Shown piece after piece: positions 1 through 64,000 of a DNA stretch of 64,000 bases. The stretch comes from Botryllus schlosseri (taxonomy: Eukaryota): positions 4,528,001 through 4,592,000 of the forward strand of contig CM119372.1 of assembly GCA_051294905.1 (NCBI GenBank), in the 5' to 3' direction. Under the pieces are notes generated by a model. It was not told the origin of the DNA, made no database searches, and worked only from the letters and a program-made list of their open reading frames with translations. The position numbers were made by a program, and so were the translations under genes. Numbering within the stretch: position 1 is the first letter of the stretch; each line of letters opens with the position of its first letter.

Positions 1-388
1 TACGGTCTCTGCAGAGTTTGTTTTGTAAGCTCTTGAAAGAGATGTATATTGTACATGCATGTTGTAAAATTTATTGTATCAATATAACAAAGTGATTGAA
101 AATACAATACATTCTGCATAACACCATCACGATGTAACATAGCAGGGGAAGACTTGTTGTTCCAGCAGCCGAATGCTTTTAACACAGCGCGAGTCGCTTA
201 ACATTAGAAACGACCGTAATTTTGTGATAACCGGAAAGTCCTGATCTCGAGAGCGAGCTTGAACAGCTGTTGAGCGCAAATCCGTCGAAAAATGTCCCAC
301 GCAAGCTTTGCAAGCTACAATTTGACATAGTGGAGAAAGAGCAGAAATAATTGGCCGGAAAAATAGCAAGAAACGGGCTGCGAGCGAC

Positions 389-3300
389 TCAAGTGGCCAC
401 CGCCTTTCCAGCAGTGCTTAATTTTGACTCGACTTTATTAAATCTGCAAAGAGTGGTACGAATTAGTACAATGATTGAGTACTGCAATTGCAGTTGCACT
501 TACTTTTTGAGTTTGAATAGTTCTTTATTAGCTCCGTTAGATTGTCGCTGCAATCGCTGACTGTGATTGAGCGTGATGGGTTTAAGTTTTTTCGGCGGGA
601 TAGCCTTTTTGCAGATGCTTTGTTGATATTCTGTCATGTTGAGATAACCTGCGGAATTGATATATTTATTGTGATCAAATTCTAGAAGTTTCCCAAAATT
701 ACAAACACCTACCCTTGTCTCTTCGAACCTCGCTCAATTTTGTTTGAACTGGTCCTCGGCCTGATTGTTTATGGTGCCATTCGTTTCCGTACCCGCCACC
801 AATCAACTTTGACATCGCGACAGGGTCAGATTTTGGCGCTCTGAACGATGGTAATTTGGTTGATTTTGGTTAAATAAGGTTCAGCTCGGTTTACACGCTC
901 GCTAGTTATATAGTATATACCTGTGAAGTCGTGATCAATACTCACAGCACTGTCACAAAGCGCAATGAAATAGGTAAAGTCGAAAAAATATGAAACAATC
1001 TTTATGTGACGCCGGACTGGCATTATATCTTAGTGGTCGCATAAAAGGTACATATTCATACTGTTGTGGTGTCATAATGATCAGTATTTGAATACTAATA
1101 CTTTAAACAGAATAGAATCACCTCTGGGACTTGATTTTTTCCAGCCCGGGTGGTGAATATATTTACGCCGTCACGTCAAGTTTAGTTTATTAATAACTGC
1201 ATTACGGTACCTCAAAACACCGTAAGATTGAGATAAAAGAGTGAAAACAACTTGAAGTAGTCTTTCAACCAAACACCGGCCTTGGCCTAGAAGTAGAATG
1301 TGTATATATATATAAGAGACATGTACAATTGTACACTGAATTGGAAGTAATGGAAGATAACATGAACAAGAGGAAGAGCAATGAAATTAGAGTGTTATTT
1401 GGCATGTCAATATGAATCAATAGTAATAATAATCAATAATCGTCAGATTATATATTCATCGGATCAAGACACACACTATGTGCAATGCGATAAGACACAA
1501 TGTGGTCTCTGAAACTGGCCTTGACCTAGTGCCCGTTACCATAGTCCTTTTTCGATGATAATCTCTATTTCGCTAGGGTCACAATACCTCCTCTTTTAAG
1601 AGGATTTGTCCGTATTTTTAAAAGTGTCCTCGTAGGACGCCCAAATGTCCTCTTTTTTGACATTTTTGAAATTGTCCTCGGAGGACGCCCAAATATCCTC
1701 TTTTTGGAAATTTTGGTTAAAGGTACCGGTATGTTAAAATTCAACTGAGATATAGGAAATGAGTACTGAAGTAACGTTCCGGCGGGTCTTTCGGGAGTTG
1801 AGCCAGAATGTTGACCTTTCTTTTAGTCAACCAACAAGAGAATTCAATAAAAGTGTTTCTGGAGTCGAGTCAGAAAAATGCATCAATAAGTCAGCTATAC
1901 CAACTATTAGCAAGTCTGACAATCGTACGATTTGTACCATGCAGGAAGTTTCAGCATGTATATGTAACTGCGTTTACCTCTGTGATATTTCTGGAAGTTT
2001 GTCATTCTTTCGTCGCCGTCTCATGGTTTTCTGTCAAATAAAATAATGATGTGAAAAGGTGCATTCACAGCAATATTTTACGGCTGAATATTTACCATCA
2101 GATCAAGTGTTTCCAATTTTTATTGGAGCAATGAACTACACAAGCGTTTTTATACCATGATAAGCCACGCGTTGAATTTACAGCTAGTTGAAGAATTGAC
2201 TCGGCGCTACTGTGAACTGCATGATTGATATTGTGCAGTTTACGATTCAGGCAAATGTCTTGCTGCAGTTTTGTAGCCTATGTTTAGCACGGTAATACTC
2301 ATCAATAATAGAGTCCAATAGATATCTGATTTTTATGTCATATTGAATGTCTCGAGTCATATGACTTGGTAGAGTTACACGCAATGACTCGAATTGAATT
2401 ATTTTCAATTTTTAAGTAAAGTACTCACTTGAAGTCGAGTCATGTAAAATTGCGACTCAAGTTATTACAACCCTATAAAAAACACAAACCTTTTCCTTGG
2501 ACTCTTCCTGGTCTCTCGTCCAGACGGATTTATGGTCTGTGTAAAACGGAATCCGTTTCTTTCCTCTGGGGACATTCTCAGGCGTCTCGGATGGTTCGTA
2601 CTCGTGTACCATATATTCTGGCGGCTGCCAGGATGACTGAGACAAACTGAAGAAATCAATATAGGATTACCAATTTTGCATGGGCCGCAACCCTACTGTA
2701 TTGTGTTATATATTTACATTTTTTCATCCTTTTCTGGATCGCATGTCTGATGATCGAACCAGTCCACTCTCGGATAACTCTTCGGGCCGCTTGATTCCTT
2801 TTTCTGCAGCGCGCATCATTTTTATACGTTTGTTAGCAGGGGAACATGCGATATTTCAGCAAATACTTCATAAGAAATTATTGATATTATTGAATGACTT
2901 ATTCACAGAGACTCTTGTAGGTTCAGAACTTCAATATAGAATTGAATAAAATATTCATGTTGAGATGAACTCGAATATTTCCGGCTCAAACTCGTCACGG
3001 GGGTAACCAGTACATTAGGCCCTCGGCCAATTCGGTCTCTGTAAATTCGGCCCTTGATCTATTTTGCATTATAAATGCATTTATTACGAATTATTATTTT
3101 CAGATAGGGAAGTTTTACGTGCCGTGGGTGGTTATGGGGGACATTAGGGTTGGAGGTGGATTAGGGTCCATGTTGGGGTAGGGTTTACTACAGGAATGCC
3201 GCCAAGTCCCTCTACTGTTGCAGTATCCCAAGATTAGAGTTGGGGTTGATGGATATTACGGTTAGAAGGGGATTAGGGAAGGGTTAATTTTGCTCCGAGT

Positions 3301-4468
3301 CACGAGTCAATCCCCATTTCTGATACGCCAAGTCAAGTCATTTTAGCAAAGTGACTCGAGTCAAGTCAAGTCATACGAAAAAGGTGACTCGAGTCTTACT
3401 CAAGTCAAGTCATGACTCGAGCCATCCCAACACTGCTAATCACGCAGTGACTGCGTGATCTACGCATGCAATAATATTATTATGTAATTAATTCACATTA
3501 ATAGTTGGTAATACTATTAATACAAAATTCGCTGAGTGCCGAATTTACTGGCATTCGTCAGGGGAAGTATCAGAGTAGAGACTTAAAAAGAACGCTGTAT
3601 ATCAACAATCGTATCAGCAAATATGATGTCGTAGGCATAAAATTCAGATAGTGTTGATATGAGAGATGTGTCAAACATTGCAACTGGTCTAGGACCACAT
3701 CTTAGTAAGGCACATTGATTTCGAGTACCCTAATCTGAGTCGAGTAGCAAAAAAATGATACTCTGGAGCACTGAAATTATGTGCTCCATACCAGTAAGAG
3801 TTAATTAATCAACAAAAGTTACAGTTTCGTTAGTATTCTCAACTGTTGAAGCCTCGATTCGTCATATCTCAGCATACGGTACGAAACATGTCATACAAAT
3901 TAGTGGACACGACATATCTGTGTGAAGTTTTGATCAACCCGAAGTATTGCCACAAAGTGCATTGAAATAGGCATGGTCGAAAAAAGACGAAATTGTCTTC
4001 AATCTGATGTATAACTTGCATTATATTCTTTATATGTAGTAACATAAAAAGTACATATTTGAACACTCCACATCTTTTGCCCAGTACCAGCAAAACTACA
4101 GTAACAGTTCGTCAAGTTCGCATTTTACCATGAATTACTAAACTCATTTCGTCTTACCTCGTAATTGAATACTAGCAGATTTTTCCTTCCTCCCTGCTTA
4201 GCTAGTCTGATGTACTTTGAATCTGATTCTTTCGGGCGTTTATTCGGCCTGTAATACGTCAATTGATTTAATAATAACGTGTGTCAAGATGGTAGGTGGC
4301 TTTAACGACTTGCCTAACACCTATCTCCCTTCTCCATGCTTCTTCGTCGAGAGGATCCAACGCCGCTAAGCCTGGGACCTGTGATGCTGGTGGAACCAAC
4401 TGTTGTGGTTTATCGACTCGCTTGGACGGAGCGTGGTAGAACCACATCTGGCCAGTGTTCGCGTTCAT
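389..4468 (-). CDS. C7orf57: C7orf57-like (DUF5524) protein, multi-exon
   Basis: Phase-consistent exons 4468-4314, 4248-4158, 2803-2718, 2646-2490, [unresolved link], 840-713, 648-504, 443-389 (TGA). The translation has the motifs WFYHAPSKR..VPPASQVPGL, KESDSKYIRLAKQGGRKNLL, YPRVDWFDH, PEYMVHE..PFYTDHKSVWTRD and MSKLIGGGYGNEW, in the order recalled for human C7orf57. The join between 2490 and 840 needs an exon I could not place. Confidence 0.88.
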
Positions 4469-4590
4469 CTTTATTAGTTTCAGATGATGCAATGTGACCA
4501 AGTGAGCTCGAACAGACCTTTATCCACGACAGTGCGATAAGAGGCACAGTAACAGGAGAATTGCTGCAATGAAAATAAAGCAACAGGTTG

Positions 4591-4604
4591 GTTGCCTTGG
4601 CGAC
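4591..4604. promoter_or_regulatory. RFX X-box in the shared bidirectional promoter
   Basis: GTTGCCTTGGCGAC is a 12/14 match to the palindromic X-box GTTGCCATGGCAAC. It lies between the divergent ATGs at 4468(-) and 4757(+). A TATA-like tttatatata follows at ~4608, and TAGCAAC half sites occur at ~4715 and ~4731. Confidence 0.65.
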
Positions 4605-4756
4605 AGCTTTATATATAGGTGGCAGTATCGAGTTGATATAATTATTATTATATTTAATGAATGTGTGACGACACAATGCAGTTTTAGAGTAAGCAATTTT
4701 CTAAACTGTAAAAATAGCAACAGGAGGAAATAGCAACCTATAATGGAAGACGAGAA

Positions 4757-7700
4757 ATGACTTCACCAGGTAATATAGATCGATATTTTTCTGCAGATTT
4801 TTAACATAACAAAGTATTAAATTTCGCAGGAACAAAAATACTAGAAGATATTCTGACATTAAGCGATTTTCAGCAACTTCTCAGCGACGAACAGTTCGTG
4901 GATTTTTTCAACAAATTCACGTGTCTTCCGGTGAGATTTTTCGGGATAAACGAAAAGGTAGTCTAGCGATCATTAAAACTTTCTCATTTGTGTTAAGGCT
5001 TTTCCTCAGCTGGTTCAAATAACCAAAAAAGAATGCGGGTTTTTGCTTCATCCCCCGTTGCCCAATGCTTACGTGAGTTGGCTCGTTATTATCTACGTGC
5101 GTGGATATAGATCACAACAATTTGATACATTTTAGATTATAAATAGTAAAGGATTAGTAGAATGGCTGTGGAGGAAAAGGCTAACTTTCTTCGTCAAAAG
5201 CAAACTCTTCAGAGAGTATCGCCTTTGCAACATCTTGCTAAACTATTCGCTGGTGAGAAGAGGAGAATACTACGAAACAGAAAGTACGTCGTATTGCCAT
5301 GAATAATTCGTATCCGCATTATCATAGTTCCCCGAGCCTTACGCCATTACATTAAACCTCGTGTTCAGCTACAAAATACATCAAAGACTCGCTGAAATGG
5401 CTGCAGAAGCGAGCTCTTGGCAGAGTATCCAAGCTACGGAAATTCCGCAAATTTCTACGCAACACGGAGGACGGACTGAAACTGTATATTTACTGGCTTG
5501 AAGCCGAAAGACTGTATGGAACTCTCAGAAACGGTTTTTGTTTTATTTACGGTCCAGATTTTTTTTACTTCAGCGAACACGCGAAACATTTATTATGTGT
5601 GGGAGTAAGGTTATGCAGTAGCATCTGTTAATTAATGCGGGTGGCCTATATACGCAATAGCCAGAAATCGGCAGTAGGTATACCATGCGTTGTTAATTTC
5701 TTGCCCTTTTACTGGTATGTTGCAAACCTGCAATACGAATCTTATAAATGACCCATTAAAGCTTCTTTAAATCATAGGTATTTCCACATTAAATTACGCT
5801 CACGCGCTGCAATAGATGTCTTCAAATCAATAAAGGGCAAGTACTTCATTGGAGAAGGTAGAAGAAGAATGCCACAGCATTTGTTAGAAGAGGCATTCGA
5901 CAGTCTACCACCGTACCACTACAACCGAGGGATAGTGTCAGACGCTGTTTGCTACGATGTAACTTTTGCCATGTGTTTACAAAAGGTACGAATGATCTGA
6001 TCTTCTATTGATATTCTAATCGATGAACTGTAAGGGTGTTTCAAGCATTTTTATCGCTCGGAATGACGACTGCATTGCCTATGAACAGCAATGACAATGG
6101 CAATGGCAATAGCTGGATAAAATCGGGTGCCTGTGTGACTTGATTCTGAATCAATCAATCAATGGACGGATTATATTTTCATCTGCCCAAGACACACACA
6201 CAATGTACAATGCGATATACAGGACACACAATGCGATGTAATGAAAAGATAGAGGGATGCCGAATGACCAAACAGTTGGGGTCTCTTGAACTGGCAGCCA
6301 CCTCGACCTCGTGCCCGATGTCACAGTCTTCATCGATGTTATTCCTTCTTCGTCAGTTCCTTTTAGAAGCTACTTCTTGCTCTTTTTCTTTATTTATCGG
6401 GTCTTTTTTCTCTCTGGGCTTTTTTTGTCGCCGTAAGAACAACGACACGGGGGACGATGAGCCCATGCAGAATAGCCTCCGGAGGCGGAAATTGACCCGG
6501 TCCGCCTGCTTGGATGGCGCCGACGCTATCTCCCCCGGTTATCGAGTATGAAATCTGTGGCAGGTTCAAATATGTATACATTTTATGCAACCACAAGAAT
6601 ATAATGTCAGTTCTACATCATTCTAAAATAATTTGTTATTTTTTCGACTTCATACTGTTGCAGCCCACCCATTAGGGGTGTATTTGTTATAATTGTATAT
6701 TATTATTGTGGTAGTGTAGTGTAGTTGTTGTTGCTGGGGCCGCCAAGTGTCTGGTTCCGACTAGGTAGAATGGACACCTGGTGGACACTAGAGGTCGACC
6801 GATATTGATATTTACAGGCCGATACCGATACCGATATTTCGACGCTCACAAGGCCGATAACCGATATCATAGGCCGATATTAATATGGAAGGAGCAGAGA
6901 ACTATTTCGCCAAAAATATTATATATTAGGCAAGGTGGCACTTGTTCATGCCACAGAAAGGTGAACAACAAACGAGAAAACTGGAATCGAAAAGACTTAT
7001 TGCTTAATTGTGAACATTCGTTGAAATTTGGGATAACCCGAAAATCAAAACATGATACAGAATTGCAGATCAGTTCAGAAAAGGTAGATTGTAGTTAGAT
7101 ATAAAATATCGGTCGCGATATCGGCCTAGATTGGCCGATACCGATATTCGAGAAAGTTCCAAATATCGGCGCCGATAATCGGTCGACCTCTAGTGGACAC
7201 ATGAATTCCTGCCTCCTTCTTGTCAAAGTTGTGTCGTGAGGACGTATAGCAAAGCTCTATGAAAACGACTGTTGAATCTCTTTACATCTACTATACCAGG
7301 AGGTCCTCCCCATATGCCGAGTATGCCGTCGGTTTTGATCACGACTTCACAAACATGTCATTTCCACCAACGTTAGGGTTACGTAATTTTGGAATCGATT
7401 GTTGATATACGCTGTTCTTTCGAATTCTCTACTAGTTGCTGACGATTACCCCTGACGAGTGTCAGCCGAAAATATTCGGGTTCATTTTAATATGAATATA
7501 TTATTCAATTGTATATTGAAGTTCTGTACCTCAAAGAAGCTGTTCGAATCGAGAGAGGAGGACACTTTTAACAAATCATAAAAGTTGGTTTACCGAAATT
7601 GAAAAACCCGATTTTGAAATGTTTACGGGAAATCTTGTTGTGTTGACTAAAAACAAAAAGGTCCTCACTATGCCTCGACTCCCGAATCACCCACTTATTG

Positions 7701-10700
7701 CGATACATCTGTGGTGCTGACTGAAAAAAGGTCATCACTCTGACTCGAACGTCCTCATTACCTATTTCACGTCATTTATGCCGATTTTCAGTTGACCCTG
7801 TCCATTTGACTAGCTGTCAAAGCTGTAAAGGAGGACGAATTGACAATAACCGTAACTAGCGTACAGTACATAGCTCAGAACTATGCTGGGATTCGACCAA
7901 TTGAAGTTTCAATGCTCCCACGGCGGTAAATACTAACCCTTTTATGATGTACCTTGATAAATTCACTTTCATTGGCCAGGAGGGTATAATTTCAGCGCTC
8001 GTCATTAGAATTAATACTCGATTCATTGCACCTATCGGCGACTGGCATTTATATCGTTTAATTTAAGATATGTATAACTCGGATGCAACGCTATTGGTTG
8101 CCGAGATATCTCCTGGAACAAAGAGGGATCGCAGTAGAAAATGAAGAACGCGGCATGCTCAAAACGGCATTGAAATACTTACGAGGCATCATCAATTTGG
8201 ATGCGCAACAACAAGCAGCTGTCGATCAAGTTTTACCACTAGGATCGAATAGCAAGAACAGCAATGATTGTGCGGAAGATCTCAACTTACGTGGCAACGC
8301 AAGTAATAAAGGTAGGCCTATGCAATGCATACATAGGCTACTTCAACGTGTGCGTCTCAAGACCGGAGAGAACGTATATTGTTTGATACATAATCTTACA
8401 TTTACTGCTTATAATATACCGGTATTTATTGACAGATACAAACAAACGAAAGGAATCGTCGTCAGATGACAACGAATATTACGTTGCAAGGAAATTACAA
8501 TTACCGGTAAGATGTTAGAATATTATAGCCGAACTGTTAGACAGTACCGATAGCCTAACTTCATGAGCATAAGCATTGGCCTTAGCAACAGCGGTCTTAC
8601 TTGCTTAGTTCGAGATCACGCAAACTATGATAGAGATACCTTACAGTGAATTTGTGTCTTCGCGGTTTCTCATTGGCGACACGCAGGATGCATGTATTTC
8701 GATCAGTTAGCTCATTCATTATTAAAAGGAATTGGTAGCCAAACGCTTTTCGCGGTGTGGGCCTTCGCGTTGGGAATATAAAGCTCACAGCAAAGAACTC
8801 GCGGAGTATAGACGTGGGCTATGTCGCGAGGTATAGATTATATGCGCAAAGCATGTTAGACTTGTTAGTGCATTGCAGACTTGGACAGCTAGAACATTTT
8901 TAGCATTTTCAAATACAATTATAGCTACACATTTTTACAAATCAGATTAGAATTAGAATTATGCCTACACAAGTTTTTCCATATTAGACTGGAATTGGAA
9001 TTTTAGACACGCAGTGTTGTCCAAAGTAGATTAGAGTTAGAATTACTTAATCTGCGCAGCAAGGTTGGCTCGTTTCGCACTATCCAGTGATCCTGTAGCA
9101 TTTTCATGAAAACCAGGAATTAGATTAGAATTAAAATCAGCATAGAAACATTTCACGAATTAGGTTAGAATTAGATTACCCGCATTCCGCCCCAATTAGT
9201 ATAATTCGGCAACTATAATTACCGAGTTGTCCAAGTCTGGTGAAGAAATTAGTCGAGGGACTTACGGTTACTGGTACAGAAACAGAAGCGCACCCACAAA
9301 CTGTTCATCAAAGATCAACACGTAAAAAGTTCCGCGAAAAACAACGGCAGAAACAGATCTGATCCGGTAGACAGCGACTCGTCAAGCGACGACGAAGAGA
9401 CGTGCCGGCGAAGGATAAGGTCAATGAAAGAGAGCTCTCGTAATCGCAAAGCGCGAAGGAACCAGCAGCGATCTTCGAGTCAATCCAGGCGCAAGTATGG
9501 GTCGGATTCGGAGTACGACGCTGATTCCGATGCAGTCGATGGACGTACTGATACGCGTCTGCCAAACAGCAGGTATCCTTCCGTGTTATTGTTACACAAT
9601 TGAATGGTTTATTCATATTGAAATGAACCCGAATGTTTTCGGCTGACAATCGTCAACAACTAGTAGAGAATTGCAGAGAACATCGTATATCAGTGGTCGG
9701 GAACCTATGGCTCGCGAGCCATATATGGCTCTTTTGGGAATAACATATGGCTCTTTGACGTATTTTCAATTTTGTACTTAATTTTAGCGATATTGCAGTA
9801 ACTTGTTGGTAAATTTTCTTAACGGCCAGAATAAAGTTACTGTTGCGCCAGCGACCAACATCCCTCGCGAATTCGAATCGCGCGCTGCGTAAGCTTGGAT
9901 TACACCATACATTGGTTGATCAAAGAGAATAGCAGACATGGGGACGGCTATATGACAATCTAGTTTTCAAATACACATCGTCTTCTTGATCTACGCCGAG
10001 AAATGAACTGCCTTGGAAATGACACCCCAATTACAAATCCGAAATACAAACAACGCTTCGCTATGCACGCTCTTCATTTATAAGTAGGTTTCTAGTACTG
10101 CCGTAAAATGTAGGCGTAGTGCAACGTTTATGTTACCGCCGAATTGAGAAGTCGATCAATATTTAGATTTTCGGAATCAGTGCCACAGTTGTATTAGCGT
10201 AATATCAATTAATATAAATTCTGAGCTATTTACGATGAATTGCGCTATCACAGCATGATTTAGTAGCCTACCAGTTTTTACAGATAAAATATGGCCCCCA
10301 CGACTAATCCCATGTAGTGAGTTCGAATTTATTCTACCATGACGTCACGAATTTTCAATTGTGACGTAACAATTGATTGACATGTATGGCTCTTCGGGAG
10401 TTAAAATGGAAAATATACGTCTAATATGGCTCTTCAGACGAAAAAGGTTCCCGACCACTGTCGTATATCAACAATCGTAGCACGTAGCACAAACTATGAC
10501 GTCACCAGCATGAAATGTCGAATACTAGAGCGTTCAATGTACTATTTTTAGATGATACACGAACTCTTTTTGTTGACACAGCCTTGGCTGGTGTATTTTG
10601 ATAAAAGTCGACTCCAAGGCACACAAATGAAAGCGTGAACGACCCTTTCCGAGTACGCGAAATCCGTCGTCTCGATAATTTTTCCCACAGGCGGGATCAT

Positions 10701-13700
10701 CCAACAAGTCTTTGCCAATTGCAGAATTTATGGCCTCTGATTATTCCGCATTAATCTTGATAGGATGAGTCGACGGTGAGCTTTTCACCGAGCGTGATGC
10801 GCGTGTTCTAATATATCTAGGGACATGCTGATTTATGCGTTCCTGCAAGCGCTTTGACGTTCTTCCCACGTAGCCACAATCACAGTGACACTTAAATTCG
10901 GAAACTACGTTGCTCTGTTGAAGTGCAGGAAGCACGTCTTTACGTGTTGCAGTATAGATAACTAACCTACGTAGGTTAGTTATCTATAGTTGCAGGGAGC
11001 AGTTGCGTTGTCGTGAAAATCACGTTGGTCTTCACTGTGTCGTAACACTCATTGACCGCTGAAAGCAATTGCTTTTCAAAGCGGGTGGAAATAGGGCCAA
11101 TCCAAGGTGTAAAGATCTTTGGTTGTTCGTTCGGTAGGCTCTGTTGACTTTTTTTTGCGTTAAATTGCGTTTATTTCCTCTCTATGTCGTGGTTGATGAC
11201 ATGTTCAGGGTAACCGTTATCAAGTAAGATTTTGTCGATGTTGTCAAGTTCTAAGTTCAGTTTATTACCTGAACATATCATCAACGCTCTATGCACGAGG
11301 CTGGATATGAGGTTGAGAATTGAATAGTATATTCAATACGTATCGTTGGGAGAGGCCGTTCACACTTCCATTTGTGTACCTTGGGGTCGACTTTATCAAA
11401 ATTCACCAGTCAAGGCTGTGTCAACAAAAGGAGTTCGTGTACCATCCACAAATAGTTAGGGCTGGGCGAAATCGAGTACCTGAGTGATTCGATTCTGAAT
11501 CACGCAATATGCTTCGAGTCGAGTCGAGTATTCGAGTATCAGTCATTATGACGTCATAGCAGAATGTCATATGTCAAAGATCAACTGAGCACTTTTTATG
11601 CTACCACAAAGAATATGATGCCTGTATTCCGTCACATTACAGATACTCCGGTATTTTTCAACCATATGGACTTCTTTGCCCTTTGTGACAATGTTGGGGG
11701 ATGATCATAATTTTGTAAATGTGTTATTTTCTGTAACGTTAGTAGCTTGTACTATATGTTTCGTATGCTGCGATACGTCCAATCAAGGTTTCAAGGCAAC
11801 CAAAGTGGAAATTAGTATCGGAATTATAATTCTCGTTGACAAATTACCTTTCAGTGGCGAGGAACGTATAATTTCAGTACTCGGAAAAATCGACTTTTAC
11901 TACTCGACTCGAATCATTAAAATTAATACTCGATTCAGATTCGAGTACTCGAATCATTGTGCCCAGCCCTACAAATAGTACATTGAATGATCTCTCATTC
12001 GAAATTTCATGCTGGTGACGTCATATTTCATGATACGATTGTTGATATACAATGTTCTTTGCAATTCTCTACTAGTTGCTGACGATTACCCCTGACGAGA
12101 GACGAAAATATTCAGGTTCATTTCAATGTGAAAATACTAATCAATTGTATATTGAAGTTCTGTACCTCGAAGAAGCTCTTCAGATGTTATTGTTGTTGTG
12201 GTGATTTCTCAAGACTCTATGCGCTGATTACTGTAATCATTTAACCTCGCCCTGGTGATTCTGTTTGTACCTCAGTTGCGTATGTCTGTCTGTCTGTCTG
12301 CTTGGAAGTGGGTTTCAATTAAAGTTGCCACCACGGCATATATGCGGTGATTTGCTTATTACAGAAGCCAATGTGATAGTACAATGTCCCTGCCATAGTT
12401 TGTTATTCTTCTAATTTACCGAATTATTCAAGTAGATTGTATTCACTCACGCAAGTACTTTTGTATGCACACTGGGGTTGCTCAAAAATAACTTTTTTCC
12501 AAATTTTTGCGGCTATTCGATAAAATTGTTACGTTGGTGAAAAAAAAAAGGTTCGTACCAAATTTTAAAAATTTTGAATGTAATATAATTCATTTATTTC
12601 CTCAAATTTTACCGCCTATCCCGTGGAATTGACAAGTTGTCCAACCAATTCCAACTGGTAGAAGCGAAGCTATTGGAGCTGAAAATCTTGAATTTTAAAA
12701 ATTAGTATTGCCTGTTGATAATCCCAGAGATACTCGAATAACTTCACTTCTACGGGCTGTAATCGAGTCAAATTTGTTTCGCATAGTTTTCGTCGACAGG
12801 TTAACAGTTTCGTGGATTGGCGGGTAAAATTTGAAAAAAAAATTCTGTTTAGAATAAATTCAAAATTTTCCAAATCAAATAGCTACCCTTCATCTCGTTG
12901 GAATTGAGCCAAATTTGGTGAGCACCTTCTATTTTTGGCCAACCTACAACAAATTTAGCTGATAGCCGCAAAAATTTGAAAAAAAAAAGTTATTTTGAGC
13001 AACCTTAATGTATACTACCACTACTACTTGAACGGTGTCACAGTCAACAGTCCCTGAAAATCCCACTTGACGAACCACTGCAGTATACAGTTCTTCTGTA
13101 GCATTTTCAGTAAAAGCAGATATCGGAATAGAATTAGAATCCTATACTGACACGGAGGCACGGAGGCAATTTTGTTTTTTTAAAAAGGCCTTTGTTTAAA
13201 AACACTGTTTAAAACATTTTTTAAACAAAGTGTTTTAAAACAGTGGTTCTTAACTTTTTTCACCTCGAGGACCGGTAAAATTTCAAAAAATGTCCGCCGG
13301 ACCGGTGAACTTTCAAAATTGAAATGAAGCCAAAATGTAAAGTATGCAACCGTTTTTTGCAATTATATGGTGCTAGAGTGTGACATTTAGAGGGTTTTGA
13401 TCGCAATTAATCATCTTCATGAGGGCATCCATGTGATCTTATGGTAGTGAGTCTGCTGAGTCGAGGTAAAATTGCCTTGTCTAGATGAACGTGCTACCGC
13501 CGAGAGTCGTTTACAGTCTTTCGCGCCGAAGGCCGTGGGTTTAACCGACCACGCCAACACGAATAATATTCTTCTCTTTGACAATATCGAGAGAAGAAGC
13601 GTTTAGGAGTAGAACCAAGCACCTTGTCGTGCTACCTTGCTCATTGGCCACTGCCACCAGACGCAGGCTACTCTGGCAACTATACAAATACAATGAGTGC

Positions 13701-16700
13701 CGCAAGACAATACCTTATAAGTATAACAGCTATACCGGCCATGCGCAAACCCGGGCCGAAAAATTACTTCGTCAGCGCACCCAAAAAAACGCTGATCTTG
13801 GGCCCCCACAGAGCGATAAGCCAAACATCCGGGGACTTCGCCCCCGGACCCTACAGTTGGGTAGATATTTTCACCTGTACTTGTGAGCACATTCATTCTT
13901 CTCAGTGTAAGCAGAGAATTTATGTAGCTTAATCGCGCCAATAGCGAAAATTTTCGATCATTCATGACTGAATCGATATTCTCGCTGCCGAATATTTGGC
14001 ACAACTTTCGGAATCCCATGTTAGCCTGAACTTCATTATGTGTTGGTACGTCGTGGCGCGGTAATGGCTGACGTCGAAATGCCTATTCATGTAAATCATG
14101 CGTATTTCTCGGAAAAAGGCACCTAAAAACAAGACATTTAGTGACACTAAATCGCGCAAAGCGCGTAAAGAAATTGAAAAATGTTGGAAAATATTTCAAA
14201 CATTACGCCATGATTTATGTTCATTTGCCAAATAATTCTGGGCCCTTTTCAAGCTCGGCCACTCTCCAATTGGGTGGTTTGGGGTGCCCCAGTTACGGTC
14301 CTGTACAAAATGAATGACTCGAAAACGAATGATCGCGCACCGCTGAGTCAGCTCGTATCTGTTCTGTACTTGTCGTCTTCAACATTGCATCTTGAAATTA
14401 AGGTATAAAATTGTAATATACCGGGCGGACCGGCAGGAATGTCGTCGCGGACCGGCACCGGTCTCCGGACCGGCGGATGAGAACCACTGTTTTAAAACAC
14501 CGTTAGTTTTAAATCCAACCCTAGTTTAATTGATACCGTGGTGCAAGTATGATGCAGGTTCTGTATGGTTTCGTGTACACGGGTATTCGTGTATCACGGG
14601 TGGTATACACCAGAGATGAGCGGATTTGAAATTTCTATGTCCTAATACAATCCAAATCCGAACCTTCAAATCCAAATCCAATTCCTAATCCATAACTTTT
14701 TCGTATTCAAGTCCATGTCCAATCCTAATCTGATTCCAACTGGAAATTCAGAAAAAATACTAATTTATGCAATGGAGGGATTCGAAAATTTTCTTTCACA
14801 ACCAACGATTCACTTGATTCAAGATAACTTAGTAACCATAAGTACATTAATAACTGATCTGAATAATGTTTGTCGCCATTCGCCACACGACATTTCAATC
14901 TCCCAGAAAATAAGGTAAATTCAATCCAAATCCTAATCCGTCCTGAAAAAAATGTCTAATCCAAATCCAATCCAAATCCGACAAAATTTCACAAATCCTG
15001 TTTTTTCAAAACCTAATCCTAATCCATGCTCATCTCTGGTATACACGGGTGTGTCTAATCTCAAGTTTCTGCTAAGTGGTTAAAAGCGCTAATACTCTAT
15101 AGAGAATTTAAGCGATTATGCCAATGCCATTCGTGTTCCAGTTTCCATCTACATTCCGCCATACTCATCTCATGGTTCTGCCTATTCGCGCTATGTGTCA
15201 AGCCAACTATAACTTACATCGTATTGTGATTGCACAGTATGCACACTTTAGTTGTCATCAGAGTTGGATCAATTACATTATTTCAGTTCAATTACAATTA
15301 CAATTATAATTACTTTCATGCATGTTTCAATTACATTACAATTACAATTACTCCATGCTAAAAATATCAAATTACAATTACAATTACAATTACTCCTTGC
15401 ATGCTTCAATTACATTACAATTACAATTACAATTGCTGCTGTTGAACATGTAATTGGTTAATCATAAATTCAACCGTGCTCCTTGACAACCGTAGCGTCG
15501 TATTTAACAACAATTCAAGTCTAGTTCAGATTGTGTAGTAATAAATGCGTTTATGTGCGTACATAGTATGCTATTTGAACAGCTTCTTTGAGGTACAGAA
15601 CTTCAATATACAATTGAATAGTATATTCATATTGAAATGAACCCGAATATTTTCGGCTGACACTCGTCAGGGGTAATCGTTTAGCAACTAGTAGAGAATT
15701 CGAAAGAACAGCGTATACCAACAATCGTAACACAAAATAGCCAGCACGAAATGTCGAATACGAGAGCGTTCAATGTACTATTTTTAGATGGTACACGAAC
15801 TCTTTTTGTTGACACAGCCTTGGCTGGTGTAGCACTTCTTTACGTGTTGCAGGGAGCAGTTGCGTTGTCGTGAAAATCACGTTGGTCTTCACTGTGTCGT
15901 AACACTTATTGACCGCTGAAATCAATTGCTTTTCAAAGCGGGTGGAAATAGGCCCTATCCAAGGTAGATGGATGTAAACATCTTTGGTTGTTCGTTCGGT
16001 GGGCTCTGTTGACTTTTCTGCATTGAAATGCGTTACTTTCCGCATTCGACATTTCGTGCTGGTGACGTCATATTTTGTGTTACGATTGTTGATATACGCT
16101 GTTCTTTCGAATTCTCTACTAGTTGCTGACGATTACCCCTGACGAGTGTCAGCCGAAAATATTCGGGTTCATTTCAATATGAATATACTATTCAATAGTA
16201 TGCTATGTAAGATGTCATTGTGACGTAATATAAGCGTGTTTTGTATGCTCGGTAATTATGACTCACGTAATTGGAAATGTAAAATGTTATTTACCTAATT
16301 TCCTATGGATTAGGATTAAGGATAGGGTGCAGTATGTCGTTGAAAAAAGTATTATAATATATGCACGTGTTGGATTTGCGTATATAGTATATAATTAACG
16401 AAATAATATTATTTTTATCGAGGGACGTAGGAATTAGGATGAGGAGTAAAAACAGAGATAAGACGTTGTATAATATCCAGTGGTCTGGTTAGTTAGCCAG
16501 ACGAAGTAACGATGCAGCATCGTGATCTGAAATCGTATTGTAGATTGCCAACCCACGGATAGATGCGCAAGATGTGAGTCACGGATGAATACACCGACAA
16601 ACGTACTGCAGAGCCGGCTAAAAGCAGCAAACTTTGTAGTCCTAGAGCTGGCGATCCAAGCATCCAAATTTGATGCATCTGGTCTTTATCGTAAGCTATT

Positions 16701-19700
16701 GATGCACTAATTCCGAAAATACAAATTAAAATCTCGTCAGGGCAATGTAACTGCTCCAAAATAGCCGTTTAAGGCCGGCTGTTCTGAAAAGTGAGAGCGC
16801 CGCAGCAGCATGACCACAACAATGACCAATTACGCCCAGCGATTGTTCGGAACAATGCCGATTCCCAGACTTTCACGACTATTTTGGGATGGTACCATTG
16901 CCTGGAAATATACTTTTATTGCGGAATCAGTGCGACACTAGCTTTCGATTAGGACCATACATATCAAATTTCGACGCTTGGATCGCCAGCTATGGGACTA
17001 TCAATTCTGCTGCTTTTAGCCGGCTCAGCAGTTCGCTTCTCGGCGTATTCAATCGTGAGTCATGTGTTGCGAATCCATCCGTTCGTTAGTAATCTAAAAA
17101 TTGTATACAATGGCAGCCGAGGCCAGCATAGCGGTAAAAATAAAAAACTTCGCCCGCAAGGGCGCAGTCAAGGGCTTCCGCGAATGGATCCACCAAATTC
17201 CTTGTCGACATTTAAAGAGAATGCATTATAAAGTCAATTATTTTATGTTGTGCTTGTCAGGTCTCAATAGCAATTTAATGTAATTGAAATTGTAATTGAG
17301 CAAAATTTTTGTCAAATTACAATTACAATTACAATTACACAAAATAAAAATGCTTCAATTACAATTACATTACAATTACATTGAAAAATGTAATGAATTA
17401 CATTCAGCTCAATTACAAACTACAATTGATCCAACTCTGGTTGTCATTGCAAAAGTATGGTTAAAATTCTGTTAGGCTTTGTGTTACGGCGTTAGCTATG
17501 GATACGGGATTGTTTACAGATCTACAGAACCGGAGTGCATCTTTCTTGGCGTGTCGCGTCTCAAGGCATAGGCATAATATATTGTATATGTGTAATGTAA
17601 AAGCATATTCAGCAAGGCGCTGTTTTATATGCGTGGGTGTCGAAATCATGCTGGTTATACTTCCATATCCGATTGTGACTCAAAGTGTTTGAAGTCGCAT
17701 TGCCCTCTGAATATGACGCTGTCTCAGTGTAAAGTGTGAATAAATGATTGACAGCAGACATTTTCTACAGACGGCCACCGTATTATAACTCCAGCTAAAG
17801 GATATCATGAGTTTTACCATTCGACTATGTCTCTGTGGTTTCAGAGTCAATCGTCATCAGCCTTTATCAGACTTGGACGACTTTATGATTCTTGTTGTCT
17901 AATTGGTCCCATTACCGCAAAAAATTTGGAATAAACCGTGTAGCTATAATTCAAATTATATATGTATTTTGAAAAACGGTGTTGCTATAAGGGTAATCAT
18001 AAATTAATGTGCAATAGCTGAAAATTTTCTGTATGTCAAAGTCTGCCCTTCACTGCTTGTTATTAACCCGTTGCGAAATTTCCGGCTCACATTACTTCAC
18101 TGTTGCAAGTTATCGCGGCAGTCCCGCGGAGCAGCAATTTTCGGTAGTTTTCAGCCCATATCAGCCGAGCATTGTGTATCGATTGTTGATGTACAACGTT
18201 CTTTCCAATCCTTTACTAGTCGCTGACGATCACCCCTGACGAGTGTCAGCCGAAAATATTCGGGTTTATTTCAATATTAATATACTATTCAATTGTAATT
18301 GCAATTTTACTGTGAATAAAGAATATAATAATATTCAGAGCGCGGCGACCCCTTAACTGACAAACTCAGTAGTCTATTTGAAGACATTAGCAACACATTT
18401 TTTTGCAATGCCATCAAGTGTGAACGCTCCTTCAGCCAGTTTCCTTATGATTTACAGCCATTTTATAACACGCGACAACTAAATTTTTAGCGCGGTCAAG
18501 TTGAAGCGAACAGACGATCGCCGATCTAGAGCGTTGAACAGGCGCAAATTGAACTACGAAAATCTCTTCTCCGAGTCAGACCAGCTCCAAAAGCCGACCA
18601 CGCCGATGGAAAAACTGGAGCGGCTGTACAAAGATATTGACGACCGTCGACAGGTAAGGGATGAGTAAAATAGTCTGTATAATATATGCGGGACTGTTCA
18701 GGGTTCACATGTCACATTACGCTATCTTCTTCATATACGGATTGCAAAATTTTATTTTGTGGTTCTCATAGTCAGATTAAATCTGTCCGATGAATCCACC
18801 AAGAAAATCAAGCTACAATAAGGCGAATGACATGTCTAGATATATGAAATTTTCGGATGGTGCTATCTGAAAGCATTGTAATGGTGAATGTGTGGGATGA
18901 AATGATATAGGCCTGTTTATGGAGCTCGGTGAATGCATGCGACAGCGGGTTGTACAAACACCTATCATTCGTTTGCATCAGAAAAACCAATAAACACAGG
19001 CAAGTTTTCCTGGTTTACACCCCGAAACAGAAATTGCTGCTATGGGTCGGGGGTTATTTGTCCTTCTGTGTGTGACGCAAGGAGTGATAGACAAAGTTTT
19101 TACAATTCAGCATCTTTTCGGAGCATACGACGAGAAACTGACATCCACGCGTTCACGACCTAGGACTTATTACGTTGACGGGGGCGATAAGATTCCGGGC
19201 ACTCCGGCTGGGCCGAATCTCGTGAAATTCGCCTTGAAACACACGGGACACTCGGCCAGCGCAGCTGTGACACAACATCGAAATTCAATTCATGACAGCG
19301 CCGACACGCCGCACGACCTCTTTTATCGGTATGTATTGACACGATACGCAACATACACGCAGAATATATCAACTGTACTCTATTGAAACAGCGGAAACAC
19401 GTGGGACCAGTCGGAAGAGGATTTCACGCGCAGATTATCAGAAAAGCATTTGGATTTGTCGTCGTCCGTCGAAAGTATGAGACTAAGCCGGTATGAAAAT
19501 ACTTTGACAACTATAAGATTTTCAGCTTTTACTACTTGAATAAGTATTAGGATTATAGCTACGCAGTTTTTCTTCCAAATTAGGTTATAATAAGAATTGC
19601 GCGCCATGTATGTATTGTACCGCTGAGAATGAGCGAGGTTTGTGCATATTTGTATGATACAAATTCTCTGTTTATAGAAATGGTGCACCAAACCTGTGAT

Positions 19701-22700
19701 GTGTAAAGGGCCACTGTCTCGATCTTACTAATAATAATAATATCAACCCTTCGACAAAAAATTGGTACGATTACAGTCCAGCACCAGTGACGGAAAACGA
19801 CCGAGTAAAATCTTGTGGGATGTACCGGTCATAACTGACCGCCAAATCAGGAGCAATCGCCCGGATATCATGATCTAGGGTTACCATACGTCCTCCTTTA
19901 GAAGGATGTGTTCTCCATTTTCCGTTTTTTGAAAATGTCCTCCTACGGCTTTTAGAGGTAAGATAGTGAACAGATCCGAGTGAAAATGGGCATAAATGAC
20001 GCTAAATAGGAAATTCGTGGTTCGAACGAAAGTGACGACCTTTTTTTAGTCAACCAACGTAAAGTGTGAACGAGAAACTGTATTTCGGGAGTTGAGCCGG
20101 AAAGTTGACCTTTTCTAGTCAACCAACCGCAAAGTCGGGAAAAATCGACCCTTTTTTCCGAATTTTACTCCGCAATTCTCAGTCTGAAAATTTTGAAAAA
20201 GTGTCTTCCTTTCCCGATTCCAAAATATGGTAACCCTATCATGATCAAACTAATAAAGAAACGAAAATGCTTTTACGTTGATACTGTCGACATAACATGG
20301 CCAGGGAATCGGAAGATCAATCAAAATACGCAATGTGGGAAAATGTGGCGATGCAAAATACACATTTGAAGAGTGTATTCATATTGATATGAACCCGAAT
20401 ATTTTCGGCTGACACTCGTCAGGATAAATCGTCAGCAACTATAGTAGAGATTTGGAAAGAATATACTATTCAATTGTATATTGAAGTTATGTACCAAGAC
20501 GTACTTCTACTTGAGTATAAAGTTAAGGCGCAATACTCCAACTCCTACTTGAGTATCGACGATGACTGCTTACGCCAACTCTCGCCTTCATTACCCCCAC
20601 AACCTACGTTCTGCTGAAATCACGATCTCTGAAGGAATTTATTGTCGAAATCCAGGAAAGCGCAGCGGGGAGGGGCCGGTCCGTCACGCGTGGAAGAGCT
20701 CAGCGCGTCGCCAAACATGAAACGACGCAAGTCGAGTCCGAAAGTGAAACCGAAGAAGCACAGCGCAGCGGCAGTGGTGAATATCAACGCACGCTAGATA
20801 ACTAGCCTTACACTGTAAATCCATGGGTGGAAAATAGGTGGAAATATTGGATTTCCACTTTAGCGTGGGGTGTCAATCAGATGAACGGCACTTTCAGGTG
20901 CCAAGTTTTGCTTTCACGCCCATTCAAACGGGGTAAATGAGTCGAATACACCAATTCTTATGTTTAAAAAATATTTTTCAAATTTTTGCAGCTATTTGAT
21001 ATCAATGTTAGGTTGGCTAAAAAACGTTGCACGACAAATATAGCTCAGTTCCAACTACTAGATGTGGAACTATATGACAGGAATTCCCAAAGTATGAACA
21101 TGAGTCGCGAAGGGTGTAAATTTGGGTCTCGAATGCACCAGAGCGATATATTATACGTATGTAATATCTGTTGAAGTTATTGCAACGAAAAAGTTTCCAC
21201 GCGCTTCGCATATTGATATATGTCCGGTCACCGAGATGGTCGGCACCGAATAGTCCCATCGTTGCAATCTGAGCATACAGTATCACAAACGCGACCCCAG
21301 AGGAAAATATTGGTTGTAACCAAGTCACAAGGCTCCGAGTCACAAGTCAATCAAGTTGGAGTTTTGACTCGAGTCAAGTCGAGTCGTTTTCAATTCACCT
21401 CCGAGTCAAGTCCGAGTCCAAGTCAGCGAGCAGAGGGTCGAGTCCGAGTCATGGTATTATGTCTCGAGACCGAGTCCATGTCATCGTGCTGACCACTCAG
21501 TTTCCAGGTAAAGTATTGTTTAACCCACTTTTTATATCGAATGGTTCGCATTTATAATATACTAATTTTCCTCACTTCCAGCAGTTTTCGGTCGCGTTTT
21601 CAAGTATCAGTACCAATAGACGAAATCCCAATAGCTTGGTTACTCTACTATTCTTCGAAATCACAATGAAATGTCGGTCTTAGTCGTCTGAGTCTGGAGT
21701 CATATGACTTGGTTCGAGTCATGCGCAATGACTCGAGTCCAAGTGGTGTCAATGCACAGATTGACTCGAGTCGAGTCATTTCCTTATTTTGAGAAAATGA
21801 TCGTGACTCGAGTCGGACTTGAGTCATTACAACCCTGGAAAATAATGCACCCTGATCCTAAATTGTGTGCGTCAGACATGTTTCGCAGAGCCACGTTGCG
21901 TATAACTGTTGTCTGTCGTTTGACTTTATAATCAAGGCGACAAAAGTGACCTTCAGTCTCGCGGGAGCGCCTTCCGCCGCACCGCCGCCCATCAAGCCTG
22001 CGAGGGGCTCCGATTCTGCGCGAGAAAGGAGACACGCTCGTGCCGAAAAGACGAAAAAACGTACGCATCACCGTTCGGAGAACAAGACGACTCTGCCGGA
22101 TATTACGCAGTGAGTACGTTTTCGTCTAGCTGTAGTTTCTAGAATGTAGTTCTAACTACGAGCGAGAAAGGGGGGTTAGGCCGATGATCTGATTATGATC
22201 TAATTTGTGAAAGGTTTCTCTGTTCAAATTATAATTATAATTATAATCTAATTTATGAAATGTTTCTGTGATCTCATTAATCTTAATGTAATTTCTGGTC
22301 TTCCTGTAAATGCTACATAAGAGCCGTATAGTGCGAAACGAGCCAAGCGTGCTGTACAGACATTTCCCATCTTCATGCTTATGAAAATGATCTCTGGTTT
22401 GATGTGAACTGAACTGAATTTGATTAAATTTCCATGTTTACGCGAATTCAGTAATTATAATTATATTCTAATGTGAGAAACCTGTGTTGCAATCATTCTG
22501 ACTCTAATGTAATTTGAAAGAAAAAGTGGTAATCTATAATTCTAATTTGACTTGGAAAAAATATGTATCTATAATTCTAATTCTAATCTTAATTTGGAAA
22601 AAAATTGTATCTATAATGCTAGTTCTTATCAAATTTGATTTTAATCTCATTTGAAAATAATTGTGTATCTATAATGCTAATTCTAATCTAAGTTGGGAAA

Positions 22701-25700
22701 AACCTGTGTAGCTATGATGAAAATTGTTGTCTGATTTGGAAAAAGAATTGTGTCTATAATTCTAATCCTAATCTAATTGGAAAAATGTGTGTCTATTATT
22801 CTGATTCTTATCAAATTTGTAAACTGCTGGGTATCTGTAATTCTAATTTTGATCAAATTTGGAAACAGCTGTGAATCCATAATGCTGATTTTAATCTGAT
22901 CTGAAAATAATTGTGTATCTGTAATGCTAATTCTAATCCGATTTGGAAAAAAAACTGTGTAGCTGTGATGCAAATCCTGGTCTAATTTTGGGGAAAATGT
23001 GTATCGATAATACAAATTCTAATCTAATTTGGAAAAATGTGTGTCTATTATTCTGATTCTAATCAAATTTAGAAACTGCTGCGTATATGTAATTCTAATT
23101 TTAATCAAATTTGGAAACAGCTGTGAATCCGTAATGGTGATTTTAATATCATCTGAAAATAATTGTGTATCTATAATGCTAGTTCTAATCCGATTGGCAA
23201 AAAAACTAAGTAGCTATGATGCAAATCCTCGTCTAATTTGTGGGAAAATGTGTATCGATAATACTAATTCCAATCTAATTTGGAAAGAAATTTGTGTCTA
23301 TAATTCTATTTCTAATCAAATTTAGAAACTGCCGTGTATCTGTAATTCTAATTCTAATCAAATTTGAAAACAGCTGCTCAGTGCGCATCCATAGTGCTAA
23401 TTTTAGTCGAATTTGAAAAAAATTGTCTATCTATGATGCCAATTCTAATCTAATATGGAAAAAAAACTAACTATACAATTCAAACTCTGGTCAAATTTGA
23501 AAGAAAAACTGCGTATCTATAATTCTAATTCTAGTCTAATTATGAAAAACTTTGTATTTCTAATTCCAGTCCGATTACACACTAAATTCAAGGCGTGTTG
23601 GTAGACATCACATTTCAACATATTTTATGTGTTGTCAAATATTGTGTGTATAAATGAACAATGTGGTATCTACCTCAACACATATAATTCAGAATTGAAC
23701 ACCACATTATGCATTGGAAACATAATATTGAAGAACACAGAAATATGTTGAAATGTGGTGACTAACTGCACCCCTTGAATTTAGAGTGTACGAAAAGCTG
23801 AGAATTTTCTAGTTGCCAAACCCCGTGTCCGGCCCTAGTGTTAAGACGTGATTGAACGGGGAATTAAGGCGTCAGTTTCAACACAGACACAAGTCATTGG
23901 TGGCCTTAGAGGAATACACCGTCGAAAAAGACAACGCGTACCGACAAAGCTCCGAACACGCCCGTATGATTCTGGCTCTACAGTCGGACAAGTGCGCCTC
24001 CGAGCCGTTCCGGACGTATCTGTTCTCGAGCGATAACGGCGACGTCGTGTCGTACCTCAACTTCTGGCTGGACGTGGAGAAGTGCAGACACGACTTTCAG
24101 TACGGGATGATGAGCTTCGACAGCTTTCTACAATGCGTGAGTGTCGGGGCGGGATTGCAGACGTGTATTCTAACCTAGGGTTACCATACGTCCTCCACAG
24201 ACATTGGCCATTCTCGTTCTGATTTGATACGTACCAAACTTGATTTTTTGTAATATTTCTTCCTAATTTTCCGATTCAGTAATTCTAATTTTAACTTTAT
24301 CTTGAAAAAAAACTTTTAATTATAATTATTATTTTAGTCTTATTTGGAAAAAACTATTTAGCTTATAATTCTAATTTTAAACTAATTTGGAAAAAAGGCT
24401 GTGTTGCTATAATTCTGATTTTGATCTAATTAAAAACATTGTGCAGCTATAACTCTAATGTGGGAAATTGTGCAGCTATAATTTTAATTTAATCTAATTT
24501 GGGAAAATGCGTAGTTATAATTCTAATTCATCCAATTCGGGAAAATGTAAAGTGACAATTCTGATTTAATCTAATCTGAAAAAAAACTGTAGCTATAATT
24601 CTAATTTTGATCTAAATAAAAACATTGTGCAGCTATAATTCTAATTTAATCTAATGTGGGAAATTGTGCAGCTATAATTTTAATTTAATCTAATTTGAGA
24701 AAATGTGTAGTTATAATTCTAATTTAATCCAATTCGGGAAAATGTAAAGTGACAATTCTGATTTTAATCTAATCTGAAGAAAAAATTGTAGCTATAATTC
24801 TAATTTTAATCTGACTTGGAAAAAAGCTGTGTAGTATAATTCTAAATCTACTCTGATATGGAAAAAACCTGCATATAGAACTAATTCTAATACGGTACTA
24901 ATCTAATTTAGGAAAATCTGACAATTTTCCAGTTATCCAAATAAGGTCGACACTGTTCTTGTAGATCCCTAACATTCGATCGCGCTGGAAGTTCCAGGCT
25001 CATCCTCACCATCTCATCCGCGTAAGCGGTGTCCTAAAAAAAGCCTAGAAGTAGGCTGTGCTATAAGTCGGCAGTTATGGAATCAAAAATATGGAATATC
25101 GGTCTGGTATAAATGACCGTTGTAGTCGACAATCACCATGAATACCACAAACAACAACGCTCGAAATTCAGATGCACGAAATCGTGTTGATCTACCTCGT
25201 CCCGTCCTCGCCCAATCACATCGACACGCCGGAGCGACTGCGTGAGCAAGCCATAATGTGCTGCGCTGCTCCGGAATTCAGGGAGATGCCCTGGCAAATG
25301 AGAGAGCTCCAAAAGGAGGCGATGGAAGAATTGAAAACCGTTTATCAGGACTTCAGGGAGCAGGAATTTATGTCGTTTGTTACAGCTGCGGTAAGTGGAG
25401 AGTATCTGTCAGCTTCTCGTAAACCAGCGAAAAGGCTTTGCGACAGTCGCCGAAGGCTTACAGATTAGCGTAAGGGTTCGCCAGGTCAGAGAATGTTAAG
25501 AACCAATGCTTATAGCCTACATAGAATATGAATATACAACCTAACGCTTACACAAAGCCTGATATGCCCTGATATCTTTGATCTGTTTCCGTTAGGCCAT
25601 CAGGAGAAAAGAGAGGCCGCGCCGTAAACCGAGAGGGACCGCACTATTTCCGTCATTGGTAGGCGACGATTCACGCGTCCGTATCACCAGACACGATCCC

Positions 25701-28700
25701 GATCCGGGACTGGACAGAGTCTCCAAGCAATTGTGCGCGCGAATGACCAGGGCTCTTGAATATGTGATTGAGAGCAGCCTTCCAGGTGATACGCTACGCA
25801 GTATGCGAGTATATATATGCTTTGGAATCACTGGCTGCCAGTGAACCCGGCATACAGCGTTGGTACTGCTGTAGAAGTAGAAGAAACGCCGCAAATCTCT
25901 ACGGAATTAGGATTAGAAGTACCGATTTCTAAGATATATCACAACTACTACAAATGGAAGCTTCTCCAATTTGCTTCTAAAACGAATTAAGTCAATATTG
26001 ACTAATTTGGGATCACGAATAACAACTTGAAATTCGTGGATTGGCTCTAGTTTTGGAGATATGGAACCATATGCCTCCACGTGCCAAAATTCAATAAAAT
26101 ATAAATTAAATACAAATTAAATATTATGACGAGCACTTGATTTAAGGAGTTCATAATGGGTCAAATCTGTCGTGGTTTATTCTGAGATCGTTTGAAAAAT
26201 GTCTGTCTACGTCTGACTAATGCGAAACGACAGATGGATGTACAAATAGGTGCAATTTTAGAATATTTATTCACTTTCTGTCATGTAGCGGTTATTTCAT
26301 GCGGTTTTATGACGATATCGGTGATAAAAGTGATCATAATGTGTTTGTTTGGCTGTTTTCAGATGGTAGAGAGTCAGTGTGTACCATTCGTAGCGAAATC
26401 GAAAGTGACAACGACGGAAATGTCGAAGTACCCAGTACTCCGGTTGATATCGTGGGTGAGAGGCGTTATTACGAGATATGTTATCCTCCCATTTCACGCT
26501 ACAGGTTTGGTGCGATTATGTTCACAATGAGATTAGTATTTTCACACAATGAGGACAGTCGTTATGTTCCAGTAATGTCAGTCCACAGATTAGGGTTATA
26601 GTGCCATTAGGGTTGGCGGTTAAGGTCACTATGGTTGTGGCAACAGCCATCGGGTTGGGGTTAGGGTTATAATGATAGAGGGCTGACCTTAGTGTTAGCC
26701 TAATCACAAAAACTCTCCGCATTTTAAGCCAATGCATGTTGCATATACGCGCGAAAACATATATATAATAGGGGTGTTAAAAAATGACTTTTTTCTCAAA
26801 TTCTACTGGCTACTTGATAAAATTGTTAGGTTGCCTAAGCGAAGCCTGCGCACCAAATTTGGTTCAATTCCAACCAGTAGCCGCATTGCTACAGGAGAGG
26901 AAATTTTTTAATTCATTGTATAAAAAAGAATAAAGAAAGCTCAATTCCAACCAGCTGAAGCCGAGCTATTGATGTTAAAAATTTGGATTTGAGTAAAATA
27001 GTATTTACGCTGGGCACAATTAAAATAAATAATTAAAGAATTGGTCACCGTGAATACTATTTTATTCAAATCCAAAATCTTTCGAAGGCAATAACACCGC
27101 TGCCACTGGTTGGAATTAAGCCAAATTTGGTGAACATCGTTTCTATAGACAACCGAACAATTTCATGGAGTGAACAGAAAATTTTGAAATTCATTTTTAT
27201 AATAAATAAAAAACTTTCTTCTCCTGTAGCAATGCGGCTACTGGTTGGAATTGAACCAAATTTGGTGTGCAGGCTTCTATTAGGTAACCTACCAATTTTA
27301 TCAAGTAGCCAGTAGAATTTGTGAAAAAAGTCATTTTTGAACACCCCTAATATATAAGCGCATTATTATTGCAAATATGGCCACCATCAACACTTCTCCG
27401 AATAATGAAAGAAAAGTTGAGATGATGTTCCCCTTAATCTAACATCTCAAGTCCACAGTACCGCAACGTCCTTCGTATTTTATGTAGGCCTACTAATTGA
27501 AATCGCGGTATGATGGAGCAAGTTGAATTGCGTTTGCACATCGCGTAAACGTGCCTTAAAGGGGCTAAGCTAATACCCTTCGAATTGGAAAATCAGTTAT
27601 ACACCTATATCTTTAATACTAGGTAAGCAATATCTCTGAAATTTGCATACAATGTGCTTCAGTAGATATTCTTACGTTGGTTAAAATTTGGTGTGAAATG
27701 GCCCACTATTTTTTGACATTTTCCGTTTTTCCGTGATTTTTGAAAGAAAGTCTGGCAAAAGTTCTTGTGGCAAAATTTTTCGGTGAAATTTTTTCACGTT
27801 GCCTATTATAGATTCCAATTACTCTAAATAAGACAGTAAAAAGGTACGTATGGAATTCATTCGGCCCATTCTGCATCATCAATTGTTGAGATGATAAATG
27901 CATTGAAGGCCGCTGTTTTGTTCACTCAGAGCGCCCTACCGATTACAAAGAGCTGGCGTCTCAGTCCGCCAGACAGTATCCGGGACAGAAGAGCAACCTG
28001 GCGACGTACATCATGCCCGTTAAGAAATCGAAACGCCAACCGCAAGCGGTGCCTCACGAAACTCCGAAGAAAGTGCGGCCGGCTATAGAACGGCCTGTGT
28101 ACCGTCCCAAGTGAGAAACATGTCATGTGCATGGCGATTTTTTTGACATGTCAAAAAGAAGTCAAAATTTTGTCAAAATTGTAGCGTTAGGTCAAAAAAT
28201 GTCAAAATTGTTTATAAAGTCAAACATTTTTTGCAACCTGCACGCCGTTCCAATCGTAGATATTGCACTGTCGGTTAACTTATCATTTCACATTTTACAA
28301 CTTGTAGCCTTCTTTATAGGCCTAACGTTGCAGACGACCCATTGTCTGCTCATTGTAAATCATAAACATTCAAATGAAACAAATAGGTTGACATATGGTG
28401 TTATGCTCAACGTACCGCAATATCCTAACTGAGGCAAGACTGCGAGGGCATTGCATGGTTCTTATATCAAGAAGTGCATGGTGAAAATTGTGATGTAGAC
28501 GCCATTGAAAGAATGAAGCAACACGCGGTGTACGCACAACTCTAGTGTTGTCAGCCAATAACTGCTGCTGTTGAACGTTCTTTCCCCATTCTTGGCAAGT
28601 TACTTAGTAAGGACAAACACTTTTTACCCGACAATGTAGGAATGTGTCTATCGTTGTACTACAACAAATTTCAATTATTTCTACCACAATACGTGATGTA

Positions 28701-31700
28701 ACTACTGGAACTCTTCATAGGGCCAGATTTCGTTAAAATAAAGTTTTTCCATGTAAAAATATGTCAGTTTTTGAGTCAAAAAAGGTTTTTTTCAGGCCAA
28801 ACTACTTCATAAAGACAGACAGTTCCAACCAGAAATGGAGATGAGTAATAAAATTTGTGGGAAAACACCTAGTTTGCATACGTTAGCAGTGATTCCCAAC
28901 CGCGGCCCCGAGGGCCGTATGCGGCCCCCAGCTAGCCTTCTTGCGGCCCCCAAAAATAATATGAAATCGAGTTATGACAAAAAATAAAATTTATATCTAT
29001 AAAATACACTTGCTTGGCTTGGGAGCGCAGCAACACAATGACCATAACAATGGCCAATGGCGTCAAGCGATTGGTCGGAACCGGGGCCTACGATACTTAC
29101 GGCCTAATATGGCACATTACACTTGCAGGATATAAGAGGCCGATACTCCCAAACAGACATCATGACTGACTCAATGATTGCTTGCGATTTCACTTCTCGA
29201 TACCAGACGCCTCGCCGTACAAGTCTAATAAAGTCTTATAACAGGCAAAATTAGTACTTTCAGATGAAACAACTCAATTAAGAGCCAAGTAACAGCGTCG
29301 CAATGTATTTATCCACCAACACACAAGAAGACAATGTAACGAGAATCCCCAACTTGGGCATGTAAAAGTATTTTACAGCATGGTAAAACGAATTCAAGCA
29401 CGTGAAAATGAAATTCAATCATTTGGAACTACTCTGAAACACATACGTGAAGCTTAGCCATAGAAGTTCTGCAAGTGAAATGAATTACTGCAGTAAGTAA
29501 ACTACGTCTTGCTCAACTGCCGCTATTTAAAGTCCTCCACAGCATCTTTTCTCACGGAGGCACTTACCAGCTTCTGCTTGTTATTATAATATACGTTAAC
29601 AATGATTTTGCCCGCCAATTTTAAAGCTCGATCTCGATGATCACAGCATTCAAAACTTGAGGTACCCCCCCCCCCCCCAAACGATGCAAAACATATTGAC
29701 CAGCTTCTCTCGCGGCGACTTGGGGGTGAGAGCAGATGATTTTATCAGACCATCTAGGATTGAAAAACTGGATGCAACAAACTTGGCGAGTGGTTCTGAG
29801 GGAGCAAGCAGCCCCCCACGACCGAGCAAGTCGAAATAACGTGAACTTGCGCCACAGAACTCATCAAAAAAGGACTCATAACATATTTGACAAAACAATT
29901 TTTCGAGGACCTTCTTACCAATGTACCCAGCCACAACATACGACACCTCCTCGTTGTCAGGAGATAGAATTGATTCGGTAATTTCAATCGCCACATCTGC
30001 AATTACTTGTTTGAAATGATCAAAATGAGTTAAACCTGAAACACCAATATCATGCTCCCAGTAGTTTACCTCAATTTTTGGGATGAAACGAAGCAGAATT
30101 ATCTTTTCAAAATTGGTAACTTCTGTTAAACCCATCAGAAATCTCCCCCACTCATTTGCCTATAGCGCGAGAACCTTCTTTCAAACGGATCATTCATAAG
30201 TAGTGACTGAGCTATGCAGGGTTTCAATCGGAGCTTTCAAGGTTTGCTTTGACAGTAGATAGACAATAGTTCTGGGGGTTATATCCATTCCATTTTACAA
30301 GCCAATTAGCAAAGTCTTGTAAAGAATCCATTTTTGCATCTTGTGAGACCACTGCTTTGGCCTAGGGGTTTGCCGAAAATATGGGACAGAAATTGGTGAT
30401 TGTCCACTGTCCAGTGTCCACCAAGCATTAGTAAGACTCAAAAATGAAGACATATCTTCCCTGTGAGGCAAGCAACTTTTGCAAGCTGCAATAGTTGACT
30501 CATGGAATGGAGCAAGAGCTAAGTTGACATTCTGTTTGATATTGCTTGGATGCAATGAGGCAAAAATGTCAATTTTGCGCTTTACACAAATTCGAATCCA
30601 GCTTATCATCATATTCCCTGATCTTGTGAAGATCGCCCCATGCAACGAATCCACCAGGCGATGATGAATGAGAATCGAGGAAAAATGAATTTCTTGGCTC
30701 GGAGTAAATGTTTTCATATGCTCTTTACACTGTACAGTATCGAAAAATATATATGTTTTCTTGGCGTAGGATGAATGATGAAAAGAGAACTCATCATTTC
30801 CAGAGTATTTTTGTCTCATTAATCCAAATGCTTTTACATTGGAAGAATGATTATCCGTCACAAGTCCTCGAACGGCAAATCCATGCCGATTGAGAGTAGC
30901 AATGCAATCCAGCAATTCCTCTGCTAACCAAGTTCCTGTAATTTCGGTCTCTGGCAGTGCCTTCACTAGGACTGGTTTTTCCTCCAAACGTAGTCGTTTT
31001 CGCAAGCATGAGTCGGTGATGTACTTTGATTCAAAGTGCAATTCACAGATTACAGAATTGAGAGTTGGTTTCCAATCGCGCCCATTCACAAAAGATATCC
31101 GTTTGTTTTGTAACTCCGCATCGTCAAATGGAAAGTGAAACGACAAAACTTTTTGTTCAGTAGTTAAATATCCAGATTTACAGCCATAAACACAACATTT
31201 GTTGACCATTAACGTTCAATTATACATTAAGCCAAGCCTGCATCGTCAAGCATACATATAATATGTCAAAATTCACTGTCATAAATGCCGCATAAAATAC
31301 CACCATGAATTCTAGCCGATATTAGTTTGTTTAATACTGCAACTAGTGCAACATGAAGTATTATTTCCAGCTACATAATTACCTACCTAGATGCTACCGG
31401 ATGGTCAAAACGGCTCCTAAACATACCTTCACTGCAATCGTACAGAGTTGTTACTACGGTAATAGCTAATCGTGACATCATTAAATAATAATTCTAACTT
31501 AGCGACTATAGCTCGAAAACCTTGCCTCCAAATGTGAATAGCGCAATCGCAACTTCACAGTAGCCTACCTTGTATTATAAGTATAAGACGGTCAATACAG
31601 CAGCATATAAACAGATGCAACCGTCTAGCTAGATCTCGCAGAGTGAAATGAGTGCATTTTGCTTCAAGATGGGAGGCATTTAGTATTGTCGACCAGCAAA

Positions 31701-34700
31701 GTAAAACAATCGCTGAGTCAATCGTGATGTCTGTTTGGGAGTGTCGGCCTCTTATATCCTGCAAGTGTAATGTGCCATATCAGGCCGTAAGTATCGTAGG
31801 CCCCGTCGGAACAATGCCAATTTTCATATTTTGACGACTATTTTGGGTCCGTTTCATTGCCCTGGTATTCGTGCGGCCCCGACCGTACTCTAAAATTCTA
31901 AATTTGGCCTTGACACCGAAAAAGGTTGGGAACCACTGCGTTAGGTTAAAATTTGGGCCAAATTTTTTACGGTCGAAAAATGTCAAAATTGTGATTTTTT
32001 AGGTCAAAATCTTCCGTTTTTTAGGTCAGAAAATTCGCCCCAGTCATGTGTATTAGGGCTTGTCAAAAATATATTTTTTCTTTCAAATTTCACTGGCCAC
32101 TTGATCACATTTCGAATAATCGGGGCGAGTAGAGCGCTTAAGCTCAATGCACTATTTTTAGGTGATACACGAGCTGCTTCTGTAGGCACAGCTTTGGTTG
32201 GCGTATTTTGATAAAAGTCGACTACAAGGCACCCAAATGAAAATGTGAACGGCCTCTCCCGACAACACGAAATCTTCCGTCTCGACATTTTATCTGCCTT
32301 TGTGTGCCTACGGAAGGAGTTCGTGTGCCATCTAAACATGATACATAGCGTTCAAGCGATCTCTTCGTCATTACATGTCGTGTTTGGTGATAAGATTGTT
32401 AATATACAACGTTTCCAATTCTCTATACTAGCTGCTGACAATTACCCCTGACGAGTGTCAGCCGAAAATATCCGGGTTTCATTTCAATTTGAATATGCTA
32501 TTCATCTGTGATATATGCTTATATCCATGTATTCCTTACAAATCGCCCGCTTCCAGAAACTTCCAAGACATACTGGAAGATCACGCTCACTTGCATTTCT
32601 TCAACCGCTTCCTGAAGTCACACAGAGCCGACGTGCCTCTGAGGTTTTGGAACGCGGTCGAGAGACTGAGCAGAACCGAGAAACTGAGACTGCGCCAGAT
32701 TCAAGCGCGCCGGATCATCAACAAGTATTTCCACAGTCCGAAAACGCCAGCCACCCAGCTGCTACAGTGCGGTGCTGACGTGATCAGGTATGCGGCTTTA
32801 ATTTGATGTTGACGAGCCGGCGCTTCATACCTGGTAAGGCCATCGCGTCGATTTTAAGAAACGTATTTTTCAAGTTATAAAAAGTCTGCATTTGCGGGAA
32901 AGGAATCAATATGACAATTATGACATCTGATTCAAACTACTGAATTTTCAAAATGCTCAACTAGAACTAGAACTGGACCTAGATCTACCTGCTTTTAAAG
33001 AGTTGGAACACAAGAATATTTTCAGTGTATTAGAATTAAAATTATATCAACATAGTTTTTTTACAAATTAAATTAAAATTAGAATTACCGAATTCATCAA
33101 GATCAGCGACGGTTTGTATTTATAGCGGCGTTGGGATGTCTCGAGTCAATTTTGTCGCGTGACTTGTCCTGGCTCGAGTCGCTTCGCAAAAATGACTTGA
33201 TTTGACTTGGAAATCGGTTAAATTCCGAAAGAAATACATCAAACATATCAAGTTCATATATCAAATCAGAGTAAAGATCTTGTAAACGCGAGAATGGCAA
33301 ATGTCTGTACGCCAGATTTGTATCATTGTATAATTGAGCCAAATGTATTTACCTACATTTTTTCATGTTATTGTAATTGTAATTGAAGCATTTTTATTTT
33401 GTGTGATTGTAATTGGTAATTTTTTGTTTAATTGCAATCTCAATTACATTAGGCTACATTGTTATTGAGAACTGACAATCACAACATAAAATAATTGGCC
33501 CTTCTTCGTTTTGCGATCAACAACCGTCCAGTGTTCACCGCGACACCAATACCTGTTTCTTGTGAACGTCTCAAAATTTATAAACGGTAAAATAAGTTGT
33601 TTTTCGCTTTGGCATCGGTGTAGTGGGTGCAGGATATTAGGGTTACTCCTTCCCAGCGATTTGCTTCATATGATGCTACTCAAAAAGCAATAACCCTTAT
33701 TGCTGACGCCTTACCAATTATCTTTCATTTGCCTCACTCAGCTTTGTGTATTCGTTTGATTACATTTCATTTGCCTGTCTTGTAGCCTATTCGTTGTTAG
33801 TCGTTGTCAGTCGCTCAAACTTTTGGCTGTTAACAGTCGCTTAAAAAAATTCCGTGTTTCTATTTTTGAGTACTTGTGATTAAGAATAGTTCGAAAACGT
33901 TCGACTTTTTTTTTAATTAAAGGGTATTCTACGTATAACGAATGAAACACGAATAGCTTATGATTGTTGCGAATTACGTCGCTATGCGATTATCAAAGGG
34001 CATGCCTGTGCAGAAGTAGAATTTACGATTAATCGATTACATGTTTAACAGTAATAGTAATTGTAATTTGATATTTTTAGCATGGAATAATTGTAATGGT
34101 CATGTAATTGAAGCATGATAGGGAGTAATTGTAAAAGTAATTAATGTAATTAATGTAATTGATTCAACCCTGCTGTACACCAAGCTTGACTCGTTTCGCA
34201 CCACACAGTTCCCTTGTAACATTTTCAGGAATACCAGAAATCAGATTAGAATTATAACTAGAATTGGAGCATACAGACATTTCACAAATTACCTTAGAAT
34301 CATGTAACCGGAATTTCCCTAAACTTAATCGAATAGCCAGAATTGTGTACAATCTAAATTCAAGGCGTGCAATTAGACACCACATTTAAACATATTTTAT
34401 GTCGTAGCTGATATTGCGTGTACAAATGCACAATGTGGTATCTAAATGAACGGTAATTAGACACCATGTTATGCTTCAAGAAACACAATATTGGCGAACG
34501 CATAAAGTATGTGGAAATGCGGCGTCTAATTGAATATGGAGTGTACTTGTCCGAGTCGCATTCGCCGCGTCGTCTTTCAGAGAAATCTCGAAAAAGGAAT
34601 GCGTGCCGACCAATCGGCTGTACGTCGCCCAGACCGCGGTCGAGCACGACCTGGAGGAGAAGTGGTTCGAGAAATACGCGGCCACCTTCTTGGAGTTACC

Positions 34701-37700
34701 GTCCTACAATTCGAAGCACGACGTAGTCGCCGAGGTCAACGACGACACCATACTGCAGCGAAACAGAAAGCTGGTACTTACAGTCTGTATTTCCATGCGT
34801 GCTGTATCGCGCGCGCGAACACTTCAACTTTCGACATTAATTTCCCTGTAAACCAGCGTTTTTTAGCATCTTGTGAGATGTACGTACAATGAGAAAATAT
34901 TCAACATTTCCAAATTATAATTAAAATTTTACCTACACATTTTCTTCCACGTTAGATTATAATTAGAATGATACCTACACATTTTACTTCAAATTAGACT
35001 AGAATTCCAATTATTGCTGCACAGTTTTCTCCTAATTATATTAGAATTATACCTACACATTTTTTTCAAATTAAACTATAGAATTTAAATTATTGCTGCA
35101 CAAATTTTTCCGAATTAGATTAGAATTAGAATTATTGCTGCGTAGTTTTTTTTCATGTTATACTAGAATTGGAATTGAACCTACACATTTTCTTCCAAAT
35201 TAGATTAGAATTAGAATTATTGCTGCGTAGTTTTTTTCATGTTATACTAGAATTGGAATTGAATCTACACATTTTCTTCCAAATTAGATTAGAATTAGAA
35301 TTATACCTACACATTTTCTTCCAAATTAGACTAGAATTAGAATTATTGCTGCGTAGTTTTTTCCATATTATATTAGAATTGGAATTAAACCTATACATTT
35401 TCTTCCAAATTAGACTAGAATTAGAATTATTGCTGCGTAGTTTTTTTCCATATTATATTAGAATTGGAATTAAACATATACATTTTCTTCCAAATTAGAC
35501 TGGGGGTAGAATTATTGCTGCTCAGTTTTTTTCAAAATATATTATAATTAGGATTGTACCTACATATTTTCTTCCAAATTAGGTTAGAATTCGAATTATA
35601 CCTACATATTTTCTTCCAAATTAGACTAGAATTAGAATTATTGCTGCGTAGTTTTTTTCCACATTATATTAGAATTGGAATTAAACCTATACATTTTCTT
35701 CCAAATTAGACTGGAGTTAGAATTATTGCTCCTCAGTTTTTTTTTCAAAACATATTACAATTAGAATTGTACCTACATATTTTCTTCCAAATTAGATTAG
35801 AATTAGAATTATACCTACACATTTTCTTCCAAATCAGACTGGAGTTAGAATTATTGCTGCGCAGTTTTTTTTTTCAAAATATATTATAATTAGGATTATA
35901 CCAACACATTTTCTTTCAAGTTAGGCTAGAATAAGAATTATTGCTGCACAGTTTTTTCTGAGTTAGACTAGAATTATAGAATTAGAATTATTCCTGCGTA
36001 GTTTTTTCCTTTTTCATCCACATTACGTTAGGGTTAGAATTATTTCTATGACTACCAGCCTTATCCAAATTATAGGTACACATTTTTTTTCCAAACTATA
36101 TTAAAATTAGAATTATACCTACACATTTTCTTCCACATTTGGTTAGAATTAGAATTATAGCTATACAGCCTTTTCAAAATTTCGGTAAAGTTAAAATTAT
36201 AGCTACACAGTTTTTTTCCAAATTAGATTCAAATTCGAATTATACCTACTCATATTTGTTTTCAAATTAGATGGGAATTAGAAATACTGAATTCGCTGGA
36301 ACGTGGGCATTGAACCAAGCTCAGTTCATATCAACTCAGAGTTCAATCTCTTAAACACGAGAATGGCAAATGTCTGCACAGCAAGCTCGGTTAGTTTCGC
36401 GCTATACAGTTCTCCGGCACAATTTCCTGTGAAACCAGAAATTCGATTACAATTACAATTAGAGCAAAGAAACTTTTTGCGTACTAGATTAGAATTAGAT
36501 TACCTGAATTTCATTTTGATCAGTCTAGTTAGGCAACGTTATGCGTATCGAAATCCTAAATGCGAAATTTAATAGCCATACTTTTATAGCCATAATATAA
36601 AGCAGTGGTTCCCAACCTTTTTCGGTGGCAGGGCCAAATTTAGAATTTCAGAGTACGGCCGGGGCCGCACGACTACCAAGGCAATGTAAGGAACCCAAAA
36701 TAGTCACCAAATATGAAAATTGGCATTGTTCCGATAATTCGCATGACGCCATTGGCCATTGTGTTGCCGCACTCCCGTTGTTGAGAACAATCAACCTTTG
36801 CTGGCTATTTCAGAGTAGTTTTATTGCCGATTCGTATCTTTGGAATCAGTGCGACACTTGCTTTCGATGAAAATCGACATATCAAATTATTCGGACGCTT
36901 GGGTCGCGAGCTATAGGACTATCAATTATGCTGCTTTTTGCCGGCTAAGCAGCACGCATCTCGGCGTATTCAATCGTGAATCACTTGTTGAACATCTAGC
37001 CGTAAATTAGTTATCAATACCCAGGGCCGTAACAGCACTTCGTCAACCCCCCCCCCAAAAAAAACACGTTTCTCTTGGCCCCCCATAGGGTGATAAACAG
37101 AACTTCGAAGCCCCCAGATCCCCTTCAGGCTAGATGGCTGTTTACCGCTATTTATCATCTAAATCGGGTGTCCGTTTCAGGCAGCTTCTCTCGACTAATC
37201 GCGCGAAAATGTTCTATAATTCATGATTGAATCGGTCAATATAATCGGGTATTGCATATCTATTGGTATCAATTTTTATCCTCTCTCTGCTCACGTAATC
37301 AGATTGACCGGTTGGGCCGAGTGAGTTGTGTTTGATAAGGTAGGACCACTCAATTAAACATCTTCGGGCGTATACCCGTTGGCAAGAACGAAATAGCACT
37401 TCATCAGGCCCCCCAAAACACTTAGGTCTTGAGCTCCCATAGGGTGATAAACCGACCCCCCGTGCCGTTGTTCGCTTCTGCCACGAAATCAGGATCCCAG
37501 TTTAGTGAGCCAGCGTGGAGCGCGAAAATTTTCGATAATTCAAAATAAAATAGGTCAATAAGATCGGGAATTGCATAAATATTGCTATCAATTACTTGTC
37601 CTCTCTGCTCACGTAATCAGATTAACCGGTAGAGCTGAGTGAGGTGTCTTGGACACTGTAGGGCCCGTAAATAATAATTAAGCATATTCGGACGGGTGGA

Positions 37701-40700
37701 CTCGTTGGTACGACTTCGTTACATGGTGTTATTTGTTATTTCGCGACCTCCAGTCTGCTATATCAAGAAATATAGAATCGCCCAAAAATACTAAACTAAA
37801 AGTTGCACATGATTTCACATTGGTAGTTCTTCACTGGCATATAATTCTTCCCTGCGGGATGGTAGCCTATTTGTCTCGTGACGTTCAGATTGCCAAGACA
37901 GGAACATTCGGCGCCAGTCATTGCCTATGGTCAATTATACCTATATCTATTTTGAATATAGGCCTACATAACGAAGTTTTCGGTCAGCGTAAGGGCAGTC
38001 CATTTCGGCCAAGGTTTTCTCGCTGCCGATCGTTCTGGCACACTTCTTGGAGTCGCAGGTTACATGGCCTGAAACTTTATATGTCTTAGCGCGTCGCGGC
38101 GCGGTAATGGCCAACGCCGATATGCCCACTTCTATAAATCTTGCGTATTTTATCTTGGTCAAAGAGTGCCCAATAATTAAGGTACTTGGAAACTTGAAAT
38201 CGCGCGAAGCGCGAAAAATCTTTGAAAAATTGCATAAAATTTCATAAAATACTCTATAATTTATGCTAATTCACTAAATAATTTTGGGGGCCCTTCTATT
38301 TCGCTCCCCCGAATTGGGGGGCTTGGGGTGCGGCAGTTACGGCCCTGTCAATACCTGTATCTATACCTATATCTATAGGTATACTGCCCGTCCAACTGGA
38401 AAGTTAGGGCACATTGCATTGAAACTGCAGTGATGTAATCTTAGCGGTCTACTCACAACTTTCCTGCAATCCTAATGGAAAACTCCAGACTCCAAGCCAA
38501 GCAAGAGTATTTTATAAATATATATATTTTTCATGAATCGATTTCTCAATATTTTTGTGGGGGCCGCATGCGGCCCTCAGGGCCGCGGTTGGGAATCACT
38601 GATATAAAGGCTGAACGGAATCGAGTACCTCAGTGATTCGTTTCTGAATCGTGTCGAGTAATCCAGTATCATTCATTATCACGTCATAAGAATATGAATG
38701 ATGTAGAAAGTTCAAATGTATCTTTAACGCGAACACAAACAAAATAATGACAGTTTTACATCGCATTAAATATGGTTTAGTATTTTTCGACCATAACCTA
38801 TATTTCATTGCACTCTGTGATAATGCTATGGCTTGATCGCGACTTGACCGATACGCCGTTTCTACTAACGTGCGTAAGCGTAGGTTTGTACTTCATGTTT
38901 CGTATGGAGCCTATTTACACATCCCTATAGTGGAAGCTGTAAACGTTACGCACATATTATTTGAACAATCGCTTTGACCAATATAACGAAACAAATGCGC
39001 CTTTCATCTAGTGACTGCTATACTGACATCGTTGAACGCGTTTTTATACGAGCGCGAATTTCGAGACCGCGTCTTATACAGCTCAAGTGCCCTCCTGAAA
39101 ATTGCGTTACATAGTAATGTTATACCGCTGGTTGATTTATGCATCAATAACAAATAAGACATGTTGGGTTAACACGTTGAATATATTCGCATCGATCGCT
39201 ATTGTGTGACCGGGAAACCGTTCGACATATGTCACGACAGTAGCAGTATATGCTCATTACAAAAAACACCCACGTGTTTAGGAATATGATTTACTTGCTC
39301 GGCAAGATGATAGTATTAGTGTCACAACGACAACGTTTGCTTATCGCTTGGAAAGGTCGCGCGATTCCATTCAGAAGCAAGTATTAACTCATTATGGCGT
39401 CACAACAGTATGAAAGATATGTAAAGTTCAGATATGCATTAATGATAACTGGGTCGCTTTTTTTCAGCCTACAGAACGTAACAGTTTGATCTACAAAATC
39501 AAAATTTTGGCATTTTTTTTACTTTAAAAAATAAATTTGGTAAAATTTTGCCCTCATGTGTTTTCGCACATAATGTTTTAGAATTGTACTACTTGTCTTC
39601 ATTTCTGGTTGAAACTTACGAAGTAGTTTGACCTGAAAAAAAAAACTTTTTTGATTTACAATCTGACAAATTTTTACATGATTTTATCGAAATTGTTTGT
39701 TTGTTTGTTGTATTCATGGTGTATGTCGACTACTATGGTCATTTGCACCAGGCCGATATTGTTCATTATAGATGCCCACCTCTAGGCTTTTTGTAAAACA
39801 CCGCTTACGGCTTAGGTATCGGAATTCTGAAGTCGATCTCGGTCGGACGCGAGCCCGTACCCATTGGTGTCGCAGCCGCGGATTATACCACTGCGCTATC
39901 TCGCCACACATTTTAACGAAATCTGCACCTATGTTCCATCAGGCATTATGGTAGAAATAATTGCAATTTGTTGTAGTATAACGCGGACTGTTGCCAGGAT
40001 TTATCATTTACTTCTGTGCTTGCGTGTAGTTGGGTTCGTAAATTTCAGAGAGGGATCTGTTCGGTGCTGAGAGTCTTCATAAAGCGCGCGGGATCGTTCA
40101 TGCGGAACATGAAGAACCCCCGGATGTTCGAAAAGTTCGAAAAATTCCTGCAAAGGGAGACGGAGGGAGAAACTCCCGCTTCCAAGAGCGAAATGCCGAT
40201 CGGTGAGTAGAATTCGGGCGCTTCTTCGATACACGCCCCATATCGAACCGGTGTTCCCCATGAAACAGAGATGAGCGTGGATTAGGATTCAGGTTTGGGA
40301 AAACCGGATTTGCGAAATTTTGTCGGATTATGTTTGGATTAGGACTGCAGACTTTTTTCAATGGATTCAATGGAAATTGATGTCCTGTGGCGCACGGCGA
40401 CGAAGTTTTTCGTTCTGTCAAAGTATATTGATGCACTTAGTCACTCATTATGCGTTGTATTTCTTTTTACAGAATTAAAGGCGTAAGATGTGCGCTTTGT
40501 TAGAGGAATTCTCAGTTTATATCGGATTAGGATTATAGGACTAGGATTGGTATATACAAAATTTCTGGATTAGGACTAGGATTAGGATTTCAAGATTCGG
40601 ATTTGGATTGGATTAGGACATGGAAATTTCAAATCCGCTCAACTCTGCCATTAAACCATAGTGTCCTATAATGAAACCAATAACTATTTCCCATGAACAT

Positions 40701-43700
40701 GACGTCATAGTAGGTGGACATTGGCAATTGAAAATGCAGGCGAATTTTGCCGGATTAGGATTGGATTAGGATTAGAGATTGTTTTTAAACGGATTAGGAT
40801 TAGGATTGATCGATTTTCGGGGATATTGATGTGCGAATGGCGACAAAGTTCTTTGTCCCACTGAAGTTGCTTCATATAGTTTGGCACTAATTAAGCGTTT
40901 CGTTCATTGTTACAGAATTATAGGCATAAGATGTAGGCTCTATAGGTGGAATTCTAATTTTGAATCGAATTAGGATTGGGATTAGGATTGGAATGTACAG
41001 AATTTCTGGAATAGAATTAGGATTTGAATTTGAAACTTCGGATTTGAACTGGATTAGGACATCGAAATTCCAAATCCGCTCATCTTTGCTACGTACTACA
41101 TGTTTTTTCGAAATTATTTACACAATTATGGCATAGTTATACTATACAACGTTTGAAAACAAAACGCAATCTGTTTTTAAAGGCATTTTTTAAACACTGT
41201 TTAAAACATGTTTTGAACAAAATGATTTTGGACAACATTTGTTTTAAATGCCACCCTAATTGTACGGCATCATGCGGAAAAGTATACGTTACAAAGTTTT
41301 ACATCAATGTAAAATTTGATATTTCATTCCTCTAATTAATGGAAAAACGTCCGAGTCTATGCATTTTTAAATTGAGATATGCATTTGTAATCGATTTTGC
41401 GGCGTTTTCACTGGACACAAGTCACGACAACGCGATCTTGTTTGTTCCAGACGTTTTCGACAACAGAAGCGATAGCACCCTGTCGCCCGTATTGTACCTG
41501 CGTCGGGACTGGGACGCGCGCGTCAAGCAACGCATTGTAAACGGCCGCCTGATCACCTACAACTTCCTCGTCAACGATTTACACTTTTGGCGCGATGTGG
41601 AGTGGTAAGCCAGCGTGAAAGGCCGTTGTACAGTCCACAATAGGCGAACTGCTCTCCATGGTTTTATCGCCTCTTTCAAGTGTAGGACAATAGGAGCAAC
41701 GGGATAGCACCAGTGGCAGTTTGAAACATAATAATGAAACGCGAGAGGCGTTGCTATATTGTTCGGGTGTTTGTTTATGTTTTTGAGATACGCGCGCCAA
41801 CTAGGTTAGCATGAGATAGCTTTCCCTTATCAGAGTATCGTTACCTCACTGGGCATGACTACATGGAATATCATTGAAGTAAAGCTCCAATAACTACCTA
41901 GCTCAGATTTGATTTCACAAGCTGCTGTATAGGAAACAATCAATTGCTAGAAGTCACCTCAGTGTACAGTTGATGATATATTCATATATATTCACGTGGA
42001 AGACCTTCTAATAGGATCGATGTAAAGAGATGCACAATAGTGTTTAGACAGCTTTATTTCTGCGTCCTCACGGCAGCCAGTTTAAAGTCAGACAAGAAGG
42101 AAGCATGCATTGTCATGTGTCCACCAAGCGTCCTACACTTGGCGGCCCCAGAAATAACAGTACCGTCACAATAGCAACTAACAATCAGTACACATACACC
42201 CCTAAATGGGTGGGCCGTCACAGCTGACGATTACTCCTGACAGCCGAAGATATTTGGGTTTATTTCAATACGAATATACGATTCAATTGTATATCGAACT
42301 TCTGTACCTCCAAGAAGCTCTAGAATTCATCTCATTTGTTAGCGTATTGACATAGCGAAGAAAAGTGTTTGCGATCGCGCTAGGTACATTACGATAAGTA
42401 ATCTTAGGTAAGAATAATACCGATATGAGTAGAGCGACGAAATCTTGTCGAAATCAATTGTGCGAGGTGTATTTCTTCCGTCTCAAATTCAGACAGACAG
42501 GGAGTTAGCAGTGGCTATTTGAAGAGCTTCTTGGAGGTACAGAACTTCAATATACAATTGAATAGCGATAGTATATTCGTATTGACATGAGCATGAATTG
42601 AATATTTTCAGCTGACACTCGTAAGGGGTCGTCAGCAACTGGTAGAGAATTGGACTGAACATTGTGTATCAACAATCGTATCAAGCAATGTTTTCGTGAT
42701 CGTGCTGCCTCGTTAATCGTAGTGGGACGTTCGACAACTAGAAAATTTTCACTTCGTCCAAGTTAGATTAGAATTAGAATTGTAGCTACACAATTTATTT
42801 TTTAAATTAGATCGAATTAGCATTACTGAATTCGTAAGACTTGGAAATCGAATTACATTCCGGATTAGAAATAGAACGAAAATCAAGTTCATTTCGTATC
42901 AAATCAAACGTCATTCCCATAAGAACGAGAATGGCAAATATCTGTACGCCAAGCTTGGCCCGTTTCGCACCATACAGTTCTCCCGTAGCATTTACAGGAA
43001 AACCAGAATTTCGACTATAATTGAAATTAGAGCACAGAAACATTTCACAAATTAGCTTAGAGTTAGATTAAAAGTACTTGGCTCTAATTAGTCTAATCAT
43101 AGTGTCCTATATGGTGTGGACACAAGCAAATCTCACGGCTCAGTGAAATTGGTATACGTCACACTTTCCATTTGGTCAAAGGCAACTTTACGGCCCATTT
43201 TGACCGGCTTGCCGAGCGCTAAATTCGATAAAATGGGTATCAATGGAAAGCTGCTTCTGTACCGATTGCGAAACTATAAATTTTATTCTGCTCATGGTCC
43301 TGGAACCCCCCAAAATCAGCCTCGGAAATTGCTCTGTGATCGAGTTTTGACATTGTGACGCAACAATTCTGTCTGGCAAAACGAGAGAAAAGCTATGAAG
43401 AAAGAGCCAGACAGCATTGTTGCGTCACAATTCAAAACTCGATCACAATGCAAAATTCGAGGCTAGTTTTGGGGAGTTCCAGGACCGTGAGCAGAATAAA
43501 ATTTATCTTTTCGTAATCAGTACAGCAGCAGCTATCCATTGATACCCATTTATCGAATTTAACGCTCGGAAAGTCGGTCAAAAATGTCCGTAAAGTTGCC
43601 TTTGACCAAATGGAAAGTGTGACGTACACTTATTTCACTGAGCCGTGAGATTTGCTTGTGTCCACACCAAATAGGACACTATGGTCTAATTGTCCCAAGT

Positions 43701-46700
43701 CTGTTGTCAATCACCTTCGAACATTGTAAGAGATGATTTTACGCGCGGACTTTATCAGTTATAGGAAGCTGGTTCACGAGTTCAGCAATGAGCTGGACGT
43801 GTCGCCAGACGCCATTCGCGAAAACACTCTGCTTGTGAACAAAGCCAGATTGATTGTTTCTTGCTACCTTGAATCGGACGTGCTACCGAAAGTTCGAGTG
43901 AGTACGCGACAGGGAACATACTGTACAATGTAAATACGTGGGTGGAGACTGGAGAGTGTATTGACCAGGTTTCGAAAAGAGAGTACGGTGCAAATCAGGT
44001 TATAAACGGGACTGAATTATGCTTGCACGTCATGCACAAGCACTAGCACAATGCATACCCATTTCAATGAGTTTAAACTAGTGAAATACGCGCCAATCCT
44101 TATGGAAATTATACTATCACGAGGGGGTTCAGTAGATGTGTAGCCCAAAGGTGCACATGTACTGTACATGTAAAAGAAATAACCATCTCGTCCCATACTT
44201 ATGTCATTATATGTATTGGCGTACTTAACACGTCTACCCAACTGCTACAGACGTAAAAGCAGTATTTTGTACCAGAAAGTGGCCCTGACGAGATAGCCGC
44301 ACACCGCCGTGGTGAAAGTATGGAAATTTCCTTTTTCGTTTGCTTTTATGCGCTATAGACTCTCTATAGAGTACGGGAGTCTGCAGCAATGCTATGTCTG
44401 CTAGCAAGCAAATTCTTAACAGCCCTGTATAAATGAACAAACATTTGTTCAAGAGACGAACTGCATTCTCTACTACTGTTCAGTATGCGAGAGATGTTAT
44501 TGCAGAGGGCGGCCATCCGTCTGAATGCGAGTTTATTTTATGCATTGACTCAGTTATCATCGCTATAACTATACTATCGAGTAATGTGTCATTTGGTGCA
44601 GTCTAGACATAGCTCAATTCACAACGTGGTTCAGTCTTGCACAAATTACCGATCTAGTTAATTGACGGTCAACTGAATACGAGTTTTTCAGTAGTACTAT
44701 AATTTTAGCGCTAGTGGTTGATCTTGAAAAATGAGTAGTTCTACTTCTAGTTCTAGTTGCGAATAAAGACGTTAGTTCTAGTTCTAGTTCTAGTGAGAGT
44801 TTTTAAAGCTGGGTAGTTGTAGTTCTAGCTGAGAGTTTTGAAAAGCGAAAAGTTTTATTTCTAGTTTTATGTCTTTTGATCGCTTAGTGAGGATTTTACA
44901 GATCAACATCCCGCACGAGGTGGCCAGGATATCCTCGGACGCTTTGCGAAACGATAACATCGAGTACGGCCTTTTCCACAAGGCAACGATCACGATTTTC
45001 CCCATGCTACTCGATTTCTGGCGAAGGTGCGCACTTCACTTTGTTGACTGTAGCAGCAGCGCGCCGTGTGCAACGGTTTCTTACATCTTATCTCTGTGTC
45101 GTCATAATTTATAGGAGCCACTTGTCAGTGCAACGTTGCTTGTTAGCAAAGTAATCAAATATTTCCTTTGTCCGAAGGTTGCAGTACTTGTATATGATGC
45201 GTGAACGATACCTAGTTTAGATGATCCATTTTATCGAAAGTTATATTTGTTTCCTGCGCAAATCGTGAACATGAAAGGTAAAGAAATAAAGGCGAGTAGG
45301 AAGGTAAACTAAGTCTGTTTGTGTATGAATATCTATTAGATCAGTGGCTGTCAACCGCCGGCCAGTGTCAATAACTATACTGCCAGTAAGACACTAAGAC
45401 AGATGTTTTTGACTTGATAGCTCAATTCCAAAATGCATGTAGTTAGAGTCTTGTTCATTAATTAGACGCATGAAACGTTAAAGTGGAAATTGATTTAGAA
45501 ATGTGGAATATATTTTAATGTACCGTGTCGTAATATAGAGTTCATGGTCTGTATTGTGGACTGAGCAGGTGTTGTACGAAACTGGTAAAAAGTATAGCCT
45601 ATAACTTGCTCAAGACCAATGTGACAGTTAAGACTTTTAAAGCAGTAGTTTAATTTTGGCAGTTCAATTTAGCGATATTCGGAAGTATGTCACAGTATAG
45701 CAAACAGGAAAAGCGTATAAAATCGCGTTGCTGCTTTTTTACGGTAGCCTACGTCGCCTTGCAGAGACTTCACTAGAAACCACGTATAGTCTAATATCAA
45801 ATGGCAGCGTTAAATGAAGTGTCCAATTTTTGTTGTATCAATAATTCTGATTCTAGTCCAATTTGGAAAAAATCTGTCTAGGTATAGAATTTGGAAAAGC
45901 TAAAAAATTTAAATTTGTCCAAGTCTGGTTGGTCTGATCCCTTTGAGTGTACGGCACAGTGACACCTTGTGACGACCGCCGTGCCGGCGAATTTCCTAGC
46001 GGCCGCGTATCACGGGCGCTCACTTTTCCGGCAGATTTTGCGCCGAGCACTACGCCTACATACCGACCTTGTCGAAAAAGCACCAGAAAATTTACGGCTA
46101 TAAAATGACGCCAGCCATCGCCGAACAGCGGAAAAAGCCGAAGAAACCGCGCGCGCCAGAGGAAGGCGGCGACTCGAAACGCAGCACCGCGAACGCGAAC
46201 ATCTCGTCCAAGTATCTCAATATGGATCAGACCAATTTTACAATGAAGAGAGCTTCCCCGATAGGATGTGAGTCCGATAATAGTTCCTCGCACTTGTACT
46301 GCCCATTCACTGCCAGCTATGCAATTACGTGGTCCATTGTTTGAGAACTCACAGTATAATTTCAGTATCCTGTTCGCAGTGGTTCTCAACCTTTTTGGCT
46401 TCGCGGACCCCTTTTGACCGTCACGGACACTCGCGGACCCCCTCAAGTTTTAGTTCAATTTTAGCTCTATTATGGTGCAACCTTCATCTGTCTTGTGCAA
46501 ATATGAACAGTAGACTGGTGATAAACAGCAGAATATTGATTTTTCCTGAAGATAACATCACACTATTTATGTAGAAATTGGTGGACTTCTATTATTTCAA
46601 AGCTACTTTTTCTGCTGTATTTCTTGAAGTAAGTGGTCGTGTCTTGAAAATCCGCGTCTTCATTTTGATATGAACTAGGAGTCCCGAAAACCATTTCCGC

Positions 46701-48327
46701 AAAGATAGATGGAGGCTAATGCAATGATAACGCATAACGCTCCCGACGATACTTTCGGTGTGAACGCAACATTTATGGCACCAAAATGAAGAAACACATA
46801 TTTTATGAACATATCACATCCAGCATCTAGCGCAGGGATGGGAAACTTACGGACCGCGGACCGGCTTCGGCCTGCAAAGAGTTTCTATACCGTCAAAGTG
46901 AAATCCTAATCTAAAAGTATAGACAAATTTTATGCTCCAAAGAATGGATCCACGTTTTCCAACCACAGAAAGACTGTCATGAAACGACTTGTTCTGTTCA
47001 GGTTTACATATATATTTACGAGCAAACATTTTCGACCATGACAATTGAACATTAACAAGACGAGGCTGCATACCAATGTAACTGGTGAAATGAATTTCAG
47101 GATTGGAGCGTAATGCTTTGTTAGCAACGAAACACTCTTTGTTCATAAAAAAAATCAGCCTTGTCGATAGGGCATCCTCCATAAGAATGCGCCAAATCTG
47201 ATAGCCGAGCTTTAAGAGCAGGTATATCATTGTCCGATTTATGACGAGGGTCAGCCGAAAATAGACTGTTAAATTGTATATTAAAGTTCTGTACCTCCAA
47301 GAAGCTGTTCCTTGCATTGAGAAAAATTATGGAAATACTTCGGAAATTTTTATTTTCAAACGACTGTTCACTTATTTGATGAGACTGACAACTTCAAATC
47401 AAGAAGGTTTTTCAGGCATTACGAAGTCACACTGATTGACGTTACTGTCTCCATATTTTTATTTTTTTCCACAAACCCCAACAAAACGTCTCTAAACAGA
47501 AATTTGTTTGTATCAGCAGGTTATTGGAAAATTGGCCATGAAAATGAGTTTCCACACTACGATAGTCCATGTCAGACGATTATTATTATGATATGAGTCA
47601 TGAGGTTTTAGCAGTTGTGGTGCGAAACTGCCTCATGCTTTCACAAATTAAAAAATAAAATAAAAATTAGGTTATCAACCATTTTAAAAATTTAGAGGTC
47701 TCGTGGACCCCCTGAAATTGCTTCGCGGACCCCCGGTTGAGAACCGCTGTGTTATATCATAGTTGCGCTATACGACTATATTCATCCGCGCGTGTCATAC
47801 TACAGGCTGCAGACAATTTAGATTCGAGGAATGATGCATTCTAAAATGGATGGGAGTCAGACTTAGAGAAAGAGAGAGAGAGAGAATTTATTCATCATCG
47901 CAAAAAATTCAATAATATATTCATGTTGAAATAAACCCGAATATTTTCGGCTGACACTCGTCAGCAAATTTTGTACTTTGAAAATGTAAACAGTGTATAG
48001 TAAATATCATATAAATGCGGCTGTGCGTGGGAAGTTTAAATATGTACCTTTAACGCGACCATATCGAATATAATGCCAGCCCGGCATTTATTACAGCGAA
48101 TAGTAAGACAATCTTAGATTTTAACTATGCTGACTTTTCTAAGAGTACGAGGGTCATGTCAGTACCAATCACAATTAAAACTTGTCGGCGTGCGCCTTAA
48201 TGCATGACTTTTCGCCGCAGTTGAGGAAATGGGACTCCGGTTAACCTTCTCAGTGCGCCATGGTGTGACTCTGATTCAGCCCTCGCTGCGGAAGAGACTA
48301 CTAACGGAAAATCCTGCCAGGTATTGA
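4757..48327 (+). CDS. RGSL1: RGSL1/RGS22-like multi-RGS-domain protein, ~28 exons
   Basis: GT-AG, phase-consistent exons: 4757-4769, 4830-4930, 4998-5072, 5136-5283, 5369-5533, 5816-5985, 8068-8311, 8436-8506, 9280-9572, [unresolved ~17.5-17.9 kb], 18339-18417, 18491-18653, 19111-19328, 19392-19490, 20656-20776, 21937-22109, 23887-24136, 25172-25390, 25596-25785, 26363-26455, 27930-28110, 32557-32787, 34581-34773, 40049-40202, 41451-41604, 43759-43897, 44902-45026, 46035-46267, 48221-48320/7. Motifs include FVDFFNKFTCLP, KGLVEWL..RLTFF, RYWLPRYL, LNFWLDVE, RPKNFQDIL..HLHFFNRFL..PLRFW, QLLQCGADVIREI, EEKWF, NDLHFW, SDVLPKVRINIP..FHKATITIFP..FWRRFC and LTFSVRHG, which resemble RGSL1. The 3' end is uncertain: read-through stop at 48327, or a splice to ~48972. 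Confidence 0.85.
6656..7312 (+). mobile_element. Probable solo LTR interrupted by a MITE
   Basis: Has TG...CA ends. A related copy lies on the minus strand at ~41996-42222, sharing gcccacccatt.aggggtgtat, ggggccgccaagtgt and atctctttacatc, and containing AATAAA. No clear TSD. Confidence 0.45.
6789..7192. mobile_element. hAT-type MITE
   Basis: TIR tagaggtcgaccgat/atcggtcgacctcta, 8-bp TSD GTGGACAC, and ccgata subterminal repeats. Confidence 0.9.
7448..7481 (+). ncRNA. Minimal type I hammerhead ribozyme in a Penelope terminal-repeat fragment (~7395-7550)
   Basis: ACCC-CTGACGA-GTGTCAGCC-GAAA-ATAT-TC-GGGT gives the full hammerhead core, stem I ACCC/GGGT, a 1-bp stem II and a palindromic loop III. 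Confidence 0.75.
8877..9239. mobile_element. hAT-derived MITE of the CTAATT-repeat family
   Basis: TIR cagacttggaca.ct/agttgtccaagtctg with internal attagaattagaatt units. Many relatives occur elsewhere in the window. Confidence 0.7.
9691..10460. mobile_element. hAT-type MITE nested in the Penelope repeat
   Basis: TIR cagtggtcgggaacc/ggttcccgaccactg; 8-bp TSD TCGTATAT. Confidence 0.92.
11457..11971. mobile_element. hAT-type MITE nested in the Penelope element
   Basis: TIR tagggctgggc/gcccagcccta; 8-bp TSD CAAATAGT. Confidence 0.92.
12474..13005. mobile_element. Fold-back MITE (long inverted arms)
   Basis: gggttgctcaaaaataac...gttattttgagcaacc; related to 26771, 57588 and 60825. Confidence 0.7.
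13241..14489. mobile_element. hAT-type MITE containing a nested element (~13530-14323)
   Basis: TIR cagtggttct/agaaccactg; 8-bp TSD TTTTAAAA. The inner segment shares its end (gttacggtcctg) and body with 37022-38347. Confidence 0.8.
14611..15038. mobile_element. hAT-type MITE with AATCC subterminal repeats
   Basis: TIR cagagatgagc/gctcatctctg; 8-bp TSD GTATACAC. Relatives at 40266-40647 and ~40736-41088. Confidence 0.9.
15641..15674 (-). ncRNA. Minimal type I hammerhead ribozyme
   Basis: The reverse complement reads ACCC-CTGACGA-GTGTCAGCC-GAAA-ATAT-TC-GGGT, sense to the Penelope ORF and ~100 nt downstream of it. Confidence 0.75.
16135..16168 (+). ncRNA. Minimal type I hammerhead ribozyme
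   Basis: Identical 34-nt motif in the inverted terminal repeat. Confidence 0.75.
18232..18265 (+). ncRNA. Minimal type I hammerhead ribozyme
   Basis: Identical 34-nt motif in a solo terminal-repeat fragment (~18178-18297), although the flanks have diverged. Confidence 0.72.
19770..20330 (+). mobile_element. R4/Dong-like non-LTR retrotransposon endonuclease fragment, split by a MITE
   Basis: Removing the MITE gives KILWDVPVITDRQIRSNRPDIMIKLIKKRKCFYVDTVDITWP, a restriction-like endonuclease (R/K)PD...D motif typical of this clade. Confidence 0.7.
19876..20238. mobile_element. hAT-type MITE
   Basis: TIR tagggttaccata/tatggtaacccta; 8-bp TSD TCATGATC. Partial relatives at ~1574 and ~24176. Confidence 0.92.
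21310..21837. mobile_element. hAT-type MITE with GACTCGAGTC subterminal repeats
   Basis: Inverse-orientation relative of 59189-59751; near-TSD gaaaatat/gaaaataa. Confidence 0.8.
22180..23575. repeat. Degenerate ~37-40-bp tandem array (ctaattctaatctaatttggaaaa..tgtgtatctata) inside a hAT-derived element
   Basis: Dozens of visible units. Similar arrays at 24240-24930 and, in reverse, 34910-36290. Confidence 0.85.
24240..24930. repeat. CTAATT-family tandem array
   Basis: Same unit as 22180-23575, with a higher-order duplication. Confidence 0.8.
24985..25160 (+). mobile_element. SINE 3' fragment
   Basis: Matches the body and CAA-rich tail of the SINE at 39693-39905 (cgtaagcggtgt...aagcctaga...aaatgacc..gtagtcgac..caccatgaatac). 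It ends just before the acceptor of exon 25172. Confidence 0.65.
26771..27347. mobile_element. Fold-back MITE
   Basis: ggggtgtt.aaaaatgac...gtcatttttgaacacccc with long inverted arms and TA flanks. Confidence 0.85.
29082..31805 (-). mobile_element. P-superfamily (THAP9-like) DNA transposon, degenerate
   Basis: ~100-bp TIRs (cggggcctacgatacttacggcct...), 7-bp TSD TCGGAAC, and an internal transposase pseudogene. Confidence 0.92.
29500..31209 (-). pseudogene. THAP-domain P-element transposase, frameshifted and internally deleted
   Basis: THAP C2CH motif (CCVYGC..FHFP..WKP...ICELHF), VTDNHSSN, KQNVNLA, DPFERRFSRYRQMSGG (~30150-30195) and the C-terminal YVVAGY..C..C..RGGLLAPS, spread over several frames. 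Confidence 0.88.
32150..32505. mobile_element. Penelope-like fragment with inversion and a mutated hammerhead (32444-32477)
   Basis: Similar to 10575-10685, followed by an inverted terminal repeat. The motif ends GAAA-ATAT-CC, so U16.1 is lost. Confidence 0.7.
34910..36290. repeat. CTAATT-family tandem array (~38-bp unit, ~76-bp dimer)
   Basis: Alternating units attagaattattgctgcgtagttttt and gaatt..acctacacattttcttccaa. These explain the periodic ORF 35169-35498. Confidence 0.88.
36603..38601. mobile_element. hAT-type MITE with a nested insertion
   Basis: TIR cagtggttcccaacc/ggttgggaatcactg; 8-bp TSD ATATAAAG. Confidence 0.9.
37022..38347. mobile_element. Non-autonomous hAT-type element (~1.3 kb)
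   Basis: TIR cagggccgtaac/gttacggccctg; 8-bp TSD TCAATACC; inverse relative at 51242-52461. Confidence 0.9.
39693..39905 (-). mobile_element. tRNA-derived SINE
   Basis: The minus strand begins ggcgagatagcgcagtgg (A box), has gggctcgcgtcc (B-box-like) and ends in (CAAA)n. A second copy lies at ~24985-25160. Confidence 0.7.
40266..40647. mobile_element. hAT-type MITE
   Basis: TIR cagagatgagc/gctcaactctg; TSD ccatgaaa/ccattaaa. Confidence 0.85.
43098..43683. mobile_element. P-type fold-back MITE
   Basis: ~280-bp inverted arms starting catagtgtcctat; 7-bp TSD GTCTAAT. Confidence 0.88.
46377..47749. mobile_element. hAT-type MITE with internal inserts
   Basis: TIR cagtggttctcaacc/ggttgagaaccgctg with gcggacccc subterminal repeats; TSD not clean. 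Confidence 0.72.
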
Positions 48328-50014
48328 ACTGTACGCAGGGTTTATATATACTGGAAAGATGAGAAGGTAGCGCCAGTGTCCATTGTCCGGCTATCTCAGT
48401 ATGCAGCAGCTATATCACGAGATCTGTAACACCACAGTTCGATGTACAATCGAGTTTTCGAGGCCTTTGTATGGTATAGTTTATGATGCTTATGTATGGA
48501 ACGGTGTATCGCGTAGGCTTGGACAACTAGATAGTTAGTTATCTAATTAGAGCGAAATTCCGGTAATCTAATTCTAGTCTAATTTCTGGTCTTCCTGGAA
48601 ATGTTACGAGAACTGCATCTTGCGAAGGAAGCCAAGCTTGCTACAGACTTTTGCTATTCCATTGTTTGTGAGGTAGAACTATTTATGATTTAATATCAAC
48701 TGAACTTGTTTCAATGTCCAAGTTTCGCGAATTCGGCAACTCTAGTTGTGATCTAATTTGGTGAAAATTGTGCAGCTATAATTCTAACACTAGTCCTGTT
48801 TCGAAAAGCTGAATATTTTCTAGTCGCTCAAGTATGGTACCGAGTGATGAAAGTCGAGGCGGGATACTTAATTCGGTAGTTAGACCAGAGTGGTCAGATT
48901 TGTACACATGATTTGCATAGCAGCCTGTCACAGTAGCAAATAGTTCAATTCGGAACATGAAGTTTTGCAGATCATGACGAGGCTCGTGGCTGAGCGACGA
49001 AAAGGCCGGTGGAACAATAGCAGACTACAAAAAGGCGGACAGAATATGATCACCGACTTCTATCATAAAATTAACAGCACAATGTATATTATATATCATG
49101 TATAGTTTGCGTCGTCATACGCGGCACTGGTATAGGAGAGAGGTCGGTATAGTGCCGTAGTGACACATTCAAACTTGTGCGCAATGTGTCTCGACCTTGT
49201 TTATTTAGCATTAACGTGTAATTATAACGTTAACGCGTTGGGTCAGCAACAGTACGCGACAGTGTGGACTGTGTAATCATACTTGTGAATTTCGTCAAGG
49301 GAAACTATGACATTTCCCGAGGAACTCGGCCATTCCAATAATTATAGGTATTATATATTATATTATAGGTAACCATTTTTACACCGAATATCATGGAATT
49401 TGGATATTTATTGTTCAAAAATATTACACGAAGGGTGAAGTGAGGCGCAGACGGGCCAGCCAAGCCTGACCCGCGATAGCGCAATTCATCATAAACAGCT
49501 CCAAATTTTTAATGACTGTTATTTATCGAATTCTATTGTCGCACGGATTCCGAAAATCTAAATATATATAATGTCAGAGCACAAGAACCTTCTCAAAATC
49601 GCCAATGAACGTGAAAAGCGGCCTCGTTACGTATACAATGACAGTGCAGAGCAACAAACACTATAGGTGTAGCACAGTTCATTTGCGTCACTCATTGCTG
49701 GGTAACAATACCACAGTATAGCAGCGTAGTGAAACAATGCTCGATCGACTTCGCAAACCGGCGGTATAGCATGAATCGTGTAGTTGCGACGGCCAACATG
49801 TAGTACAGCTTAATTACATTTCTTTATATAGATATAGCTGTTATCTATGTCTGTCGATCCACACGTACCTTCAATTGTGGATTATGTATGTATAATTTTA
49901 TATAGTAGCTTCTTACATAGTCAGAGTGGGAAGAGTGCTAATATTATAAGAAACAAGTCGCCAACTGAATCAGCTACCATTTGTGGTTTGTATATTCGGA
50001 ATATGACTCTAAAT

Positions 50015-50494
50015 CAGGGGTCACCAACACGGGGCACGCGCTCCGATTTGAGATTTTGGAAGAACGAGAAGTGAACTATTTAGAGATGCTGAAATCTATG
50101 TCAGTTTCAAAATGTTGTTGTTGCTGTTTCAAAATAAGCTATTCACCGATATTGCCGTGGACGTCAATGACCCAGACACTGCTAAGACCAAGACGCTTAG
50201 AAAACGGATTAGGGCAGTCCCACAAAATCAAGCTTTAGGATGAGACAGTATTTCAGCCATAGTAACGTGTCTCGCCAGCCCCAATATTGAGTCCTTAGTG
50301 CTCGGTCCATGAAAAGCGTTGCCGGGTACGTGCGTAGCTCATCATGATAACCACTTTCGTTTTATTTTGAACTATGAGCTGCGCACGTACCCGGCAACGC
50401 TTTTCATGGACCGAGCACCAAGGAATCAATATTGGGGCTGGCGAGACGAAATTTGAAAAATTGTCCGCGATCCGTTTTGAGTTGGCGACCCCTG
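50015..50494. mobile_element. hAT-type MITE with an internal hairpin
   Basis: TIR caggggtcaccaac/gttggcgacccctg; TSD ctctaaat/ctctagac. Confidence 0.8.
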
Positions 50495-50899
50495 CTCTAG
50501 ACAGTCGGCGCCTCACCAACCATGATCCTCACAACAGACTTCGACAGCTAGGAAATTTTGAGCTTTTCCGAATTAGATTAGAATTAGAATGCTTTGTTGC
50601 GCCAATAGCAGACGATGTATGTAAACGTAAGACTTGGTATCTTTCACACTCTATTTAACGACCACTTGAGAATTAGAGCTAGACAGCTTTTTCCGAATTA
50701 GAATTAGAGCTACACATTTTTTTTCCAAACTAGACTAGAATTTGAATTACTGGATTCGCAAAAACTTGGAAATTAAATGAATTTGTGAATGGGGAATAAA
50801 CGCAGCAAAAAGTTCAGTTCATATCAAATCACGGTGCATTTCCGTAACAATGAGAATGATCAACGTCTATACACCAATCTTCGCTCGTTTCCACTATAC

Positions 50900-52780
50900 C
50901 AGGGGTCATCAACACGCGGCCCGCGAGGTCATGTTTTGCGGCCGGCGATCGGATTTGTGATTTTGGAAGAACGCGAAATAAAGCATTTCAGTTTCAAATT
51001 ATTGTTGTTGTTTTAAAATTTAAATAAAGCTATGCGCATGTGCCCAACGACACTATTCCTCACTAGCTGTAACGGCTTCGGCGATGGCAACAGCATTCCA
51101 GGGATGGAGAGTCAGCTGATATGAATAATCATATTGCGCTGACGTGAAATCACCAAGTCCCTGCCAAGACCGAGACACTTAGAAAATGGCGTAGGCCCCA
51201 GAGGGTGTCCCCACAAGATCAATCTTTCAGCTAGTAACATGCAGCACCGTAACTGCCGTACCCCAAACCCCCATTGGGGGGGGGCGAGCTCGAAGGGGGC
51301 CCAAAATTATTTCGTGAATTAGCATAAATCATTCAAGTAGCCATTTATCTTTATTATTGGGTATTGGGCAATTACCACGCCACGACCCACCAAGACATAC
51401 AATCAAGTTTTAGGCAATATAACATGCGACTCCAAGAAGTGTGCCAGAACGATCGGCAGCGAGAAAACCTTGGCCGAAAAGGTCTATGCCCTTATGCTGA
51501 CCGAAGACTTCGTTATATATACAAAATACATATAGGTTTAATTGTCCATAGGCGCCTAAATGACTGGCGCCTAATGTTCCTGTCGTTGCAATCTGAACCT
51601 CACAAGGCAAATACCATCCCGCTGGGAAAAATTTTATGCCAGTGAAGAAATACCAATTTGAAATCGTGTGGGTCTCTTAGTTTAGAAGCCTACGTCTGGG
51701 CGATTCTATGTTTTTTGCTATAGCAGACTGGAAGTCACGAAATAACATCATGTAACGAAGTCATATCAACGCCCGAAGATGTTTAATTATTTTTTACGGG
51801 CCCCTCCCGTTTTCAAGACACTTCACTCAGCTCTACCCGTAAATCTAATTACATGAGTAGAGAGAACAATAAATTGATGGCATAATATATATGCAATCGC
51901 CGATCTGATTGACCGATTTTATCATAAATTATCGAAAATTTTCGCGCTTCGCGCTGGCTCACAGTACAGTACAGTTGATTTCGTGACAAACGCGAACAAC
52001 GTGATGGAGGGGTGGCTTCATCACCCTATGGGAGCCCAAGACCCACGTTTTTGGGGGCCTGACGAGGTGCTGTTTCGTTCCTGCCAACGGGTATACGCCC
52101 GAAGATGTTTAATTATTATTGAGTGGTCCTACCTTTTCAAACACACCTCACTCAGCTCTACCGGCAAATCTGATTACGCGAGCAGAGAGAAGATAAAAAT
52201 TGATAACAATATATATGCAATTCCCGATCATACTGCCCGATCCAATCATGAATTCTAGAAATTTCCCGCGCTTCGCGCGCATTGGCGACAATGGTTGATT
52301 CACTAAACAAACTCCCAACCAATATGATAAATAGCGGCAAACAGGGTATCGCCGGAGGGGTGTCTGGGGGCGAAGCCCCCCAGAAGTTCGGTCTATAACC
52401 CTATGGGGGGCCCAAGACCAAAGTTTTGGGAGGGGCCTGACGAGGTGCTGTTACGCCCCTGGTAACATGTCTGGCTAGCCCCAATATCGATTCATTAGTC
52501 GCTCAAAAGCGTTGTCAGGTATCATGCGCAGATCATAGTTCAGAATAAAATGAAGTATATGATCATGATATTTATTTTGGATTTGTCCTAATTTAATAAA
52601 ATATATCTTCTTTTGTGGTAACCAAGGCCATCGCCCATGTTAGTGAGCGCGGCGTTGCACTAGCGAAAAATTTCAAAAAGTGGTTGTTCAAACTGTGTGG
52701 CCTATTTTGTCTCGATATTGCATTCTTGCGGCGAATTTTGAATAGTGACCCGCGACCCGTTTTGGTGTTGGCGACCCCTG
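50900..52780. mobile_element. hAT-type MITE containing nested element 51242-52461
   Basis: Outer TSD CACTATAC with TIR caggggtc/gacccctg; inner TSD GTAACATG. Confidence 0.88.
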
Positions 52781-52990
52781 CACTATACAGTTCTCCTGCA
52801 TGGCTAAACACTCTTTCCGGTGGCGCTGATGTTGCAGTCGTGTCTACGAGTTCTCGAGCAGCAGCAGCCTTGAGATGAGGAAAACGATTTTCTCTTTTCC
52901 AGTTACTCAAAACATCACAGTCCATTCTCTCACTCTCTGCTGCGAAATATCTTTCCGCATCATCCTCTAATATATTTTCTTTGGTTAGAT
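52781..52990 (-). pseudogene. hAT transposase C-terminal dimerisation-domain fragment
   Basis: DVLSNWKRENRFPHLKAAAARELVDTTATSAPPERVFSHAGELYS. The frame continues on the far side of the 50900-52780 insertion. Confidence 0.8.
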
Positions 52991-54327
52991 CTGAAGCAAT
53001 ATTCCTCTTTTTCTCGGTGTAGTTGAGGGCATGAAAGTGAACAACTGAACAAGCCTCTGATAACTATCACTTTTTCTTAGCTGCTGTTTTGTTACTGATC
53101 GAAACTATAATGTTGTTCGCTGGCTTTAAGCTACTATGTCAGCATGGCTAACATTCGTCGCACAATAACTACTCCTACTATGACTTACGGTGTAAGGTAA
53201 GTAATGCGATGGCGGCTTGGCACTGTATTTCCCTGCGCGAGAGGGATATTCTTGTTAACTCGCTGCAAAACGCCGCGGGCCGGGGCCTACGATATTCATA
53301 TAGGCCCCGCGCGGACAAATAATCATTTACAGGAAAACATTAAATTAGATTGGAATTAAATTTAGAGCATAGGAACATTTCACAAATTAGATTCGAATTA
53401 TAGAGCATAGAAACGTTTCACAAATTTGATTACAATGAAATTACTAGTATTTCGCTCAAATTCAGTGATATTAGACAACTAGAATTATATAGTTGCCCAA
53501 GTGTGCCTCACAGCACGCCTCTGTTTCCGCCTATCGCAAATCATAATATTTCGTGACAGGATGCATTGATTTTGTTGACGAGACACATCGATCGATGCAA
53601 GGGCAGCAATGCAGATGGATAGCACCTACTGGTTAAGTTAGCCATAGCCTTGCTGAGTTGAGAGCAGTAACATGTAGTATAGTGAGTAGACGAACCAATG
53701 TACTACTGTAGCAGTAATGTTTCAGTGGAATGGATAGGGAAATAGAGAAGAAATCTGACGTTTAACCCTTCAAATAGACGCAACTTTCGCCCTCAAATTT
53801 TCCAATCCTATAATGCTAGAATCAACGCGAATACAATATGCATATTGTTAGTACCGGATAGAATGCAATGTTCTATAATCAGATTACACTTATCGGTAGA
53901 TTACAGAATGCATGGGCTGTGCAATTGTGTATGTGAAAGGGCCGCAGTTCGGCCAACCCTGGTATAGTGGATGCCTGGATCACGCAGAGTGCTCTGTTGA
54001 GTTGACACGCTACGCCCAGCTTGGTGATGATTCTTGCGTAGACAAGAAATTTGTTCATTCAGCTCGGACACTAGTGAGGAGAATATACCTGACGAAAACG
54101 TTCGGACGTTCTTGTCAAATTTGGCATCCTTCAAAGTCCAAATGAACCAGATGTGGCAACAGTTTTTGATTTTTTGATGATTTAGCGACATCTAGCGCTT
54201 TTAGCCATGTCGGTATTGTAATTTTTCTATGGAGTTGCGACACTGCTGGTTGTTATGATCGTGATCGTAGCTTCGAGTCACGGATATATAGAGGTCCATA
54301 GATCCCTGCTTCGAGTATGCTGATTAG

Positions 54328-55478
54328 TAGGGATGGCGTGAACGCGGAGTTCACGTTCGCGTTCTGTGCGAACCTCCGAAATTTAGAGGTTCACGTTCAC
54401 AAACGAACCTTCGTAGGTTCTTCACTGTGAACCTCCTACACGTATTACAATTTTTCACGTCATTATAACATCTTCGGTTTAAATTCTTTGCATCTCAGCT
54501 TCGGACTACTCTATGCAAGGCGTTGGTAGAATAAAAAAATCAACACTAAACGAGGAGACACCTTGCCAATCTCTCTTTGTTACAAAGGTTTGCTCGAAAT
54601 ATTCAGATTTCCGTTCGTGAAGCTTGACCCGCAATCACACAACATCAAGAACGAAATATACTACATGTAGGCTATGTTCCCTCTAATTTTTGACGAGTCT
54701 GTGCACACTCATCAACTCGCTGCGCAAACCCTTGGAGAACAGTGCGTAACGACTAAAAAAAAGTAATCACTTAGGATTTTTTGTGCGCAACTTAGATTTT
54801 CTGTACGCAGAGGCCGTGTCAGCACTGCGCATTTGCGCAGCGCAGCTTAAAGGGAACATTACATACTGTAGGTAATAGTCAGCGAATGATGCTTATTCAA
54901 CCAATCATTAAAATTGATATAAAGAATACTTCGTCTAATGTAAAAAATTCAATTGGCGCACGGGATCCATCTTGATTTGATATGTTTTTTGTATCAGAAA
55001 AACCAAATCTGTACGAATGGGGTGTTGGCTACTGTATAATTTGTTTATGGGGTAATAACGGTAGCAATTATAGAAACCCGTTTTACCCTCTGTTCAATAT
55101 AAATGTAGCAATAGTCAAAAACCAAATACATTTTCCGGTCTGACCTCGACTGTTAAGGCGTAAACTTATATTCCCTTGCAAGTCCTCGTCGACATTGTTG
55201 CCAAAGCGACGGAAAATATTGATTTTATGAGATTATTATAGCATTCGATTGCTTCAGTTGATACATTTTGTAACGTTTAATAAGTCAGCATGTACTTCAA
55301 CATTGTGGCATAATGTGGCCTGAGTCGTCGCCATAGGTATCGTGTACAACTGTACAATGTACATTAATATATCGCTTCACTGGAATGTAGGGTTGGGAAT
55401 AGCAAAATGACGTCACATTACGTCACAAGGTTCGCGTTCACACGAACCTGTACGTTTCTGGGGTTAGCACCATCCCTA
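54328..55478. mobile_element. hAT-type element with a nested MITE (~54673-54861)
   Basis: TIR tagggatg/catcccta with gttcacgttc subterminal repeats; imperfect TSD ctgattag/gtgattcg. Confidence 0.65.
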
Positions 55479-56673
55479 GTGATTCGATTCTTGAAGAGCC
55501 TCTCAGCGTATCTTTGACATGGTAAACTACGTTAACATTATGGGGTATTTGAAATACGTAAGCCATGCGCCATTAACCAATCCGAACTGTAATTATATTT
55601 CTCCAAAAACAATTGCCTCTGGGCTATATCATGTTACCGGGCGATAAGGTACTCACTACTCAGCAATGGATTCATTTTCGCCTAGCAATGATCCTCTTCA
55701 TGCGGTCGAGGCTATCAAGTCAGCAGTCAAAAGTTTCGATGCAGAGAATTTGAGGAAAGGCAGTCTAGGATTCCAGCAAGTGAGCTACATTTTACGTGGC
55801 TTTGTGGCGAATCTTTATAGTCAAGAGGAAGATAGCGACAATATGGAGGAGCCCCCGGCTTCGTGACCGGGACAGGCCAAAGACGTGATCAGAAAAACTG
55901 GTATCCGTGGCTACCCCCTCCTGCAGTTTAGCATTACGGGATAGCACGGAGGATGGTACAACGTTTAGAAAGCCTTATGGCTATTTCTGCACTTTCCTTG
56001 TCCTGCGACATGATTGTGTACGCCTACGGTGTGCGTGTGTATATCATGAGTCGGTTTGTATGCCGTAAAACATCAAGGACAAAAATATAAAAGTTACACA
56101 TTATTGAGTTATTGGCAGTACTGTAGAAAAGCGAGCTGTCAGAGGCTTGTTTACCATCGGCGTTTCGCCGAACTCATAATTCCATTGTCCCATTCATGAC
56201 TGAGATTGGCCAGACTATGGAGCATTTAACAAACCCCTGTAATCAAACAATGCCATTCCTGTGCTTCACTCACTTTCGTAAAAGCATAATTTGGTTTTCC
56301 GTAGATGCAACAGGCAACATTTCTGCTTAGTAGTCAGTCTTTGGGTCGAGTCATATCGGAGTATGGATACTATCATCAATCTCACGGGATATCAGTGTTC
56401 ATAACGGTATTTCGTAAGAATCTAGGCAATACGTCATGCAGTATTGGAAGGATCTTAGGCAGCTAAGCCTATGACTAGCTTATGATGTATTAATACGTAG
56501 ATATATAGCTTATTGCATTCTAGTCGAGTTATTATGTTCGCTTTGTGCCCTTTCTATTGGAATTGAAACGATACCTTTGAAATATGCTAACCGTTTTAAT
56601 GTGCACAGGGGATTCGCTTTAAAGTCCGGTTTTGTGCCTGCCCTGGACTACTCTGCAATAGTGATAGTGATAA

Positions 56674-57179
56674 GTAGGGCATGTTTTTGTTGCAGTCAAA
56701 TCCGTGGAAAGTTGCATTTATTTTTCACAAAAGTTGCATTTATGGACAAGTTCCTTGAAATTATTAGGGCATGAGATACTCGAATCGATCAGTATCCAAC
56801 GCACTGTAGCAAAACTCAGTGTTGGTGACTTCAACAAAATCAATAGGGCTCTGGAAATAGTCGACCCAGTGAAAATATAATTTTCGGCGGTCTAGCCTGA
56901 ATGTACGTCGAATGAGAAAGGACCTCAAATTTGTACGACAGTGAAATAATCAAACGATCTATTTAGGTATGGTGCCGAATATTTCCAGTAAAAAGTTGCA
57001 TAAAAATCGAAAAAACTTGCAAAAGGTTGCATGATAAATCGAGAAATTTGCAAAAAGTTGCATGAAAAAATGGAGAAAAGTTGCAGTATAAGATTCCTCC
57101 AATCAGGTTAAAACACCATACCACATATAACTTTCTAGTATTTAGGAAGCTGCAAAAACAGTGGCAAAAACTTGCCCTA
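56674..57179. mobile_element. MITE with aaagttgca repeats
   Basis: TIR tagggcatgttttt/aaaaacttgcccta. Confidence 0.65.
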
Positions 57180-57587
57180 GCGACTAGTTTTACGGTTCCA
57201 ACGTATTAATGGCAGGGATCCGTGTATTTCTGAAATTCCACGGATGTAATAAAATGGGGACAACGAGATTTCGTTCCGAATCACAGACGTCTTGCTGGCC
57301 GGGTTGGATTTAGATTATTATATTTGGCAAGCCAGTGCTATCTGGTACAGACCAAATTCGCATAATCCTTCATCAAATATTCAACTATCGCAGTAAATTT
57401 GAAAAAACGACGCGTCGGTACCCAAAATGAGTTCCAAACTACGTGATCCTAGCGAGATCATTATCAAATATTGTCTAAAGCTAGAAAAGTAATTCCCAAA
57501 GTGAAGATTTCGTCCTTGGGGCGGGGGCTTTTGATTTCTTGAATTTCTTGAACTCTGCATCGGTTACCAGTTGGACAATGGACATTA

Positions 57588-58247
57588 GGGCTCTTCAAAA
57601 ATGACTTTTTTCTCTTAAATCGTACTGGCTGCTTGATAAAATCGTTAGGTTACCTAATTTAAGCCTACACACAAAATTTGGTTCAATTCCAGCCAGTAAC
57701 CGCTTTGCTACAGGAGAAGAAAGTTTCTATTTATTATATAAAAATAAATGATAAAAAATTTGAAAGTTTTCTGTTCACGCCATGAAAGTGTTAGGCTGTC
57801 TATAGAAACGATGCTCACCAAATTTGGTTCAATTCCAACCAGTGGAAGCGGAGTTATTGCCGTCGAAAAATTTGGATTTGGATAAAATAGTATTTACGGT
57901 GAGCACAACTATAATAAATAAACAAAGAATCGGTCACCGTAAATAATATTTTATTCAAATCCAAATTTTTCGACGGCAATAACTCCGCTTCTACTGGTTG
58001 GAATTGAACCAAATTTGGTGAGCATCGTTTCTATAGACAGCCTAACACTTTCATGGGGTGAACAGAAAATTTTCAAATTTTTTATTATTTATTTTTATAT
58101 AATAAATAGAAACTTTCTTCTCCTGTAGCAAAGCGGTTACTGGCTAGAATTGAACCAAATTTTGTGTGTAGGCTTAAATTAGGTAACCTAACAATTTTAT
58201 CAAGTAGCCAGTACGATTTGAAAAAAAAAGTCATTTTTGAAGAGCCC
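57588..58247. mobile_element. Near-perfect 660-bp fold-back MITE
   Basis: gggctcttcaaaaatgac...gtcatttttgaagagccc; ~315-bp arms with few mismatches; TTA/TAA flanks. Confidence 0.92.
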
Positions 58248-59188
58248 TAATGTATAGTAGTGATTTTTAACCGGTGTTCCCGGGATCCCCAGTGATTCAC
58301 TGAGTCAGTGTCGGGAGTTTCCGCTGAAGGTCAGCACACTCTCGAATCACACATACGATTCGCGATAACACGCCCGTCTTGACCATCATTAGATGTAATT
58401 AGGCCTGATCGGTACCGAATTGTGGTCGTTGTATGGTGGCACGCCCTGTGCAGTGGCGTATGTAGGAGACCCCGTCATTCTGAAATGCCGATTCTTTCTG
58501 CAATATTTACCAAGCCATTTGCAATCAAGTTATTGGTATCACGCAGTTGTGTTTCGACCGCAGAAAAGGATGACTGTTTCTCAGACGAGGCTTGCCATTT
58601 ACGAACCGGGAAACGGTAGAAGCCACGCTGATTTGTAATGAAGATCATCATAATATTTTCGTTGTGCGTAACAACCTTACTTTGATGGTCTGTTATTTTA
58701 ACACTCTGTTGCTGCTCAGTTAATTTTGCACACCAGTAATCTATAGTAGCCTAATGTATTACTTTCATGAAATTTAGATTTGTAATGCGATAAATTTTTT
58801 GCGGCTCAGCAGGATCCCCGAAGGCGTGCAGATTATCGTACGGCTATCGCAGATTTATTACCGCTACGCAGGTGGATTTCAAAGCCAGAATATTTTGTGT
58901 TATATTAAGTCCCAGTTACGCGATCATCACAGCCACGGGGGCACCTCTGCATTTTATATTTAGCCAGTAACCATACCACGGTGATCATATCGTTCCAACT
59001 TGGTACCGAATAAGAATTGAACCGGAATGGGTGACGCGGGGCTTACGATGCCTTTTACAGTTAGAGATCGCGAGAATGGTCGGAAAGCTACAATTAATGA
59101 CAAAATAATTGGTCTCGTTAAGTTGATTCGGTTCTTGAATATATTTTCGACGATAATGGAAGTCTGGAAAACAGGGCTAGGCTTCGAT

Positions 59189-59751
59189 CAGGGTTGTAAT
59201 GAGTCGAGTCATGAGTCGACTTGAGTCGCGATTTTCTTTGATTCGACTTGACTCTAGTCATTTTCTCAAAATACAGAAATGACTTGACTCGAGTCAATCT
59301 ATGTAATGATAATGACTCGACTTGGACTCGAGTCATTGCGCATGACTCGAGACTCCGCCAAGACAGACATTTCACTACAATTTCGAAGAATAGTAAAGTA
59401 ACCACACATTGCTATTTCATCTATTCGTAGCGTCACTTGAAAATGCTACCAGAAACTGTTAAAAGTGAGAAAAATTAGTATATTATAAATGCGAACTTTT
59501 CGATATCACCAAACATTTACAAAAACTGGGTTAAACAATACTTTGACTGGAAACTGAGCAGTCAACGCAATGACTTTGACTCGGACTCGAGTCATAATAC
59601 CATGACTCGGACTCGACCCTCTGCTCGCAAACTTGGACTCGGGCTTGACTCGGTGGTGAATTGAAATTGACTCGACTTGACTCGAGTCAAATCTAAAAAA
59701 GTGAGATTGACTTGTGACTCGGAGCCTTGTGACTTGGTTACAAGAACCCTG
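59189..59751. mobile_element. hAT-type MITE with GACTCGAGTC repeats
   Basis: TIR cagggtt/aaccctg; 8-bp TSD GCTTCGAT. It ends ~60 bp before the GT7 exon. Confidence 0.9.
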
Positions 59752-59813
59752 GCTTCGATCACGACATCAGTGCTGCTGAACAATATGAATAAAGTATTCT
59801 CGTTATTTTTCAG

Positions 59814-60387
59814 ATGAGTTATAAATTATGCTCTATATTTAAAAAGATATGGACAACCACGATACTTAGATCCAACATACGCAAGTGTTTGCTATTGGCT
59901 ACACTTGCTCTATTGGTATTGAAGCTGTTCGAGGAGCCGACGAACACTCTGGCGAGGCGGAATAACGCAAAATTTTGCTTCCAAGACTTTGATCTCGACG
60001 AGATGGACGCTCGAACAGCGGAGCCTGATTTTAAAACGCCCCCGCCCAAGTTAGTGATACGCGACAACAAAAGTTCAACAAAGCACACTAAGGAATGCGT
60101 GCCGACGTATGACACTGTGAAAATACCGCCAGATACCCGCAACTCAGCCGGTACGAACTTAATCAGCGGCACTTACAGCCCGCCTGGATGTAAACCGCGT
60201 TATAGCGTGGCCGTAATCGTTCCGCTGCGGGGTCGGGAGGCAAACCTCCGAAAGTTACTCGCACATATGCACCCAATCTGGCAGAGGCAAGGTATCGAGT
60301 ATACCGTTTTTGTGACGACACAAATCTTCGGTGGACAGTTTAACAAAGCAAAGATCATGAACGCTGGGTTTAAGGAAGCGTCGAAGT
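59814..60387 (+). CDS. GT7/beta-1,4-galactosyltransferase-family N-terminal coding exon, copy A
   Basis: Type II signal-anchor LLLATLALLVLKLF, a stem, then GTYSPPGCKPRYSVAVIVPLRGREANL..HMHPIWQRQ..Y.VFV..Q...FNKAKIMNAGFKEA. Acceptor ttttcag lies directly before the ATG; the donor is T|gtgagt. Confidence 0.9.
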
Positions 60388-60824
60388 GTGAGTAGATTTT
60401 TAAGTTGTGTTCGACGCGTTTGCTGTGCGACATTTTCCATGGCGATACACGATGTTTCGATAACATCGTGCTGGTTGCATAACGTGATTACGGTTAACGG
60501 TCCTGGGTATAGTTCACCTTATCCAAATTCGATTATTATTATAATTTTCATTCACTTTAATTTTCATATCGTAGGCCCCGTTTTAGCTATATTGTCCTAA
60601 CAACAACTTCGAAATTTTATTAAAATCCAAATTAAACTGAAATACTACAAAAATCAAGTTCATTTCATCTCAAATCAAAGGTTATTCTGACGAGCACGAG
60701 AAGGGCAAACGCAGACAGTTGTATGCTATAATTTTAATTTCAATCGCATTTCTGGTTTACCTGAAAATGCTATGGCAAAACTGTGCAGTGCAAAACGAGC
60801 CAAGTTCGGTGTACCTGTACAATA

Positions 60825-61462
60825 GGGCTGTTCAAAAAGATAGCTTTTTCTTCATATTTCTCTGGCTGTGTGATAAAATTGTTAGGTTGGTTAAAACAAT
60901 CGCTGCGCACGATCTCTGGCTCAATTCCAACATGTAGAAGCGAGATTCTTGCAGTAGAAAATTTTGACTTTATTATTAAAAAATGAAAATAAAAAATTTC
61001 CAAATTTTTCTGTCAACCCCGTAAAATTGTTAGGCTGTCAGTAGAGATGATGCGCGCCAAATTTTGCTCAATTCCAACCACTAGAAGCGAAGTTATTGCG
61101 GTGGAAAAATTTGGATTTGAAGAAAATAGTATTCACGGGGACTAACTATTTAATTATTTATTATAAAATCATGGAATTAGAAATTTTTCTACTGCAATAA
61201 CTTCGCTTCTAGTGGTTGGAATTGAACCAAATTTGGTATGCATCATCTCTACTGACAGCCTAACAATTTTATGGGGTAGACAGAAAAATTTTGAAATTTT
61301 ATTTTTTATTTTTAATGATAAATTCAAAACTTTCTACTGCAATAATCCCGCTTCTACTGGTTGGAATTGCGCCAAATTGGCGTGCAGCGTTGTTTCACCA
61401 ACCTAACAATTTTATCACATAGCCAGTGAAATATGAAGAAAAATTTATTTTTTGAACAGCCC
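60825..61462. mobile_element. Fold-back MITE
   Basis: gggctgttcaaaaa...tttttgaacagccc with TA flanks; same family as 57588. Confidence 0.85.
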
Positions 61463-63171
61463 TACGTCGTACGTATTGTACACAGTTCTGCCATAGCATA
61501 TTCGGGTAAACCTCAAATTCGATTGAAATTAAAATTGGAGCATAGAAACAATTCGCATATTAGATTCGCAACAGATTACCGGCATTTCTTTCTCATTGGT
61601 CTTCGATATCACAACAAAAAGTATCTGGAATCATCGTCTAGTTGTCAAGTCTGTTCAAGTCACCGCGCGATGTCGCCCGCGTCCAGTTTAAAATTCTATC
61701 AAAGCCAAAATTTCCGCACGCTGAGAACACCGACTGCTACCCCACCGGGAGCGGCTTACGACGTACAAGGGTCAAATAACTTTTGCCAGCTGCTTTGTCG
61801 TTGTATTCGGCGACCTGCGTACATGTCTTTCCAACGTAATTACCTTGGTTATTATAAAGAAAAGTTCGTTCTCGTAAGCACTAGAAAGGCAAAAGTCTGT
61901 ACACCAAGCTTGGCTCGTTTCGCAGTACACAGTTCCCTGTAGCATTTTGAGAGAAACCGCAAATCAGATTAGAATTGAAATTAGACTATAGAAACATTAC
62001 CAGCAATTAGGCATGATCTAGCTCTCCAAGTCTACAGTGTACTACGGTTGTAGCACTAATGGAGTGGCGGCACGACTCTGTAGACGCGTTTCCTCGCTGT
62101 GGAAACTGCATCGACCCTTCCATATATCGGAACTTACTCAATGAGCATATGCCGTGATAGGAATCATAATGGTTTTCCCAACAGGAAACATCCCCAGGGT
62201 TATGAAACATGATATTTCGACAACAGCTGCGATATTGGGTACACGAGCGCTTGGGATATGCTTCTGATTTGTGCAGCGATTTACGCATAAAGACTGCGTC
62301 CTAAACAGCTATGACACTATGATTATACATAGCGTGTCGAGTAGTAAGTGTCGCGGAATCAATTGAGCATATTTCCGGGCGCTGGGTATTCGAAGGTACG
62401 GCCAGTCTTCAAGCCTTCGAATAGGCGTGCTGGTGACTACGTCGAGACGGCGCTCTTCAGCAATACCTTGTGTTTTCGTTGATCTTTTAAAAACAGCGCA
62501 TCCGTTCAGGTCTACGTAGTTATGCCGTATTGAGACTGTGCAGTGTGCACAGTCGGAAGCGAACTGCGAGACGTGATGCTCAGCCGGCTTCGATCGGATT
62601 TCGATGCTTTGTGAATATGTTAATTTGGAATGGATTTGTTACGCTGGGAACAAATAGCGACCGTTGGCATCACCAATCGCCGGCCATTGTGCCTTGGTGT
62701 AGTGGAGTGAATGAGTAACAATAGGTATCTCAAGATTTGAAGAGCTTTCGTTGAAGGCAGAGTGTTCGGTACACAATACATCGGCGAGCAAGATGGATTC
62801 TTGTGTAGTCTGCAAGGCTCGGCTCGTGATATCGAGGTTCAAGGCGTGATTGAAATGCGCCGACCGGGTATAGATGTTAGCATGTTGAATTTAACGTCGA
62901 CCTCGTAAAAGCGTCAGCACTTAGTGTGAAATATGTCGGCGTCAAGGTAGATTTGTAAGACATGCAGAAAGTTCTCTCTTAGATAAGTCGAGCGGTAGTT
63001 GAATTAGACTTTGAATTATTGCTTCACAGGTATTTTTTTCGAAATTAGACTAGAATTAGAGTTATAGCTGCTCAGTTTTGTAAAAATTAGATTAGAATTA
63101 GAATTACTGAAACGAAAATTTGGACATCAAACATTTCATGACACGTCTACCTCAATTATTTCGATTCAGGC

Positions 63172-63712
63172 ATGCTTAGAAGAAAAGTGCGCATCGCTCT
63201 AAAGCGTCTAGCTTGCGTTGCGTTAGTTTGTAAGTTTCTGCTGTCGTCCGGAATATTTGACGAGGTCTTGTCTTACCTGAACAATATACACAGCGCGCAA
63301 GATTTCATACTGGATAGCCCTACCGAGGGACGCGATGGAATTGCGCACGGCGCCTCTAGAAAGCGACTGCTCGAGTCGCTAAACCCCGAGACTTGCGCCG
63401 ATGTGCCCAAGCGACTGGTCGGGAAAGTGTCTCACGCTAAAGACCCGCCTGATATGAGAATAACCGAGCTTGTTAATAATGAAGTGACGGACGGTTCTTA
63501 CGAGCCCGGAGACTGTAAATCGCGCTGTCGCGTGGCTATTATAGTGCCTATACGCGGGCGTGAAAAAAACCTCCGTCATATGCTGGCTCATATGCACCCG
63601 ATTTGGCAGCGGCAAGAGCTGAGCTACACTGTGTTCACGATCACCCAAGCGGGAACGCGTACTTTCAATAAAGCAAAGCTGATGAACGCCGGTTTCAAAG
63701 AAGCTAGATCGT
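63172..63712 (+). CDS. GT7/beta-1,4-galactosyltransferase-family N-terminal coding exon, copy B (gene continues beyond the window)
   Basis: Basic N-terminus and hydrophobic anchor, then CADVPKRLVG..GSYEPGDCKSRCRVAIIVPIRGREKNL..HMHPIWQRQELSY..FNKAKLMNAGFKEA. Acceptor ttcag lies 2 nt before the ATG; the probable donor is T|gtacga. Confidence 0.9.
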
Positions 63713-64000
63713 GTACGAAACTACGTTATTCTGTATTGGTACAGTCATCGACGACAGATCGCTATACCGGTGTCTATTACGTCACACAGCGCGTGATTGT
63801 GTCATGCTGTGGACGACCGAAAGTTCTCAGCTGTTCCAAATTGTATCATTTAGATTTATAGCTACACAGTATTGTCCAAAATATTCTTAATAATCCAAAT
63901 ATCGAATTCGCAAAACTTGGGAATTCAATTAAATTCCTAGTCGAAAATAAATACAACAAACAGAGCTCATTCCCAAAAGCAGATTCAACAACTGAAAAAT

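Follow-up and report, generated by a model that had tools for sequence, protein, structure and literature searches.

Copies of a hammerhead motif at the locus

The window, a 64,000-nucleotide stretch of the Botryllus schlosseri genome, contains 14 copies of a hammerhead motif region within repeats of ~60–260 bp. An exact 34-mer is present at 7448–7481(+), 15641–15674(-), 16135–16168(+) and 18232–18265(+), as a sequence-only reading of this DNA had reported and as sequence matching bore out. It recurs with one mismatch at 32444(+) and with three at 20393(-), and was matched in 0 of 100 shuffled sequences. The decayed or truncated copies placed by the same reading at ~3555(-), 9627(-), 12088(+), 42233(+), 42600(-), 47242(+) and 47935(-) were all found; its total of ~13 copies becomes 14 with an additional one at 2913–3006(-). 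Four copies hold the exact 34-mer, one carries a U16.1>C change, one has a mutated stem I 5′ strand, one is truncated inside stem I, and the remaining seven have indels or core mutations. Most had been described as solo; the majority stand alone or in head-to-head pairs (15572–16201, 10462–12188 and 32144–32514). Six of the window copies have a short-type and seven a long-type 3′ end.

The copy at 7448 lies in a tail fragment of a Penelope-like element (PLE) at 7396–7549(+), which extends from -52 to +101 relative to the hammerhead start, is 98% identical to the full-length unit and holds the complete hammerhead module. Here, stem I consists of ACCC (7448–7451) and GGGT (7478–7481), and the core box CTGACGA occupies 7452–7458. 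The stem II part comprises G10.1 (7459), a bridging T (7460), GTCAGC (7461–7466) and C11.1 (7467), and is followed by GAAA (7468–7471), the palindrome AATATT (7471–7476) and C17 (7477). GTCAGC is complementary to an upstream GCTGAC at 7438–7443, which is predicted from sequence and covariation to be the 5′ strand (10.2–10.7) of a pseudoknotted stem II. The proposed cleavage after UUC is supported as a prediction and would fall at 7477|7478 in this copy, upstream of the element's ATG at 7492–7494.

The exact 34-mer on the reverse strand belongs to a PLE 3′ fragment at 15572–16041(-), from which a 324-bp internal deletion (junction at ~15829–15831) has removed the GIY-YIG core; its 34-mer is exact but its upstream pseudoknot strand is mutated (GCTAAAC). 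The head-to-head partner at 16041–16201(+), spanning -94 to +66, and a solo tail fragment at 18172–18301(+), spanning -60 to +70, both have short-type 3′ ends, and in their exact copies (16135 and 18232) the upstream strand is intact. The solo fragment at 20357–20461(-) retains the core and has TATC in place of ACCC in the stem I 5′ strand of its motif at 20393–20426. The U16.1>C copy (motif at 32444–32477) is part of a fragment at 32303–32514(+) that spans -148 to +69 and is paired head to head with an ORF-end piece at 32144–32294(-).

Decay takes several forms in the other copies. The core is mutated at 2913–3006(-) (GTGACGA, GGAAA) and at 42516–42683(-), a copy of ~80% identity with the changes CTTACGA and CTGAAAA. 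The fragment at 3548–3630(-) contains the upstream region as far as the CTGACGA box only, stem I and the CTGACGA box are deleted at 9593–9692(-), and 7 nt are missing from the core and stem II at 42223–42319(+). At 47085–47310, an internal ORF piece (47085–47240(-)) adjoins what is left of a decayed, internally deleted motif, together with a tail (47260–47310(+)), while the copy at 47906–47964(-) is 5′-truncated inside stem I and begins at the CTGACGA box, without ACCC or the upstream strand. An older PLE fragment at 10462–11316(-), 85% identical and identified by blastn and tblastn, encodes ORF residues 601–845 including the GIY-YIG region; it stops ~37 nt short of the hammerhead position and so lacks the motif. 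Its head-to-head partner at 11354–12188(+) consists of an ORF-end piece (11354–11456) and a tail (11969–12188) lying ~510 bp apart, and the motif at ~12088(+) has a 4-nt deletion in stem II.

The repeat and its Penelope-like element

The repeat is very probably the 3′ end (pseudo-LTR) of a young and very abundant PLE, of which the window copies are dead insertion products and whose self-cleavage is a prediction. The assignment to a PLE family with a ribozyme motif, already made from the sequence alone, is supported by a reverse transcriptase match, the DKG motif, pseudo-LTRs and tail-type 3′ ends. The element ORF matches Pfam RVT_1 at 32 bits (cut-off, 29.6; E = 9e-8 and 1.1e-7) and contains the DKG motif, which is named in PMC8557442. 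A GIY-YIG-like stretch, VVY..YVGRT..R..QH, scored below the Pfam cut-off of 22.6 (17–18 bits; E = 0.0065 and 0.0036), and the domain was not listed by Pfam for the full-length ORF; the sequence reads VVYEFKCHCDCGYVGRTSKRLQERINQH. The best database relatives of the ORF are 40–64% identical, one of them a reverse transcriptase of an octocoral, and among the 120 homologues listed one combines PF01541 with a reverse transcriptase domain and another does likewise.

In the full-length copy L036, the pseudo-LTR at 1–392 equals 2684–3075 at 99.5% identity. Genomic tandem arrays have a spacing of 2,692 bp, head-to-head pairs are common, and open frames in the tandem and inverted arrays reach 857–863 aa. 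Because units stand in such arrays, the hammerhead lies both 104 nt past a stop codon and 14 nt ahead of the next ATG. Across the genome we counted 3,093 exact 34-mers (reversed control, 0), and many copies are 98–99% identical.

The motif had been placed immediately 3′ of a GIY-YIG ORF. This describes full-length copies elsewhere in the genome, such as L036, where the hammerhead begins 104 nt past the stop codon, but not the window. No intact GIY-YIG ORF precedes a hammerhead there: the ORF before 15641(-) has lost its endonuclease core, and the sole GIY-YIG-coding fragment, 10462–11316(-), has lost its hammerhead. No reverse transcriptase or GIY-YIG domain was detected when the 197 window ORFs of at least 70 aa were all scanned with Pfam; it took blastn and tblastn searches with the full-length unit to reveal the pieces of the element in the window.

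The copies share two alternative 3′ ends, at ~+61 to +68 and ~+97 to +104 past the motif start. In a sample of 40 copies the distribution was bimodal, with 20 ends at +55 to +71, 16 at +95 to +104 and 4 at +75 to +83. Such a pattern corresponds to the optional 30–40-bp 'tail' of PLEs and to the two sites at which Frangieh 2024 (PMC11167929) reported reverse transcription to start. At their 5′ side the copies begin at scattered points, from -17 out past -400; a cluster near -52, considered as a transcription start, was unsupported in the 40-copy sample.

We also considered whether the short copies form a separate retrozyme-like or SINE-like family, spread by small ribozyme-processed and possibly circular RNAs. 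Most copies are indeed short (60–260 bp) and far more numerous than full-length ones, and a preprint ties vertebrate non-LTR retrozymes to PLE pseudo-LTRs (10.64898/2026.07.22.740005). However, the 5′ ends form a continuum with no favoured start, just one of 100 genomic copies sampled starts at the predicted cleavage position, and the copies run collinear with the autonomous element (98–99% identity). Short tandem arrays of the module are absent from the window, the internally deleted copy was unique among 40 scored of 1,352 candidates, and genomic tandems account for the tandem junction reads. A separate family is thus highly improbable. The retrozyme-like non-autonomous derivatives suggested earlier were not found; the copies are ordinary 5′-truncated insertion products.

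Core, stem I and stem III

As the sequence-only reading held, the motif is consistent with a type I hammerhead whose stem III is palindromic: the core is kept, stem I covaries and the palindrome persists. The core CUGANGA ... GAAA ... UH occurs in type I order in all lineages, and position 17 is C, U or A, never G. Among 57 distinct sequences, the 3-8 pair is CG in 34, UA in 15 and UG in 8, and is unpaired in none; the search pattern permitted a C/A combination, which did not occur. In a set selected for stem I, this stem is 100% paired and three of its four pairs change on both sides. Families collected with no such filter have a stem I that is 97.1% and 81% paired, compared with 1.5–48% when the strands are slid. 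Stem III consists of one base pair and a loop whose letters vary but which remains palindromic (AAUAUU, AAGCUU, AACGUU, AAAAGCUUUU and AUAUAUAU); the palindrome is imperfect in one family (AAGUCUU). Two subfamilies that are 86.6% identical overall are invariant over ~65 nt around the motif, and relatives at 33–65% protein identity have the same motif architecture.

Covariance models did not recognise this motif. An Rfam scan of the window at the gathering score gave no matches, and on L036:200–480 no Rfam hammerhead family matched at E up to 10, the only hit (E = 4.1) being to a snoRNA model. As a monomer, the RNA has a minimum-free-energy fold made of two different hairpins, by which the core is masked (z = -1.49). 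The missing Rfam match and the non-hammerhead fold would fit a chance resemblance in a terminal repeat that is conserved for another reason, for example as a promoter or terminator, and a promoter role is suggested by the TGACGTCA element and A/T-rich boxes that the repeat contains. This is scarcely conceivable in view of the architecture, which recurs with different letters in at least 10 lineages, where three helices and the 3-8 pair show compensatory changes. Moreover, the motif occupies the position of the hammerhead in all canonical PLEs (PMC4209133; PMC8557442).

A probable pseudoknotted stem II

The sequence-only reading had assumed a 1-bp stem II and had given this as typical of PLE hammerheads. 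Neither statement was borne out. In published PLE hammerheads, stem II has 6–8 bp and it is stem III that is missing or 1–2 bp long (PMC4209133). In the family described here, no stem II hairpin is present between A9 and G12, and locally only G10.1-C11.1 can form. Instead, the complement of six loop II bases is found 4–5 nt upstream of stem I, and the two strands covary.

Relatives of the motif were sought genome-wide with IUPAC patterns. At least 10 different, fully complementary versions of the pairing occur across the PLE lineages of this genome and metagenome relatives: GCUGAC/GUCAGC, UCUGAC/GUCAGA, UCCGAC/GUCGGA, UCCAGU/GCUGGA, UCUAGC/GCUAGA, GUGCC/GGCAC, ACUAAC/GUUAGU, ACUGGC/GCCAGU, ACUGAC/GUCAGU and ACAAUU/AAUUGU. 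In one alignment (A3), 97.3% of cells are paired and both-side changes are seen in 8 of 15 pairs, a level reached by 0 of 500 shuffles. In a second (A4; 57 distinct sequences in fixed register), the pseudoknot is 81.9% paired, compared with 28–41% in slid controls; five of its six pairs change on both sides, with 72 both-side-change cells against 28.7 in shuffles (0/500). This covariation is drawn from ~10 lineages, several of them in one genome and mutually related, and many of the aligned rows are dead copies. A covariance model (R1) run over 80 metagenome loci yielded no new lineage.

Together, these data indicate that stem II is likely a 7-bp helix completed by the strand upstream of stem I. 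According to the folding model, the pseudoknot pairing is energetically competitive: the duplex contributes a calculated -8.1 kcal/mol, and the fold with the pseudoknot enforced reaches -9.7, compared with a minimum free energy of -10.5. An alternative CUGAC/GUCAG hairpin was considered as a conserved switch and rejected, as families with a UUGAAGA core are unable to form it.

Geometrically, the upstream strand would stack on G10.1-C11.1 to give a 7-bp, pseudoknot-closed stem II, with one bridging base crossing the helix. The 4–5-nt linker would then connect stem I with the distal end of stem II, replacing the loop-loop contact of full hammerheads. No description of a pseudoknotted stem II in PLE hammerheads was present in the titles, abstracts and text passages searched, although earlier supplements may show one. 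That a whole clade of PLEs uses an undescribed topology, with the stem II 5′ strand displaced upstream of stem I into a pseudoknot and a 4–5-nt tether in place of the loop-loop contact, is a real possibility, if somewhat short of probable.

Predicted cleavage and the copied RNA

RNA reads span the UUC^GGGU site; their ends do not accumulate there, and no position qualified as a start or an end. The RNA depth per strand falls smoothly over the site, from 332–369 at positions 342–348 to 293–335 at 349–355. These reads come from three raw runs with the same species label and represent almost entirely solo fragments on both strands. Depth over the ORF body was 0–3, which means that tandem transcripts were hardly sampled. 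Every inserted copy extends 30–70 nt beyond the predicted cut; as the inserted copies run past the cut site, the RNAs that were copied must have been uncut. For the PLE of Anolis, PMC11167929 reports that hammerhead mutants inserted normally in vitro and that no reads ended at the site, and PLE minimal hammerheads cleave poorly in vitro (PMC4209133).

Self-cleavage, if it occurs, may proceed as follows. Two motifs, in one tandem transcript or in two RNAs, would pair via the palindrome to form stem III and cut after UUC. Cleavage would release an ORF-bearing RNA with a very short leader, while uncut RNA would be the template copied into new sites. Hammerhead cutting just ahead of a start codon has a precedent in RNA viruses (PMC13725137), which serves as an analogy for a cut just upstream of the ATG.

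Alternatively, the conserved module could mainly be a structured signal in the RNA, read by the element-encoded protein for template recognition close to the sites where reverse transcription starts or for translation control, with self-cleavage weak, vestigial or incidental. The conserved block is wider than the hammerhead (~-30 to +40 and beyond), and the reverse-transcription start sites inferred from the 3′ ends lie only 30–70 nt downstream. The uncut origin of the inserted copies, the absence of RNA ends at the predicted cut and the lack of effect of the Anolis mutants on in vitro insertion (PMC11167929) also favour such a signal, and Craig et al. (PMC8557442) raise the possibility that hammerheads may merely parasitise PLEs. 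However, the positions that are kept are the catalytic hammerhead set, CUGANGA, GAAA and a non-G at position 17 (C/U/A). The 3-8 pair covaries as C-G/U-G/U-A, with the permitted C/A in 0 of 57 sequences, and the letters of stem III change while the palindrome persists. Protein binding alone explains these features poorly, and we regard a predominantly protein-directed signal as rather unlikely.

Comparison with known hammerheads

The occurrence of a dispersed family, as first noticed here, is in itself ordinary: hammerhead motifs were described in PLE repeats in 2014, and these elements commonly leave truncated tails behind as debris. In many respects the motif resembles the minimal PLE hammerheads (PMC4209133; Lunse, Weinberg and Breaker 2017, as cited in PMC6765202). 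Both have the type I topology and a terminal-repeat location, a stem I of 4–7 bp, U3-A8 core variants and thousands of dispersed solo copies, and in both stem III is an A15.1-U16.1 pair with a palindromic loop, implying dimers. The published consensus has a hairpin stem II with one unpaired 5′ base (Cervera and De la Pena 2014, PMC4209133). In contrast, the core boxes described here are fixed 9 nt apart (8 in one relative), and the stem II 5′ strand lies upstream of stem I, giving a pseudoknot; the supplements on minimal hammerheads may show variants.

Poseidon PAc of Anolis carolinensis (PMC11167929) likewise has a reverse transcriptase and GIY-YIG ORF between pseudo-LTRs and a hammerhead at the ORF start. 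RNA reads ending at the site are absent there too, and insertions end at two nearby internal sites, both within ~100 nt of the ORF start (the 'tail'). The PAc ORF, however, starts inside the hammerhead, which is described with an ordinary stem II and loop II and is cut 26 nt after the ATG, whereas the cut predicted here lies 14 nt before the ATG, and 3–27 nt before it in relatives.

In the PLEs of the Hydra clade and Chlamys, the hammerhead is near the 3′ end of a 2–2.7 kb unit (Craig et al. 2021, PMC8557442). Every row of the table for these elements has a hairpin stem II of 3–9 bp and a stem III of 2–4 bp, and an upstream strand appears in 0 rows. The same text flags 'HHR_core' elements that fit no descriptor; two of its elements, Naiad_Bfor, which carries an 'HHR_core', and Naiad_Mley, inspected by eye only, gave no clear case of the pseudoknotted architecture.

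The non-circularly permuted (type-SGC) hammerheads described in PMC10085705 also have a core that can be drawn only with pseudoknots, and a linker of a few bases that joins the stem I side to the stem II side and is proposed to hold both. They come from metatranscriptomes rather than PLEs and their three core blocks are reordered, whereas the order here is that of type I and only one stem II strand is displaced. Animal non-LTR retrozymes (PMC7229834; 10.64898/2026.07.22.740005) share the type I fold, PLE ancestry and dispersal, but are short tandem protein-less units with full hammerheads and circular RNAs, in contrast to the truncated pieces of a coding element found here.

Significance

A pseudoknotted stem II would explain how these motifs escape Rfam models and hairpin-based descriptors. 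If it is active, a large class of animal hammerheads is overlooked by descriptors that require a hairpin in stem II, and some elements classed as 'hammerhead core' or as hammerhead-less may hold working ones. The design, which is backed by covariation, raises the possibility that a covalent tether replaces the tertiary contact that makes full hammerheads fast. The two pseudoknot strands offer simple mutants for asking whether PLE hammerheads cut and why, and this young family, with its intact 845-aa ORFs, could serve as an experimental system.

Motif copies in the window

The exact 34-mer, ACCCCTGACGAGTGTCAGCCGAAAATATTCGGGT, was re-found at 7448(+), 15641(-), 16135(+) and 18232(+), four occurrences where the genome average predicts about 0.4, and had no match in 100 shuffles. 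Self-comparison from 7448 delineated a repeat of about 60–260 bp, and comparing the full-length unit with the window returned the same copies. The sequence-only reading had claimed about 13 copies: all are genuine, including its nine variant or decayed sites, but the count rises to 14 hammerhead-region copies with an extra decayed one at 2913–3006(-). In the alignment of copies, 4/14 carry the exact 34-mer. The copy at 32444(+) has one mismatch (U16.1>C), that at 20393(-) has three and a mutated stem I 5′ strand, that at 47936 is truncated at the CTGACGA box, and 7/14 contain deletions or core mutations.

None of the window copies is a working element. Pfam identified no reverse transcriptase or GIY-YIG domain in the 197 window ORFs of ≥70 aa, and tblastn with the full Penelope-like element (PLE) ORF retrieved pieces only. 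Residues 601–845 are encoded at 10462–11316(-), 77–83% identical over two pieces and without a hammerhead; residues 647–730 and 826–845 lie at 15773–16042(-), where the 324 bp encoding the endonuclease core are deleted. Three head-to-head pairs occupy 10462–12188, 15572–16201 and 32144–32514. Non-autonomous, retrozyme-like derivatives had been suggested; however, the one internal deletion junction had no second copy when 40 of the 1,352 candidates were scored, and the deleted copy is therefore not a spreading derivative.

The window contains further features. An RGS-domain open frame at 32432–32803(+) (E=3e-9) starts within the Penelope fragment 32303–32514, which lies directly upstream of the RGS-coding exon or in an adjoining intron. 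A unit of ~65–85 bp, with dozens of matches that are 74–85% identical, forms two oppositely oriented arrays separated by about 10 kb (22553–24844(-) and 34892–36252(+)), and recurs at 8877–8981; this is a minisatellite with no relation to the Penelope repeat. A THAP domain scoring above cut-off (E=2.3e-9) lies in the 306-aa open frame at 30298–31215(-), which is possibly a domesticated gene or one derived from a transposase. The open frame at 52596–53063(-), whose hAT-family dimerisation region scores at cut-off (E=1.4e-4), is a DNA transposon remnant. Glycosyltransferase family 7 N-terminal regions in open frames 59793–60392(+) (E=1.5e-24) and 63142–63858(+) (E=3.7e-29) belong to galactosyltransferase-like genes, either as exons or as paralogues lying side by side.

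The repeat belongs to a Penelope-like element

The exact 34-mer occurs 3,093 times (1,568 + 1,525) in the 495.5-Mb genome, where the reversed control gave 0 hits. The 154-bp repeat had 1,947 first-look candidates, and many of the 40 scored were 98–99% identical. Thirty fetched loci share a common 3′ end, with upstream stops varying from −52 to beyond −1,500 relative to the motif start. The longest copies contain an open frame ending about 100 nt 5′ of the motif, which scores above cut-off for Pfam RVT_1 (E=9e-8) and has a weak, below-cut-off match to GIY-YIG (E=0.0065). A DKG motif is present in the frame, as is VVYEFKCHCDCGYVGRTSKRLQERINQH. The database relatives of its protein are 40–64% identical, ~840 aa long and, among the matches listed, mostly on contigs of ~2.7–3 kb. 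A protein search of the genome gave 9,064 candidates; the 90 scored included open frames up to 857–863 aa.

In locus L036, which holds a full-length unit, motifs at 323 and 3006 define a unit length of 2,683 bp. Its terminal repeat (pseudo-LTR) spans 1–392 and recurs at 2684–3075; the stop codon lies 104 nt upstream of the downstream motif, and the first ATG 14 nt downstream of the upstream motif's predicted cut. Many of the 90 scored protein matches were arrayed in tandem with a 2,692-bp spacing or paired head-to-head. In 40 copies sampled with no filter on flanks, 5′ ends were scattered from −17 to beyond −400, and 3′ ends formed two groups, at +55 to +71 (20/40) and +95 to +104 (16/40), with 4/40 between. 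The element's features match those of canonical PLEs, which are described with partial tandems, truncated copies joined in inverted orientation, an optional 30–40-bp tail (PMC8557442) and two adjacent internal start sites of reverse transcription (PMC11167929).

A palindrome, TGACGTCA, followed by TATTTTGT, lies about 65 nt 5′ of the motif (L036:255–275) and at the equivalent place in two further loci, L045 and L048. This stretch is invariant between two subfamilies and intact in none of the window copies (the nearest, at ~16062, is partial); it is a candidate pseudo-LTR promoter element. Separately, two copies on contig 1 of this genome, L230 and L231, lie ~260 kb apart; their flanks are identical as far as they were compared, suggesting that a segmental duplication has carried a Penelope fragment along.

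Conservation of the predicted hammerhead

Read as a type I hammerhead, the motif comprises stem I (ACCC/GGGU), the core CUGACGA, nine bases (GUGUCAGCC), GAAA, then A15.1, loop AUAU and U16.1, and C17, with the predicted cut 5′ of GGGU. Rfam did not recognise it, and the monomer minimum-free-energy fold consists of two unrelated hairpins (z = −1.49). The comparative evidence for a hammerhead is stronger. A block of ~65 nt around the motif is invariant between two subfamilies with an overall identity of only 86.6%. Among 80 metagenome-contig loci of relatives (33–65% protein identity), a loose descriptor demanding only the core boxes, the 10.1–11.1 pair and four stem I pairs gave 48 hits, 39 of them with a 9-nt spacer and in terminal-repeat sequence of element copies. 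The relatives vary in stem I (UCCC/GGGA, ACUU/AAGU, CAUACU/AGUAUG), core (UUGAAGA, UUGAAAA, CUGAAGA, CUGAUGA), stem III palindrome (AAGCUU, AACGUU, AAAAGCUUUU) and position 17 (C, U or A).

Two patterns without a stem I filter were searched in the Botryllus genome: TTGAARAG-N7-YGAAAA gave 863 hits (control 33) and CTGADGAG-N7-YGAAAA 1,449 (control 9). In the families so found, stem I was 97.1% and 81% paired, against 1.5–48% with the partner slid. At 3–8, 57 distinct sequences had C-G (34), U-A (15) or U-G (8), and none had C/A, though the pattern permitted it. These features, the U3-A8 variant and the stem III palindrome among them, are those reported by Cervera and De la Pena for PLE minimal hammerheads (PMC4209133). 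The hits include at least three more Penelope families of the pseudoknotted design described below, exemplified by L136 and L140 (TTGAAAAGAGGCACCCGAAAA) and by L165 and L178 (CTGATGAGAGTTAGTC / CTGATGAGAGCCAGTC); one combines a U3-A8 core with the imperfect palindrome AAGUCUU.

Stem II probably includes an upstream strand

In the published PLE consensus, stem II is a hairpin of 6–8 bp (PMC4209133). The sequence-only reading had described PLE hammerheads as having a 1-bp stem II; local pairing here is indeed limited to G10.1-C11.1, but GCUGAC (7438–7443), four bases 5′ of stem I, is complementary to six loop II bases, GUCAGC (7461–7466). The corresponding positions are complementary, with differing letters, in every lineage examined for the upstream strand: UCUGAC/GUCAGA, UCCGAC/GUCGGA, UCCAGU/GCUGGA, UCUAGC/GCUAGA, GUGCC/GGCAC, ACUAAC/GUUAGU, ACUGGC/GCCAGU, ACUGAC/GUCAGU and ACAAUU/AAUUGU. 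Neither descriptor nor patterns ever demanded this pairing.

In alignment A3 (21 sequences), the pseudoknot helix was 95.1% paired, with both sides changing in 4/6 pairs. In A4 (57 distinct sequences from 120 instances, in a fixed rather than structure-based register, including three known out-of-register rows, one base-shifted row and several truncated copies that lack the upstream strand), it was 81.9% paired, with both sides changing in 5/6 pairs; slid controls were 28–41% paired. Cells with changes on both sides numbered 72 against 28.7 in shuffles (0/500 reached this value). We propose that positions 10.2–10.7 of a 7-bp stem II come from the upstream strand.

The geometry does not vary between lineages: the pseudoknot helix has 5–6 bp, and one base (none or one in the relative L077) bridges it after G10.1; classical pseudoknot rules permit a one-base bridge across a 6-bp helix. 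From the helix 3′ end to the core box there are 8–11 bases, made up of linker and stem I. The short linker would hold stem I to the far end of stem II, comparable to the tether between stems noted for type-SGC permuted hammerheads (PMC10085705). Computed energies were −8.1 kcal/mol for the pseudoknot duplex and −9.7 for the enforced fold, and the minimum free energy was −10.5; in this model the pairing competes with an alternative hairpin. The more distant relative L120 (34% protein identity) apparently has an ordinary hairpin stem II, read by eye. The Hydra-clade and Chlamys PLE hammerheads tabulated in PMC8557442 (File S2) all have a hairpin stem II.

Predicted cleavage and its possible role

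In one bulk and two single-cell RNA runs, raw reads fell only in the short tail region, on both strands, and 65–98% continued into unrelated sequence; they therefore derive from solo fragments within other transcripts. At L036:368, 377 and 423 (runs X22 and X23), hundreds of single-cell reads share a common unrelated flank (agreement 0.87–0.98), so one or a few solo copies lie within strongly expressed host transcripts. Read depth falls smoothly across the predicted cut at 7-nt resolution. No position at UUC^GGGU qualified as a molecule start or end in the three runs, which sample almost only solo tail fragments, with an ORF-body depth of 0–3. In the main rival explanation, the module would serve chiefly as a structure for protein recognition or regulation.

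Boundaries fell within the last 13 nt before the cut in 5 of 100 sampled genomic copies, and exactly at it in only 1. Every inserted copy runs 30–70 nt beyond the predicted cut, so the copied RNAs were uncut, in agreement with the in vitro result for PAc, the Poseidon element of Anolis carolinensis (PMC11167929). Cutting, if any, would take two motifs, on tandem transcripts or two RNAs, paired via the palindrome. It would free an ORF-bearing RNA with a 3–27-nt leader, and the uncut RNA would be the transposition template. RNA viruses with hammerheads directly before start codons offer a precedent (PMC13725137). The commonest family among the relatives (found at L072, L085 and further metagenome loci) has its ATG directly after GGG, 3 nt past the predicted cut, so a cut RNA would be near leaderless.

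Published work already links hammerheads to Penelope repeats and also covers the dimer proposal, the tails and the head-to-head debris. Pseudoknot contacts between hammerhead loops are known from other hammerhead types. In the titles, abstracts and text passages covered, we found no account of an upstream strand completing stem II; it may be a new form of PLE hammerhead.

Follow-up and report, generated by a model that had tools for sequence, protein, structure and literature searches.

The window analysed here is the whole 64,000-nt stretch of Botryllus schlosseri contig CM119372.1 from position 4,528,001 to 4,592,000, and close to its end two homologous exons, designated A and B, lie in tandem on the + strand. 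Each encodes a cytoplasmic tail, a putative transmembrane (TM) segment, a stem and the N-terminal half of a GT7 glycosyltransferase. Exon A (59814..60387) starts with its ATG at 59814, stays open for 191 codons and ends at the phase-1 donor T/GTGAGT (60387/8); exon B (63170..63712, 543 nt) has its ATG at 63172, 180 open codons and a weak phase-1 donor, T/GTACGA (63712/3). These frames, the profile matches and the gap of 2784 nt confirm the preliminary description of two open paralogous exons about 2.8 kb apart that end at the same codon in phase 1. Search against Pfam Glyco_transf_7N (PF13733, cut-off 27 bits) gave an E-value of 2.5e-24 (85.8 bits) for A and 5.4e-29 (101 bits) for B, and both matches end at an identical model position. 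Moreover, exon A could be aligned to chain positions 51-125 of the solved B4GALT1. The hydrophobic stretch after the basic tail is moderate in both exons, with best 19-residue Kyte-Doolittle means of 1.66 (A) and 1.71 (B).

An acceptor-like site abuts each start codon, as had been noticed earlier. The site of A, a pyrimidine tract followed by CAG at 59799..59813 (+ strand; 8/10 pyrimidines), lies 0 nt before the ATG, and that of B at 63155..63169 (+ strand; 7/10 pyrimidines) lies 2 nt before it. Such sites are rare: across 80 kb of the region, both strands and A and B themselves included, a pyrimidine-rich YAG equally close to the ATG precedes 34 of 2599 ATGs at a threshold of 7/10 pyrimidines or more, and 15 of 2599 at 8/10 or more. 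It was found in none of the 14 paralogous N-terminal exons printed from the same genome. Because each has an acceptor at its ATG, A and B are, as far as their sequence indicates, first coding exons at most. Candidate donors of a 5' UTR exon (e.g. 63030 and 58872) gave no signal, with 10 sites in ~4.1 kb compared to a background of 2.2 per kb. At the other end, the last base before the donor is T (T/GT) in both A and B, compared to G (G/GT) in 10/10 intron-bearing paralogues, which fits a single ancestral exon. The donor of B matches the consensus at 3/7 positions, the weakest of the set, compared to 5 for A and 5-7 for the paralogues.

Past the end of the window, on the same contig (C2) and strand, follows a single set of four C-terminal GT7 exons, termed E2 to E5, with canonical AG/GT ends. 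The intron between B and E2 is 1512 nt long and begins within the window (63713..64000). E2 (C2:4593225-4593389) encodes HDVD, the DxD motif; E3 (C2:4594262-4594402) encodes LFGGV and WGWGGEDDD, scores 75.8 bits against Glyco_transf_7C and could be aligned to the solved B4GALT1; E4 (C2:4597524-4597674) contains the His loop, and E5 (C2:4607246-4607399) runs to the stop. No further C-terminal exon was scored in the scanned upstream parts of the window or 25-80 kb downstream. In silico, A+E2-E5 and B+E2-E5 are both open and in frame, yielding products of 394 and 383 aa, respectively, which share a C-terminal half of 203 residues. The expectation of one common catalytic set downstream was thus borne out. 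Over the aligned part, the A product shares 44-54% identity with nine full-length homologues and the B product 41-49%. Searches of protein collections for a full-length product of either type returned only sequences the size of one exon, which run on into the intron. The locus combines tandem homologous N-terminal exons with one constant exon set in frame with each, and both copies possess an acceptor and a same-phase donor, as in mutually exclusive exons.

The gap between A and B was searched with a profile of 12 homologous C-terminal halves, which scores E2-E5 at 37-71 bits and detected no C-terminal domain in the gap, and with short-word blastn, which returned chance matches alone (best E 0.18). 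Both searches agree with the earlier statement that no DVD/FGGV/WGGED exon lies between A and B, and C-terminal exons of A's own, sought in 60388-63170, were not there. An E2 look-alike right after the donor of A was rejected as a chance match, as the C-half profile finds no domain in the gap and shuffled sequences reach 7.6 bits. In the A-B intron, a palindromic, high-copy MITE of ~650 nt (~60815-61467) is nested in an older inverted-repeat element of ~830 nt (60719..61547). This MITE-bearing palindromic element and two short repeats make up the recognised repeats, ~1075 of the 2784 nt (39%), a lower bound derived from 40 scored of 8182 candidates; the description of the gap as largely MITE was thus overstated, repeats of all kinds amounting to at least ~39%. 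The ~1.4 kb before B is mostly without repeat match. Another inverted-repeat, MITE-like element, rich in GACTCGAGTC palindromes, occupies 59190-59751 and ends ~60 nt before the ATG of A, and a seemingly related piece, seen in translation, lies ~17.7 kb into the downstream stretch. In addition, a dispersed repeat of ~42-nt ATTAGA-rich units is found in the window at 61517-61565, 61963-62011 and 63036-63134 and in the introns after B, with at least seven copies around the gene and in other parts of the genome.

A scan of the genome (495 Mb) with the 7N and 7C profiles, in which match counts are lower bounds, gave at least 57 7N matches and 34 7C matches at E < 1e-10, nine weaker 7C rows having been dropped. 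Pairing by hand resulted in at least 33 GT7 loci with both halves and left one 7C exon unpaired (L037:4903-5031; C5:5951403-5951531; C5:5951385), with no other GT7 exon detected in the surrounding 8 kb. Two N-terminal exons are present at 1/33 paired loci, the A/B locus only, unlike the other 32, which lack a second one. The paralogues in this genome have a phase-1 intron at the same place, after the FN(R/K)AK helix. The family has expanded to these 33 or more two-half loci, with clusters on C1, C4, C5, C7 and C10. Four loci (L007, L010, L013 and L014; C10:14865642 and C4:16742138-16769680) are intronless and probably retroposed in an otherwise intron-bearing subfamily, L014 being pseudogene-like with stops. 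L015 and L017 (C7:581233-587295) are tandem intronless GT7 genes with open frames of ~700 codons and a C-terminal extension of ~330 residues. The short N-terminal exon at L012:1480-1746 (C5:4135413) has no leading Met, which indicates an extra intron in the stem region.

Comparison of A with B over a 73-codon core showed 48/73 identical residues, with 22, 15 and 46 differences at first, second and third codon positions, respectively; pS is 0.755 (saturated) and pN 0.26. In the stem, 18/94 residues are identical. By this comparison, A and B are sister exons, and the tandem duplication that produced them is old. Intact orthologues in other assemblies number one for A (P0004) compared to three for B (P0005, P0163 and P0164), and all four lose similarity at the same codon, where they apparently read on into the intron. 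Core identity is 50/73 between A and P0004 and 59-70/73 between B and its orthologues, and A diverges faster, on a longer branch. P0163 is 92% identical to B, whereas no A-type exon as close to A was found in the assemblies searched. A-type exons do not match the first 22-33 positions of the Glyco_transf_7N model, positions 1-33 being lost in A, and A and P0004 share a Cys-containing stem motif that is absent from B. All A- and B-type rows, six in number with A among them, share 45 invariant columns, and the ATG-led tail and anchor are kept in 4/4 B-type rows.

Phylogenetic trees group the two types together. The full-exon tree recovered A+P0004 (99/96), the B group (94/97) and all six (98/95), and the core tree an A- and B-type clade (97/95). 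The mixture-model tree supported A+P0004 (91/97) and B+P0005 (100/96) and left the relation of the two pairs open; when a distant outgroup was added, the four-row A/B clade was not recovered, yet not rejected (p-AU 0.35). All Styela proteins in the trees fall outside the A+B clade. L006 and L018, in which the motif for cutting rows was unmatched, were omitted throughout, and L007 from trees made after the mixture-model tree; the core and full-exon trees also lack L015 and L017, and the full-exon tree L012 and P0019 (short or distant). Judging by the read-through residues, the base split by the intron seems to be C for both P0004 and P0005 and T for the remaining rows (A, B, P0163, P0164), always a pyrimidine (6/6), its identity in the four orthologues being deduced from protein only; this C/T pattern could reflect parallel CpG decay. 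Altogether, these comparisons indicate that the A/B feature is real, old and conserved. A metagenome scan returned one locus among 222 pattern matches, which was rejected as an A/B-like case because this GT7 gene is unrelated and its introns lie at different positions.

We consider it likely that A and B serve as alternative first coding exons for one common set of catalytic exons, an arrangement resembling that of GCNT2 and UGT2A. Accordingly arranged, the first coding exon of one ascidian B4GALT-like (GT7) gene would have been duplicated in tandem long ago, and each mRNA, we infer, would carry A or B spliced to E2-E5. The outcome would be two type II Golgi enzymes of 394 and 383 aa that have a common C-terminal half and differ in tail, anchor, stem and catalytic front. 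Transcripts starting upstream of A would enter at the acceptor of A, via a 5' UTR exon or a spliced leader, and skip B, which its length of 543 nt and weak donor may assist; those starting in the 1.4 kb ahead of B, most of which is free of recognised repeats, would enter at the acceptor of B. Since A is old and intact and lacks its own C-terminal exons, its simplest use would be in transcripts where it is joined to E2-E5. Points against this reading are the single orthologue of A compared to three of B, none of A-type being as close as P0163 is to B, the faster divergence of A with its loss of the match to Pfam positions 1-33, the in-frame join of A to B, the preference of paired acceptors for cis-splicing, the protein collections, which gave no full-length product of either type, and the tree with a distant outgroup.

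According to the accessible part of a study of Ciona, about half of the genes are trans-spliced (PMC1488885). Trans-splicing takes place there only at unpaired acceptors, paired ones favouring cis-splicing (PMC1488885, accessible part), a limit that speaks for transcripts with their own start ahead of B. The anchor exon might instead be chosen by spliced-leader trans-splicing, with A and B as alternative leader acceptors on one primary transcript: a leader added at B would discard A, and one added at A would go with skipping of B. The acceptors at both ATGs, seen in 0/14 paralogues, and the share of trans-spliced genes in Ciona speak for this variant, which we regard as unlikely. If true, such a switch would place a single catalytic core, which probably transfers GalNAc, in two different Golgi settings, and the Cys-containing stem of A would be a separate dimer or partner module.

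It is doubtful that A is a relic, once a working alternative exon or the 5' part of a duplicated gene and now silent or recently dead in this species, leaving B as the sole used form. The rarity of A-type exons (one compared to three B-type), the longer branch of A and the MITE-like element ending ~60 nt before its ATG would suit such a fate, but A preserves its frame, start, acceptor and consensus donor at a saturated synonymous distance from B, and the 45 invariant columns run across A- and B-type rows alike. The orthologue P0004 is intact and has the same end codon, so that A is unlikely to be a long-dead copy. In simulations of neutral evolution, the frame, start and donor of A survived in 415/5000 runs at 0.1 substitutions per site, 9/5000 at 0.3 and 0/5000 at 1.0, which excludes a long death of A and is compatible with a recent one. 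Together with pN and pS against B, this frame survival points to purifying selection on A, the subject of a dN/dS check proposed in the preliminary description.

The donor of A also joins the acceptor of B in an open frame of 575 aa, so the reading frame does not enforce exclusion. A protein including both exons, with two anchors and two N-terminal halves, would be aided by the strong donor of A and by the position of B's acceptor ahead of that of E2, but it is very unlikely. An in-frame join arises by chance one time in three, and, judged from type II topology, a second membrane span would put the catalytic domain in the cytosol. Moreover, all four B-type rows retain their ATG-led tail and anchor, and the four two-stretch matches read among the 150 representatives listed belong to other genes.

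Still less can be said for A acting alone as a truncated membrane protein without a catalytic centre, serving the full enzyme as decoy or partner, which we judge highly improbable. Reading through the donor meets a stop two codons into the intron in A and P0004 alike, and A-type stems carry a conserved Cys motif of their own; however, this stop follows from the donor consensus and recurs in the complete paralogue L016, A retains a strong donor and the catalytic-core invariants, and the sole AATAAA of the A-B gap sits within the MITE. On its own, half a GT-A domain would probably fail to fold. It is extremely improbable that A begins a gene separate from B, the C-terminal exons of which moved elsewhere or were lost in assembly: the strong GT7C exon at C5:5951385 has no N-exon match nearby, but it lies on another contig and is 67% identical to E3, compared to 67-73% for the three best other paralogues, and the gap sequence is contiguous with no C-terminal remnant.

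If A and B are alternative first coding exons, their choice would leave most known catalytic motifs unchanged. The DxD motif, the Tyr289 equivalent (Leu here), WGWGGEDDD and the His loop all reside in E2-E5, and at FNKAK and RGR the sequences of A and B coincide. They differ in tail, anchor, stem and the first 22-33 Pfam positions. The aligned Leu site is what we take to be Tyr289 of B4GALT1, and the roles of residues 188, 191, 228 and 347 are likewise our assumption. The accessible part of one report describes a Gal-T1 Y289L enzyme that serves for GalNAc transfer (PMC12720101). Leu at this position suggests transfer of GalNAc rather than Gal, and both forms may be GalNAc transferases; a literature search for R228K/Y289L found nothing. 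Since the donor-determining residues are common to both forms, the donor sugar is probably unchanged, and the switch would mainly alter Golgi position, partners or tissue of expression, which are likelier targets than donor choice. Of the two differences that the preliminary description proposed for the isoenzymes, distinct anchors are supported by the divergent tails, anchors and stems, whereas distinct donor-binding halves are weakly supported, the donor motifs lying in the shared exons.

Vertebrate GCNT2, a member of family GT14, and UGT clusters are already known to combine variable N-terminal exons with a shared catalytic set; UGT2A and UGT1 are unrelated to GT7 in fold and compartment. 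GCNT2 and UGT2A are closer precedents than the UGT1A/protocadherin-like logic first invoked. As described in the accessible part of PMC1885805, GCNT2 (IGnT) has two constant exons and, in tetrapods, two or three variable exons (two in opossum, chicken and frog), each of which encodes a TM segment, has a promoter to itself and is spliced separately. The A/B locus similarly belongs to a probable Golgi glycosyltransferase whose tandem, putatively variable exons, encoding a predicted TM segment and the enzyme front, precede common constant exons and originated by tandem duplication. It differs from GCNT2, as far as that text describes it, in being a GT7 gene of an invertebrate chordate with four constant exons, and in having an acceptor at the ATG of each variable exon, compared to a promoter before each; moreover, splicing is reported for GCNT2, whereas the A/B locus is known here from genomic layout. 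In human UGT2A, according to the same accessible text, the number of variable N-terminal exons is likewise exactly two, and they share five constant ones (PMC1885805). The variable regions of UGT1 are modelled there as the acceptor pocket (PMC1885805), unlike the present case, in which the constant exons encode most of the known catalytic motifs. The accessible parts of PMC7948508 and PMC3691228 provide general background only.

The closest named homologues are B4GALT-like proteins of Styela clava, which, like the paralogues in this genome, are members of the same subfamily, with catalytic domains that are 44-54% identical. One X1/X2 pair from Styela was compared (P0002 and P0006), and its members differ at the C-terminus, not at the N-terminus as in A/B. 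No ascidian or GT7 case of variable first exons was found in the literature searched, which mostly excluded subscription journals. The weight of the finding is bounded by its being a single two-exon case with no shown phenotype, and exon A is likely missed by gene predictors. If true, the A/B locus would extend variable N-terminal exons, as an independent case, to a further glycosyltransferase family and to an invertebrate chordate. It would offer a natural pair, the same catalytic C-terminal half on two anchors and stems kept across lineages, with which to learn how anchor and stem set Golgi position and substrate access.
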